Source: Octopus vulgaris (Eukaryota). Taken from it: a DNA stretch of 64,000 nucleotides. The position numbers and the translations under genes are program-made. Below are positions 1 to 64,000 of this stretch, piece by piece. The notes below the pieces were generated by a model. It was not told the origin of the DNA, made no database searches, and saw nothing but the letters and a program-made list of their open reading frames with translations. The stretch's first letter is position 1, and the number at the start of each line of letters is the position of its first letter. The stretch spans positions 106,578,001-106,642,000 of the forward strand of contig OX597817.1 in assembly GCA_951406725.2 (NCBI GenBank), written 5' to 3'.

Positions 1-670
1 AATTTTGGCTGCTATTTCCAGCAGATTTAGCAACCGCACATAGACTCCTTCATTGCTTTTGTTGCTTTCTTTGGCATTTTTTTTTTTTTTTTGCAGAAAT
101 TGTTTACAGCATCGTTGCTGTTCTAAGAAATACGTAACACTCAAATATTGTATGTGAAGTTGTATTGTGTATGAAAGTACTACAGGAGTGTTGTGTAGTG
201 CTTGGAACAATCTTATATATTTATATTCTATTGTCCAACTGCTTGTTGCGTCGGATTTTAATCCTTTCTTCTGGCACTGCGTGGTAGTTAAGAATAGTTC
301 CACACTTTCTGTTGCTCAACACAGTAACGAAACACTCTGACAATTAAAATTTCCCTCCTGCCATATGGAATTATTATTGTCTCCTTGTAATTTCTTTAAT
401 GGGCTTTTCTCGCTTTTATATTTCTAAGCCTAAAATTGTGTCGGGTAATTTCTAATTTAAACTTACTTTTATTTTATTTCAGGCATTTGAATATGAACTA
501 ATAATCTAAATAGGTACTTGATTATGGATTAAAATATACAACACAATTTTTTTTTAGAAAGAATATAGAATTGAGATGAAAACATGCCAAAATTGGTTGC
601 TTTGTATAACCATATATAATAAATTATATTCATATGAAACCAAAAGTTACCAACAAAATTTCCTAAAATT

Positions 671-2986
671 ATGCCTCGTAAACAATTTCAAGCAATTTTC
701 CTCTTCGGAGGGTTTTTAGTATCTTTGTTGTGTATAACCTCTTGGATGGGTACAAGTATAGAGAACAAACTAACTCTGAATAAAAAACATTATGATTCTG
801 GTCATCATTTTGAAGATTTCAGGAGAAGTTTATTAATGAGTAATCCATCAAGTACTAAAAATGATTTCCCTACTATTCAACAATGTCATTTTTACAACAT
901 TTCTAATCGAAATGTTTGTTATGTTCAGATAAGATGTTACCAGAATGACAGTTGGAATTTCTGCCTAAATATATCTTGCCATAATTGCAATCACCATTAT
1001 TTAGAAAAGAAAGCCGCAGCATTTCAGTATAAGATCTTAAAAGAACCTAAACTGAGGCAAGACAAGCTATGTCAACTTCTTGAAGATTATTATGTTTCCA
1101 AAAAATATAATTCCTCAGGACAAAGTATTATCCGCTGTATGGTATGCAATCAACTGGACAGAAAACTAAAATCAACCAAACAATTTAATTCTATTAGCTC
1201 CAAGACTAATTGTAAACCTGTAGAAAAAGAAAACAGAACTACATCAAATATACATCTGATATATTTTCGATTTTTCTCCCGTCAAGAATTTAAGAGTAAA
1301 TTTCACCAAACTCATACCCAGTTAATGAAAATAAATAATGAAAATATTGCTCATGTCTATAATTTTGCTAAGCATCAAAGTACAAGAGTTCAATATTCTG
1401 CAGGATTATATCAACTGCTCTGTGGTGAAACCTTTGATTTGAATATTAATGAAGAGTCCCTATGCTCACAGTCATTGGCTAAAACAGCTACTAAGTATGG
1501 TTATCAAACTTTCCTTTTTGACCATACATGTGAAGAATCAACTTCTGAGAAAATCAATTTTTTATTTACAAAGTTTTATCAGGGTTTTGATTACAACACT
1601 AAAGGATCTTCACCTACGTTCTACAATGACCTGCCACCCAACCTACAAGAGAAAACTTGCCACAAAAGCAATTCTGATAAAAAAGTAGAAATCTCTGGAA
1701 GTGGTATTTTTGATTATCACCAAATTGTTAACAAAGAAAGCAATGGCAAATATATTCTGTTATCCATACTAAGAACATCTGATGTAGCTAACTCTCAATT
1801 AAGAGTTATTGACTCTCAGTTAGCCAAAGTCATAGAAGATTTAAGTAAGCAAAAAGATTCTGTTATTATATTAACTGGTGACATTGGCCATGGATGGAGT
1901 GTATCTGGCTGGAATAATTCAAAAATTACCCAGCTTTCAAATCCACCGCTGTACTTAGTGCTCTCAAAACAGTTTCAAAAGAAGTTGGGGAAAATTAGAG
2001 CAAAGAATGTTTTGAGAAATACACACAATCTGGTTACACTGAAAGATATTCATTTTACTTTGCGTGACATAATGGCAATCAACGATCCTAAATCATATTT
2101 AAAGGATAATAAAAGTTCAAAAGATTCTATCAAAAATGAAACCACTTTTGGTCTTTTCCAGTTTCTTAAGAAAGGAAGAAGCTGTGGATTTCTAGATGTC
2201 ATGCAGCCACATATTTGTCTCACAGAGAATCAAGCAGTTACATTTGATAATGATAGTATCCAAGTTGGATTAGCAGAATTTGTATTAGGTGAAATGAATG
2301 AAAAGATTCAAGAAGAAATAGAAACTGAAGAAAATGAAACAGATTTATTTCTTCTTTCACCCTTTGGCAATTGCCAAAGACTGAAGGGTCTTTCGTTTGG
2401 CAATATCAATAAATGGCGAGACAATGGAAAAGTAATGACTCAGATGGATATTCATGTAATTGGTAAAGACACAAAAGAACCCAATGTTTTAACTGTCTTA
2501 TTATCAACTAATGATGACAGTAAGAATCCAAATATTCAAGTATTATCTTACCATCGAAAAATACCTTCAAATGATGGCTTACAAATTTGTTTTCGAAGTA
2601 AGCTTGATTATGATTTATGTCGATGTGTAGAAACTGTCAACCAAAGTTTATCAGCATGGAGGTCTGCATACTTAAGGATGGTGTTCAGCAAATCTTTTGG
2701 TGTTCCCTTGAAAGTGGCAAATATCCATAACCAATGCCTGTTACTTATAATGAGGGATTATACAAACAGTATTGTTTTTGAAGCAGTCAATATTTGTGAA
2801 GGAAGAGAATACATCTTGGGATTTTATATTGATACTTACAATATGATATCATTAGTGCCACTTCCAATTAAGAAAACTGTCAAACCACTCCAAGTTAGAT
2901 TTCTTACTTCTATCATACAATCTTCCTACTTAAGACCAGGACGATTCACAAAATACCAAACTTATTTTAGCGTCAAAATGAGATAA
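671..2986 (+). CDS. DUF229-like (alkaline phosphatase/sulfatase-fold) type II membrane protein, 771 aa, intronless CDS
   Basis: Long open ORF with an N-terminal hydrophobic anchor (AIFLFGGFLVSLLCITSWM). DUF229-like motifs: IDSQLAKVIEDL..SVIILTGDIG, SNPPLYLVL, NTHNLVTLKDIHFTLRDI, GLFQFLKKGRSC..ICL. An upstream polypyrimidine tract with AG at 481-482 implies a 5'UTR intron. Family assigned from motif recall, not from an HMM search. Confidence 0.8.
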   Translation: MPRKQFQAIFLFGGFLVSLLCITSWMGTSIENKLTLNKKHYDSGHHFEDFRRSLLMSNPSSTKNDFPTIQQCHFYNISNRNVCYVQIRCYQNDSWNFCLNISCHNCNHHYLEKKAAAFQYKILKEPKLRQDKLCQLLEDYYVSKKYNSSGQSIIRCMVCNQLDRKLKSTKQFNSISSKTNCKPVEKENRTTSNIHLIYFRFFSRQEFKSKFHQTHTQLMKINNENIAHVYNFAKHQSTRVQYSAGLYQLLCGETFDLNINEESLCSQSLAKTATKYGYQTFLFDHTCEESTSEKINFLFTKFYQGFDYNTKGSSPTFYNDLPPNLQEKTCHKSNSDKKVEISGSGIFDYHQIVNKESNGKYILLSILRTSDVANSQLRVIDSQLAKVIEDLSKQKDSVIILTGDIGHGWSVSGWNNSKITQLSNPPLYLVLSKQFQKKLGKIRAKNVLRNTHNLVTLKDIHFTLRDIMAINDPKSYLKDNKSSKDSIKNETTFGLFQFLKKGRSCGFLDVMQPHICLTENQAVTFDNDSIQVGLAEFVLGEMNEKIQEEIETEENETDLFLLSPFGNCQRLKGLSFGNINKWRDNGKVMTQMDIHVIGKDTKEPNVLTVLLSTNDDSKNPNIQVLSYHRKIPSNDGLQICFRSKLDYDLCRCVETVNQSLSAWRSAYLRMVFSKSFGVPLKVANIHNQCLLLIMRDYTNSIVFEAVNICEGREYILGFYIDTYNMISLVPLPIKKTVKPLQVRFLTSIIQSSYLRPGRFTKYQTYFSVKMR

Positions 2987-5443
2987 GCTATAAAAGGGTT
3001 ATTTCCCTCAGTCTGATTTTCGGTTTATCAAGAATTGTATTGAAGTTTGGTCTGAAATATATCTCTAGTTTTTTTGTTTGAAGAATAATAATGAATTTTA
3101 GTTTTATTTCACTGAAAGCTTCAATATTACATCAACAGAATTAAAAGAGAATATTTAATTTTAAATAATTATATTTAAATGATTGCAGTTCTAGCTTACC
3201 ACAAAGTAATCAGTATTTTCTGATTTTAATTTAATTATATTAGATAGAGTTGTTATAATCATACAAATTCTCCAAATGTAAAATATGTGTGAGTATTGCA
3301 AATACAGATGTGAACCTTCTAAATCGTAGCAATATCTATTATAAATCTTCAGCAATGAAGACACTTTATTATATACTCACATCCTGTCAATATTATATAA
3401 TTTACAAGTTCTAATTATAACAATAGATATAAGTAAAATTTCTTCAGTTAGGTATAATATTTATAAATATTAGTGTGTTTTTTTTTCTTACATGCACATG
3501 AATATCTGGAATGAAAACAGCTGAAGATTATTATCAACAGCAATATTAGCTGTTCCAATTCTGTCATCTAATTTAGTAATGTATACAATGTTTGAGTACT
3601 AAACAGACCATTAAAATATAAAAATTTAAATACTATTGAAGCCAACATACTTCAACAACAATAAAAACTTTCTCATTCTTTCACTTCTATGGGAACTTTG
3701 CTGTTGTATTCTGATCTACTACAGCCCAAACTCCTACTGTTACAGTCTATGAACAGCAGATATTCAAAGGTTGGTGGAAACACTCAGTGTTGTGTGTGTA
3801 GCTAGGAATGTCATATTAAGTGTCACCCAACAAAGGTTATACTTCATGTTCATTGACAAACAAGTCAGTAAAAATTCATGTGAAGTCATAACCAAGTAGG
3901 TTATTCACACACAATGTTGAGTAACTGTAAAAGTTATACTTGACTGAAAACCATATTTAAAGCTGAGTGTCAGTTAAAGATAATTATACTTGAGGTGATA
4001 GCTAGGAGCATCATTCTCAATGTTCTATGAAAACTTAGAAATTCAAGTTTGATGCTGAATGGCACTAGAGAAGAATTGTTATTATGAAACTTAAGATTGA
4101 AGTGACAAATGATAAAGCACCAGGCTAAATTCCTAACTTTACCTTTCATCTCTTTGTAATTGATAAAACAAATACCAGGAATATGCTAAGTAAGATTCAA
4201 TCTCCATACTGTTCTTCTATAATTTTGTAGCCTTGTGCCAATATAAAAACCTATAATAAACCTTATAATTATTTTGATATTATTGTTGAAGAGAACTTTG
4301 TAGGAAAACAGGACTTTTAGTTCTTTGGTTAATTGAATCAGCAACTAGGTTTAATTAGTTTCTTTTTTCCTCACCTTTTCATCTGAGATGTCATGTAAGA
4401 AAGCATTATCATCTTCATCATTATCTTACTGTTTACTAATAACTCCATTGAGTTGTTTAGCTAACACCAAAAATGAACACTGATTGTAAACCAGCACATT
4501 AATGCATTTTTTGGCTACATGCAGTTGGAAAAATTCTTTTATAATCTATTTCTAGGATTGGATATGGGAATATTTTTCCGGTTAACATCTAGTTTCAGAG
4601 TTGCCAATGGCCCAACATATTGTACCTCTTCCTAATCTGAAATTTAATTATAATTATTATTGCTGGCTTTTACCCCATTGATCTTCCCAGGAATAGTGGG
4701 CCTAAAAGATAGACGACACTGTAAACTTTGAAAAATGCTCATGGATTTTTTGAGTACATGAAAATGTTATTTACTTCAAATTTGTTTACAGCTATTTTTG
4801 CATATTTGAATGATTCAGCCACATTTATTTAGCTATCAGACATGTTTGTTAATAATAACCAATGACAATGAGATTAAAACTTACTTTCATCAACTCAAGC
4901 TTCTAGAAAAGAAGAAAACAATCTATTCTTAGAATCCACGAAAAAATAATGATGATGATGGTTGTGATGATTTTTGTTTTAACATGATAATATTGATAAT
5001 ATTTATATAATAAATAATTTTACTTAATATGCAATGGAAAGTAAGCTTTGTAGCAACCAGATTGTATATTAATTTCCTACATTTTGATATTTTCACGAGT
5101 TTGGTGTGAATGTTAAAAATATGAAGTCTATTGAATTGTTATAATATTTGCAAATGAGCAAGAAAATGTTTCAATATTGTTTTCATCATGTTTTATTTGA
5201 TGACATATAACAGTAAGAATTTGTTATTTAAAGAATTTGTTATTTAAAGTTGAACACACAACTAGCTAGTTTATAGTATCTTATGTTCAGTTCCTGCCTC
5301 CATCATCTGTTTGAATTAAAACCCCACTTGGCCTTTCATTCCTTCATTAAATCACTAACACTGAGTTACCTGTTATATATCTTTCTCAACAAAATCGATA
5401 TAGAGCTTGACTAAAGAAATTACTACAAAAACCATATATATAT

Positions 5444-5485
5444 ATCCTTTGATAAGGTCTATGGATGAATGAAACTGGTTGGGAT
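5444..5485 (+). ncRNA. Degenerate minimal hammerhead motif
   Basis: atcct-TTGATAA-ggtc...gaat-GAAAC-tg-GTT-gggat; stem I atcc/ggat retained, core mutated. Confidence 0.35.
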
Positions 5486-8400
5486 GTTACAGTAAAACAA
5501 TTTAATATATCTAAATGAAATGTTACACCTGTTTTTTGTTTTTCAATTTTTCTAAAATGATTACAAGAATTATTTCAATGTTATTTTGCATTTTCACCCA
5601 TTTTCGTTTGGGTTTGATTCCACTGCATAGCATTTGCATACAAGTGTATTTTACTATATAGCCTATTGCATGAAATTGGGTAGATGGAAGCTATGTGCAA
5701 AATCCACTTGATGGACTGTAATTGTAATATAACCTGAGTTTTACATTAGAAGTACATACGTGTCTGTGAAATACTCAGCCACTTGCATAATAATTCAAGT
5801 AAATCAGTTAAATGAACCATTGAATATAATCTCATTGCTGGAACTAATGGAAGTCCATTACTTTATATATAGAAGTACTACAGAGTGCCTGAAATCTTTA
5901 TGAGGTCCAGTTATACAAACTACATAACAAGTTTCATAAATTTGTATTTAAAAAAAAATGCAACATATCAAAAAAGAAAACAAAAAAAATAAAGAGCAAA
6001 AGAGTTACTGAATTTGTATGAAAATATTTTCATTTATTTTATGATGATCCTCCAATATAATTTTACACAAACTTAATTGTTCATGACATAGCAGGAAATA
6101 ACTGTTGTAAAAATAAAGACAGTTTATTTATTCAATATTTTTTATTTTACATGAAAAATCTTGAAATAAAAAGCCATTGTAAATGTTAAAATTTTTGTTC
6201 TTTAGTTTTTTATGCGTGTGTGTATAATGTTTCAAATAATTACCGATAAATTTTCTAATCATGCTAAGATTTTCAGTGTTAAATATCATAAAATACCAAT
6301 CTAAGACAATGATAAGAATTCCCATTAGTAAGAATGCATCTTTTTTTTGTTCCTAAGCGAGGTCAGGCAACCAGCCTAATATATGGGAGGTAACTCTGAC
6401 AAAAACTTGTAAGCAATGGTTTGACTGCAACAAACATTATTGTCTATATTTTTGAAGATCTAATTGAAAAATTTCTTTATTAAATTGTGATTACATATCT
6501 ATCTATATATATAAAGAAATTGTTGATTAGCAAGAAATATTTGTAATAAAAATTATTTTCCCAGAGTACAGCAGCCTGGAACTCTCTTAGTCCAAGTTTT
6601 TCCAGGTACAATGAATATATGAGCAGGTACTATATCATCACAGAATGCTTGATGAAAAACACCTATGCTTTACCTTTCGAAAATATAACAATAAAAATAA
6701 ATAGAATACTACCTGTCTATTTTAAGGACTATACTTGTCGGTGTACAAGGCATTAAGACTTCTATCATCAGCACTAACAAGTAACTGTATTCCACAATAT
6801 TTAAGATTCATATGTATTATCTAGAACGTAAGAAGACCCCACCTTCATATTTTGGTAGAAGTAAAGGCTAAAAGGTCATCTTAAACACTTGTACAGTTGG
6901 TAGTCTAGAGAAAATTATATATGGAATAGCAGGTACATAATTTATTTCAACAAAGTTTTGTTGTAAAAGGTTTTCATCAATATAATCAACATCAGTATAT
7001 TATTTAGAACCTGTTTTATCTACATCAGAAAGTTATATAGCAAAATTGACTCCTTCTGAGGATTAATCTATCTATTTATGTTATTATTCCTTAACTAGAC
7101 AGACTTCCTTAACACAATTAGATTGCTATCTTCCTGTCAATAGGAGCCATTGCCTAATTGTTGCTTGACTTGTTAAAAATAACAGCCAAATCAAGCTTAC
7201 ATCACACCCTACTATCTTCAGGAAAGAAAAGACACCATAGTTGATAGAACTATTAGCAGAAGATAAAATCTATAAAGAGATGTACTGTGCTAAAATCTTT
7301 CCAACTTATGCCATGGAAAGAGAGATATGTAAAGTCTATAATAATAATGATTGATATGACTGACTGATGTAAGGTGGTAAGCTGTCAGAATCATTAGTGC
7401 ACTGGGAAAATGCTTAGTGGCATTTCATCCATCATTATGTTCCGAGTTGACTTTGCTTTTCATCCTTTCAGGGTCAAAAAATAAGTACCAGTTGAATACT
7501 GGAAGTCAATGTAACTGACTTCACATCTCCCCTCAATCTTGCTGGCCTTGTGCTAAGATTTGAAAGTGATATAACTGATTGATGGAGAAAGTTCAATGAA
7601 GTTACTTTTTACAACTAAATATAAACACATAATTTTGCTGAAACTTTAAAGGACAGTCATTTTGTAACTAGGAATGCATCTGTATATGACAGAAAGAATT
7701 AATTTTCATTGAAACATCTAAAAAGTGGACATTATTTTTATATTGCACCAGTCCCAATCCACAACCAGTTTTTTTCATTGAGTTTATGGACACTACATTT
7801 CTTTTTAGATATTTTAGTTCACATAACTATCAACAATAGTTACATGATCTTCTAAGAATGTAACCTAACGTATGTTCTAAGTTCAAAAGTCTGACTTTTA
7901 TAACATTAGGATTTGAAATATAATCTAAACACCAGGTGTGGGCAATTTTTTTAAAAAGTAGGCCACATGAAACATGGCTCAACATCAGATGGGCCACACC
8001 ACTAAAAAATATCAAGGTAACTTTTTTTTATTAGGCATACCATTCAGAAAGTTTCACTGTTTGCCTATGTCTCTTCTAAATTTTGATTCATGACAATTTT
8101 CTTTGCATTGCAAAAAGTTTTCAGATAGAATTTCAAGGTAAAATATGTCAATGGATGACTTAAAAAATGTTTGAGTATCATTATTTTCTAACCCTGCCAA
8201 TGATGGTGCATTAGGTTAATACCTGAATTTTCTTTCCTTTGTCTGCCTGGCAATAAACAAATCATTTGAGTACTTAACCCGTTCTATAGTCGAAATCAGA
8301 TATATCCACTCAAAATTTCATTACCTCTGATGGCAGTAAGCAGTTTTGTATACTAATCTATCTTTTGCTGAGGAATGTCAAATTTGAAACTATTTTTTGT

Positions 8401-9399
8401 TGAGATATGTCAAGTTTACTGAGGCAACGTAATGCATGAAATACCAATTCTATTTTGTGGTAGATATTTAACATTATTAATAGAATAACCATGAAATTAA
8501 ATTTCATATGTAAAGGTATAATTAACTAGAAATTGTTGTGTAATTTATTGATCTACAAGCCAAGATCTTCTGTGTCATAAGTGTGTATAACTAAACAGAT
8601 ATTCTTGTTTTGTAAATTATTTTCAATGCCTTTCATTGTAAAAAAAAAACAAAAGAACAAAAAATAACAGAGAGAGAATTAAAAGAAGAAAAGAAAATTA
8701 TCAGAATGGCAAATCCAAAGGAAACAAAAGGTGGAAACAGGTTATCAAATTATGAATTTTGCACCATTGATACTTCAAGTTTATCCTAGAATGCAGACAT
8801 AACCATGTTACATTGTATTTGCCAATAGTAATGTGCAGTTCATACATATGAACAATATGAAAATTGGAAAGATAATTACTATATAAAATCATCATTATCT
8901 TTATGAAGTAACTTATAACTTTAAACTAGTCATACCCTGAGATATATAGATGAAATTTAAGAAATGATATGTTTTTATCATGCAATGAGTTGGAAAACCA
9001 AATTTCACATTTTGTACCAATATCATAAATTCTCCAAAAATAAACGTTGAAAATTTTCTTTGATTTTAAAAAGGTTATATATATAAACAATTGCATTAAA
9101 TACAGAGGCTGGTACATCTGAATATTTTTATTTTTGCAGTTGATTATACAACATAACTGGTTTGCACAATTAGGTACTAAATGAGATTAAATAAAAATAA
9201 CTTCAATTCTATCAGGTATAATTATATATATATGTGGTATAAGGAACTTATTTATGATGTTAATATGAAAATTTCTCTGTGCAATCGAGTTTACAATTAT
9301 ATGTATTGCTAGGATTTATATAAATGTTATTTTAATTTAATGAGAATACTGACTGCTACTTGAAAGTCAAATCAGATATTATCCTGACATTTATCCCAT

Positions 9400-10500
9400 A
9401 AATTCAAACACCTCCCATTTACATGGAAGTATTTCAAGGTCTTTCTATGCAAGTGCAGGCCTCTTAAGGCTTGTTCCAGTCTACAATTAAGCAGCTGGTG
9501 TTTAGATGTAAAAACCTGGAAAATTTCCTCTATTTTTTCCCTCCTGTTATATAAGGTGCAGGCCTGCTAATTTTTTTTCTATGCTATCATTGCTAGCATT
9601 CCAATCCTTAAGGTACCACTTGAACATGTTGAAGCTAGTGTTATACATATTAATGCTATCCTTAAACAAATTTAAATGGTGTGCCAGCCTTGCCTTGAAG
9701 TTTCTCAAGCATGCACCAATATAGAAGTATGAATTTCTTTCTGATGTAATCTTACAACGGTATACTAAGTTTTTCCTCAAATCAGCATTTAAGAGACAAA
9801 TTTAATTTTTTCCATAACCACAAAAATTTTTTTCCCTACTAACTGTTTATACATTAGTGGGACTAGAACTAGATATCCTCCCAATTTCTGTATCTCTTGA
9901 TCTACTATTGTTTATACTTTGGTTATAGTCTTGGGCTCCTATGCTATTATGTCTAGCAATTGTTACACTCAGTCTTGTTTCAGTAAGAATTGTGAAAGTT
10001 GTCTCACTGCCACTGCCCATCTTCATTCGATGGTTTGTTCCCCTGCAATTGTATTTAATTGCAGTATTCAGGATCCTTCTTAGCTGGCTTTCTATCTTTC
10101 TGGCTCTATGTTCACGATTGTTAGCATTATAAGTACAGGCATCACTAATATTTCTACTAACTACGTTATTGCATGTTCTAGAATTCAGAAAGCCTAGTTT
10201 TGTACACAATTATAATTTGTGATAAGTTGCTTCTACAGAATTATGTTGCATAATTAACAGTAAAAATTTAAATTTAAATTTAAAAATAGGCAAACGTACA
10301 AGTCTCAATATTTGTTGCAATTGTTTCGGATTAACACGCCCAAATTTATTCTTAATCCAGTGAAGTGAACCCAGGAATTACCCATTGGACAAATTACAGT
10401 TGGATTGCCCTCCTTGAGTAATTCTAGGTACTCTTTACTACTCAATAGAGTTATACTGAATCTGGACTATACCTGAGTGCTCATTTAGTACCCACCTGGA
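9400..10500 (-). mobile_element. Penelope-like element relic (RT-EN linker plus GIY-YIG endonuclease)
   Basis: KNLVYRCKITS..YFYIGACLRNFKARLAHH...KWYLKD (GIY-YIG), downstream LLNCRLE, upstream FKFLLLIMQH..YHKL and KYNCRG; broken by stops and frameshifts. Confidence 0.75.
10310..10394 (-). ncRNA. Degenerate hammerhead motif just 5' of the Penelope ORF relic
   Basis: Minus strand: atttgt-CCAATGG...ttaatcc-GAAAC-aatt-GCA-acaaat; perfect 6-bp stem I; core decayed. Confidence 0.4.
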
Positions 10501-10514
10501 TGATTTACCACTAT

Positions 10515-10518
10515 AAAC

Positions 10519-10549
<31 letters not shown>

Positions 10550-10733
10550 TATGTATATATACATACATATATAGACACATATATATACATATGTACATGT
10601 ATATATATATATATATAGACACATATATATACACATGTATATGTATATATACATATATAAACACATATACATATATATACACATATACATATATATATAT
10701 ACACATATATACATAAATATATATATATAAACA

Positions 10734-10771
<38 letters not shown>

Positions 10772-11059
10772 CGCTTATATATACATACATGTATATATAC
10801 ACATATATACATACAAATATGTATAGATATATATACATACACATATATACATACATATATACATACATACATATATATACATACATATACATGCATACAT
10901 ATACATGCATACATATACATGCATACATATATATATATATACATATATATATATACATACATTCATATATATATATATATATATACACATTTATACATAT
11001 ATATACATACATACATATATGTACATTCATAAATATAAAGATATATACCAACATATATA

Positions 11060-11114
<55 letters not shown>

Positions 11115-11165
11115 CATACATATATAAAGTGTGTGTATATATTTATATATGGAGATATATATATA
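10515..11165. repeat. Compound (TA)n/(TACA)n microsatellite
   Basis: Directly visible; source of the spurious YI/YV ORFs. Confidence 0.95.
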
Positions 11166-11439
11166 ATCAATTCAAAAAATAGAGAGAAAAAAAGAGAAAG
11201 TAAAAAGAGGACATAGCACAAACAATGCATTAACATTATGCTCAGAGAAGGAGAAGTGTAGTTTTTTAATGTTTTGAATATTGCTCTTCTTTACAAACAG
11301 GAAAAACAGGGTGGTCCAAAGGGAAGAAGGAAATGAGAAAAAAAAATCACCAATAATCCACATGCGGTTACATTTTTGAAGTGACCGGAAGTAGAAGGAG
11401 AAGCAGAAAGTGCTTTCTGGGACATGAGAGTATGAAGAT

Positions 11440-12528
11440 GGTCAGTATGTGTGTGGTAGCATGTGTAAGTATGGTGGTGTGCGTATCTGTGTGTGTTGTG
11501 TAAATGGTAGCTTGTGTGCTTGGTAGCATGAGTGCCTGTGCAGGTAACTTTGTGTGTGGTATTAACAGTGTGTGTGAGTATTGTGTGTTTGTGTGTGTGT
11601 GTGTATGTGTGTGGTAGGATCTGTGTGCATGTGTACAGATATAGTAACAGATGTGTGAATGAGTGGATGTGTCAGTGTGTGTATGATTGCATCTGTGCAT
11701 AGATAGAAGGGTCAAAAGTGAGTCAGAGGCAGTCTGTATGGGTGAGTGTGGCTCTGTGTATATATGTGTTGGCATGTGTGCATAGATGGAATGGGAATGT
11801 GTATGTGTGTGTGTGTGCACACCTGTGTATGGGTGCATGTGTGTGTGTCTCTCTTTGTGCATACATATGTGTGCATGTGGGGATGTATGTATCTATGAGT
11901 GAGTGTGGAAGTGCATGCATTGTGTGGAGGTATATGTGCATTCATGTGTGTGTATGTGTGCAAGTGTGAGAGGGAGAGAGGGGTGAGGTGGAGTATGTGT
12001 GGATACATTGTCTGACAGGTGTGTGAACGGATGGGTGTGGTTGTGTGTGTTGGCATGTATACATAGACGTGTGCGTAGACGCAATGGGAATGTGTATGTG
12101 TGTGTGTGTATGTGCATATGTGTATGTGTGTGTGCGTTTCTCTCTGTATCTCTGTATGTGTGTGCGTGTGTCTGCGTGTGTGTGTGTGTGGAAGTGTATG
12201 TACATGCATGTATTGTGTATGAAGGGTTGTGTGTGTGGATGCATTGGTTTAGCCAAGGGTGTGGGTATTATGTGTGCTGTCACACGTGTGTGTGTGTGTA
12301 TGTATATGTGTGTGTGGTATGTGGTATAGGAATATGTATATATATACATATAGACGTCTATATTTATATTTATATACATATTTATATATATATATATATG
12401 TATATATATATGTATATATATACATATAAACGTCTATATTTGTATTTATATACATATTTATTTATACATTTATATATATACATATGTATGTATGTATATA
12501 TATATATACATATAAACGTCTATATTTG

Positions 12529-12569
<41 letters not shown>

Positions 12570-12581
12570 ATATATATATTT

Positions 12582-12612
<31 letters not shown>

Positions 12613-12660
12613 CATACACACACATATATATGTTCATATATATATATATATATATATAGT
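11440..12660. repeat. Degenerate (GT)n tract followed by a (TA)n/(CA)n compound array
   Basis: Directly visible. Confidence 0.9.
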
Positions 12661-12974
12661 CCACTCTACTGAGTGGTTGGTGTTAGGAAGGGCATCCAGC
12701 TGTGAAAACAGTTACAGAAGTCTGGTGCAGGCTTCTGCCTGTCTGGCTCTTCTCAAACCATCTCACCCATGCCAGCATGTAAGACAGACGTTAAATGATG
12801 ATGATAATGATCTATATATGTATATTAAATGTATATTATATATACACATATTCTTTTATGCATCCCAGCCCTTAGGCTGTGGCCATGCTGGAACACCGCC
12901 AGTATACATATATATATATATATATAAATGTTTATATAGTAGAATAAGAAATAGAAAGTCCCTGGTACAGTGTT

Positions 12975-13126
12975 ATATATTTGAAAAAAGGAATAGAAAT
13001 TGCTTTTCTGGTCATTTTTCCACTTTAATAATTAAATGTTTATTTGTAAACTTATAAACCTCTCATAATTAAAGTGGAAAAATTATAAGAAAAGCCATTT
13101 CTATTCATTTTTTTCAAATATATATA
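12975..13126. repeat. ~55-bp imperfect inverted repeat (foldback) near the UCP4 3' end
   Basis: atatatttgaaaaaaggaatagaaattgcttttct..tttttccactttaat versus attaaagtggaaaaa..agaaaagccatttctattcatttttttcaaatatat. Confidence 0.85.
13039..13044 (-). terminator. Candidate poly(A) signal AATAAA for UCP4
   Basis: tttatt on + (AATAAA on -), about 300 nt past the stop codon; use not demonstrated. Confidence 0.4.
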
Positions 13127-13339
13127 TATACTTTCTTAGTTACATCATATGCAATATGATGCTTCATCAGTTATATGTATGGCATCAGTTATATCATAGA
13201 TTATATGTATGGCTGTTTACATTATACACAATAGTTGTACATTATTTGTAATCAGTTACACTATATGAAATAACTGAAATTCAAAATCAGTTTATCTGTT
13301 ACCATGAGAAGCCTTTCAATAGTGAAATCCATGAATAAA

Positions 13340-13411
13340 TCAGAAAGATGAAGCTCCAGTAAGTTTTCGCATTTGCTCTAAAGACAACCAGAATGTCAGA
13401 GACCAAGGTGC
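13340..13411 (-). CDS. SLC25A27: UCP4 coding exon 10 ([23 protein letters not shown])
   Basis: ctgcag| acceptor, TGA stop at 13342-13340. Confidence 0.95.
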   Translation of the reverse strand, partial: APWSLTFWLSLEQMRKLTGASSF

Positions 13412-16400
13412 CTGCAGAGAGAAAAAAAATTTTTTTAATTTGTAATGAAATAAGTACCAGAATATTAATATAAAGTTTATGGTGAAGGAAATGTCAGTAA
13501 TTAAAAAAAGATGCTTTGAAACATCAGTTATTTTTTTTTAACATTCCATTTGTGTGGAGATGGTTAGAACCAAATACCATAGTAATTTGATAAATGCCTG
13601 AAAGTAAGACACTTTAAAATTATTTTTGAAGCAGGAATAGCTGAGATGCAAACATGGTCACTTCCCAACTACATGGTTTGGGGTTCAGTCCTACTGGGCA
13701 AGTGTCTTCTATTATAGTCCCAGGCCAACCAAAGCCTTGTGAGTAGATTTAGTAGATGGAAACTGAAAGAAGCCTGTCACATACATATATTGTGTCTGTG
13801 TATTTGTCTAGGTTTTTGTCCCCCATCATTACTTTATAACTTGTGTTGGTTTGTTTACATCAACTTAGCAGTTTGTAAAAGAGACTGATAGAATAAGTAC
13901 CAAGCTTAAAAATAAACATTAGGTCAATTTGCTTGACTAAATACTTCAAAGTAATGCCCCAGCATGGTCACAGTCCAATGACTGAAACAAGTAAAAGATA
14001 AATGAGAAAGCACCATCCAAATAATGCCAGCACTGACATAAATCCAATGATGACAAAGACTGCACAGTGGAGACTGACATTAATTTCAAAATAATATTAA
14101 TGGAAATTAATAATTGATATTAAAATTACATTATCTGTAAAAAGAAAAACACACACAGTGTGGCTTCCTTTGTAATCGCAACTATTATAAGAAAATGATA
14201 GTAATTTCTTTGTAATCTTTTGTGGGATTAGAAATTTGAATTTGAAATTAAGTAACTATGAGAAAGTTGCATAGAATTCACATATTAAATCTTTTTGCTT
14301 GTTTACTTATTACAAAGTTCTTAAAATTTCTAGTCATGAATAGTACTATGTCATTCATTTTAGAAATTGTGAGCATGACCTGTGACTTATTAATTAAACA
14401 TTTTATGAAGAGAAACATTTCATTAAAAATGGATATAATTACAGCTTGAAAGAAATTCATTGAATTTATGTTTTTTGTTGTTGTTGTTGTTGGGATGGCA
14501 ATCATAGAACATTAGTAGTTTAGGAATCAAGAAAAATGAAAATAAGTTCTTAGTTTTGACATATGGGATAATAACAGTTTACAAGGAATTCTACCTTGTG
14601 AAAATGTTTATAGTAGCTCATAATTTCAGGTTTAGTAACAAACAACTTCACAAACTATTTTTTAATATATTCATTGAGGTATAGACATTCATTTCAAAGT
14701 ATTAACCCTTTGTATATCTGTTAGAACAGACATCTATTCACAAACATAACACTTTCACTATCACCAACAGTTTAAATGAATTTTTACAAAATCACTGCAA
14801 GAGCTTTTCAAACATGTGGTTCCCCTAGTAGTGACAGCTGTTATATGAGAGATAATCACTTCTTCATAATACTTGCTGAGATTATAAATATTTTTTTTTT
14901 ATTTCATGAGGATGTAATCGATCAAAAACAGAGCTTAAGGAGATAAGTTATAGGAAGAATGTAGGAAGTAATGATTTCAAAATTCTTTTCCACTTCAAAA
15001 TGAAATATTAAAAAAAAAAAAGCACAAAATCTTATTAAAAACTGCTAAATATGGGATTAGACTTAATTTAAATTAAAAATGAAAAATTGGCTAAAAACTT
15101 CTGAGAAAATTGTCTTTGAAAAATGTTTTGTAGCTTTGTAATCTATTTAAGAAATCGAAACAGAAGACAGTTATTTAATCCATTATCATAGAACATTGAA
15201 AAATATAGATATATGAATATATATACATACCATTCTTGCCCAAATTGGAAAAAATCCTTTATATAAAGACCAAAATCCTTCTGCTTTTACAGTCTTTGTT
15301 ACACAATCCCAAGAGGATGTATAGAGTATACCTCTGTAATTATATTTATAGTATGTATATCATAATAATAGTGTTTGTTATGTAAATTATAAGAATCATT
15401 TATGTAGAAAAGCAAAGTGTTATAAAAATGTTAAATATTCATATTAGTTCTTTCTCAAGTGAAACTGTAGTTGTGGATGGTGCTGGTGTCATGTATCAGG
15501 CACCCATGCCGGTGGCATGTAAAAAGCACCCTTTGGACATGGGGCCTCATGAAGGCAATGATAAGTGGCCAAGACCTTTGGCAATATGCCGTGCTTGTCA
15601 AGTGAAACTACAGTTGTGGCTGATGCCGGTGTCACATAACTGGCACCCATGCTGGTGGCACATAAAAAGCACTCATTACACTCTTGGAGTGGTTGGTGTC
15701 AGGAAGGGCATCCAGCCATAGAAACCATGCCAAATCAGACAAGAATCTGGTACAGCTCTCCAGCTTACAGTTTCAGCCAAGCCATCTAACCCATGCCAGC
15801 ATGGAAAGCAGACATTAAATGACGATGATGATGATTAGTTCTTTTTCACTATGAAATTACAACATTTAATGTCCACTTTTCCATGCTTGCATGGATTAGA
15901 CAGAATTTGTTGAGACAGATGATCTTACTGTCACCAACTCTCACCTGTTTCTAAGTCAGGTAATACTTTCCCATGACCAGACATGTTTTCACAGAAGACT
16001 GGGAAAGAAGAACACTGCTTCAATGATGGAGACATTTGTATACAACTATCACACAATGTCTAGAAGACAGTAACACATACACAGATATATATATATAAAA
16101 GCACCTGTCGAACGTTGGACCTCATGGAGCCAATGTGGCCAATGCCAGTATCGCATAACTGGTACTTGTGCCAGTGGAATATAAAAAGCACCTTTCAAGC
16201 ATTGGGCCTCATAGAAGCAATGACAAATGACCGAGACCTTTGGCAATATGCTGTGTTTGAGAAGACCCATCAAGCCAAGTGAAATTGTAGTCGTGGCAGA
16301 TACTGGTGTCACGCAACTAACATCCATGCTGGTGGCATGCAAAAGCACCCATTACACTCTTGGAGTGGTTGGTGTTAGGAATGACATCAAGCTGTAGAAA

Positions 16401-19400
16401 CCATGCCAAATCAGACTGGAGTCTGATGCAACCCATGCCAGCATGGACAACGGACATTAAATGATGATGATGATGATGATATATACCCATACATATATAT
16501 GACAGGCTTCTTTCAGTTTCTGTCTACCAAATCTACTCACCAGGTTTTGGTCAGCCTAGAGCTATAATAGTAGACACTTGCCTATGTTGTCATGCAGAGG
16601 GACTGATCCTAGAACCATGTGGTTGGGAAGCAAACTTCTTACCACACAGCTACACTTGCACCTATTAAGACGACTATAAGTAAATATGTGAAGGCGCAAT
16701 GGCCTAGTGGTTAGGGCAGCGGACTCGCGGTCGTAGAATCGCGGTTTCGATTCCCAGACCGGGCGTTGTGAGTTTATTGAGCGAAAACACCTAAAAGCTC
16801 CACGAGGCTCCGGCAGGGGCTGGTGATCCCTGCTGTACTCTTTCTCCCACTCTTTCCTGTTGGCCTGCTCGCTTAGCCAGCGGGGTGGCGTCATTCGAAG
16901 GCTAAAACAATGCGAACGCATTGTGACTACATCTGATGGACTGGTCGGTCACATGATGATGACGTGATGATAAGTAAATATAGAATTTTACTGGGCTTAA
17001 TAAATTAATATTTTGAGTGAAAAGTTATCTATAGATCAGTTTTCTGAATCAAATCTCCATTTCTTTTACAATACAAAATTCACCAACACATTACTTTACA
17101 GAGCAACTCTCAATTTAATAAAGAAGTCAGCAGAGGTTATTAATACTTTAGTATAATTGATAGGTGCAGGTATGGCTGTTTAGTAAAGATGAATCTAAAG
17201 AGGTTGTTTAGCATCTTGTTGGAGGCAAGAGACACTGTAAATGTTACTAAGCATTTTGATTTGCAAGAGATGGCTAAAATGGTGGGGAATGATCTGACAA
17301 GATAATCTCATTGAAGAATTTTACTCAATGGACATGTGACATACAATATACAATATACAAACATCAAGAGAAGAATTCAAGCTATATAAAGAACATGATG
17401 GTGCCATGTAAAAGACACCCAGTACACTCTATGGAGTGGTTGGTGTTAGGAAGGGCATCCACCATAGAAACCATACCAAAGCAAACAGGAAAGCTTAGCA
17501 AAAACCTCTAGTTCACCCAGTGCCTGTCAAACCACCCAACCCATGCCAGCATGGAAAATGGATGTTAAACAGTTGTGAGGATGATGATGATCTAGAGAAA
17601 TCTAGGTAACAATACATCCTTCTCTGAAAACTACATGCTCCTAGATTGTCAATCAAGAAAAACAGCTTACTTTCCATTTTTTGTTGGTTGATTCATTATC
17701 CTTGTTTTCACAACATCAGCTGGGGTACCTAATGTAGCAGCTACAATTCCTGACATTACACTGAAACAGCATTGAAACACATTTACAGCTACATGGTTTA
17801 TAAGATCTTTTCTTTTGTTTTTGTTCTTTGTTGTTTTTCTTTCTATTTGCATAAATAATTTATTCCAAAATATAATCTCAAATATAAATAAAAGAAAGAT
17901 AGCTTTTTCTAAGCCAATGAAAAAGAAAATGTAAAATTTGAAGTAAATTGCCATTTTTAAAAAAATGGTTATAACTGATGTAAAAAGAAAGACTGTATAG
18001 ACATTCTCTGAATGAACCAATGGGGAAAGTGTCTACATAGCCATCTCACCTGCTAATAATAGCAGCCATAGCTTCAGTACTATGGATATGTGATTAGAAT
18101 ATCATGAGAAATAACTGCAAGACAAATTCTTCAAGCTTAGCCAACAGGCAGGAGACCAAGAGGTAGACAAAGAATGAAGTTGGCTGGATATCCATAATCT
18201 CAATCATGCTAGGGAATCCAGCAGAAAAGTGTAATGACAGTTGCTTCTGATAGGACCCTATAGAGGAGAGGCCTGAGAGCTCTACCTCCATACAAAATTT
18301 ACCAACATCTTGTCTTACCACTATTCCAGGGAATAGTGGTAAGACAAGATGGGTGAATGGATATTGTACAAAAATAAAGATGGGTGAGGTTATAGCTGGA
18401 ATGTCGTGATCATCCTGTTAGAAACCTGCTGTCAAGGATTTAACAACAATTATGGTTGATACAGCCACCAGTCATTCTCAGAACTCTTGACTACATGCCC
18501 TACACTGTCACAAATAGTTCTGCTCTTTCACTCACTTTCACTTCATTTCTTAGGCCAACTTTTGATTAATAACAAATATTTCTCCTAACTAATAAATATT
18601 ATTAAAGAATGGTAAATGATGTAGAACCAAAGTTAGACCCAGCAAATAAAGTCTGTGAGTTGGATTTGAATTTCACTTGAAGTCATTTCATTTCATTTAT
18701 ACCATCCATTCTTAAGAATGTATCTGTATTAAATTGGTATGGAATTACAGACTCCTGTGGGTTGGTTATATTGTACATTTAAACAATCAAACAACTGTTG
18801 AAACAAGTTTTTTGAAGAGCCAACTATTGGTATGTAACTACAAAGCAAGTCCAAGAAATGATACAAACACCATCAAATACCCATCTTTATAAGAAGCACA
18901 CATAAACTACAAACAGTAATGTATTGATGTATAAGGCAACTCCTTTTGAGAAAAATTGTCTTTAAGGGATCAAACAGGTCATAAAACAATTAACTGCATA
19001 ATTTATTGACATAGAAACCTAGTCAGTATCATCAAATGGTAAATAAATAATTTCTTTCTTTACTTCAGAACCGTCATCCAACAGTATACAGAAGATAAGC
19101 AACAATGCTATAGAATAAGAAACAATTAACAGTTTAGCATTCAGAACTCTCTGTCAAATATAATGTTTATTTATTTACATTGTTTTGAGTTAATCATGCA
19201 TTATCTTGTAGCTTTGAGAGTTCCCTGATGTCATTGTTTGTGTTTAGAATGACACCGTTAGGGGCTCAATCTGGCCAGTTAGAACATAAAACAGGAAGAA
19301 TATATAAGAATTAAGCAATACTTCTTGATTAATATTTTAATTACCAATCAAAAGAAAATTATAATATTAACTTGTTTAGAGCTAATTACAAATCTGCTTA

Positions 19401-22400
19401 GAACTTCTAAAGACTAAAAAGGTAATGGCTTGATTACTAACAACAGTTAAATTATACTGAGGAAGATGTTATTGCTATATATTTACCTTGATAAAAAGTG
19501 TGTTACAACATTATCCTTCAATGAAGTATTCCTTAAAATGAAATGTTTGCTTGTGTCATAGGTCGCCAAATCTAACAAAACAACACAAATAATTTTCAAA
19601 TGTAATTAATATATCTACTATATTTTATTTAATTTGTATTGATATATATATATATATTTAAAATAGGTTTGGGTCATATGACTGAATAAGAGAAATTTCA
19701 AATGACCAAAATATCAGAATATTGACAGCTTCAAAGACCAAATACTCAGAACATTGAATTTTGAAATAAATAAGGGGAAAATATGAAAAAACAGCTTTAA
19801 GAAAACATTTCTTTACAGTTTTAAAAGGAACATATTTACTAGTTTATGTGTGTGTGTGTTATGTTAGAATAACCATTTTAGTGGGAAAATATGAAAAACT
19901 GTCTTTAAAATTTTAGTAAATTGAGAGCAAGCTCAGGAACTTGCTTCTCTCACTTTGCCTTCATGCTTTTACTACATAATTCCAATATAAAAATTCAACC
20001 TTTTAATCATTTCATATGTTTATATTTGTGTGAAAAGAAAAGGTATATATTCAATAAGTGCATTTAAAGAACAGAAGTATTTGATAAATAAACTATTTAA
20101 ATTTTCACATATGTCTTAGATATAATATCTCTACAAGAAACTTCCATTTTATTTTTTCTGAAGTAAATATGCTCACCATATCTGGCTTGCCTTTGTTATT
20201 CTGGCAGCATGATAAAAAAAAAAGTAAGTCTACTGTTTCTGAAATAAATTCCCTTTTAAAACAATAAATAACTATCTTTTAAGACTGTTTTTCACATCAT
20301 TTTGCCTAGAATATTTCAAAATTTGGTGTTCTAAATATTCAGCCTTTCAAGCTTTCAGCATTTTGATTTTTAGTTTCATTTGAAATTTGGCCTTCTTGTG
20401 TTCAGCCACTTAGAATACTTTAGAATACATTCAGCAGCCATTTGCTGCACATAATAGTAATTACAAACAGTGTCAAAAGAGGTAGATTACAAAGTGGATA
20501 AGATATTAGACTCAGATCATGAGATTCTATAACATTTTGAGTATAATAGTATATTCGGAGATATTTAACAATATAATTAATTTGACTTTATTTTACAAGA
20601 AATTCAACACCATGAGTAGAGAAGGAGATGGTTGGTAGGGCACCAGATTAATTCAGAAATTATAAATTTTTCAGAATGTCAATTTCAAATCTAAATTTAG
20701 TTTTCCATTGCCTCTATCTCAATATAAGCAGAAGTTTAGTAGAATAATTTGTTAGAAGATAAACTACATCTAATTCATTTCATATATCAATTAGCCCCAA
20801 ATGTTCACTCCCCACCTAAAGTTTTATACTGGCTTTACAACAGTGGATAAGATTGAGTAAACTCTTTCCAGTTATTGCTGCCTTTGATAAAATTTCTTGA
20901 AGACCCTACTGCCCCACCCCACCTACCTGTCTTTGTTACTTCTTATTTATCACCCAACTTTTCTCCTATCATTTTATCTCCCTCTCATCACACTAACTGT
21001 ATATTAAGGGATGGCATTAAATCTGTTTATATTCAAACATCCTTTGCATCATCCCTCTTTATGACTAGCCAACAAATACTCTCTCTCTTTCTCTTTTCCT
21101 CTCTCTTGTACTATCACCTATCTTTATTGCTACTCATCACACTCACTTCTATTACCTCATTTCTATCCTCAGTCTACTTCTTGTTACTCCTTCCCCCATC
21201 CCATTGCCTCTGCTTATTTTCTACTCAATTTATTTACCAACAACCAATATATAGCTGTCTACTACTACTTTTCTATTACTTCCTTTTCTATCACACTTAT
21301 TCTCCTATTGCTATTCCTCCAATCTTTCTCTTTTATCACCATCTCATCCTGATTCTCTTTCTTTCATCACTCACTTTTATTTATCCTCTTGGTCATAATG
21401 CTTTAAGTAGAATAGAAAGAAGTCTTTAGTCTTGTCAAAGATAAGGCAACTCCTTGAATGTTGGTACCATGACAAAATGTAGAATGGTTATAATTAGAAA
21501 GGCCATAGAAACCATGCCATGAATTGAAGCATACAAGTAAGATGTGGCCCCTGATACATCTAAAAGAGCAGTAATGCCAAATAAGGATTGATCTGCACTG
21601 TGACAATCTGTCAAATCCATAGTAGCATAGAAAAGTAAATGTAAAATGATGCTTATAATGATGACAATAGTACATAAAATCATAAGAGACAAAAACTGAA
21701 ATGTAGTGTTTACTACTGAATTTGTGAATTCTTTGATGTACCTCTTAATCTTCTTATCATTAAATTATAGCTAACAAGACTTTACTGGATTTCTATTTGA
21801 AATCAAAGCTATCTGCAGTAAAAATACAATAAGCCCTAAGTGAGATGTATATACATCCATTTAAAACATCTTATATCAAGGAATACTTTCACACAGAAAT
21901 CTATTTTATTTTCGATGCTATTGTTTCTTTTGAAACTTTATTAAAAACAAAAAAAAAAAAAGAAAGAAAAGAAAAGAAAGAATACCAGCTTAATCATTAA
22001 CAGTTATTATACTAAATGTTTCAATGGTTTCAAAGTTAATTGAAACAGAGGCAGTGTATTTCAACAGAAATACATCTATCTTTTATATTAAAAAATTGTT
22101 CCAATAATTTGAAAAAGGAAAAAAAAATCAACACAATTTTCTACATTCATTACACTTTTCTAAGAGACTAATAGCTTAACCACTGAGCAATACAACAACT
22201 CAGCAATGAATTAAATTGTGTCAAAGAACAGTATTGTACCTCCCATGTTGACTAAACCAGCTCGTTGTACATTTGGGATCCAGCCTTTCCACAATCCACG
22301 CACACCTCCCTCAGCAGTTATTTTACAAAATGCATCATGCATACTTTTTACTCTGCAATTATAAAAGTCATGTTACAATTTATTCAACAAACTAGCATGA

Positions 22401-24891
22401 AAAACAAAAACAAAAATAGAAATAATAATTATAATAAATTTCTACAAAAATAAAAAAGGTTATATCAAACAATGAAATATAAAAAAAAAACATAGTTAAA
22501 GTAAAATCTAACCTGACTGGATTTCCCAAGAGCCTATTTTTGCCTTCCATTTGCATCTGTACTTTAATAAGATCAGTAGGACTAGCAACAAACTGTCCTA
22601 ACATACCTGCTGTTAATCCACAACAAGCAGCTTTCCTAAGGAAAGAAAGCAACCACAATAATAATTACAATTACTTTTATTGGGCTCAAGGGCCCAAGAA
22701 GCTAGAGACAGTACAAAGGTGAAATACAAAAGTAAGCTAGTAACAATGAGTGATTTACATTGAGTGAAAATGTGAAATCAAAAATAATAAACAGATAATA
22801 AATAGCGATAGTAGCATAGAAACACCAAGAAAGAAGCTCAAATGGGGAAAATCACTTTGGATGTGAAGAAACCTGAAACTCAAAGGGGTGTAGTATTGGA
22901 TTCGATCCCACATTTTGCCACATACAAATTTCAAGTCACAATTCAATCGTGGTTTGGTCATGGGTGCATCTGAGAGCTTGTCCAATCAATGGTTTTTGTT
23001 TGCATGATAGTTCTTTAACCTGTCTGGAACTTATCATGAAAGTAGAAAGTGCAGTTTTTGTGATATGGAAAGATGGCTCATCTGGAAAAGCAGCTTAGAC
23101 CACACTACATGTCTAAATTCAAGAACTGAACTTTTCAGATCATGTCCACATATGGCTAAATATTTGTTACATTTTTAGTCCCCTCAAGATCACAGATAGA
23201 ATCTGCTTTTTATATTGTGTCCACGTACAAGCATTTTATCTCTATATATGTCTTATTTTTTAAACAAGAATATATTTGTTAAGATATTTCATATTTTACA
23301 AGATTATTTACGTATATTTATTAATTTATCTATATATTATTATTGTTATCTTTAACCTGAAGAGTGGCTATATTTATATTGAAGTGATTTTACTACTACT
23401 ACTATTATTTTTACTATTATCATTTCTTAAATATAGCCATGAAACACGTGTCATTATTCTACCAAATATATACGTTTTATTTATTATTTTGCACATTACT
23501 TAATCATTATTATATGTTTTATCTTATATTTAATCTTTCTATAATATGTAATTTTTCTAAATGGTTGTAATTTAATTTTTCATAATTGAATTGATAAAAG
23601 GTGGTTTTTTTCTAATTTATATATATATATATATATATTGTGAAATTTGATTTAGTATTTCTAAATTGAATTTTTCCCTGTAAGTTTGGAATAATATTCC
23701 CTCATATTATTATTTATATATATATATATACTCTATAAATAGCCGTACTCAATTTGCTTCATACCAACTGATTTAGGAAAATGAATGGGTTATTTCCCAT
23801 GGCTGTTAAAATCTGGGCAAAAGGGTTATTTCCCTTGGTTGTTAAAATGAAATATATTAGATATATATAAGGATCCCTTCCAGGGGCCCAATTATCGATG
23901 TTTTCAACAATCTGAGTATCCCATGAGGTTTCACATCTTCACACTTAGCAACTTAGCAGTCTGGTATATAAAAAAAAAGACAAATAGAATAGGTATCAAA
24001 TTTTAAAACAACAAGTACTGGGTCCAATTTGTTCAACTAACCCAGAGGTGGGGTAATTTTTTAGTGTGGTGGGCAAAAACTTCCAAAGTAAAAGGTCCGC
24101 ATGCAGATCACAAATCCTAACTCTTATATCTGTGTAGATCTTGTATATCATCATCATCATCATCATATCTATGTATAATTCAATATACATTAATAAAGAT
24201 AAGCTTAACACATTGAATTAACAATGCTGCAACTGAATTTAAGACATTTATATTACTTATGAGGTATTCTATATTTTTCAGCTAGAGCGTAGTTGGATCT
24301 CAAGGGAGTGGTACAAACCTACCAATGTGTTTTATAGTGAAAACAAAATTTCCATTCAAATGGCAATTTTCTGTTCGAGTCTAGTAGTTTTAAGTAGTAG
24401 TTGAAACATGACCTATGTCACAAATACGTATACAAATATTGTATAAATTTTATACTTGAAAAATTTACTATATTTTGTACATACGAGTATATCAGCCTAT
24501 GGTGCAATAAAACGGGCTTGCGGGCACAATTACATCCATGGGTGAGGGTTTCATAACTCTTGGACTAAACCCTTCAAGGCAGTGCCCCAGGATGGCTGCA
24601 GTCCAGTGACTGAAACAAGTAAAGATAAAAGACAAATTGTACCCAAATCACATAACCAGCATTTGATAAAACTCCTCTTTTACACTTTTATTTGTTTCAG
24701 TCATTTGACTGTGGCCATGCTGGAGCACCGCCTTTAGTCGAGCAAATCAACCCCAGGACTTATTCTTTGTAAGCCTAGTACTTATTCTATCGGTCTCTTT
24801 TGCTGAACCGCTAAGTTACGGGGACACAAACACACCAGCATCGGTTGTCAAGCGATGTTGGGGGGACAAACACAGACACACAAACATATAC

Positions 24892-24928
<37 letters not shown>

Positions 24929-27900
24929 CAACGGGCTTCCTTCAGTTTTCGTCTACCAAATCCACTCACAAGGCTTTGGTCGGCCCGAGGCTATAGTAGA
25001 AGACACTTGCCCAAGGTGCCATGCAGTGGGACTGAACCCAGAACCATGTAGTTCATAAGCAAGCTACTAACCACACACCATTCTTTCTCCACTTCACTAA
25101 TTCTACCAATTTTAACCCTTTACTATCCAGATTATTCTGTCAAATGTAATGTTTACTTATTCACACTGCTTTGAATTAATCCTACATTTGAAATTTTGAT
25201 GATGTGATAGTTTATTTCTAAATGACATTGAAGGATAGATGTGAGAGAAAGGATCTGGTGCTTTTAAAAATAAATCCTGTAAAATATTTGGGCAAGATAT
25301 GATCTATTTAAATGCAAAGGGGCCAAATACATCCACTCAAAATGAAGAATTTTAATTACCATACAGGAAGTATTCCATCAGGATTTTTATGGAAGACATT
25401 GTCTCTGAGAACTTCATAGAAAGTCATTCGACATCCAGTATAAACTAAAAGAGAAAATATAATGATTTGATATATTAAAATCAGACATCAGATAATGGTG
25501 AGTCTTCTGACTGAGAAAGTAGTTACTGGTAATTTTAAAATATTAATTATTTTAAACGTGTTTCAAATATCAGAATCAATATTCACATAAGCAGGGTACA
25601 TAACCTCTATCACAATACATACTTTTTCTTGTTTGTTCCAAGCAATGATATCCTGCCTGTTATGTCAGCACTTCGTAGAAATTTTTATAGGACTGTTCCA
25701 CCAATATTCTCTGTGTTGATATTTATGTATGTATTCGATAAATATATTCTCTATATTTATCGTAGGACAGTCTTTGGGGGAGGGGCATGTTTCTCTTTTA
25801 TGTATGTATGTGGCTTGGAGTCACGTGCTTGGTACCAGCGACATATAAATAAGAATACAAAGCTGGCTCTTTACAAATTATTTGTCTTACCATCTCTGTT
25901 GTATTCCTGTGAAACTTGGACTTGTTATGAAAGGCATTTTAGATTGTTAGAACAATTTCACCAAAAATGTCTTCAACACATTTTAAAAATTAAATGGAGT
26001 TCTTTTACTCCAAACACAGATGTCCCTGCATCTGCAGGCATCATTTCAATTAACGCTATGATTTTGAGGAACCAACTGAGATGGTGTGACCATATTGTTC
26101 AAATGGCAGATGAATGCATGCCGAAACAGTTGTTTTATAGTAAGCTTGTAGAGGGGAAACACTATCAGTGTAAACCTAAAAAAAAGGTTTAAGGACAGCA
26201 TAAGGACTACTATGAATGAAGTCACTGGGAATGGTTCCAGAAGATATAGAAACCCTTGCTTCGGATTGAGTTGGATGGAGAACAAAGGCATGGAGTGGAG
26301 TGAAAGCATTTGAAGAGGCCAGGATAACACAAGTAAGACTCAAAAGAGATCTAAAGAAGAATGTAACGATTGAGAAGGTGAATGAAAATGACCTTTTTGT
26401 GTGCACAGTCTGTGACAGACCATCCCTGCCTTTTGCTTCCCTCAAATTTCATCTGCGAATGCATGAGAAACAAACCTCCACCAACTATTCTTATTATATA
26501 TCTGTGCACACCTTTGCATGCATTGTATGCCAGAAGGTTTGCAAATCCAACGGAGGCCTCAAGAGACATTTTAAGATCCACAAAGAGCAGAACTTATCTG
26601 CAGCTCTTGGTGATCCAAATCAGAAGTGCAATCTATGTGGGTGTCTTTTCAGAACATTGTCTGGTTTAAAAAGCTACATCAGTTGCCATGATGATGCTAA
26701 GGTGTAGGTACAGAAAGTAGTCAAACTCTGCATAAGGAGTAGACAACCACCATGTATGTATGTACGTTAGGCAATTTGCTATGCCAGATATCTTGTATAA
26801 GTGTGTGTTGTTTGTATTTAACTCAGCTTTCACAGCATCAATAGGCAGCAAGCTATTATTTAAATAACATACTTAATACAACATCCTGGTTGCTATTTGC
26901 TTCAAGCTCTGAGACTTCAGTTTGGGTGATTTAAATCTACAGAATATATATACATTTTTAATATCCAAAGAGAACTCTTCACTGCAACTTCCTTATATTA
27001 CATAATACTTTTCTATATTTTTCAATTTTTCAACCTACCACTACTGTTTTTCCTAACATTCAAACCATGCATTTTCTCACATGGATTTTCTTTTCAATTT
27101 TGCTTTCCCCATGGTTTTTTTTTCTATACAATCTTAACTTCCTAGCTTTCTCTCAGTGATACTCTTGGGTGCAATCCATTTGGGCACAAATGATTTGTAA
27201 ATCATAGAGATAAACTCTCTGAATAAATTACATAACTCTACATTATACAATGCACTGAACATCTAATTGAACATAAGCCTCTTCATTTTATAACTAAGAA
27301 TACTAAGAATACTTAATGTGTGTGTGTGAGCGCGCGTGCATATCAGCCAACTGTAACCCCCAATGTTATATGTAACAATGGAAATATTATGCTTACCTAT
27401 GTGTCTTACAAGTGCAGGTGTCACTCCTTGCCATAGTTTGTGAAAGCCTTCTTCTTTAGCTGTTGAATTACGAAAATAATATATAATTACATTTTCTAGG
27501 TACAATCAAGAATTACTGACATTTTGTATCAAGTATAACTGATAAAAAACAACAGTCTTGGCAAAAATGGGTAACTAAAAGTGAATTGCATATGTAAATA
27601 ACAAATATATCTGTCACCTGCCTGTCTCCCTCCCAGAAGTGTAAGCTATAAAATATAGACTAATTATAGAACACACACACACATATATATAAACTTATTG
27701 TTAATAAAGATCAGGTGTGTGTTGTGTACTGTTACTTAATAAATGAAAAGTGCATTGTAAATAAATGACACATAAAAAACTAAGTATTACCATTTTGGTT
27801 GATAACTGATAAAGAATTAGGGACCTTTTGTGTCTTATAGGTATGTTTTTTTATCTGTCATTCATTTTGCAATTCATTTTTCATTTATTATATATATTAT

Positions 27901-27965
27901 TAAAATTAGCATCAAGCATAAGGGTGTACTTGGCACCTAACTTGTTAGAAATAGGAGTTAATACC

Positions 27966-28001
<36 letters not shown>

Positions 28002-29431
28002 AATAAGTAACAAGGATATCCAAGGTAGTGTAAGAAGAACATGTTCTTAATGATGAAATTAACCTCTCTGTCTATATGTCTACCCTCTTTGTAATGTTGG
28101 CAAATGAAATAAGTATAAAAATGTGCATTGCCTGTTTAATTAAAAAATTCTATATGTGGCTGAAGATTGCTCAACATTTTAAAACTGATGTAATACTTAC
28201 ATTGTTTAATAAAATGAAGTAGCATGAAACAATTGTACTACACTACCTTGGATATCCTTGTTGCTTATTTTGATTATAATCACCCCATTTGATTTATATG
28301 GATAATACCATACAAAATTCTGGTGTCTTTAACTTAAGTACCATATTCATCTGAATCTAAATTTTGCTGTATATATATAAGTCATATGATATAGTGTATA
28401 TTTAAACACATGAGGAATCCACTCAAAGGAATTCAGCATGCTAGAAAGAAGAGCTAGGTTCTATAACCACAAAAATTAGGGATAAAATTCAACAGGAACG
28501 AAATATATATATATATATATGATGGGGTGCTGAAAAGTTCCTGGCTTTGGGTAAAAGGAAATACAGGAGGATCAGTTAAGTATGATTTTATTCAACATAT
28601 TCCCCTCTCAGATTCACACACTTATTGCAGCAGTCCTTCAAGTTTTCTAATCCCTGTAAAAGAACTCAGAAGATTGGGCCTCCAATCAAGCTTTTCACGA
28701 TACTCTTAAAGCCAGGAACTTTCCAGGACCCACTCAAATTAATTATTATTATTAATATTATTGTTATAATTGATTCTCCTGTCATTAGACATTGTATGAG
28801 GGTTCTGCAATTTCTTGTTGGGCATCCACACAGGTAATTTTTTTTTATAGTAATCAAATGTTTGTTTTCACATAGGCTTACACCCTCCATCAAATCAACA
28901 TTGCCTCCTCTACAGGTGCACAACTGTGCTCACATATCAGAAGTGAAAACGATCGCAGAGCAACATGAAATGAAGTGTCTTGCTCAAGAACACAAAACAC
29001 TGCCTGGTCAGGGAATCAAACCCATGATCTAGCAATTATGAATGCAACATATATACGTACATATATCTATATACATATAAATTTAGGGTGAATACTTGAT
29101 AAATGTAAGCACCTGTATAGGTGATAGGATATATGTATCAAAAGAAAAACAGGACGCAAAGGATTTTGCGGTACATATGTTTCGGGCTTTATTGAACAAC
29201 TTATTCTTATATCAATGCATAATTGATATAACAGATAGATCAAAAGCCTTCTTCAGCCACGTACAATTACCACACCAAAGACATGTATCACATTATAACA
29301 GGTTTGAGAAAGAGTTTGAGAAAAAAACGAGTTTCATTGGGAAAGTAAATCCTCATAGGCGTACATGGTATTGTGAGACTCCAAAACAAATCATCCATAC
29401 CTTTTCTTCACTCGATAAAGAATGAATATAT

Positions 29432-29488
<57 letters not shown>

Positions 29489-29920
29489 AAAATATAAATA
29501 ATATATAAATATATGCATACATACATACATATATATGTATATATACATGCATATATGGGTACAGGACATCAAAAAAAGGTTGAACACAATGAGAAACGAA
29601 AACATAAAAACAAAAACATAGAAACAAACTTTTTTTCAAGCAAGTACAAGACATACAACACAAGGAATATCCCCCTTCTTAAGTTGTCCCTGTTTCATGT
29701 ACTCCGCGTTTTGAAAGTAAGGACAAGATGCGACTTCGTTGAAACAGTCCTTCCCGCCAAGCAAATTAAATAAAATTTGGGATTTTTTGCAGAGGGTGAA
29801 AGTGGTAACAAGAACAGGGCAGTAAGAACAAAACAGTAAAAACAATAAAAGACAGAACAATACATATATAAACATATATACATACATATATATGTACATA
29901 TATATATATATATACACATA

Positions 29921-29968
<48 letters not shown>

Positions 29969-30205
29969 CATATATATACATACATATACATATATATATA
30001 CATATATATACATATATACATATATATACATATATACATATATATATACACATATATATACATATATATACACATATATATACATATATACATATATACA
30101 TATATATACATATATACATATATACATATATATACATATATACATATATATACATATATACATATATATACATATATACATATATACATATATATACATA
30201 TATAC

Positions 30206-30242
<37 letters not shown>

Positions 30243-30261
30243 CATAAATATATATACATAA

Positions 30262-30312
<51 letters not shown>

Positions 30313-30313
30313 C

Positions 30314-30350
<37 letters not shown>

Positions 30351-30604
30351 CATATATATACATATACATATATATACATACATATATATATACATATACA
30401 TATATATACATACATATATATATACATATATATACATACATATATATATACATATATATACATACATATATATATACATATATATACATACATATATATA
30501 TACATATACATATATATACATACATATATATATACATATATATACATATACATACATACATATATATACATACATACATATATATACATACATATATACA
30601 TACA

Positions 30605-30642
<38 letters not shown>

Positions 30643-30785
30643 CACATATATACATACATATATATACACATATATACATACATATATATACACATATATA
30701 CATACATATATATACACATATATACATACATATATATACACATATATACATACATATATATACACACACATATATACACATATAT

Positions 30786-30830
<45 letters not shown>

Positions 30831-30859
30831 TATATGTAAATATATACACACACACACAC

Positions 30860-30900
<41 letters not shown>

Positions 30901-30937
30901 CATATATATATATATATATGAATATATGTAAATATAT

Positions 30938-30968
<31 letters not shown>

Positions 30969-31021
30969 AATAAACATATATATATATATATATATATATG
31001 AATATATGTAAATATATACAT

Positions 31022-31062
<41 letters not shown>

Positions 31063-34000
31063 CATATATATATATATATATATATCTACTTGTGAAGACC
31101 CGTTGAGGCAAGTGAGGATCAGAATGGAAATCGATCAATGGAAATTGCAGATGTGTTACCAGTGCCGGTGGCATGTAAGAGAACCTTCCGTTTCGCGACC
31201 GTTGCCAGCACCACCCCGTTTTGTGTCCGTTGCCAGCCTCGCCCGGCCCTTGTGCCGGTGGCACATAAAAAGCACCATCCATTCGTGGCCGTTTGCCAGC
31301 TCTGTCTGGCACCTGTGCAGGTGGCACGTAAAAAGCACCCACTACACTCACGGAGTGGTTGGCGTTAGGAAGGGCATCCAGCCGTAGAAACACTGCCAGA
31401 TTTTACTGGACCTGATGAAGCCTTCTGGCTTCACAGACCCCAGTAGAACCGTCCAACCCATGCTAGCATGGAAAACGGACGCTAAACGATGATGATGATG
31501 ATGATGATATATATTATATATATATACATATATATAAACATATATATATATATATATGTGATGGCTACTTTCAATTTCTTTCTACCAAATCCACTCACAA
31601 GTCTTTGATTAACCCAAGGCTGTAGTAGAAGACACTTGCCCAAGGTGCCATACAGTGGGACTGAACCCAGAACCACGCTGTTGGGAAACAAACTTCTTAT
31701 GACAGAGGTGAAATCTTAGTTGTAAAAAATGGTAAAATAAAAGCAATCTCTTTTTACTGAATTCTATGCAATATTTGTTTTGCACTGAATGACAGACACT
31801 CATTTTCCAGCTTACTGTCAGAAACATAAAGAACCTGAAATCCTTCTTTGGAAACCAGTAATCAATAACAATTTTGTTGAAGAAATCTAAAATGTCCACT
31901 GCAAAATGGTGTGTTGGAAGTTTTTGAATCAGAACTCTTCATTCTCATCTGAAGTGCAAAACTCAAAAATATGACAAACAGATTTCAGTACAATTCTTAT
32001 AAACAATTTAAAGACTTTTCATGATTCAAAGAACATTTTTGTTCACTCAGACAAAATTAGAACTTCTTACATGATATTAATAGTAATAGATACAGGCATA
32101 GCTGTATGGTAAGAACCTTGCTTCCCAACCATATAGTTTCAGGTTCAGTCCCACTGCATGGCACTTTGAGCGAGTGTCTTCTACTATAGCCTCAAGCTGA
32201 CCAAAGCTTTGTGAGTGGAATTGGTAGATGGAAACTGAAAGAAGCTCATTGTATTTATATATATTTCTGTGAGTGTGTCTTTGTGTCTGTATTAGTCCCT
32301 CCACCATCACTTGACAACCAATGTTGGTGTGTTGACATCCCTGTAACTTAGCAGTTCAGCAAAATAGACTGATAGAATAATTACTAAGCTTACAAAGAAT
32401 AAGTCCTGTGGTCGATCTCTTCGACTAAAAACCTTTTAAGGCAGTGCTCCAGCATGGCTGTAGTCAAATGACTGAAACATGTAAAAGAATACTTGTCTAA
32501 TTATATTGTTAATACTTATAAAAAAAATTTGCTTCCCAACTATGGTGTTTTAGGTTCAGTTCCACTGCACAGCACTTTGAATAAGTGTCTTCTACTACAG
32601 CCCCACGATGACCAAAGCCTTGTGAGTGGATTTGGTAAATGGAAACTGAAAGAAACATATTGTATATATATATGTGTATGTGTGAGTATCTATGCATGAG
32701 TTTTTGCATTTGTGTTGTGTTTGTCCCACACCACTGCTGAACAACTGGTATTGGTTTGTTTATACAGCCCCATAATTTGTTTATATATCCCCTTAACTTG
32801 TTTATACATCCCCATAACTTGTTTATACATCGCCATAACTTGTTTATACATCGCCATAACTTGTTTATACATCCCCATAACTTGTTTATACATCCCCATA
32901 ACTTGTTTATACATCCCCATAACTTGTTTATACATCCCCATAACTTGTTTATACAGCCCCATAACTTGTTTATACAGCCCCATAACTTGTTTATACAGCC
33001 CCATAACTTGTTTATAGAGCCCCATAACTTGTTTATATAGCCCTATAACTTGTTTATACATCTCCATAACTTGTTTATACATCCCCATAACTTAGTGCGT
33101 TTGTTTATACATCCTCATAATTTAGGCTGTTGCACTCATAATTGCAAGATCATGGATTTAATTCCCTGACTGGGTGGTGAGCTATGTTCTTTAGCAAAAC
33201 ACTTTTCACATTGCTCCAGTCCCCCATTCAATTGGGGAGAATGTTGGCTTACTTGCCTAGCCAGAGAGGTGACATCATCTGAAGGCTAAAACAATGCAAA
33301 ACCACATTGTGATCAGCAATATGCAACATCTGATAGCCTGGTTAGTCATATGATCACGTAATAACATAGCTGTTTAACAATAGAGACCAATAGAATATGT
33401 ACCAGACTGAAAAAAAAAAAGTACTGGGGGTGATTTGTAAAGATCAAGCCTGCAAGTTGTATCCCAGTATAGTTGAAGTCCATGACAGAAACAAGTAAAA
33501 AAAAACCCATATTCAATTTCATTGTTTTAGAAGCTATGAAAATAGCTATGGAATTAGATATAGATGGATTGATTACAAAAGGGAACTTCTAAACCACACA
33601 ACCATATAAATCAGTTTATAGACATTAAGGAACAACTACAAGAATAGAATCATATTCAAAACTTACCTATTCCAACAGCCGTCTTGACCATTCCACGATA
33701 TGGATTAGGTTTGCCATTAGATGATTTTGATGCTAGTTCTCCTTGGATTTGAAGCCTTGTTTTTGTCAAGTCAAGAGGATAAGTAACTATAGTATATAAA
33801 AACGAAAAGAATACATATTATTTATTTGATGTATCAATAACCAATCAGACACTGAGGCAGTTTTGAATAAATCATATCAGTTTCAATAACATTGAATGGT
33901 ATTTTATTTACTGTGTGTACTCTGAACTCAATCTTAAATGGATTCTTTTACTCTCTAATACATTTCAATTGTTTTAGTTTAAGATATGAGCTCCAGTACT

Positions 34001-34696
34001 TAGTTTAGTTTAGTACTTATTTTATCAGCCTCTATTTGTTGAATGACTAAATTTTACTATCTTGTGAAAGGAATATAACTTACAGCACCATTTTACACTG
34101 ATATACTTAAACATAGAGAGAAAGGTGGGGGAAGAGACTGGTGAATAGATAAATACAGATAGACAGATACACACATATACATGCATGCACACACATTGGT
34201 TTATAATGAAAGAGGAGAAAAGTATTTAATACCACACTATAATACAGTAATTTTTTTATGCTGATCAAGTAGCCTTACTGCTCTGTAGTTCCCCTGACAC
34301 GTGGTAGCAACCACAGGCCCATTGGGAAACTTCAGAGCAACAGGCTAAATAAACTACATATATATATATATCTGTAGCTGTAACTATATCTATCTCAGTG
34401 GTTATGGGTACTCAGCTCATGATTGTAATGTCATGAGTTTGATTACCAGCAGTGTGTTGTGTCCTTGAGCAAGATGCTTTACTTCACATTGCTCTAGTCC
34501 ACTCAGCTGGCAAAAAATCAATGGTACCTGTATTTCAAAGAGCTAGCATTGTTACATTCTGTGTCATGGTGAATCTCCCTGAGATTTGAGGAGTGCTCAG
34601 TCACTTGCGCGTTAATTTCACGAGCAGACTGTTCAGATCAGATCAGAAGGAACCCTCATCATCGTAATGAATGGAGTGCCCATATATATGGGCACC

Positions 34697-34771
<75 letters not shown>

Positions 34772-37700
34772 AACAGAGGCAGTATTAATCCCCAAAGGTA
34801 AAATATTCACCACTTAGAAGTGTATGTTGTATTAGAACACAAATACTGCAATATTTACAAAGTAAAAAAACTCTCATATGGTTATTTGGTACATAAAAGC
34901 ACATCACAACTATCACCATTGGCAGACAATCCCCGCTACTTCTGCTGCTCAGACTACCAGATCACATGATTTTAGCCTGATTTGGCCTTTTCAATGACAG
35001 ATACCAAACAATTGGAAAAGAGTATTCTCTCTTGGTAAGTAACATAGCATTCATGTGTTCTAACACAACATTCTATTCCTGGCACATCCTCCACAGAGTC
35101 CTATCAGAAGCAACAGTAATGAAATTCTCTAGCTGGATTTGCAAGTGTGACTAACTGAGATTATGGATATTCTCTAAACATCCCTTCTTGGTCTACCCCT
35201 AGCATCCTGCTTATTGGCTCAGCTTGAAGAATCTGTTTTGTGATTCTTTTCTGCAACATTTTAATCACAAGTCCATAGTACCAGAGCTGTGACTTCTCAA
35301 TGAACCTAGAGAGACTTCCTCATCTCTAAGCTACACCCCCTGTCAAGCAACATTACTCCAGAGATCCTTTGAAGGAACTCCATTTCAGCCACCTGTATTC
35401 AGTCATACTCTTTCAATCATTACCCAACATTCATGACAATAGATGAGGACAGGGGTGAAAACTAATTTAAAGACAAGTGTGTTTGGCTTCTTTTTTTTTA
35501 ACCAACCTCTTCTCTTCTGTGACTTGTATTAAATTACCCATCTGAGACATGTATTAAATTACACATCTGAGACTTGTGTTAAATTACACATCTGAGACTT
35601 GTGTTAAATTACACATCTGAGACTTGTGTTAAATTACACATCTGAGACTTGTGTTAAATTACACATCTGAGACTTGTGTTAAATTACACACCTGAGACTT
35701 GTGTTAAATTACACACCTGAGACTTGTGTTAAATTACACACCTGAGACTTGTGTTAAATTACACACCTGAAACTTGTGTTAAATTACACACCTGAGACTT
35801 GTGTTAAATTACACATCTGAGACTTGTGTTAAATTACACATCTGCTTTCAACGAAAGACATGCATGTATGTGAACGCACAACTGCACACAAAGAAGCACA
35901 TGATTATGCAGCATAGCATCTTTGTATAAAGTTTCTTGACATATTTCCTTTGAAAACCAATTTTCAAATGACACATACTATTGTCCTTGAACTAACTACC
36001 ATGTGTTTTTGAAACTACCACTTCTGATGCTTTTTAGTCTCCATACAATACACATTTCATTAATGTGTTAATGTTCACACAAATATGTGCCTCTTGTATC
36101 ATCAATTAATACTTATGATACTGTTGCTTTCTTAGTTCTTACTGTCGTCTAGTTTGGTTTATATAAAGAATGGTACACAATGTAAGAAGTATTGTATTTT
36201 CACAGATGCAGGCATGACTATGTGGTGAAGTTTGCTTCCAACCACATGGATTCAAGTTCAGTAGCACATTGGGCAAGTGTCTTCTACTATAGCTGCAGGT
36301 CAACCAAGGCCTTTTGTATGGATTTGGGAGACAGAAACTTAAAGAAGCACCCCACCGCTCTCTCTCTCTCTGTTTTCCTTGTCTTGACATTGCATTATGT
36401 TGTAAATGAATGTCATTCATTTTCAATATACTGCAAAAATATATCTGACCAAGGGGAAATATCACTTTGCTTGGAAACAGGTAATTGTTGGCAACACGAA
36501 GGGTGCCTGGCAGCAGAAAATCTGCCTCAATAAACTCCATCCTACCCATGTATACATGGAAAAAAATGACATTAAAATGATAATGATGATGTAATGAACA
36601 TTAATGGCAAATTCAATAAAAAAGTCTCAGTATAAACATTCATTTATCTAATCAAACTCAATAAATGTTTTATTTGACATTTAGCATTTAACCAACATAA
36701 TAGGTACAGGTCAAATCTTTGAGAAGACAAATGCCATGGCTGGTTATTCCTATTGTATGCACAAGAGGTGACCTATACATATGACATCAGGAGCCCATTG
36801 AGAATCACACCACCAGACCAACTGATAATAATTTGTCTAATATATTTGTTAGTCCCTTAAATATGTTGTATTTATTCATCTATTCAGTGTTTATAAATAT
36901 TCTCATACCCAAGATAAAAAAATACACTTTTCACTGATTTCAAAGTGTCACTACATAAATCCAGTTTGCCAATATATAAATCTATTGAGCTGCCAACTCT
37001 GGTAGGATTTGAAATGAGATACAAAATTAGATAGGTTGATCCACCAAAGCATGATCTTTACCACTTACACTTTGCTCAGAGAGAACGATAAGAAATTAAT
37101 GTAAATCTAATCTGAGTTGTTGAATGGTATTCAGATAATAGATAAAATAAAGTTCAAACTACTTGTCATTAATTTTTGATATTTATGAAAATATTCAGAC
37201 AACTTTCATTAATTCTTTGTTATCATCAGTTTCCCTATTAACTTGAGGTATACTGCAAGCAACTAAACACTAGGAGGAAAACCCCAAAACTTCTTTCACT
37301 GGTATTTGTGACCAAGTGGTATACACCATAGTTCAGGGAAATAAGATCATCCAAAAGTACTGGGTTCAATCCCACTAAAAGCACCATTTTGAAAACAGTA
37401 GGGTGATACCTATGAATCATAACTTAGGTGGGCCTGACTCCCTTAAAGTGTAAGGAATTAACAAGTAGAAACACCTGCTTGAAGTGAGTTTTACTCTGAA
37501 GATTCTCCTGCAGTCTGTTTGCATTGCAGTGAGTCTCCACTTATTTAAGCATGATGGGTCTGTGTATATTTAATCACACATATCTCATCTAAGAGAACAA
37601 ACAACTTATAGTCTGATGTATGACATTCTAGAACTTTTTACTTGGGTTTACATAAGCAGAAGGTAGGGAAATTGCTTGGAAATACTTGGAACCATATGCA

Positions 37701-40420
37701 AATATAAAAAGAGAAGGTACTCTCAAGAATCAAGAATTCAAAAATTTCACATGGCATTAAGGAAAAGAAAATTTGATTGTCTGGAGACAAGAAGCTACAT
37801 GGACACATTTCTGCCTCAGTAGACAATTTAATTGTCTGGACACATGTGTTTCTGTCTCAAATGTGTCATCAACATAGCAGTTGCCCTACCTTATCTCCAG
37901 GAGACAGGACAATTAGACATATACAAAAAAAAAGAAAGAATAAAACATATATAGCCTAGATAATTTGCATAAAGAAAAGAGTAATGAGTAAAGGGAAATT
38001 ATTGAGAATGAATCAGTGACATGTATTTGAACAAAAAAAAAACAAATAAGAGTATATCAAATACTATACAAGATAGATCCTTAATTTATTAAAATTATCT
38101 GATTCTATGGATGATGGTTCGATTGTCTGGTGACAACTGGAACCAACTCCAAATGAAAAGGAAAAATAATAACAAGAATCAAAAATTCTCCAAAACTGAC
38201 ATACTGTATGTAAGAGAAGTCAACAGAGCTGTTGGAGCATCAGATAGAAAGCTTTGTAGTTATTTGCCCCAGGTTTCTGTGCTCTGAATTCAAATCTTGC
38301 CAAGATCAACTTTGCTTTTTATCCTTTCAGAGTTGGTAAATAAAAAGTTCCAGTCAAGTCCTGTGGTCAATTCTCCCTCTCTCTCTCTCCTCCCTCCCCC
38401 CTCTCTTCCTGGGTCTCTCGCTCTCTTTCTGGGTCTTTCTCTTGTGGAAGAGAGAGACCCAGGAAGACATGGGATGAAATAGCAAGGACAGATTTCATGG
38501 AGGAGATGACAATGGACCAAGATGTCAGACAATATGGGGTTCTTAAGAAGACCCCTCCACCTCAGTGAAACCGAGTTCTGGAAGTGCTATGCATTCCACC
38601 CACATCTAACATTAAATTTTTCACACACCTTACTCCAATAAATCAAATTTGCATCCCTCTTCTCCTCTTCCCCACACCTCCTCTTCTTCATGCACTATAC
38701 TTGTCTCTCTTTCCCCATTCTTGCAGCCCACTCCTGTCTTCCTTGCCCTGCCCTGTATCATTGCTATCCTATTATCACCTACATATATACCCAGGTTTCA
38801 CCAGTCACTACATCCCAACATAAAAAGCATCCAGTCTACTTTGTAAAGTAACTGGCATTAGGAAGGGCATCCAGCCATAAAAACCAAGCCTAAACAGACA
38901 GTGGTGCTTGGGGCAGCCTTCTGACTTGCCAATTCCTGTTAAACCATTCAACCCATGCCAGTATGGAAGATAGATGTTGAATGATGATGATGATGATGAA
39001 GATGATGGTGTATGTGTGTGTGTGTGTACATATATATATATATATATATATTGTGTGTGTGTGTACTTATATGTAGACATATATGTAGGGATACATATGC
39101 ACATAGATATTTTTGCACTTACTACTTTTTTTTTTGTCTGAGGCCATGCTAAGCCCCCCAAAATTTGGAAAACTTTGAAAAAGTAGTAGTGCATTAAGCA
39201 AAAGCTGAGGGTATCAGCATTTGGTGGAGAGGAAAGAGCATATATTCAAGTTTTTCAGAGACATTTAAACACTCCCTTTTACTCTACACAGCTCTTTTTA
39301 ATGAACAAGAAATATGTAGTAACACTAATACCACTTTCTCTAGGACTCACATTTCTAGATGAAATTATTATTTCAGTTGGGGTTTAATTTTTAATTATAA
39401 AATTGTGAAATTACTTTGTTCTTTTATTGAAAGTGCTAGGCATGAATCAAACAAAAACAAATTACTTTTTGTCTTTTCCTTTCTGTATGTTAATACATTT
39501 TGGTGCAGTTTCAGAAAAGTGATTATGTAACATAAAGTAATTACATAGCACCAACATTTTTGTCAACAGTTTTTGGCCTATTTAGCATGTACTAAAATGT
39601 GTGGTAAGTGGGTTGCTTACGAACCACATGATTCCAGGTTCAGTCCCACTGCGTGGTACCTTGGGCAAGTGTCTTCTATTATAGCCTTGGGCCGACTAAA
39701 GCCTTGTGAGTGGATTTGGTAGACGGAAGCTGAAAGAAGCCCATCGTATATATGTATGTGTGTGTATATGTTTGTGTGTCTGTGTTTGTCTCCCCCCACA
39801 TCGCTTGACAGCCGATGCTGGTGTGTTTACGTCCCCGTAACTTAGTGGTTCGGCAAAAGAGACCGATAGAATAAGTATTAGGCTTACAAAGAATAAGTCC
39901 TGGAGCCGATTTGCTCGACTAAAGGCGGTGCTCCAGCATGGCCACAGTCAAATGACTGAAACAAGTAAAAGAGTAAAAAGTGTAAAGAGAGTAATGTTAT
40001 TTTATTCTTGCAAGGACAATTTATTTCATTATGAAAAACAACAAAATCACAGAAAACATCAAATTTTTTCAGTTTCGGGAAAACCCAGGCAAAAACGAAT
40101 GGTTTTACATAAAGCTATCCATTTGAATTCATTGATTGAATAAATGGTTGCCCTAGCTTAAGTTTTGAAATAAAAATCAAACTCCTTTGATTTTTTTGAG
40201 TTTTAATCAAGGAAACCTGGACTCTCTTTTACTCTTTTACTTGTTTCAGTCATTTGACTGCAGCCATGCTGGAGCACCGCCTTTAGTCAAGCAAATCGAC
40301 CCCGGGACTTATTCTTTGTAAGCCCAGTACTTATTCTATTCGGTCTCTTTTGCCGAACCGCTAAGTGACGGGGACGTAAACACACCAGCATCGGTTGTCA
40401 AGCAATGCTAGGGGGGACAA

Positions 40421-40464
<44 letters not shown>

Positions 40465-40823
40465 CATATATTTTTTGTTTTTTTATCTCGCCTCACACAC
40501 ACACATACACACACGCACACACTCACACACATCTGTTGCGTTACCAACCTTGTCTCCACTCTTTTGCCTTTAAAAACCCACTTTGCTCTTGTTATCGTAA
40601 ACATCCGCCTTTCACCATGTGTAACTCCTAAACACCAGTCGTTTTTTTCTCTATCCCCGTGCCCGCTCTGGGATCTTTCTTTCCTCTCTCTTCCTTCTTT
40701 ATGTTTCCGACGAAGAGCTCCGCTCGAAACGTCATACCTCCCTGCTTCCATTTCCTGAGCGCCTATTAATAATAATACTGTAATTGTTCCATTGTTGTTG
40801 TTTTTTTGTTTCCCATTTGGATT

Positions 40824-40854
<31 letters not shown>

Positions 40855-43037
40855 CAACAGGCTTCTTTCAGTTTCCGTCTACCAAATCCACTCACAAGGC
40901 ATTGGTCGGCCCGGGGCTATAGCAGAAGACACTTGCCCAAGATGCCACGCAGTGAGACAACCCGGAACCATGTGGTTGGTTAACAAGCTACTTACCACAC
41001 AGCCACTCCTGCGCCTATTTGATATTTTTTAATATTTTCCACCTAAGTAAGAAAAACCCAATAAGTTCGCCAGTTCTTTTGTTCTTTTACTGAAAGTTCT
41101 AGGCATGAATCTAACAAAAAAAAAGTGACTTTTGTCTTTTCCTTTCTGTAGCACTAGAATTCACCTGTTATTGATCTCTTCTCATCTGCCCACAGAAATT
41201 TTTGCTCTGAGCAAGTTAGCATGACTAATTGCAAAAGTTGCATACAGTACTTTAGTATTAGCAGTTATCAATTGTCTTAAACATCTACAAGAGACCTGTT
41301 TCTGTCTGTCTATCATACTCTTACCTCTCATAACCAGCCACAAAGACGCTTCCTTCAATACTACTCCCACCTCAGTTGAGGATGGTGGGGTTCATGTCTT
41401 GCAAGTTATCTGATAACTACATAAAAAAAAACCTATCAAGCACAATCTGTAAAGTGGTTGGCATTAGGAAGGGCATCAAGCCGTAGAAACCATACCAAAA
41501 GCAGAAAGCAAAGTCTGGTACAGTCTTCTGGCTTGCCAGCTCTTGTCAAACCGCTCAACCCAAACCAGCATGGAAAATGGACGTTAAATGATAATGAGAA
41601 GCACAAGACAAGCTTTCTTGACTCAGAATATTTGTCCTGAAATCCAAGGCAGTCATTCACACGTTGCACAGTTAATAAAAAAAAAAAAGTATAAAGTAAT
41701 ACTATGGATTTATTTTAAAAATGTATCATTGATTTTTCAGCGATTGTCGGCTGCATTATTATTATTATTATCATAATTATTATTAACAATTACAAAAAAA
41801 AAAAAATGCTGAAGTCAGCCCGTCTAATGTTTATAAACACATAAAACAGATTTCCTTGGGTTTCAACGATGACAGCTATTTCACTGAATTAGCATGTAAG
41901 CGGTTGAGTAATTCTACAGACACGCGTAATCCTTAACGCAATTCTCAGGCAGAATCAGCGTGACAAAACTGGACCTTTAAATTACAGGTATAAGCCATTG
42001 GACAGCTTTCCACATTATACCTGTCCTCGATTTCCTTCACAGGGCTTGCTTCGGCTAAAAGCAATGGTAAAAAAACACTCAAAACACCACGCAATGGAGT
42101 GGAACCTGGGACCTCTTGATTACATAAGAATTATGAGTACCAATTTATTTTTACAGTTCGCTTGGGGAGTCGATAAGAAAACATCTGCGCAGTCTTAAAG
42201 ATGTAAAATTTCCCCTTAAAACACCCTCCAGTCTTAAAAAAAAATAAAACAAAAACATCAGATGATGTCTACAATCAATAGCACGGTTGGACCTGCGGTC
42301 CACTGGATCAAATCTGACCTTGGACTAAACGACAATACTTCGCCGTCTCATTGCTAATAAGGAAAGAGAAATTAACGTAATCGTAACACACCCCGCAATA
42401 TATATATATATATATAAGCAATAAATATATTTACGCATTAAGTCATAAAAACAATATCACTATGTTTCTAACATACCGTGATAGAGGAAATACAAATTCG
42501 TTTACACCGCCATAGTAACATGCTGACAAATTTTCTGTTTTATGCTCTAAATTTATCGTTACCCTGTTACGACCACTTACTAATGCTTTTATTTTCTGAT
42601 CGAAACCAACCGCTCCTCATAATTTCAATATGTAAAAGACAGATCAATAATTTTTTTTTATATTTTTCACAAAGGACTGAAGCACCGAAACACGTGTAAT
42701 GTTTTTAATACCCATTAATTATAATATATTATAATGAACTTAACTTTTATTAATGCTTTTCTTCCAATATGATAAAGTTTTCACATGTTTCTTTATAGCA
42801 TAAACACTGCATTAATATGACAACAATCGCTAGAGTTACTAATATCGTTGTACTCAACTAATTAAAAACAAGAGCAGCGAAGCTATTCACGTTAAAAATA
42901 AGAGTGCAAATTAAAAATTAGACGAGTTCATAACCAGAAAACAAAGTTAACTTACCTGTTTCGGCCACAACAGCTGATGCTGACGAAAGTAAATATTTAA
43001 AAGCGAATTCGTTATATTTCTTGCCATCTTTCACCAT
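13340..43037 (-). CDS. SLC25A27: Mitochondrial uncoupling protein 4 (SLC25 carrier), 10 coding exons, 936 nt, 311 aa
   Basis: Exons 43037-42956, 33786-33667, 27459-27397, 25444-25360, 22635-22513, 22352-22240, 19571-19487, 17760-17671, 15333-15231 and 13411-13340 splice GT-AG in phase. Three carrier signatures ([30 protein letters not shown]), the UCP4-typical [21 protein letters not shown] and a C-terminal [16 protein letters not shown]. Confidence 0.95.
13655..14000 (+). mobile_element. SINE family A copy in the last UCP4 intron
   Basis: cttcccaac..gggttcagtcc..ggcaagtgtcttct..gactgaaacaagtaaaaga. Confidence 0.75.
15231..15333 (-). CDS. SLC25A27: UCP4 coding exon 9 ([34 protein letters not shown])
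   Basis: tacag| acceptor, |gtatgt donor, 103 nt. Confidence 0.95.
16688..16969 (+). mobile_element. Young, CpG-rich tRNA-derived SINE with a 12-bp TSD
   Basis: A box tggcctagtgg, B box ggtttcgattcc, tail of gtgatga-like repeats; TSD ataagtaaatat at 16676-16687 and 16970-16981. Confidence 0.85.
17671..17760 (-). CDS. SLC25A27: UCP4 coding exon 8 ([30 protein letters not shown])
   Basis: ttcag| acceptor, |gtaagc donor, 90 nt. Confidence 0.95.
19487..19571 (-). CDS. SLC25A27: UCP4 coding exon 7 ([29 protein letters not shown])
   Basis: gttag| acceptor, |gtaaat donor, 85 nt. Confidence 0.95.
22240..22352 (-). CDS. SLC25A27: UCP4 coding exon 6 ([37 protein letters not shown])
   Basis: tgcag| acceptor, |gtacaa donor, 113 nt. 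Confidence 0.95.
22513..22635 (-). CDS. SLC25A27: UCP4 coding exon 5 ([41 protein letters not shown])
   Basis: ccttag| acceptor, |gttaga donor, 123 nt. Confidence 0.95.
23353..23456 (+). ncRNA. Type I hammerhead ribozyme motif with intact core
   Basis: taac-CTGAAGA-gtggctatattta...taaatatagccat-GAAAC-acgt-GTC-atta; 13-bp stem II; palindromic ACACGTGT stem III; predicted cleavage after C23452. Confidence 0.75.
24676..25078 (-). mobile_element. SINE family A copy
   Basis: Near-full-length match to the reverse complement of 39601-39993. Confidence 0.85.
25360..25444 (-). CDS. SLC25A27: UCP4 coding exon 4 ([29 protein letters not shown])
   Basis: ttttag| acceptor, |gtaatt donor, 85 nt. Confidence 0.95.
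25813..26765 (+). mobile_element. 5'-truncated RTE (BovB-like) LINE 3' end with three C2H2 zinc fingers
   Basis: [22 protein letters not shown]...[22 protein letters not shown], then after a frameshift CTVC..HLRMH, CIVC..HFKIH and CNLC..YISCH; (TATG)n at both ends. Confidence 0.85.
27397..27459 (-). CDS. SLC25A27: UCP4 coding exon 3 ([21 protein letters not shown])
   Basis: cag| acceptor, |gtaagc donor, 63 nt. Confidence 0.95.
27998..28273 (+). mobile_element. Small non-autonomous Penelope-like element with a 35-bp inverted terminal segment, next to (TA)n
   Basis: 27998-28032 is the reverse complement of 28239-28273 (1 mismatch); encloses the hammerhead at 28155-28242. Confidence 0.65.
28155..28242 (+). 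ncRNA. Type I hammerhead ribozyme motif with intact core, in a small Penelope-like element
   Basis: tgtgg-CTGAAGA-ttgct...agcat-GAAAC-aatt-GTA-ctaca; stem I tgtgg/ctaca; long interrupted stem II; palindromic ACAATTGT. Confidence 0.75.
28519..28737. mobile_element. Tc1/mariner-derived MITE
   Basis: Imperfect TIRs ggggtgctgaaaagttcctggcttt / aaagccaggaactttccaggaccc, adjacent to (TA)n. Confidence 0.7.
29168..29260 (-). ncRNA. Type I hammerhead ribozyme motif with intact core, sense to the UCP4 pre-mRNA
   Basis: Minus strand: gtgg-CTGAAGA-aggcttt...tatatcaat/attgatata...aaagccc-GAAAC-atat-GTA-ccgc; palindromic ACATATGT. Confidence 0.75.
29860..31085. repeat. ~1.2-kb compound (TA)/(TACA)/(CA) microsatellite with higher-order units
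   Basis: Directly visible; a tatgaatatatgtaaatatataca unit recurs three times near 30825-31020. Confidence 0.95.
31090..31507 (+). mobile_element. RTE 3'-UTR-related short element (family B) with a (GAT)n tail
   Basis: gtgccggtggcac.taaaaagcacc modules, ggcgttaggaagggcatccagc, ccaacccatgctagcatggaaa, (gat)n. Related fragments near 12660, 15460, 16095, 17400, 21530, 36490, 38810, 41430, 44340 and 45105. Confidence 0.8.
32093..32490 (+). mobile_element. SINE family A copy
   Basis: Head ggcatagctgtatggtaagaa..ggttcagtccc through the tail gactgaaacatgtaaaagaat. Confidence 0.8.
32530..33500 (+). mobile_element. SINE family A copy containing a minisatellite expansion and a nested second SINE (~33121-33360)
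   Basis: Family A 5' half, 21-bp array, tRNA-SINE related to 16688-16969 (gaaggctaaaacaatgc..acatctgatagcctgg), then the family A 3' half. Confidence 0.75.
32756..33120 (+). repeat. 21-bp minisatellite (TTGTTTATACATCCCCATAAC) x16, plus 1 further unit
   Basis: 336 nt of head-to-tail units at 32756-33091 and one more unit at 33101-33120. Confidence 0.95.
33667..33786 (-). CDS. SLC25A27: UCP4 coding exon 2 ([17 protein letters not shown]...[11 protein letters not shown])
   Basis: tag| acceptor, |gtaagt donor, 120 nt, carrier signature 1. Confidence 0.95.
34698..34770. repeat. (TA)n(GA)n microsatellite
   Basis: Directly visible. Confidence 0.95.
35521..35843 (+). repeat. 25-bp minisatellite (GACTTGTGTTAAATTACACATCTGA) x~13
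   Basis: Head-to-tail units with no spacers; internal TGTGT/ACACA dyad. Confidence 0.95.
39601..39993 (+). mobile_element. Abundant tRNA-derived SINE family A (internal TA/TG microsatellite, AAAGAGTA-like tail)
   Basis: B-box-like ggttcagtccc, then ggcaagtgtcttct..gtgagtggatttggtagacggaa..gactgaaacaagtaaaagag; at least 10 related copies in the window. Confidence 0.85.
40221..41016 (-). mobile_element. SINE family A copy, interrupted by a hammerhead-bearing insert (~40460-40830)
   Basis: Reverse complement closely matches 39601-39993; the insert lies in the internal (TA)n. Confidence 0.85.
40703..40737 (+). ncRNA. Minimal hammerhead-like motif (U4 replaced by C)
   Basis: gttt-CCGACGA-a-GAGC-tcc-GCTC-GAAAC-GTC-atac; lies in a ~370-nt insert within a SINE microsatellite. 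Confidence 0.55.
42956..43037 (-). CDS. SLC25A27: UCP4 coding exon 1 ([27 protein letters not shown])
   Basis: ATG at 43037-43035; donor G|gtaag; phase 1. Confidence 0.9.
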
Positions 43038-43170
43038 CACAGCAACTTTAAGCAAATTTTTCCTTGCTAGGTAACAGGGTCCCACTAACTACACAGAATT
43101 AAAAATTTCACCACTGAAAAAACTGATCTACAACAACCATACATTCCTTCCCCACCCCTGATGTCTTAAC

Positions 43171-43232
43171 TATATTTATAAGTAAATATTTTATTTTATT
43201 TTTTTATTTTTATGTTAGAAATCTATTGGCTC
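43171..43232 (-). promoter_or_regulatory. Putative UCP4 core promoter: TATA-like TATAAATATA (43180-43171) and CCAAT box (43229-43225)
   Basis: Minus-strand gagCCAATag about 50 nt upstream of a TATA-like box, which is about 135 nt upstream of the ATG. Confidence 0.45.
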
Positions 43233-43376
43233 CTCAGTATATCTGCTCGCACTATATTTTTAACTTAAGAAATTGTCTAATAACTACAATGTTGTTATTA
43301 ATTTAAGCTACTACCGTAGCAACTGTAGTGAATCGTAATGGATTGATGATTTTATTAAAGAATATATATTAGAAGC

Positions 43377-43454
43377 GATACTACTTAAATACAGAGATCC
43401 CATTGGGTTAGTTTTAGGGTCAGTTTTTAGGGACCTCTGTATTTAAGTAGTACC
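43377..43454. mobile_element. 78-bp palindromic MITE with an 8-bp TSD (possibly Merlin-type)
   Basis: Arms tactacttaaatacagagatccc / gggacctctgtatttaagtagta; flanks ttagaagc (43369-43376) and ttagaagt (43455-43462). Confidence 0.7.
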
Positions 43455-43462
43455 TTAGAAGT

Positions 43463-43834
43463 GGCCATGCTGGGGCACCGCCTAGCAGAATTTTAGTCGA
43501 CACCAGTATTTGTTTTTGTATTTTTTTTAACCTGGCTCTTATTTTATCGGTCTGTTGTGCCGCCCCGCTAAGTTACGGGACGTAAACATACCGGCACTAT
43601 TTGTCAAGCGGTGGTAGAAGGACAAAGACACACTCACACATATATGTATACATACATATATAAATATATATACGACACGCCTCTTTCAGTTTCCGCCTAC
43701 CAAATCCACTTACAAGGCTTTTGTCAGCCCGAGGCAATAACAGAAGGCACTTGCCCAAGATACCGCGTAATGGGACTGAACAGGAACCATGTGGTTGGGA
43801 AGCAAAGTTCTTACCATACCACCACACCTCTGCC
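43463..43834 (-). mobile_element. SINE family A copy upstream of UCP4
   Basis: Reverse complement carries the family A diagnostic blocks. Confidence 0.75.
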
Positions 43835-45424
43835 TTCACTGGTCAGTTTACGCAGTACCAGCATGGGTGCATTTACACAACACTGGCACAGGTGCTTTTT
43901 ATGCGGCAAGCCTGTATGTATGGAAGACAACGATTTTCCTTAACTTGACGCATCTTTTCAAGTGCAGCAAATCCCCACATCTCCTATCTCCGATCACTTG
44001 TCTTAGTTGCCTGCTTATGATCTCTATCTATTTCTCATAACAAAAACTTTGTTAGACTGCTCCCTCGGAGTATGGAGTCATTATTTCTCGTTTTATCAAC
44101 TCTAGTGTTTCTAGATTTTCATTTTTACATTTTCTTCTCACTGTCATTTCTAACAATATACTCCTCTGCAAATAACACTTCTCTTTACTCACTCCTTAAT
44201 CTTTTACAAAAGCTTCCTTCACATACAATTTTGATACCACTCACCAAACTTGCTCTGCTACCTTAAACAGAGGCCTCAAAATCATCTTACAATGGTAGAT
44301 AGATGACATTTCCCGACATATATGGCAACATATGAGCATTCATGCTGGTACCATATTAAAAGCAATGATACTGGTGCCATATAAAAAGCACCCAGTACAC
44401 TCTGTGGAGTGGTTGGCATTAGGAAAGCTATCGAGTCATAGAAACCATGCCAGAACAGACAATGGTGCTTTGTGCAGCCCCTGACCTTACCAGCTCTGGC
44501 CAAACAGTCCAACCCATGCCAGTATGGAAAATGGACGTTAAATAATGATGATGATTCTTTTTTGGAATGTTGGATCTTGAAGCAGATAAGCTATGAATAA
44601 TTGCATGTAAATATTGGGTTTAAAACCCTTTAGCTTGAAGTTTATAAAAAAATTCTTATGAAAGTTATAGTTCATATTTCTCATTTCTATTGAGGATTAT
44701 TCGCTCTGATAGACAACTATGACTAATCATAGTAGGCCAAGAAAAACTAATTCTATGTTAGTATGTGCAGACATGCATGAGAGAGAGAGAGTGTGTGTGT
44801 GTGTGTGTTTATGTATTTATATATTTTATATCTTTTGGAAGGAACTGGATCGTGAAATTTGGACTGTGTCTAGTTGTTACCCTTCATCTCATACGTAAAT
44901 GTCAACAAACTGTAAAGACTCATCATAAATAGCTACTAAGTCATGAAGTCACAAGACAGTCAACTGTTTTAAGTGTACCCACACTTTACAAAAGTAGGTG
45001 AGCAGTACAACCAACCATCATTATAAATATGTTACTGCTCTAATTTTTAGAGTGTGCTTCTTTTTTTCAGATGTATGAACTACTGCTGAGTATGTGAAAA
45101 ACAACATTCAAGTGTGGTCGTTGCCAGTGCCGCCGGACTGGCTCCCATGCAGGTAGCACATAAAAACACCTTTTGAGCATGAGCATGGTCGTTGCCAGAA
45201 CTGCCTGACTGGCCCTCATGCCAGTGGCATGTAAAAAGCACCCACTACACTCTCGGAGTGGTTAGCATTAGTCAGGGCATCCAGCTGTAGAAACTTTGCC
45301 AGACCAGATTGGGCCTGGTGCAGCCACTGGCTCACCAGTCCTCAGTCAAACTATCCAACCCATGCCAGCATAGTAAGCAGACATTAAATGATGATGATAT
45401 ATATATATGTGTGTGTGTATGTAT

Positions 45425-47460
45425 ATCATACCCAATGACTGGTGTAGCAGCACCATAGTCAACTGCTACAAAGGTAAAGATGACACTTTAGTTACAAATA
45501 ATTACAGAGGTATCAAGTTGTTGGATCAGGTAATGAAGGTTACAGAGAGGGCCATTGCCCAACTAATTAGGGAGAGAGTCAGTTTAGATGATATGCTGTT
45601 TGGGTTTGTGCCAAGGAAAAGCACCACTGATGCTATATTTCTGGTAAGACAGCTGGAGGAGAAATACCTAGCCAAAGATAAACCTCTGTACCTGGCTTTC
45701 GTTGACATGGAGAAAGCCTTTGATAGGGTCCCCCAATCCCTTATCTGGTGGTCAATGAGGAAACTAGGGATAGATGAATGGTTAGTGAGAGCTCTGCAAG
45801 CCATGTACAGGGACGCTGTCAGTAAGGTGAGGGTTGGCAATGAGTACAGTGAAGAATTCCAGGTAGAGGTAGGGGTCCACCAAGGTTCAGTCCTCAGCCC
45901 CCTACTATTTATCATAGTCCTCCAGGCAATAACAGAGGAATTTAAGACAGGATGCCTCTGGGAGCTCCTCTATGCTGACAACCTTGCTCTAATTGCTGAG
46001 TCACTATCAGAACTAGAGGAGCAGTTTCAGGTGTGGAAAAAAGGATTAGAATCAAAGGACCTTAGAGTCAACCTAGCTAAAACCTAAGTCCTAATAAGTA
46101 GGAAGGCAGACAAACCACAAATCCCTTCAGGTAGATGGCCCCGCTCGACCTGTAGAAAAAGCGTAGGTAGAAACTCTATAAGATGTACCCAGTGTAAGTT
46201 ATGGACACATAAGTGGTGCAGCAATATCAAAGGAAGGCTAACTGGGAAGATAGTTTTTGCATGTGGCAGATACTCAGGAGCAATAAACACTGAAAATGTG
46301 CAGAGAACAACTTCCACCACATTCCAGGGAGAAAAACTAGAAGTAGTTGATAGCTTCCATTACCTAGGTGACCAAGTCAGTAGCGGGGGAGGGTGCACTG
46401 AAAGTGTAGCTGCTAGAATAAGAATAGCCTGGGCAAAGTTCAGAGAGCTCTTACCTCTACTAGTGACAAAGGGCCTCTCACTCAGAGTAAAAGGTAGACT
46501 GTATGATGCATGTGTATGAACAGCCATGCTACATGGCAGTGAAACATGGGCTGTGACTGCTGAAGACATGCGTAAGCTCGCAAGGAATGAAGCCAGTATG
46601 CTCCGATGGATGTGTAATATGTCAGTGTGCATACTTGACAGAGTGTAAGTACCTTGAGAGAAAAGTTGGACCTAAGAAGAATCAGATGTGATGTGCAAGA
46701 GAGACACCTGTGCTGGTATAGTCATGTGGCGAGAATGAATGAGGATAGCTGTGTGAAAAAGTGCTACACCCTAGCGGTTGAGGGAACCTGTGGAAGAGGT
46801 AGACCCAGGAAGACTTGGGATGAGGTGGTGAAGCATGACCTTTGAACATTAGGCCTCACCGAGGCAATGACTAGTGACCGAAACCTTTGGAAATATGCTG
46901 TGCTTGAGAAGACCTGGCAAGCCAAGTGAGACCATAACCCTTGGCCTATGCCAAGGGTGTAACCAGCCCACTTATGCGTACCTTTCCTTCCGAAGACCTG
47001 TTGAGTCAAGTGAAATCAAAATCGAAATCAAATTCAATGACTGGCATCCATGCTAGTGGAGCGCTAAGAGCACCATCCGAGCATGATCATTGCCAGAGCA
47101 GCTGACTGGCTTCCGTGCCAGTGGCTTGTAAAAAACACCATTCAAGTGTGATTGTTACCAGCATTGCCTTACTGGCATGTGAAAAAACATTCAAGTGAGG
47201 TCATTGCCAGTGCTGCTGGACTGGCTCCTGTACAGGTGGCACGTAAAAAACACCATTTGCCAGTACCGTCTGATTGGCACGTAAAAGCACCCATTACACT
47301 CACAGAGTGGTTGGTGTTAGGAAGGGTATCCAGCTGTAGAAACTCTGCCAGATCAGATTGGAGCCTGGTGCAGCCATCTGGTTCACCAGTCTTCAGTCAA
47401 ATCTTCCAACCCATGCTAGCATGGAAAGTGGACGTTAATAACAATAATGATGATGATGCT
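45425..47460 (+). mobile_element. 5'-truncated RTE-clade LINE (RT, PHD-like insert, modular 3' UTR, (GAT)n-like tail)
   Basis: NYRGIKLLD, FVDMEKAFDRV, GVHQGSVLSPLLF, LYADNL, YLGD, HGSETWA; stop at 46085-46087 and later frameshifts. Confidence 0.92.
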
Positions 47461-48914
47461 GACAGTTATATATATAATACACTGATATATTTGGATAAGT
47501 GTCCTCATCTTGGTTATTGTAACCTTCAGCCTTCTTCAGGTGTCCGTTGTATTTGGTATCATTTTCAGAATTCCAAAACAAACCCTTTATGAAATCCAGT
47601 GGTATATCTTTTCTCATTCTATTATTCTTACCAGGAATATTCTATTCCCTATTCTTCCTCTTGTGTTATTGTTGTTCATTCTACTTGAACTAGTGTTTTT
47701 ATCATTATCCACTAGCTAAAATACCACACTTAACACTTAATGCTTATGATCACTATCCCATTTTCTCATAGAACACATATTTAATAAAAATTAGGGGCTT
47801 TAAATCTAACTTCTGCTTATGGTTGTAGGTTTAATGTTCTTTCTTAATCAAATACCAGCATATGCACTAGTTCTTTCAATTGTCTTATCTTCCAGTGTTG
47901 CTTTCTATTTATTATCTTAAAAATTGTTTCATAAGAGTTGATGACTTGTCTTTGCCTTCCACAAATGCTCAGTCTTGCATGATGATTCTGTCTCCCCACA
48001 GAATATATGGCTGAGTGGTTAGGGTGTTTTACTGATGATCACAAAATTGATCATCCAGACTGGGTGGTGCATTGTATTCTTGAGTAAAACACTTCATTTC
48101 ATATTGCTCCACTTCACTCAGTTGTAAACCCTATGATTGACTGGCATCCTTTTCAGAAGGAATGTTGTGATTTCCGTCACTTATACATTATGGAAACCAG
48201 GTAACTGGTCTTATGAGTCCTAAGAGTCAAGACAGTAATATCCATTCTCCACAGTTTATAGCTTTACAATGCTCTTCTTTATATTCATTGCAATAATTGC
48301 CTAGAATGGAATAGACACAGTTCTTGGGTATGATCCCTTCTAGTAGAGGCTTTGTTCTGGACAGATGTCCACAAAGAGTAGACCTACTTATGAATACTGT
48401 ACTGATGTTGCATGGACCAAAGATCTGAATTTTTTTCAACATATCTTTAATATAAAGTAGAGAGATTGTGGCAATTTTTTGACATTCTCTACATTTCTGT
48501 TCTTGGAAGCTATGCTTGTAAGGTAGTTGCTACTCTGAAGAACTTTTCTACTGATAATCATCTTCTGTTGGTATATATCTAAATTGTCACTTATGAGTTG
48601 TTATGAATTTGAAGATTATCCCACTCTTTATTCTGTATAGATGGTTGAAATTAAAGTGCAAACATTGTCCAGTGAGTATGGGTTTACAATGTAAGGATGA
48701 TGTAAATCTCCATCGTCATCATAGCTGTTGTTGTTTAACATTCATTTTCTGTGATGGCGTGGGTTGAACAGTTTGACTGGAGCTGACAAGTCATAAGACT
48801 GCACAAAGCTCTACTGTCTGCTTTGGCATGGTTTCTACACCTGGATGTAGAAACTATATGAGTTTCAAATTTAATATCTTTGTGTCTTTTAGGTAGCATT
48901 TTGGGTGTTGTGCC

Positions 48915-50790
48915 AAGAGCACCTATTTTTTACTAACCGTATTCTCCTGTAGCACTCTTTTCTAATCTTCTCTTTCATTGCTGAATGTTTTATGCCATAA
49001 CTATCATCTATGCCAAGGTATTTATATGCTTCTTCTTGGTCCAGTGCTCGGATTCTTGCTTCTGTATCTACGTGGATATCCACAGAACATTGCCAGTTTG
49101 CCTCTTATGAAAGTGGCTTTCGCACAATTCTCTAGTCCAAACTGCATCCTGATATCATCACTGAACTTTTTAACTGTAGCAAGTAGACCTCCTTGTTGTT
49201 CGTCATTTTTTGAGTACATTTTCAGATCATCCATGTAGAACAGATGACTCCCTTTTTTCTTCTTGATCTCATATCTATACCCGGTTTTGTTGAGCATGGT
49301 ACTTAATGGTGCCAGTGCCAAGCAGAATATTAAGGGTGACAGCGAGTCCCCTTGGAAGATACCACTTTTGATTGGTCTGCTTGTTATTGATCCACTGGAA
49401 TGGTTCAGCGTCAACATAGTTTCCCATGTATTCATGCTGTGTTTCATAAACTTGATGAGAGTTGGGGATACTTTGTATACTTCCATCACTTTCAGAATCC
49501 ATGAGTGAGGTACACTATCGAATGCCTTTTTATAGTCAATCCATGATATGCTCAAGTTCGTTTTCCTGGTTTTGCAGTCTGCAAGGATCATTTTGTTTAT
49601 CAGCAATTGGTCCTTGCATCCATAGCTCCCTCTTCGACAACCGTTTTGTTCTGGTGGTAGTAGGTTGTTTTCTTCTAGAAATGTGTATGTTCTTTCAGTG
49701 ATAACAGATGTTAATATTTTATACATTGTTGGTCGACAGGTGATTGGTCTATAGTTCTTTGGGTTTTCTGTGTCATTTGTTTTTAGTATTAGGTATGTTA
49801 CTCCCTGTGTCAACCAGTCTGGGCTATTTTCTGGGTTTTTCATGACTTCGTTGTATGCTGATTACATATCTCCATGTATATCAACTAGCTGTTTGATTCA
49901 GAAGTTTGGTACTCAATCTATTCCCGATTACTTCCAATTGCTGGCCTTTTTCAGGGCCAGGATGACCTCCTCCTTTTGAATATCTTTCCATTCCTGTACT
50001 TCTTTATTTTCCAGGAGTGTTTCTTGTTCCTTAATCCATTCTGCATCTTCATTATGTTGTTTTTCATTTTCCCATATCGTACTCCAGAAATTTTCCATAT
50101 CCTCTTTCTTTGGTGGTTGCTCAACATTTATTTGTTTACTGAGTTTCCTTTAAAATTTCTTTCCATCTTCTTTAAATAATTTGTTTTGTCTAAATTGTTT
50201 GCTTCTCTTTATATATCATGACAATCGTTGTGCCTTTGCTTGGATTTTTTGCTTTAGGTATTTCATTTTTTTGTTTGATCCCATGCTTTTGGCATATTTT
50301 CTTGGCTTTTCTTTGGTTGACCTGGTTTCCGTTACTTATTTCGGTCAGTATTGATAGGTCACCTCTCATGCATTGGATATCCTTTTCTAAGTTTTCTTTC
50401 CATTTTGGTTGTCTTTTCTTCTGGTGAGCAGTTTTCTTTTTTAGTTTTATGCCTTTTGCTTCAATAATAGTTGCAGCTGTAGCAAAGGCTAGTTGGTTTA
50501 GCGATGTTATATTTAGTGGTTCTATTGTTGTTGATTTTATCTCATCTATTACATTATTGCCAATTTTAATCAACACCTTCAGGTTCTTATCCATACTGAC
50601 TTTTGGTAGGGGCTCTCTGTCTGTGGTGTCTTGTGCTTTTACCTGTTCCCATTTTCTCTGTATTTCTTCTTTTAGTTCCAAATATTTCTCCTTATCCATG
50701 TCACTTTTTTGTGCTGCTGATTGTTTAACAGGTTCTTCTATCACATTATCCACAGAGGGCTGGCTTTTGCACATTTCTCTAGTCCACACA
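48915..50790 (-). mobile_element. R4/Dong-type (RLE-clade) non-LTR retrotransposon fragment
   Basis: PDWLTQGVTYLILK..NYRPITC..EQNGCRRGSYGCKDQLLINK..WIDYKKAFDSVPHSW..GIFQGDSLSPL..HLFYMDDLK, with an upstream QPKWKENLEKDIQCMRGDLS segment; frameshifted. Confidence 0.85.
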
Positions 50791-51163
50791 TACGACGGTC
50801 TTCTTTCAGTTTCCATCTACCAAATCCACTCACAAAGCTTTGGTCAGCCTGAGGCTATAGTAGAAGATACTTGCCCAAGGTGCCATGTAGTGGGACTGAA
50901 CCAGAACCATGTGGTTGGTAAGCAAGCTACTTACCACACAGCCACTCAAGATTGAAAAATCTCTTATACTGATTTGTTCTCTCATTTATACGATGCTATT
51001 TTTGCTGCAACTCACTATCTAACATTTATTTAGCAATTATTACCAATATATAACCTATTACTCACTGGACAAGTTTTATACCAATATTAGTAATTATATG
51101 AGATTCAGTCTGTTGAGATATTTTGGAAGAATAACATGTAATAACCTAACAATATGTCTTTTC

Positions 51164-51249
51164 CACTCCTCTGATGAGATTTTGCCCAATAAAATGTTTT
51201 AATTACTGGAATTTAATTATTTTGGGCAAAATCAAAATAGCAGTAAGTG
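51164..51249 (+). ncRNA. Degenerate hammerhead motif
   Basis: CTGATGA-gattttgcccaa...ttgggcaaaatc-AAAA-tagca-GTA; perfect 12-bp stem II, but GAAA is mutated to AAAA. Confidence 0.55.
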
Positions 51250-51469
51250 AACATGTTGAATTTTTGCAGTTAATAAATTATATTAATGTTACTTCTCCAT
51301 TTTCTGGATTTTAATTTGAATATTCATAAACCAAGATTTATATTTAAACCTATTATTTTAGGAATATTACTATTCACAACAAAATAATGGATAACAAACT
51401 AGTAATTCATTGGATATTTTCTATGCCTTATGGTGGTATTTTAACCTCTATTTAAATTATTATTATTAT

Positions 51470-52030
51470 TGTTTAACATCTGCTTTCCATGCTAGCATGG
51501 GTTGGACGATTTGACTGAGGACTGGTGAACCAGATGACAGCACCTGGCTCCAATCTTGATCTGGCAGAGTTTCTACAGCTGGATGCCCTTCCTAACACCA
51601 ACCACTCCGAGAGTATAGTGGGTGCTTTTACATGCCACCGGCACAGGGGCCAGTCAGGCAGTACTGGCAACGACCTCACTCGAATGTTTTTTCACGTGCC
51701 AGTAAGGTGATGCTGGTAATGATCATGCTTGAATGGTGCCTTTTATGTGCCACCGTCATGGAAGCCAGTTAGCCACTCTGTCAACAATCATCCTCAGATG
51801 GTGCTCTTAGCGCTCCACTAGCACGGATGCCAGTCATAGAATTTGATTTTGATTTCACTTGCCTCAACAGGTCTTCGCATGCAGAGTTTAGTGTCCAAAG
51901 AAGGAAAGGTACGCATAAGTGGGCTGGTTACACCCTTGGCATAGGCCACAAGGTTATGGTCTAATTTGGCTTGCTGGGTCTTCTCAAGCACAGCATATTT
52001 CCAAAAGTCTCAGTCACTAGTCATTGCTTC
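51470..52030 (-). mobile_element. 3' end of the same RTE LINE family as 46860-47460, inverted
   Basis: Reverse complement matches gtgcttgagaagacc...gtaaccagcccacttatgcgtacctttccttc...ccaacccatgctagcatggaaag. Confidence 0.85.
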
Positions 52031-52796
52031 TATTATTATTATTATTATTATTATATTTTAAAAGGATTGCCGTAACTCTTCACAAAGGTAAACTGACAAG
52101 AGAAAAAGCACAATGCGATTGCAATAGATATTTTATTGGTTGAACAATATCTTGACAGCAAGTCTGTCTTTGTTGAGTTCAAAATAAAAAGTGATAAAAA
52201 TTCAAAACTGTAGAAATTCAAATCTAAAATATGAACAAGGGCAACTATTGTCTACATGTTCATAGAATGACATCATCAGTCTTTAAGTTTCAATTTTATA
52301 AATGGTGAAAAGGAAAAGACAGAAAAAAAAGCAAGAAAAAAAGGAAAGGGAAGAGCTAGTGTGATGGATTTTCTTGAGAAAATGGTTCTCAGAGTCTTAC
52401 TCTCATTAGATTCCCGATTACTTTTTGGGCTTTGCTTGAAATCTTCACTTAAAACATGGAACCTATTGGGTGATAAAATTTGTTCTGAATGTTCATGTGA
52501 GAAGTTACAATTTTTAGTTGTCTTTCTAGGGGTAATCCATTTCTGGGTGGGTGATAGAAAGTGAGTGACTTCTGTGACTTTTGTAGATATTTGAAAAACC
52601 TTTACTTTCAGGAAAGGAACAAATTTATTGTTTTTTGAGGAAAAATCTTAAATGTGCTCACATTTTTGACTGATCAAATAAAAACTTCTCTGGAGAGTTT
52701 CCAATGATCAGTTCAAATGCATACACCTGGGTTAAAAGGCCACAATCACATGTGCCAACTTGGGGATTAGTAATATGAACTTGTTGAACTGTAGAA

Positions 52797-53151
52797 ATTA
52801 TGTTTGTTTATGTCGAGTACAGCATTGCTATTTGTGCAACAAGGATATCCAGAGGTAATGCAGTACAATCATTTCATGTGACTCCATTTAATTGAACAAT
52901 GCAAACATTACATCAATTTAAAATGTAGAGCAATCTTCAGCTGCACAAAAAACATAGAATTTAATTAAATTTGAAGGACACATTAGTATAATTTTATCCA
53001 AAATCTCCAAGAGGATAAGGAGATAGACAAAGAACGTGTTTTACCAACAACATCACAGTTGTAACTAATGTGTCCTTCAAATTTAATTAAATTCTATGTT
53101 TTTTGTGCAGCTAAAGATTGCTCTACATTTTAAATTGATGTAATTTTTGCA
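52797..53151 (-). mobile_element. Second copy of the same hammerhead-bearing element, with an 88-bp inverted duplication, inserted into the mariner ORF
   Basis: 52900-52987 and 53064-53151 are inverted repeats (2 mismatches); mariner coding sequence resumes on both sides. Confidence 0.7.
52859..52945 (-). ncRNA. Hammerhead ribozyme motif, same family as 28155-28242
   Basis: Minus strand: tgcag-CTGAAGA-ttgct...cat-GAAAT-gatt-GTA-ctgca; perfect 5-bp stem I; flanks homologous to about 28070-28263. Confidence 0.7.
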
Positions 53152-53558
53152 CTAAGCTTTATTGCCAATTCTTTAACTGATAATGCAGGATTTTCTTCAA
53201 GTAAAACCTCAAGGAGCTTATCATCAAACTCAACTGGACATCCTGTTCAGTCTTCATCTTCAAGGCTGAATTCTCCACTTCTGAATTTTGCAAACCATCT
53301 TCTGCAAGTTCATTCATTCAAGCATTCTTTCCCATAAACTGAGTGCATGTTTCAAGTCACTTCGGCTGCAGAGTTTCCTTTTTTGTGCTCATAAATGATT
53401 ATGTGCCTTAAATGCTCTTTGGATAGTTCCATGTTAGAAAGGGTTTTAATCAAAGAAATTTTAATTCTATTATTCTGTAAAATAATATTTGATTAGTTTA
53501 GATATACACAAATGCATAAAAATAATTTTAAATTCCATTAGACTTTCTAAAATACTAT

Positions 53559-53696
53559 CCGCCGAGGTCGACTTTACCTTTCATCCTTTCGGGGTCAATT
53601 AAATAAGTACCAGTTACGCACTGGGGTCGATATAATCGACTTAATCCGTTTGTTTGTCCTCTCTGTGTTTAGCCCCTTGTGGGTAGTAAAGAAATA
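53559..53696 (+). mobile_element. 5'-truncated SINE with a Deu/Nin-like central domain and an 11-bp TSD, inserted in the mariner
   Basis: ccgaggtcgacttt.cctttcatcctttcggggtc..aataagtaccagt; TSD taaaatactat at 53548-53558 and 53697-53707; related fragments near 4130, 7370, 38290 and 59990. Confidence 0.75.
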
Positions 53697-53791
53697 TAAA
53701 ATACTATTAAATTTCATTCAATTTTAAAAAAAGGTAAAATTGGACAGAACTTATGGGATGACCTGATATATATATATTTCTATGGGTTAGA

Positions 53792-56700
53792 CAGTGTTGC
53801 CAACTCAAATAGCATTCATTTAGTTAAAGGGACAAATCTAAATTTCAGAAAAAATACCAAAAGAATGCTAAATATGACAAAAAAATGCTAAAGACTAATT
53901 ATTTCAAAGAGCTTAATTTTTATTTACACTTTTATTTACTTTCTTTAATTATATTCAGCATTGAGAAATAATTTCTTGCATTTCACTGATTTGATTACTT
54001 TCAGCTGCAGTGCCTAGGTCTTGACTTCTGTATACATTCAAGGTCCCAATCTTGTTAATTATGTGTTTTGGAATATCAAAGTTTTTGCAACATTTGCCAT
54101 GTCTTTTCGGGCCATATTTTATAGACTTATTGATCTAAGCATAGGAAGATACATTTTGTTTTTCACTTTTGATTTGATTACACTCATACTATTGAACAAC
54201 TACTCAACTTCTGCATTTGAGTTTGGCAATGTCAATAGATTAATGGCAAAATTTGCAACATCTCTAAAAGGATTTCCTCCAGTAGCATCTTTATATTCCA
54301 AGACTTCCAGCCAGAATGCCTCAGTATTAGACAGATTTGTCCATTTAACTAAATGAATGCTATTAAACTGAATTTCAATTGAAGCAATTTTTTCTTCATT
54401 TAAATGTATTGCTTCTATGACAGGTAAAATTGGCTCTTTGAAATGCTGCAAAATTTTCTCTATTGAAAAACATTTGATATCCCTTAGTATATTAATATTT
54501 CCCGGCAAACGGTGCTTGAGCTCTTTATAAAGGCAGAGTAAAAATTGTTGTGCTCTTTTGTGAATATTATTTTCTTCGGTGGCTGTTACAGTTTTCTTGA
54601 TAATCATTTCTGCTTTCTCTCAAACTTGCAGCCTAAATTTGGTTTAGGATCCAGAAAACTTTCAATAGAAGCATCAAGATCAATTCTATATGTTGGCAAC
54701 ATTATCATATTAACAACAGATTTGATCAAATTTGAAAGATCTTCAAGTAATTTTGTTTTGTTAACAGTGTTTGATTCAAACAGTTTATTCACTTCCTGAA
54801 CATGTTTTAAAATCGGACGTAAAAATGAAAGGTAAAGTTCATTCCTAGAATCACAAAACATTTCATATAACATTTGTGCTGTAAAGCATTTTTCTTTTGT
54901 AGTTGTAGTTTGGAAGTGAGTTTGCAATTCAAAGCATTGGCTTGAAATTCTATTTACTGCTGGTTCTATTGACAGCCACCTAAATGTACAAAAATTCATG
55001 ATCTTCAAAGGCTCTTTATCATTGATAGCAAGGTAAAGTTGTTTGTAGGCACTTTGTCTTGTTGAAGAATGAGAGGACCATTTATAGGTTTCGGATATTA
55101 AAAATTTTAAATTTATGGGCAAGCATTCAACACAAGTGTGGAATACTGCCAACTGTAAAGAATGACATACACATCTAAATAGAAGTAATGATAGAACTTG
55201 TAATTTTGGAAAATACCATTGTTGACTCCTATCATTACTCTAGCATTGTTGGTTCCTATAGCCAGTAAATTTTTTATATCTAATTTCTTTTTCACTAATT
55301 CAGTTTTTAAGGCATCTACAATGTCATTTGTATCACATGTTTCTAAAGATACCATACTGAGATATGTATGTACCACTTTTTTGTAAGTGTCACTATAATA
55401 TATGATAACAATTCCTAACAACTTGTTTATCGATATATCATTGGATTCATCTAATAACAAGCTAAATTTTCTATCTCCTATATCAGAAATCAAATCTCCG
55501 TCAAAATATGGAGCTAGAGCATTTCTCACAATATTTGCACATTTTGTATGATGCAACTTCACTTTGGATATAATATCACTATCAGACATATAATTCTTAC
55601 ATAACTCTATTAAGTGATCACAGCTATTGAATGATGAGTGTCAACAAATAAACATTGCTAAATTTGCTTCAAGCATAGATGTCTTATCATTTTTGGTTTT
55701 AATAAAATTGATAAGAGGAATCATTTGCTGTGGAGTTGATGTCTTATGTTTCTTTGCTTCACACTGGCTTACTAAAAGAGAATATTTTGCCAACATATTA
55801 CATCTACAATATCTGCAATGTGCTTTAGATTGGTCACTAGGTACTTCACACAACCACTTAGTAAACGCTGGCATCTTAAGCCATTTCTTTCGGAATTTTT
55901 GCTGGTACAACTTAATTTTTCTTTGCTCATAATAATGTAGTGGGAAGCAAGAAAATAAATAGAATGATTAATAAAGATACAAAATTGAAAACACAGCTTA
56001 TCAGTTTGCTGCTAACAATTCTTTCATTCGTTATTAACAATTCTTATGTTCGTTGCTTACAAATTCTTGAGGTGAAGAATACTGATTCAGGATGCAGGGT
56101 GGCCAACGTATAAATGAAAAAGAAAAATCTGCAGAAATCCTAAAACTGTGTTCTGATATAAACCTGGGAACATCATATTTCGCTTCCAATCTTACATTTA
56201 ATATCTACTGGTAAAACCACAAGTATAACTACAATGCCTGAAAAAAAAAAAAAAAAGTAAGTAGAAATATAAATGGGGAGACCCTGCCACACCTGTACTT
56301 CTATACAAGATATATAGTCCAAAACAGAGCTTGAAAGTAAATCAATCAATCTGTCATGATAAAAACTCATCACTACAGAATAAAGCATTGTTAGGACGAA
56401 TTTCCATTCTTTCATTCTTTGCAACATATTTACATTATTGTGTAGTGAGTTCAGGTGCTGACATGAGCTATCTTCTCCCCCACCAGCACCACTCTGTATC
56501 CAAGCCGGTGGTGATAGGGAGGCTGGAAAAGTTCATAACATGATAACCTTTCATTTAAAGTTTCAAGAAAGTGAAAGAAAAATTCAACAATAGCCGATAG
56601 TACAAAAATTTGACTATAAGATACATTTACGAAATGAGAAAAGGAGGAAAAAGAAGAAAAATGGGTAACTATTGTGGAAATGTCATGATCAGAAGAAAAT

Positions 56701-56811
56701 AAATTTTAAACCTGCAATTTTCCCTGCTAAATGCTAGATTCAACAATTTTCTGCCAAATGCCGAAAAAAAATGCTAGATCTAGCATAAAATACGCTTAAT
56801 TGGCAACCCTC
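53792..56811 (-). mobile_element. hAT-superfamily DNA transposon with frameshifted transposase
   Basis: BED-like finger (KWL..AHCRYC), FSLLLDESNDIS, IGTNNARVMIG, RWLS and C-terminal LPNSNAEVE; TIR-like ends cagtgttgccaa / ttggcaaccct; no clear 8-bp TSD. Confidence 0.82.
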
Positions 56812-57399
56812 AGACTGCTATGATGTAAGGGACACTATCCAATACTCCGGAATTTTCCAAGGGAAATTACTCAGTGACGCGGAAATAATTGTCTTTTGAC
56901 AGTTTGAAGGAGAATATTTTAAGAAAGAAAAATGTAAATTAGAATTTGTATCAACTGGATTTTCGCATTAGTTTTTCCCCCTACTTCATCTACTTTTAAA
57001 CAGAAAACATTCGTATCATTATTTAGTATTGTATCGATAATGAACTTCGATATATAAATATTAGATATTTTACTTTATATATTGAACAAGAATGATCACT
57101 TTCAAGGAGTGTACAAATTAATCTCATTTTAATCGAGCACGGTCATACTTCCTTGGTTAAAGAGTAAAAGAAATATAATTTGTTTAACTCAAAGAGCAAC
57201 TAAAATTGACTAGCGATATTCTTTGTAAATACTGTTTACAAATGTTACACACGTTTGTATGTGTGTGTGTTTTGTAAATTGTTCTGGTTGTTCAAAGTCA
57301 TAAGCTTAACATCTAACTGTTTGTTTTGCTTATTTAATTTATTTAAATTATTTCATTTATAGAGTTCTTAACTTTTGTTTTAATACTCAAGTCACATAG

Positions 57400-57587
57400 T
57401 TTGTTGAGGGATCGAACTTCGATATCCCGCTGTTGGACACTAGGATTGGGTAATTTCCGGCAACGTCAGCATCGTTACAAAATGGCGACTTCTACGCTAA
57501 CTTTGTGTTTGCCACCTGGATTTGTTGTTACCTTCAAATAAGACTTTCGTGAATATAACAGTAGATATAATTATTTACTATGATCAG
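57400..57587 (+). promoter_or_regulatory. TMF1: Putative TMF1 promoter and non-coding first exon
   Basis: Locally CpG-enriched patch, ETS-like TTCCGG (57455-57460), YY1-like CAAAATGGCG (57478-57487), donor CAG|gtaata at 57587/57588. The ATG exon has its own acceptor at 60481-60482, so an upstream exon is needed. Confidence 0.55.
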
Positions 57588-60516
57588 GTAATATCTCAAA
57601 CAGTTATTATGTCATTTAAGATTTGCTGTAGTGCGATCCTTCTAATATAAATTGTTATATTATTACTTTCATTACCACGATCGTTTAATTTGTTGGAAAG
57701 GAATTCGTATAATTTCGAAATGTTTTCTTATGTTATTTTTCATTTTATATGTTTCTTCCGAATTAGCCCACACCCACCAAAAATGTAGTCTAATTTGTCC
57801 ACGAACTATGTGAATATTATAGGTTAATTTATCGACAAGTTGTAGCAGTCGCTTTCATACTGACATAGAATGATTTCGATGCTTCGCATCTATGAAACTT
57901 TATTTACATTGCGTTTTAGATAGATCTATACGCTAATAAATAAATCCGATATGTTTTCCGTAATTAAGAATTGATGGAAAAAGAACCAGTTTATCTTACA
58001 TGACTATATGTTACATGTTAGTAGTATAACGTAAATAATATTGATCATCAACTATTGATTGTTACATAGCTTACTAATGATACGATTAGTGTTGTGTTGA
58101 TCGTGTAAAAAAAAAATCGGGTGTTGAATTGTAAGCTCTTGGTGAATTTTTCTTCTCACTTTCATGCGTGTGTTTACACTTGTGTATATGCTTTTATGTG
58201 TGTATAGCAGATATATGTAAGGTGGGGTTTAAACTCACGCCCCTCGGACAAAAGCAAAACAAAAAAATCTCGCAGATAATCTTCTCCACTAAAAAATAGA
58301 GCAAAATTCCAGCAGTTAAAAGAATACGTAATAATTGATAGTTTCCGAAAAGAAATATCATTAAAATATGTAAATTGTCAATTTGTTAATATGTTATTAA
58401 AATTTAGAACGTGAAAGAGTACTAAGTACTATACTGTTTACATAATTGAGCACATATATTTAATTATCTTACTGGGAAAACGTTTTGAAGTTTTAAAAAA
58501 CAAAGAATATTAGCCAAGGGTTTCATCGTTCTTTGCACTTTATTTAGGGAGGGGGGTCTCGTGTAAGAGGTTTTTACCTTAGGGTTTTTTTTTCCATTAT
58601 TATGGGGATTTTGGCCTGATCTCATGAAACATTAAGGGAAATTGAGTCACTGAAAAAGTTTATGGAAACAAATTTCATATTTTGCTTATATACCATAGAT
58701 AATTGTTAAGAAATATATGATCATACAAAATAACGAATTTATATAATTGTATTAGACGTATGTGGAAAAAAGTTTACGCTTGTTCATTATCTTAAATTTA
58801 ATATGAAATTTTCATATGGCTTTTTCCTGTGAAGCTTTTCAGTGTGAGTTTTTTACTTCTTGAATTCAATTTTTGGCAAGACTGCCGTATTGGCACCGAA
58901 AGGTTTAAATGTGTGTGTATACTATCTATCATAAATAAACTGTTGGCAACGAAATCAAGATTGACATCATCGGGAGGTTGTCCGGTGTGAAGAACTTCTT
59001 ATAATCGCTTCTTTGTGAAACATATCTGAAACATGAGAATACCAAGTTATTGATTTAAATGGTTAACCCATTCTACAACCCTCTCCAACAAAACATGAAA
59101 ATTATATCAAGGAAAACAACAATAAACTCAGAATAGGTTTTGACGTTGGCCTTGCTTTATACATTGTGAATAGTTATTCACCACAATGAAAAGAAATGGA
59201 ATTGCTTCAGAAAATACAATTTGTGTTGCTTGTTATTGATTTGATTTCTTATATACAATGACTCATATTTGCTGGATAGGTACAGTGATTAAATCTACTC
59301 CTTGTATTTGCTTTGGCGCACTCATAATAATTGAGATAATTTCTTGGAAGATGAAATGTAAGTTTGAGATATGCAGAGAGTGATATAGCAAAAGTTTTGA
59401 GACTAAGTAATGAGGAGAGTTGAAATTGCTTTCTCAATAACCAGCTACAGTACTTGGCTATAACCTGGTTTATTAACACCTAAAATAATTATAATCACAT
59501 TTAGAGTAATTGTTTTTAGTCACTAGCACTCTTTACTTGGCCTAGGAATATTTATTTACACAGAACTGTTTCTTCAGAGCAATCCAGAAGATGGTTCAAA
59601 CTGAACTTCATAAAGATGTGTAAAATATAAACAAACTAATACGACACCTAGAACTTTCATAGACTGCGACTTTCCCCGCCACCAAAAAAAGATGTGCCTC
59701 TGTGCAAAATTTCAGCTACCTAAATGCAAAACTGCAGCCTGTGACTTGAAACATACATTCATTTTTATATATTAAGATTACAGATATTGATTACTAAAAC
59801 TTGATATTGTTTATAATGTGTGTATGTGGTGATTGGACTCATGATTTCTGCAGTGCATTGTTTGTGGTCAAAACATTACCTAGCTGTAATTTGATACTGC
59901 TAGTTCTGAAGCTGTCATCTGCATAATCCTTTCTACAACAGGCACAAGACCTGAGATTTTGTGGGGAAGTGGGGGTCTAGTCTATTATATTGACCTCAGT
60001 ATGCAACTGGTACTTCTTTCATCAATACTGAAATGATTTGTGATGCTTGTAATAATCTGATTTGAAAAGATGAAAGGTAAAATCAACCTCAGTGGAATTG
60101 GAATACAGAATGTGAAGATGGATGAAATACCACTAAGCATTTTGTCATGCTAACGATTTTGCCCCAGTTAAAAATTCATATTGGTTATCTCTATGAAATG
60201 TCAACACAGATTTTTTAAAGATATAAATATGGATTTTCATTTTATATTTTACAAGTTTGCTTTTCCAGTCACATGGTTTCAGGTTCAGTTCTGAAATTTC
60301 AATAATATAACATTATTGAGATCTGGTTTTGTTGTTTTGGAAAAATGGCTCTCCATTTAAATAGATTAGAGATAAATTTAACACTGAATATAATTTCTCT
60401 GACTTTTATAATTTTAATTAAAGCTAATTTAATCTAATTTCATGTGAATTTTATTTGCATCTTGTATTTATTTTATTTTTAGATCTGCTCATTTGATGAA
60501 GATTAATCTTTAAAAA

Positions 60517-60631
60517 ATGAGCTGGTGGGATTCACAAAACTTTTCTGACTTTGCTTCTAATGCCTTGAAAAATGCACAGAAGAAAATTGATAAAGTACTT
60601 GATATTCAAGATGAAAACAGTAAACAAAAAG
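60517..60631 (+). CDS. TMF1: TATA element modulatory factor 1 (golgin TMF/ARA160), first coding exon
   Basis: MSWWDSQNFSDFASNALKNAQKKIDKVLDIQDE matches the recalled TMF1 N-terminus (MSWF..S..A..AL..AQK.ID.VLDIQEE); acceptor ag at 60481-60482; donor G|gtttgt, phase 1. Confidence 0.88.
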
Positions 60632-61992
60632 GTTTGTATATGTTTTCATTGTTTAATTTCTTTCACACATCACAAGAACTTCAATTTTTCTTCATATAAT
60701 CTTTAGGAATATACTTTTTACTCATCATTATCTTGTAGGTAGTTTTTTTTTCCAAATTGGAATGCAGTGGGTGTGTAATCATGTATCATCTTTGAATCTT
60801 AATGTTTTTTGGGGTTCTTTTTAATTAGAGTACATAGACTTTTGAGATATATATTTTCAGTTGCTTTACAATGGCTTTGTAATTAAGAAGTACTCTTCCC
60901 AACCATGTGGTTTTGGGTTCAATCCTATTGTATGGCACCTTGGGCAAGTGTTTTCTATAACTCTAGGCTGGCCAAAGCCTTGTGAGTGGATTTGCTAGAC
61001 AGAAACAAAAGAAGCCCATCATATATGTATACATATATATGTGCATGTATATGATGTGATGTTTTTGTTTATGTTTGTGCTTTTCTGACAATTGTTGAGT
61101 CAGAAGTAATGAGATTGTCATTCCTGACAACAAATCATCTGCTGGTTTTGTGCCTTTGAAGATGTATAGAATAAGAGGTCCCTTAACTGAAAAACAGGTA
61201 AGGATTAGCAACAGGAAGGGCATCAGGCTGTATAAACAAATCCTCAATAATATATTTTTCTACCCCATTCTTGCATGAAAAATAAGCCTAAGGATGAATG
61301 AACAAATTTATATGTTCATATTGTCTTAGTTGTCTTTCTTTTTAACTATCTGGATATTATTTCAAATCCAATGGACCACACCCTGTTCATTCTGCTTCAG
61401 TTACAGCAGATTTCCTGGATTCGTTGCTGTTTCTTTTTTTTTTTTTGTTATCTAGTGCCATATTTATACATGCTTCATAAATTCTGCTACTTTTACAGTT
61501 GGAAAAACGGTTGTTGTTATTGTTTCACTTAATATCATCTGATTTTGAAGGCGTAGTGTGCCTTTTTTTTTTAAGACAGTTGATCATGTTTTAAGATGGA
61601 TTTGGCTGCTATTTCTAGAAGGTTCAGCAATCACATAGTGGTTATCTCTTTGGCTCATTGCTCAAAGCTACTTCCACTATTATATACCCTATCTGTAGAG
61701 CTATAATATTACCTTTATAGAAGAACTAACTTCAGGAGTCACTTGAAGTGCATATAGTCTTCAGTGTATACTACTATCTATTTTAATGTACCTGCTGTGT
61801 CTCTAAAATAATATAAATATAATGAAATTATTGTATACAGTGCTCCGTCAGTTATTTGGGAACCCCTTTAGTATATCTTTAGCTTACATTGACTTCCATT
61901 TCTTGGGTTCTATTCCACTTCTATATATTATTCAAAGTTACTTTCCTGTTGTTGTTGTTGAACTTTTGTGGCATCAGCTACAAACTGTCCCT

Positions 61993-62260
61993 AGATTTGA
62001 AGAATGCTGGCACATCAACAAAAATTTTAAGAACTTCTCCAAAAAATGTTCAACATATTTCATCTGAAGAGCTAGAATCTAAGGTAAAAATTGATAAGAA
62101 AGAAAGTGCATCTGCTTATGAGAGCTCTCTTTTAATAGTGTATGTAAAGATTTATTCTGATAATAGCAAGAGTTCTCTGATATAGGCCTTCATTAACTGA
62201 AGATGAAAGATTCTGATTTGAGCCTCTGATCAGGGTACTTTAGATCTCTCAGATGTTTAA
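61993..62260 (+). pseudogene. Diverged intronic copy of part of TMF1 coding exon 2
   Basis: STKILRTS..ISSEELESKVKIDKKESASAYESSLL..V...SDN aligns with the exon's STEILKSS..ISFEELESEVKTDNERESTPAYESSLL..V...SDN (about 63657-63960); stop codon at 62183-62185. Confidence 0.8.
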
Positions 62261-63091
62261 CTTAGTAAGCCTTTTGACTGAAGATAATTTCTCCATGACT
62301 GTAAGCTCTTCAGTTTTCAGTAGATTCTGCTGCCAAACTCAATTCATCAATACATAAAGGTTCCTATGTGTATTCATCTTGGAATTTTTTAATTGCTTCA
62401 GGAACTAAAATTAATATAAAAAATTTGAAACTAACACAAACACTAAATTTTCAAATGATTTCATTCCACTTTCGATACTTCACAAAAATGACATAGACTG
62501 TTTTCAAAATCCAGTTTTCCAAATATACTTTTCTTTTATCTGTTTCAATCATTGGACAGTGACCATACTGGAACTATAGAAACTACTTTCATTTGTTCAC
62601 TAAACTATAGAACATTATATGCTCAGCTATCTTCTCTAAGTCAATAAATGCAAGAAGATATATTTGTTCTTTGCTAAATATTTCCCTTGCAGATATTTAA
62701 CTAAAATATCATATCTTGGGTCCTTTATCTTGATACACTCCATGCATCCCATCTAGGCTTACTTTATCCATAAATTTGCAATGACTCTTTGAACAAAAGT
62801 ACTACTGGTGAATGTTCACATTGTACAAATATTAATATGCTTTGTTTTAATGAAATTATGTTATAAATATTAAGTTAAAAAATAATATTTATAAGATGAA
62901 CTTAATTGGTGAATTTATGTCCTCATACTGTTTTGGCTTTCTGTTTGTTTTTTGGTAAAGATTCAGAAACTGTTGTCTAGAATAGGAATTGTTTTTTTCT
63001 AAAATAAGCTGTAATTATTGTTCATAGATTTAAAAATTTCATTTGTATTTTTAAATTTACTTAATCTGTATTTTTAATTTAATTTTTATAG

Positions 63092-64000
63092 ATCATAGAT
63101 CTTCAAAAAAAGAAATCGAAGACTCCAGCTGGTCTACTTGGCTTCCTTTTGATCATGAGAAACTAACATCACCTCGTAGTTCCTGGTCTTTGCCATTTGG
63201 CTTAAAAAGCGAACCAGAAAATGATAGCTTTTTCACTCAGCAACCAAGTACACCTGTCACACAGCAAGCTCCAAAACAGACCAACTTACCACCCATATAT
63301 CCTTCAAGAAATAATTCTGCAAAAGACTTATTAAATCAGACACAAGAGACAAGTGAGAAAATAAAAGGTGAAACTTCTCAGTGTACTACTTTGGAAGCTG
63401 AAACAGAGAGCCATAAGGATAAAACTGAAGTAGTCCAAGCAACTTTGGATCCTTCAAGCAAAAATAAAACTAAGAAAAATGAAAAACACTCATTATTTGA
63501 TTCAGTAGAAAATAAATCAGATTCTCCAAAAGAGGATTCTTTTATAGATATTTCTTCAATTGAATCCAATATTTCATTTGATAGTGAAAAATCTAATTTT
63601 GTAGAACATGATGAATCTATAGCAGAAATTAAATCTACCATGGGTAAGGCAGTTCCTGATTTTGAAGAAATTTCATCTTCAAATACAGGCTCATCAACAG
63701 AGATTTTAAAGAGTTCTACAGAAGCAAATATTTCATTTGAAGAACTAGAATCAGAGGTGAAAACTGATAATGAGCGAGAAAGTACACCTGCTTATGAGAG
63801 TTCTCTTTTAGCAGTGTGTGTAAATACTGATTCTGATAATGGTGAGAGTCCACTACAGATGAAAGGTTCTGATTTTGAGCCTGCAGCCTCAAGAGACAAT
63901 AACAAACCTTCTCATCAAAGTTTTCACTCTGATCAGGAGAATGTAGGGCTCTCAGATTTAGATTTACAAAATTTTCAGCCTATAGAAATTGGAAAACAAA
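63092..64000 (+). CDS. TMF1: TMF1 second coding exon (long acidic, Ser-rich, low-complexity region; runs off the window)
   Basis: ttttatag| acceptor in phase 1; open frame DHRSSKKEIEDSSWSTWLPF...ENDSFFTQ... with no stop up to 64000. Confidence 0.85.

Follow-up and report, generated by a model that had tools for sequence, protein, structure and literature searches.

What carries the hammerhead ribozyme motifs dispersed over this part of the Octopus vulgaris genome, and why is stem II so long in several of them? An earlier note on the window (the whole 64,000-nucleotide stretch analysed, from contig OX597817.1) had claimed at least eight such motifs, listing eight, and ascribed them to small non-autonomous mini-elements. 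Its observation of the motifs is partly confirmed and its interpretation partly supported, as set out below.

Hammerhead motifs in the window

Six of the eight motifs fold as type I hammerheads: three are intact (23357(+), 28160(+) and 29256(-)), two are decayed (52940(-) and 51171(+)) and one is a short variant (40707(+); Table 1). The type I core CUGANGA...GAAA...NUH, with stems I–III, is present in the three intact copies and in the families of the two decayed ones, where other members have the full core; 40707 is a U4C form, identical in 15 of 15 family copies. The motif at 52940, previously listed among the full cores, does represent the hammerhead of a multi-copy family, but the window copy has decayed. 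The remaining two are not supported. At 10310(-), a site antisense to the endonuclease (EN) of an old relic, CUGANGA occurs in none of 12 aligned copies and GAAAC in the window copy alone (fold z +1.0); at 5444(+), the exact core is absent (z +0.6), and the 11 homologous old repeats likewise lack a core at that place.

A strict descriptor finds three matches in the window, all with the palindromic stem III that had been reported, compared with 0.12 ± 0.41 (maximum 2) in 60 block-wise dinucleotide shuffles, each of which held no palindromic match. Relaxing the descriptor by one core mismatch gives nine matches versus 2.8 ± 1.7 in 12 shuffles. The motifs are commoner than in shuffled sequence, and aligned family copies bear out several multi-copy families with a conserved core. 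Five long domains II measure 56–77 nt, in agreement with the roughly 55–80 nt first noted; four of them, folded alone, score z -5.6, -3.0, -2.6 and -3.8. The set is not dense, however: the genome mean predicts 1.4 exact matches where three occur (Poisson P 0.16), so that the window density of exact cores is ordinary, with 0.67 expected for the class with 55–85 nt spacers taken alone (P 0.03).

None of the 125 matches at E<=5 in an Rfam scan of the window is a hammerhead. This blank takes in the short motif too, so the long stem alone cannot account for it; the suggestion that long stems II escape standard searches holds as far as they lie outside short-spacer descriptors.

Table 1. Features of the window, in order of position
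Positions	Strand	Feature	Details
9085..10510	-	Old Hydra-type PLE relic	Broken GIY-YIG EN (about 9430-9830) and 3' UTR; hammerhead missing; inverted 3' end at about 10228-10510, adjoining (TA)n
23251..23714	+	Family C, 5'-truncated 3' end of Hydra-type PLE	pLTR and tail; internal and terminal (TA)n
23353..23456	+	Type I hammerhead	Core 23357, CUGAAGA-77 nt-GAAACACGUGUC; domain II 77 nt, with a stem of 12 bp at its base; stem III ACACGUGU; GUC site, cut predicted after 23452; two CpG-type changes relative to most family C copies listed
27993..28032	-	Inverted piece of the family A element's own 3' end	At 5' junction, adjoins (TA)15; 40 nt, 95% complementary to 28239-28278
28040..28379	+	Family A, 5'-truncated 3' end of Hydra PLE	pLTR to 28278, tail of about 100 nt
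28156..28241	+	Type I hammerhead	Core 28160; domain II 59 nt, GAAACAAUUGUA; basal U.U, a feature shared with many published Hydra motifs; stem III ACAAUUGU; GUA site, cut predicted after 28237
28322..28342	+	Small tail hairpin	GGUGY/GUACC, conserved in sister families
29075..29425	-	Family B, 5'-truncated 3' end of Hydra PLE	Sense to intron of host gene
29168..29260	-	Type I hammerhead	Core 29256; domain II 66 nt, GAAACAUAUGUA; stem III ACAUAUGU; GUA site, cut predicted after 29172
40462..40828	+	Family E, 5'-truncated 3' end of Neptune-type PLE	Flanked by two (TA)n runs
40703..40737	+	Minimal hammerhead	Core 40707, variant CCGACGA, with an extra A; stem II of 4 bp; stem III ACGU; stem I weak
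50948..51455	+	Family F, older 5'-truncated 3' end of Hydra-type PLE	Relatives L225, L161
51167..51249	+	Decayed hammerhead	Core 51171; domain II 56 nt, CAAAAUAGCAGUA; GAAA and stem III mutated in window copy
52836..53063	-	Family A2 (sister of A), 3' end	Bears decayed hammerhead
within 52836..53063	-	Decayed hammerhead	Core 52940; domain II 58 nt; GAAAC replaced by GAAAU
53064..53151	+	Inverted 5' piece of A2 copy	88 nt, 98% complementary to 52900-52987

Truncated ends of Penelope-like elements

Sequence comparison indicates that the motifs sit on truncated 3' ends of Penelope-like elements (PLEs), five of the Hydra clade and one of Neptune, and argues against separate mini-elements. The proposed link to Penelope-like RT and GIY-YIG enzymes is thereby upheld, each motif-bearing family having been traced upstream into PLE coding sequence. 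For family A, one relative (L101) contains an inverted pLTR, RT, EN, a 1-kb 3' UTR, the hammerhead, the tail and (TA)n, with RT followed at the C terminus by a GIY-YIG EN in a single ORF. This order also disposes of a Naiad reading (N-terminal EN and the 'half-core' motifs of PMC8557442). A single locus joins Hydra EN, 3' UTR and the family B end (L229), and EN and hammerhead share a single locus in L200 and L203 for family C, which has 2359 first-look candidates in the genome (best 40 of 2359 scored, 90–94%). In family E, RT and EN lie about 3 kb upstream in three of five extended copies.

Families A, A2, B, C and F are assigned to the Hydra clade by their sequences. The signatures RWK/RWR, DKT, CxCx5C, CxxC and CxH, as defined in section 11 of PMC8557442, occur together in seven frames of at least 950 aa (among L185-L190, L196 and L197), with other frames bearing them in part; families B, C, D and F were assigned by EN/RT similarity, published Hydra proteins being compared by eye. 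(TA)n insertion, pLTR, inverted 5' piece and tail are all present, and the Pfam GIY-YIG match of a Hydra-type element falls below the cut-off. Family E is assigned to the Neptune clade on a Neptune-like RT and a CxxC..CxxC linker before GIY-YIG (L220-L222; matched by eye to Neptune1_Ap in the covered part of the source), RVT_1 and GIY-YIG both being below Pfam cut-off.

Full-length relatives with open frames of 950–1090 aa (up to 1091 aa among the matches listed) have a motif built in the same way in their 3' pLTR; in tandem insertions a second such motif stands 210 nt upstream of the ATG. Among the matches listed, 18 of 20 regions around RT matches contain a sense hammerhead with a 51–61 nt spacer.

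These elements resemble the Hydra clade of Craig et al. 2021 (PMC8557442), in the parts of that source covered, in RT-EN order, the RWK, DKT, CxCx5C and CxxC/CxH motifs, (TA)n targets, inverted 5' pieces, the tail, a sense type I hammerhead near the 3' end, a stem III of the form A-C...G-U and, in many cases, a basal U.U in stem II. They differ in forming many families of very high copy number and in size: units are about 4.6 kb (4,650 nt core to core in L185), with Asn-rich insertions and 3' UTRs of 1–2.6 kb, whereas published Hydra elements are generally under 3 kb. The Penelope relic noted at 9400-10500 proved to be an old Hydra-type relic, but of a different family whose own hammerhead has been lost.

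Copy structure argues in the same direction. The copies examined were the best-scoring 25–30 of thousands per family, which biases them towards long young copies. Fixed 3' ends adjoin (TA)n or (TCTA)n in 29/30 copies of family A, 23/25 of B and 21/25 of C, in keeping with the proposed (TA)n preference. The 5' ends are scattered (-124 to -1631 in family A and -105 to -1262 in family C; family B was left out because its reference held an insertion), with inversions in 12/30, 6/25 and 3/25 copies of A, B and C, respectively. Direct tandems number 0/30, 0/25 and 1/25, or 1/80 overall. With PLE coding sequence upstream as well, the idea of small non-autonomous mini-elements fails. Two further readings were also rejected: the stretch 27993-28278 has the apparent terminal inverted repeats of a MITE, but its left arm is an inverted PLE-end piece that varies between copies, and copies of family E reach beyond 1.7 kb and into a Neptune ORF rather than keeping a fixed length. 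Not one of 13 long copies has its start at the position of predicted cleavage, and every copy continues across that position; the inserted ends are thus not set by cleavage.

A long and paired domain II

Genome-wide, the exact core pattern has 60,801 matches, compared with 1,613 in a reversed control. By spacer length these fall into 10,783 at 6–30 nt (control 394), 14,939 at 31–54 nt (474), 29,363 at 55–85 nt (339) and 5,716 at 86–115 nt (406), so that the spacer exceeds 30 nt in 82% of exact cores. Surveys using patterns of 7–17 nt would miss most of them, since 7% (4,101/60,801) lie in that range, and claims of hammerhead-free PLE groups merit a re-run with long spacers.

Alignment of families A and A2, which are sisters (74.5% identity over 208 nt) and so form an exception to the claim that the stems are mostly unrelated in sequence, allowed the arm to be followed through evolution. 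A structure drawn by hand from one aligned sequence, a procedure that favours that structure, leaves 84% of cells paired (34–52% in slid controls), with 15 of 33 pairs changed on both sides. Across 16 sister-family copies, 0.81 of the domain II extension is paired, compared with 0.66 ± 0.04 in a tree-aware null that assumes no rate differences, and it shows 5 same-branch compensatory events versus 1.1 ± 1.0; stem I shows three. In the lineage of 28160 and 52940, which these tests cover, the covariation sought is therefore found, and the alignments indicate that the extension has been kept paired. On the other side, 28160 and 52940 as monomers fold no better than their shuffles do (z -0.6 and -0.1), and RNAalifold recovers stem I and the apical hairpin only, pairing GAAA with stem III instead. 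The six 8-nt stems III form no monomer hairpin; their intermolecular duplexes are predicted at -7.8 to -13.1 kcal/mol.

How much of this is new? The element class and Hydra PLE hammerheads are known, and the window motifs are not a new class of element. The supposition that they are undescribed in cephalopods does not stand, as the published set includes Octopus Hydra-1_oBim, whose hammerhead has a short stem II (File S2 of PMC8557442). What sequence comparison adds is the size of one arm, which exceeds that of published relatives two- to threefold, and its abundance, with copies in the tens of thousands: domain II spans 51–85+ nt here, whereas the 26 Hydra rows of File S2 (PMC8557442) do not go above about 26 nt. 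The minimal PLE hammerheads of Cervera and de la Peña 2014 (PMC4209133) are similar in being dispersed single motifs from truncated PLEs, with opposite-strand pairs 100–700 bp apart, a palindromic stem III, an extra nucleotide after A9 and a dimer model, family E being a close fit. However, their 'large' helix II has 6–8 bp, compared with 20–30 bp with internal loops here, and the U4C core of family E is absent from the variants in the covered parts of that paper. Precedent for a long domain II comes from PLE-X1_sMoe and PLE-X1_sTam (File S2, PMC8557442), flagged as deviating with spacers of about 50 nt; these are single, EN-less spike-moss families with a long loop on a 9-bp stem, and covariation is not given in the part of that source covered.

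A literature search for long stems II in PLEs or cephalopods, as far as it reached, found the PLE-X rows only, and further examples may exist in published supplements. Short-stem-III PLE hammerheads were reportedly described by Lunse et al. 2017, where long stems may already appear.

Possible roles of the long arm

The role of PLE hammerheads is stated to be open in PMC8557442 and PMC11167929, as far as these were covered. For the window, it is probable that the motifs are hammerhead folds of the PLE pLTR, preserved in 5'-truncated ends at (TA)n, and that the long paired domain II is tolerated extra structure. The element's GIY-YIG domain would nick (TA)n, and the RT would start 40–140 nt 3' of the cut site, on RNA uncut there; early RT stops and fold-back would then leave short ends with inverted pieces, outnumbering full copies. 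A single motif would be inactive because its stem III cannot form within one molecule. A pair of motifs, either in the two pLTRs of a tandem transcript or in two RNAs, would join along the 8-nt palindrome and cleave slowly, probably with assistance from the element's protein, which would free unit RNA or mRNA from the longer transcript. Domain II may have been enlarged by loop insertions in several lineages; among the matches listed, spacer lengths are graded across look-alike families and the family C loop shows microsatellite growth. Selection would hold domain II closed, leaving the catalytic core able to form and the sequence and exact length free. The window copies would have been dead on arrival.

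A tentative alternative accepts the same origin and makes the long domain II a working module, i.e. a docking site for RT/EN or a stand-in for the missing loop I-loop II contact that switches cleavage on, with cleavage possibly making an mRNA 5' end for cap-independent translation. Compensatory change that keeps pairing along the entire extension, the dominance of long forms and the position of the 5' motif before the ATG all favour it, as do a PLE hammerhead that cut only in the presence of the element's protein (PMC11167929) and a chrysovirus UTR in which cap-independent translation required hammerhead cleavage (PMC13725137). In one lineage the spacer stays at 57–60 nt while its sequence diverges, across families with RTs 73–90% identical to the query (among the matches listed), and there function seems to fit better than tolerance. 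However, unrelated families have nothing in common in their extension sequences, spacer lengths vary between less than 17 and more than 100 nt, the Hydra elements of PMC8557442 work with spacers <=26 nt, and a type I motif places domain II 5' of the cut. In its boldest form, which we hold just as cautiously, Hydra PLEs here evolved a distinct long-armed hammerhead whose 20–30 bp domain II was selected as a protein dock or cleavage switch, licensing a cut just upstream of the ORF; the approximately 50,000 copies with spacers above 30 nt would then be the genome's main ribozyme form, and short-spacer counts in animals severalfold too low. With its many recent Hydra families whose ORFs are open, and its natural length series of domain II with covariation, this genome makes the arm's role directly testable.

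It is unlikely that the motifs are no longer catalytic and serve as structural signals for RT binding or initiation. Such a role would suit the reading through of the predicted cut site, the spread of family E despite its U4C core and weak stem I, the basal U.U or A.C of stem II in families A and B, and the anole PLE whose insertion in vitro was unimpaired by catalytic mutants (PMC11167929). Against it, every core position, the NUH and stem I, with its compensatory events, are kept across families with unrelated stems.

Retrozyme-like elements that replicate as circles and borrow PLE enzymes are very improbable and, for the window's families, largely refuted: animal non-LTR retrozymes (Cervera and de la Peña 2020, PMC7229834) likewise have type I hammerheads, low GC and thousands of copies, and most copies here are short and non-coding, with thousands of candidates per family, but those retrozymes are tandem non-coding units of 150–450 nt, whereas the families in the window consist of solitary ends that belong to coding elements, with head-to-tail tandems nearly absent, scattered 5' ends and continuity into RT/EN in all six. 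Elsewhere in the genome, tandem arrays of ~535 nt do carry a long-stem hammerhead.

Hammerhead motifs and their long arm

Running a type I hammerhead descriptor that allowed stem II up to 100 nt identified three exact cores with a palindromic stem III in the window, at 23357(+), 28160(+) and 29256(-). This compares with 0.12±0.41 in 60 shuffled sequences. Two decayed motifs, 52940(-) and 51171(+), have intact cores in other copies of their families, and the minimal motif 40707(+) has the core CCGACGA in 15/15 copies. These six stand among the eight sites claimed in the earlier note, while two are coreless on alignment: at 10310(-), CUGANGA occurs in 0/12 aligned copies and GAAAC is confined to the window copy, and at 5444(+) the core is missing from the window site and from 11/11 homologues.

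Domain II, the stretch between CUGANGA and GAAAC, measures 77, 59, 66, 58 and 56 nt in the five long-arm motifs, matching the ~55-80 nt first noticed. Folded alone, domain II of four motifs gave z of -2.6 to -5.6; whole-motif folds of 28160 and 52940 gave no gain over shuffles. An Rfam scan returned no hammerhead among its 125 matches.

For the lineage of 28160, 16 copies were aligned and a structure was hand-drawn from one aligned row. In this structure, 84% of 514 cells are paired (34-52% in slid controls), with change on both sides in 15/33 pairs. A tree-aware null re-placed the same substitutions randomly along the tree at uniform rates. The 21 extension pairs were 0.81 paired vs 0.66±0.04 in the null (0/1000 runs as high), with 5 same-branch compensatory events vs 1.1±1.0 (P 0.003). 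Because both measures exceed this null, the arm is likely kept closed, and covariation is present in this lineage under the hand-drawn structure. The basal five pairs are weaker (pairing P 0.04; compensatory events not significant), and RNAalifold recovered stem I and the apical hairpin alone from the alignment. This last result, the uniform rates of the null and the derivation of the structure from a single row weigh against the covariation evidence. Arm sequence is not common to unrelated families, and arm length is widely variable.

Genome-wide, the pattern CTGANGA-N-GAAACRNNYGT, which covers exact cores of the 8-nt stem III class only and may place one core in more than one bin, gave 10,783 matches at spacers of 6-30 nt (394 for the reversed control pattern), 14,939 at 31-54 nt (474), 29,363 at 55-85 nt (339) and 5,716 at 86-115 nt (406). 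When the spacer was set to 7-17 nt, as in the search for cores alone in PMC8557442, there were 4,101 matches. Hammerhead density in the window, where the earlier note saw a dense set, is ordinary, with three matches vs 1.4 expected from the genome. After a basal-stem filter, 91 distinct long motifs in fetched loci formed 26 clusters at 82% identity.

The 26 Hydra rows in File S2 of PMC8557442, one from Octopus, have spacers up to ~26 nt, compared with 56-77 nt here; the file also flags two spike-moss PLE-X motifs with a ~50 nt spacer as deviating. Literature searches brought up no description of a long domain II for animal Penelope-like elements (PLEs). The long-arm PLE hammerhead is a variation on a known element type, not a new class.

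Repeat families and PLE coding sequence

Each motif has its own repeat family, in agreement with the several multi-copy ribozyme families first suggested. First-look candidates numbered 2809 for family A (motif 28160), 1950 for B (29256), 2359 for C (23357), 1554 for E (40707) and 682 for F (51171); these totals are not copy numbers, and 40 candidates per family were scored.

The 80 top-scoring loci of families A, B and C share a constant 3' end, which adjoins (TA)n or a similar repeat in 29/30 A, 23/25 B and 21/25 C loci. Family A has two 3' ends ~100 nt apart, the end of the terminal repeat (pLTR) and a tail. The 5' ends vary, from -124 to -1631 in A and from -105 to -1262 in C, with B values set aside. 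The 5' junction bears an inverted piece in 21/80 loci, and 1/80 is a direct tandem. This is the pattern published for truncated PLE insertions (PMC8557442, PMC4209133). The rare tandems, scattered 5' ends and links to coding sequence speak against the small non-autonomous mini-elements first proposed. Retrozyme-like elements do exist outside the window, as tandem arrays of ~535 nt in which every unit has a hammerhead whose spacer is 49-50 nt (C1:16526556-16529082, C1:5011306-5012441, C1:13783446-13784583).

The proposed tie to Penelope-type reverse transcriptase (RT) and GIY-YIG endonuclease (EN) holds, with families A, B, C, E and F each traced into EN or RT-EN. For instance, locus L101 comprises (TA)n, an inverted pLTR piece, a 5'-truncated RT, an Asn-rich linker, a GIY-YIG EN, a 1-kb 3' UTR and a family A hammerhead. 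L200 and L203 each combine an EN of L101 type with a family C motif; in one locus, L229, a family B end is joined to an EN that shares 73% identity with the L193 EN; and in L225 and L161 an EN is joined to a family F end. A Neptune-type RT-EN lies ~3 kb upstream of the family E motif in 3/5 extended copies.

The search with the family A RT drew 6,251 candidates, and among the 150 matches that were scored the longest open frames reached 1091 aa. An RT frame was present in 19 of 20 regions taken from around these matches, and 18 had a hammerhead in sense orientation with a spacer of 51-61 nt. The long frames contain RW[KR], DKT, CxCx5C, CxxC and CxH, which are Hydra signatures (Craig et al. 2021, PMC8557442). 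By eye, an RT remnant in L076 resembles Hydra-1_Obim.

The Hydra ORFs of L185-L190, L196 and L197 run to 950-1090 aa and contain two long insertions rich in Asn, which makes them longer than the Hydra elements published so far; as they are open in many copies, these families have apparently been recently active. Family E (L137-L151) is a young Neptune family, 95-97% identical, that has spread with a U4C core; it has a mismatched stem I and a motif behind a ~3-kb CA-rich 3' UTR, and relatives have a normal core.

Proposed action of the ribozyme

With motif position, architecture, family links and covariation established, a mechanism can be proposed. Stem III would be unable to close within one molecule, and two molecules would pair through an 8-bp duplex, computed at -7.8 to -13.1 kcal/mol. 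Such an intermolecular stem III corresponds to the dimer model of PMC4209133, under which the PLE examples tested there cut weakly.

None of 13 long copies starts at the predicted cut site and all 13 continue through it. Both observations fit a template RNA that was left uncut, and both fit the protein-assisted hammerhead cleavage of an anole PLE (PMC11167929). Most likely the hammerhead would act now and then to free a unit RNA or an mRNA from within a longer tandem or host transcript. In L185, two motif copies lie 4,650 nt apart, and the predicted cut site of the 5' copy is 210 nt upstream of the ATG.

Other features of the window

The relic, reported earlier as Penelope RT/GIY-YIG at 9400-10500, is an old PLE family with Hydra-type EN; the 3' half of its hammerhead core is present in 7 homologous loci and missing in the window copy. 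The small tail hairpin of family A is present in 7/9 aligned rows (the other two are without a tail), with slight covariation. The mitochondrial carrier gene, which we take by its motifs to be UCP4-like, covers three hammerheads: 29256(-) is sense to the pre-mRNA with its core intact, and 23357 and 28160 are antisense.

Coordinates of features in the window
Feature	Position	Strand	Remark
782-aa open frame	638-2986	+	N-terminal hydrophobic stretch; Pfam search without notable match
PLE relic	9085-10510		
Mitochondrial carrier gene	15189-33800	-	Four exon frames match Pfam Mito_carr above the cut-off
Tail hairpin GGUGY/GUACC	28322-28342	+	Between pLTR end and second 3' end
Minisatellite	32756-33093		21-nt unit, 16 copies, 94-97% match
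Minisatellite	35516-35844		25-nt unit, 13 copies, 94-97% match
Family E motif	40703-40737	+	
LINE RT remnant	45398-46519	+	
LINE RT remnant	49022-50816	-	
Broken DNA-transposase-like frames	54200-55967	-	DUF4371 match below cut-off
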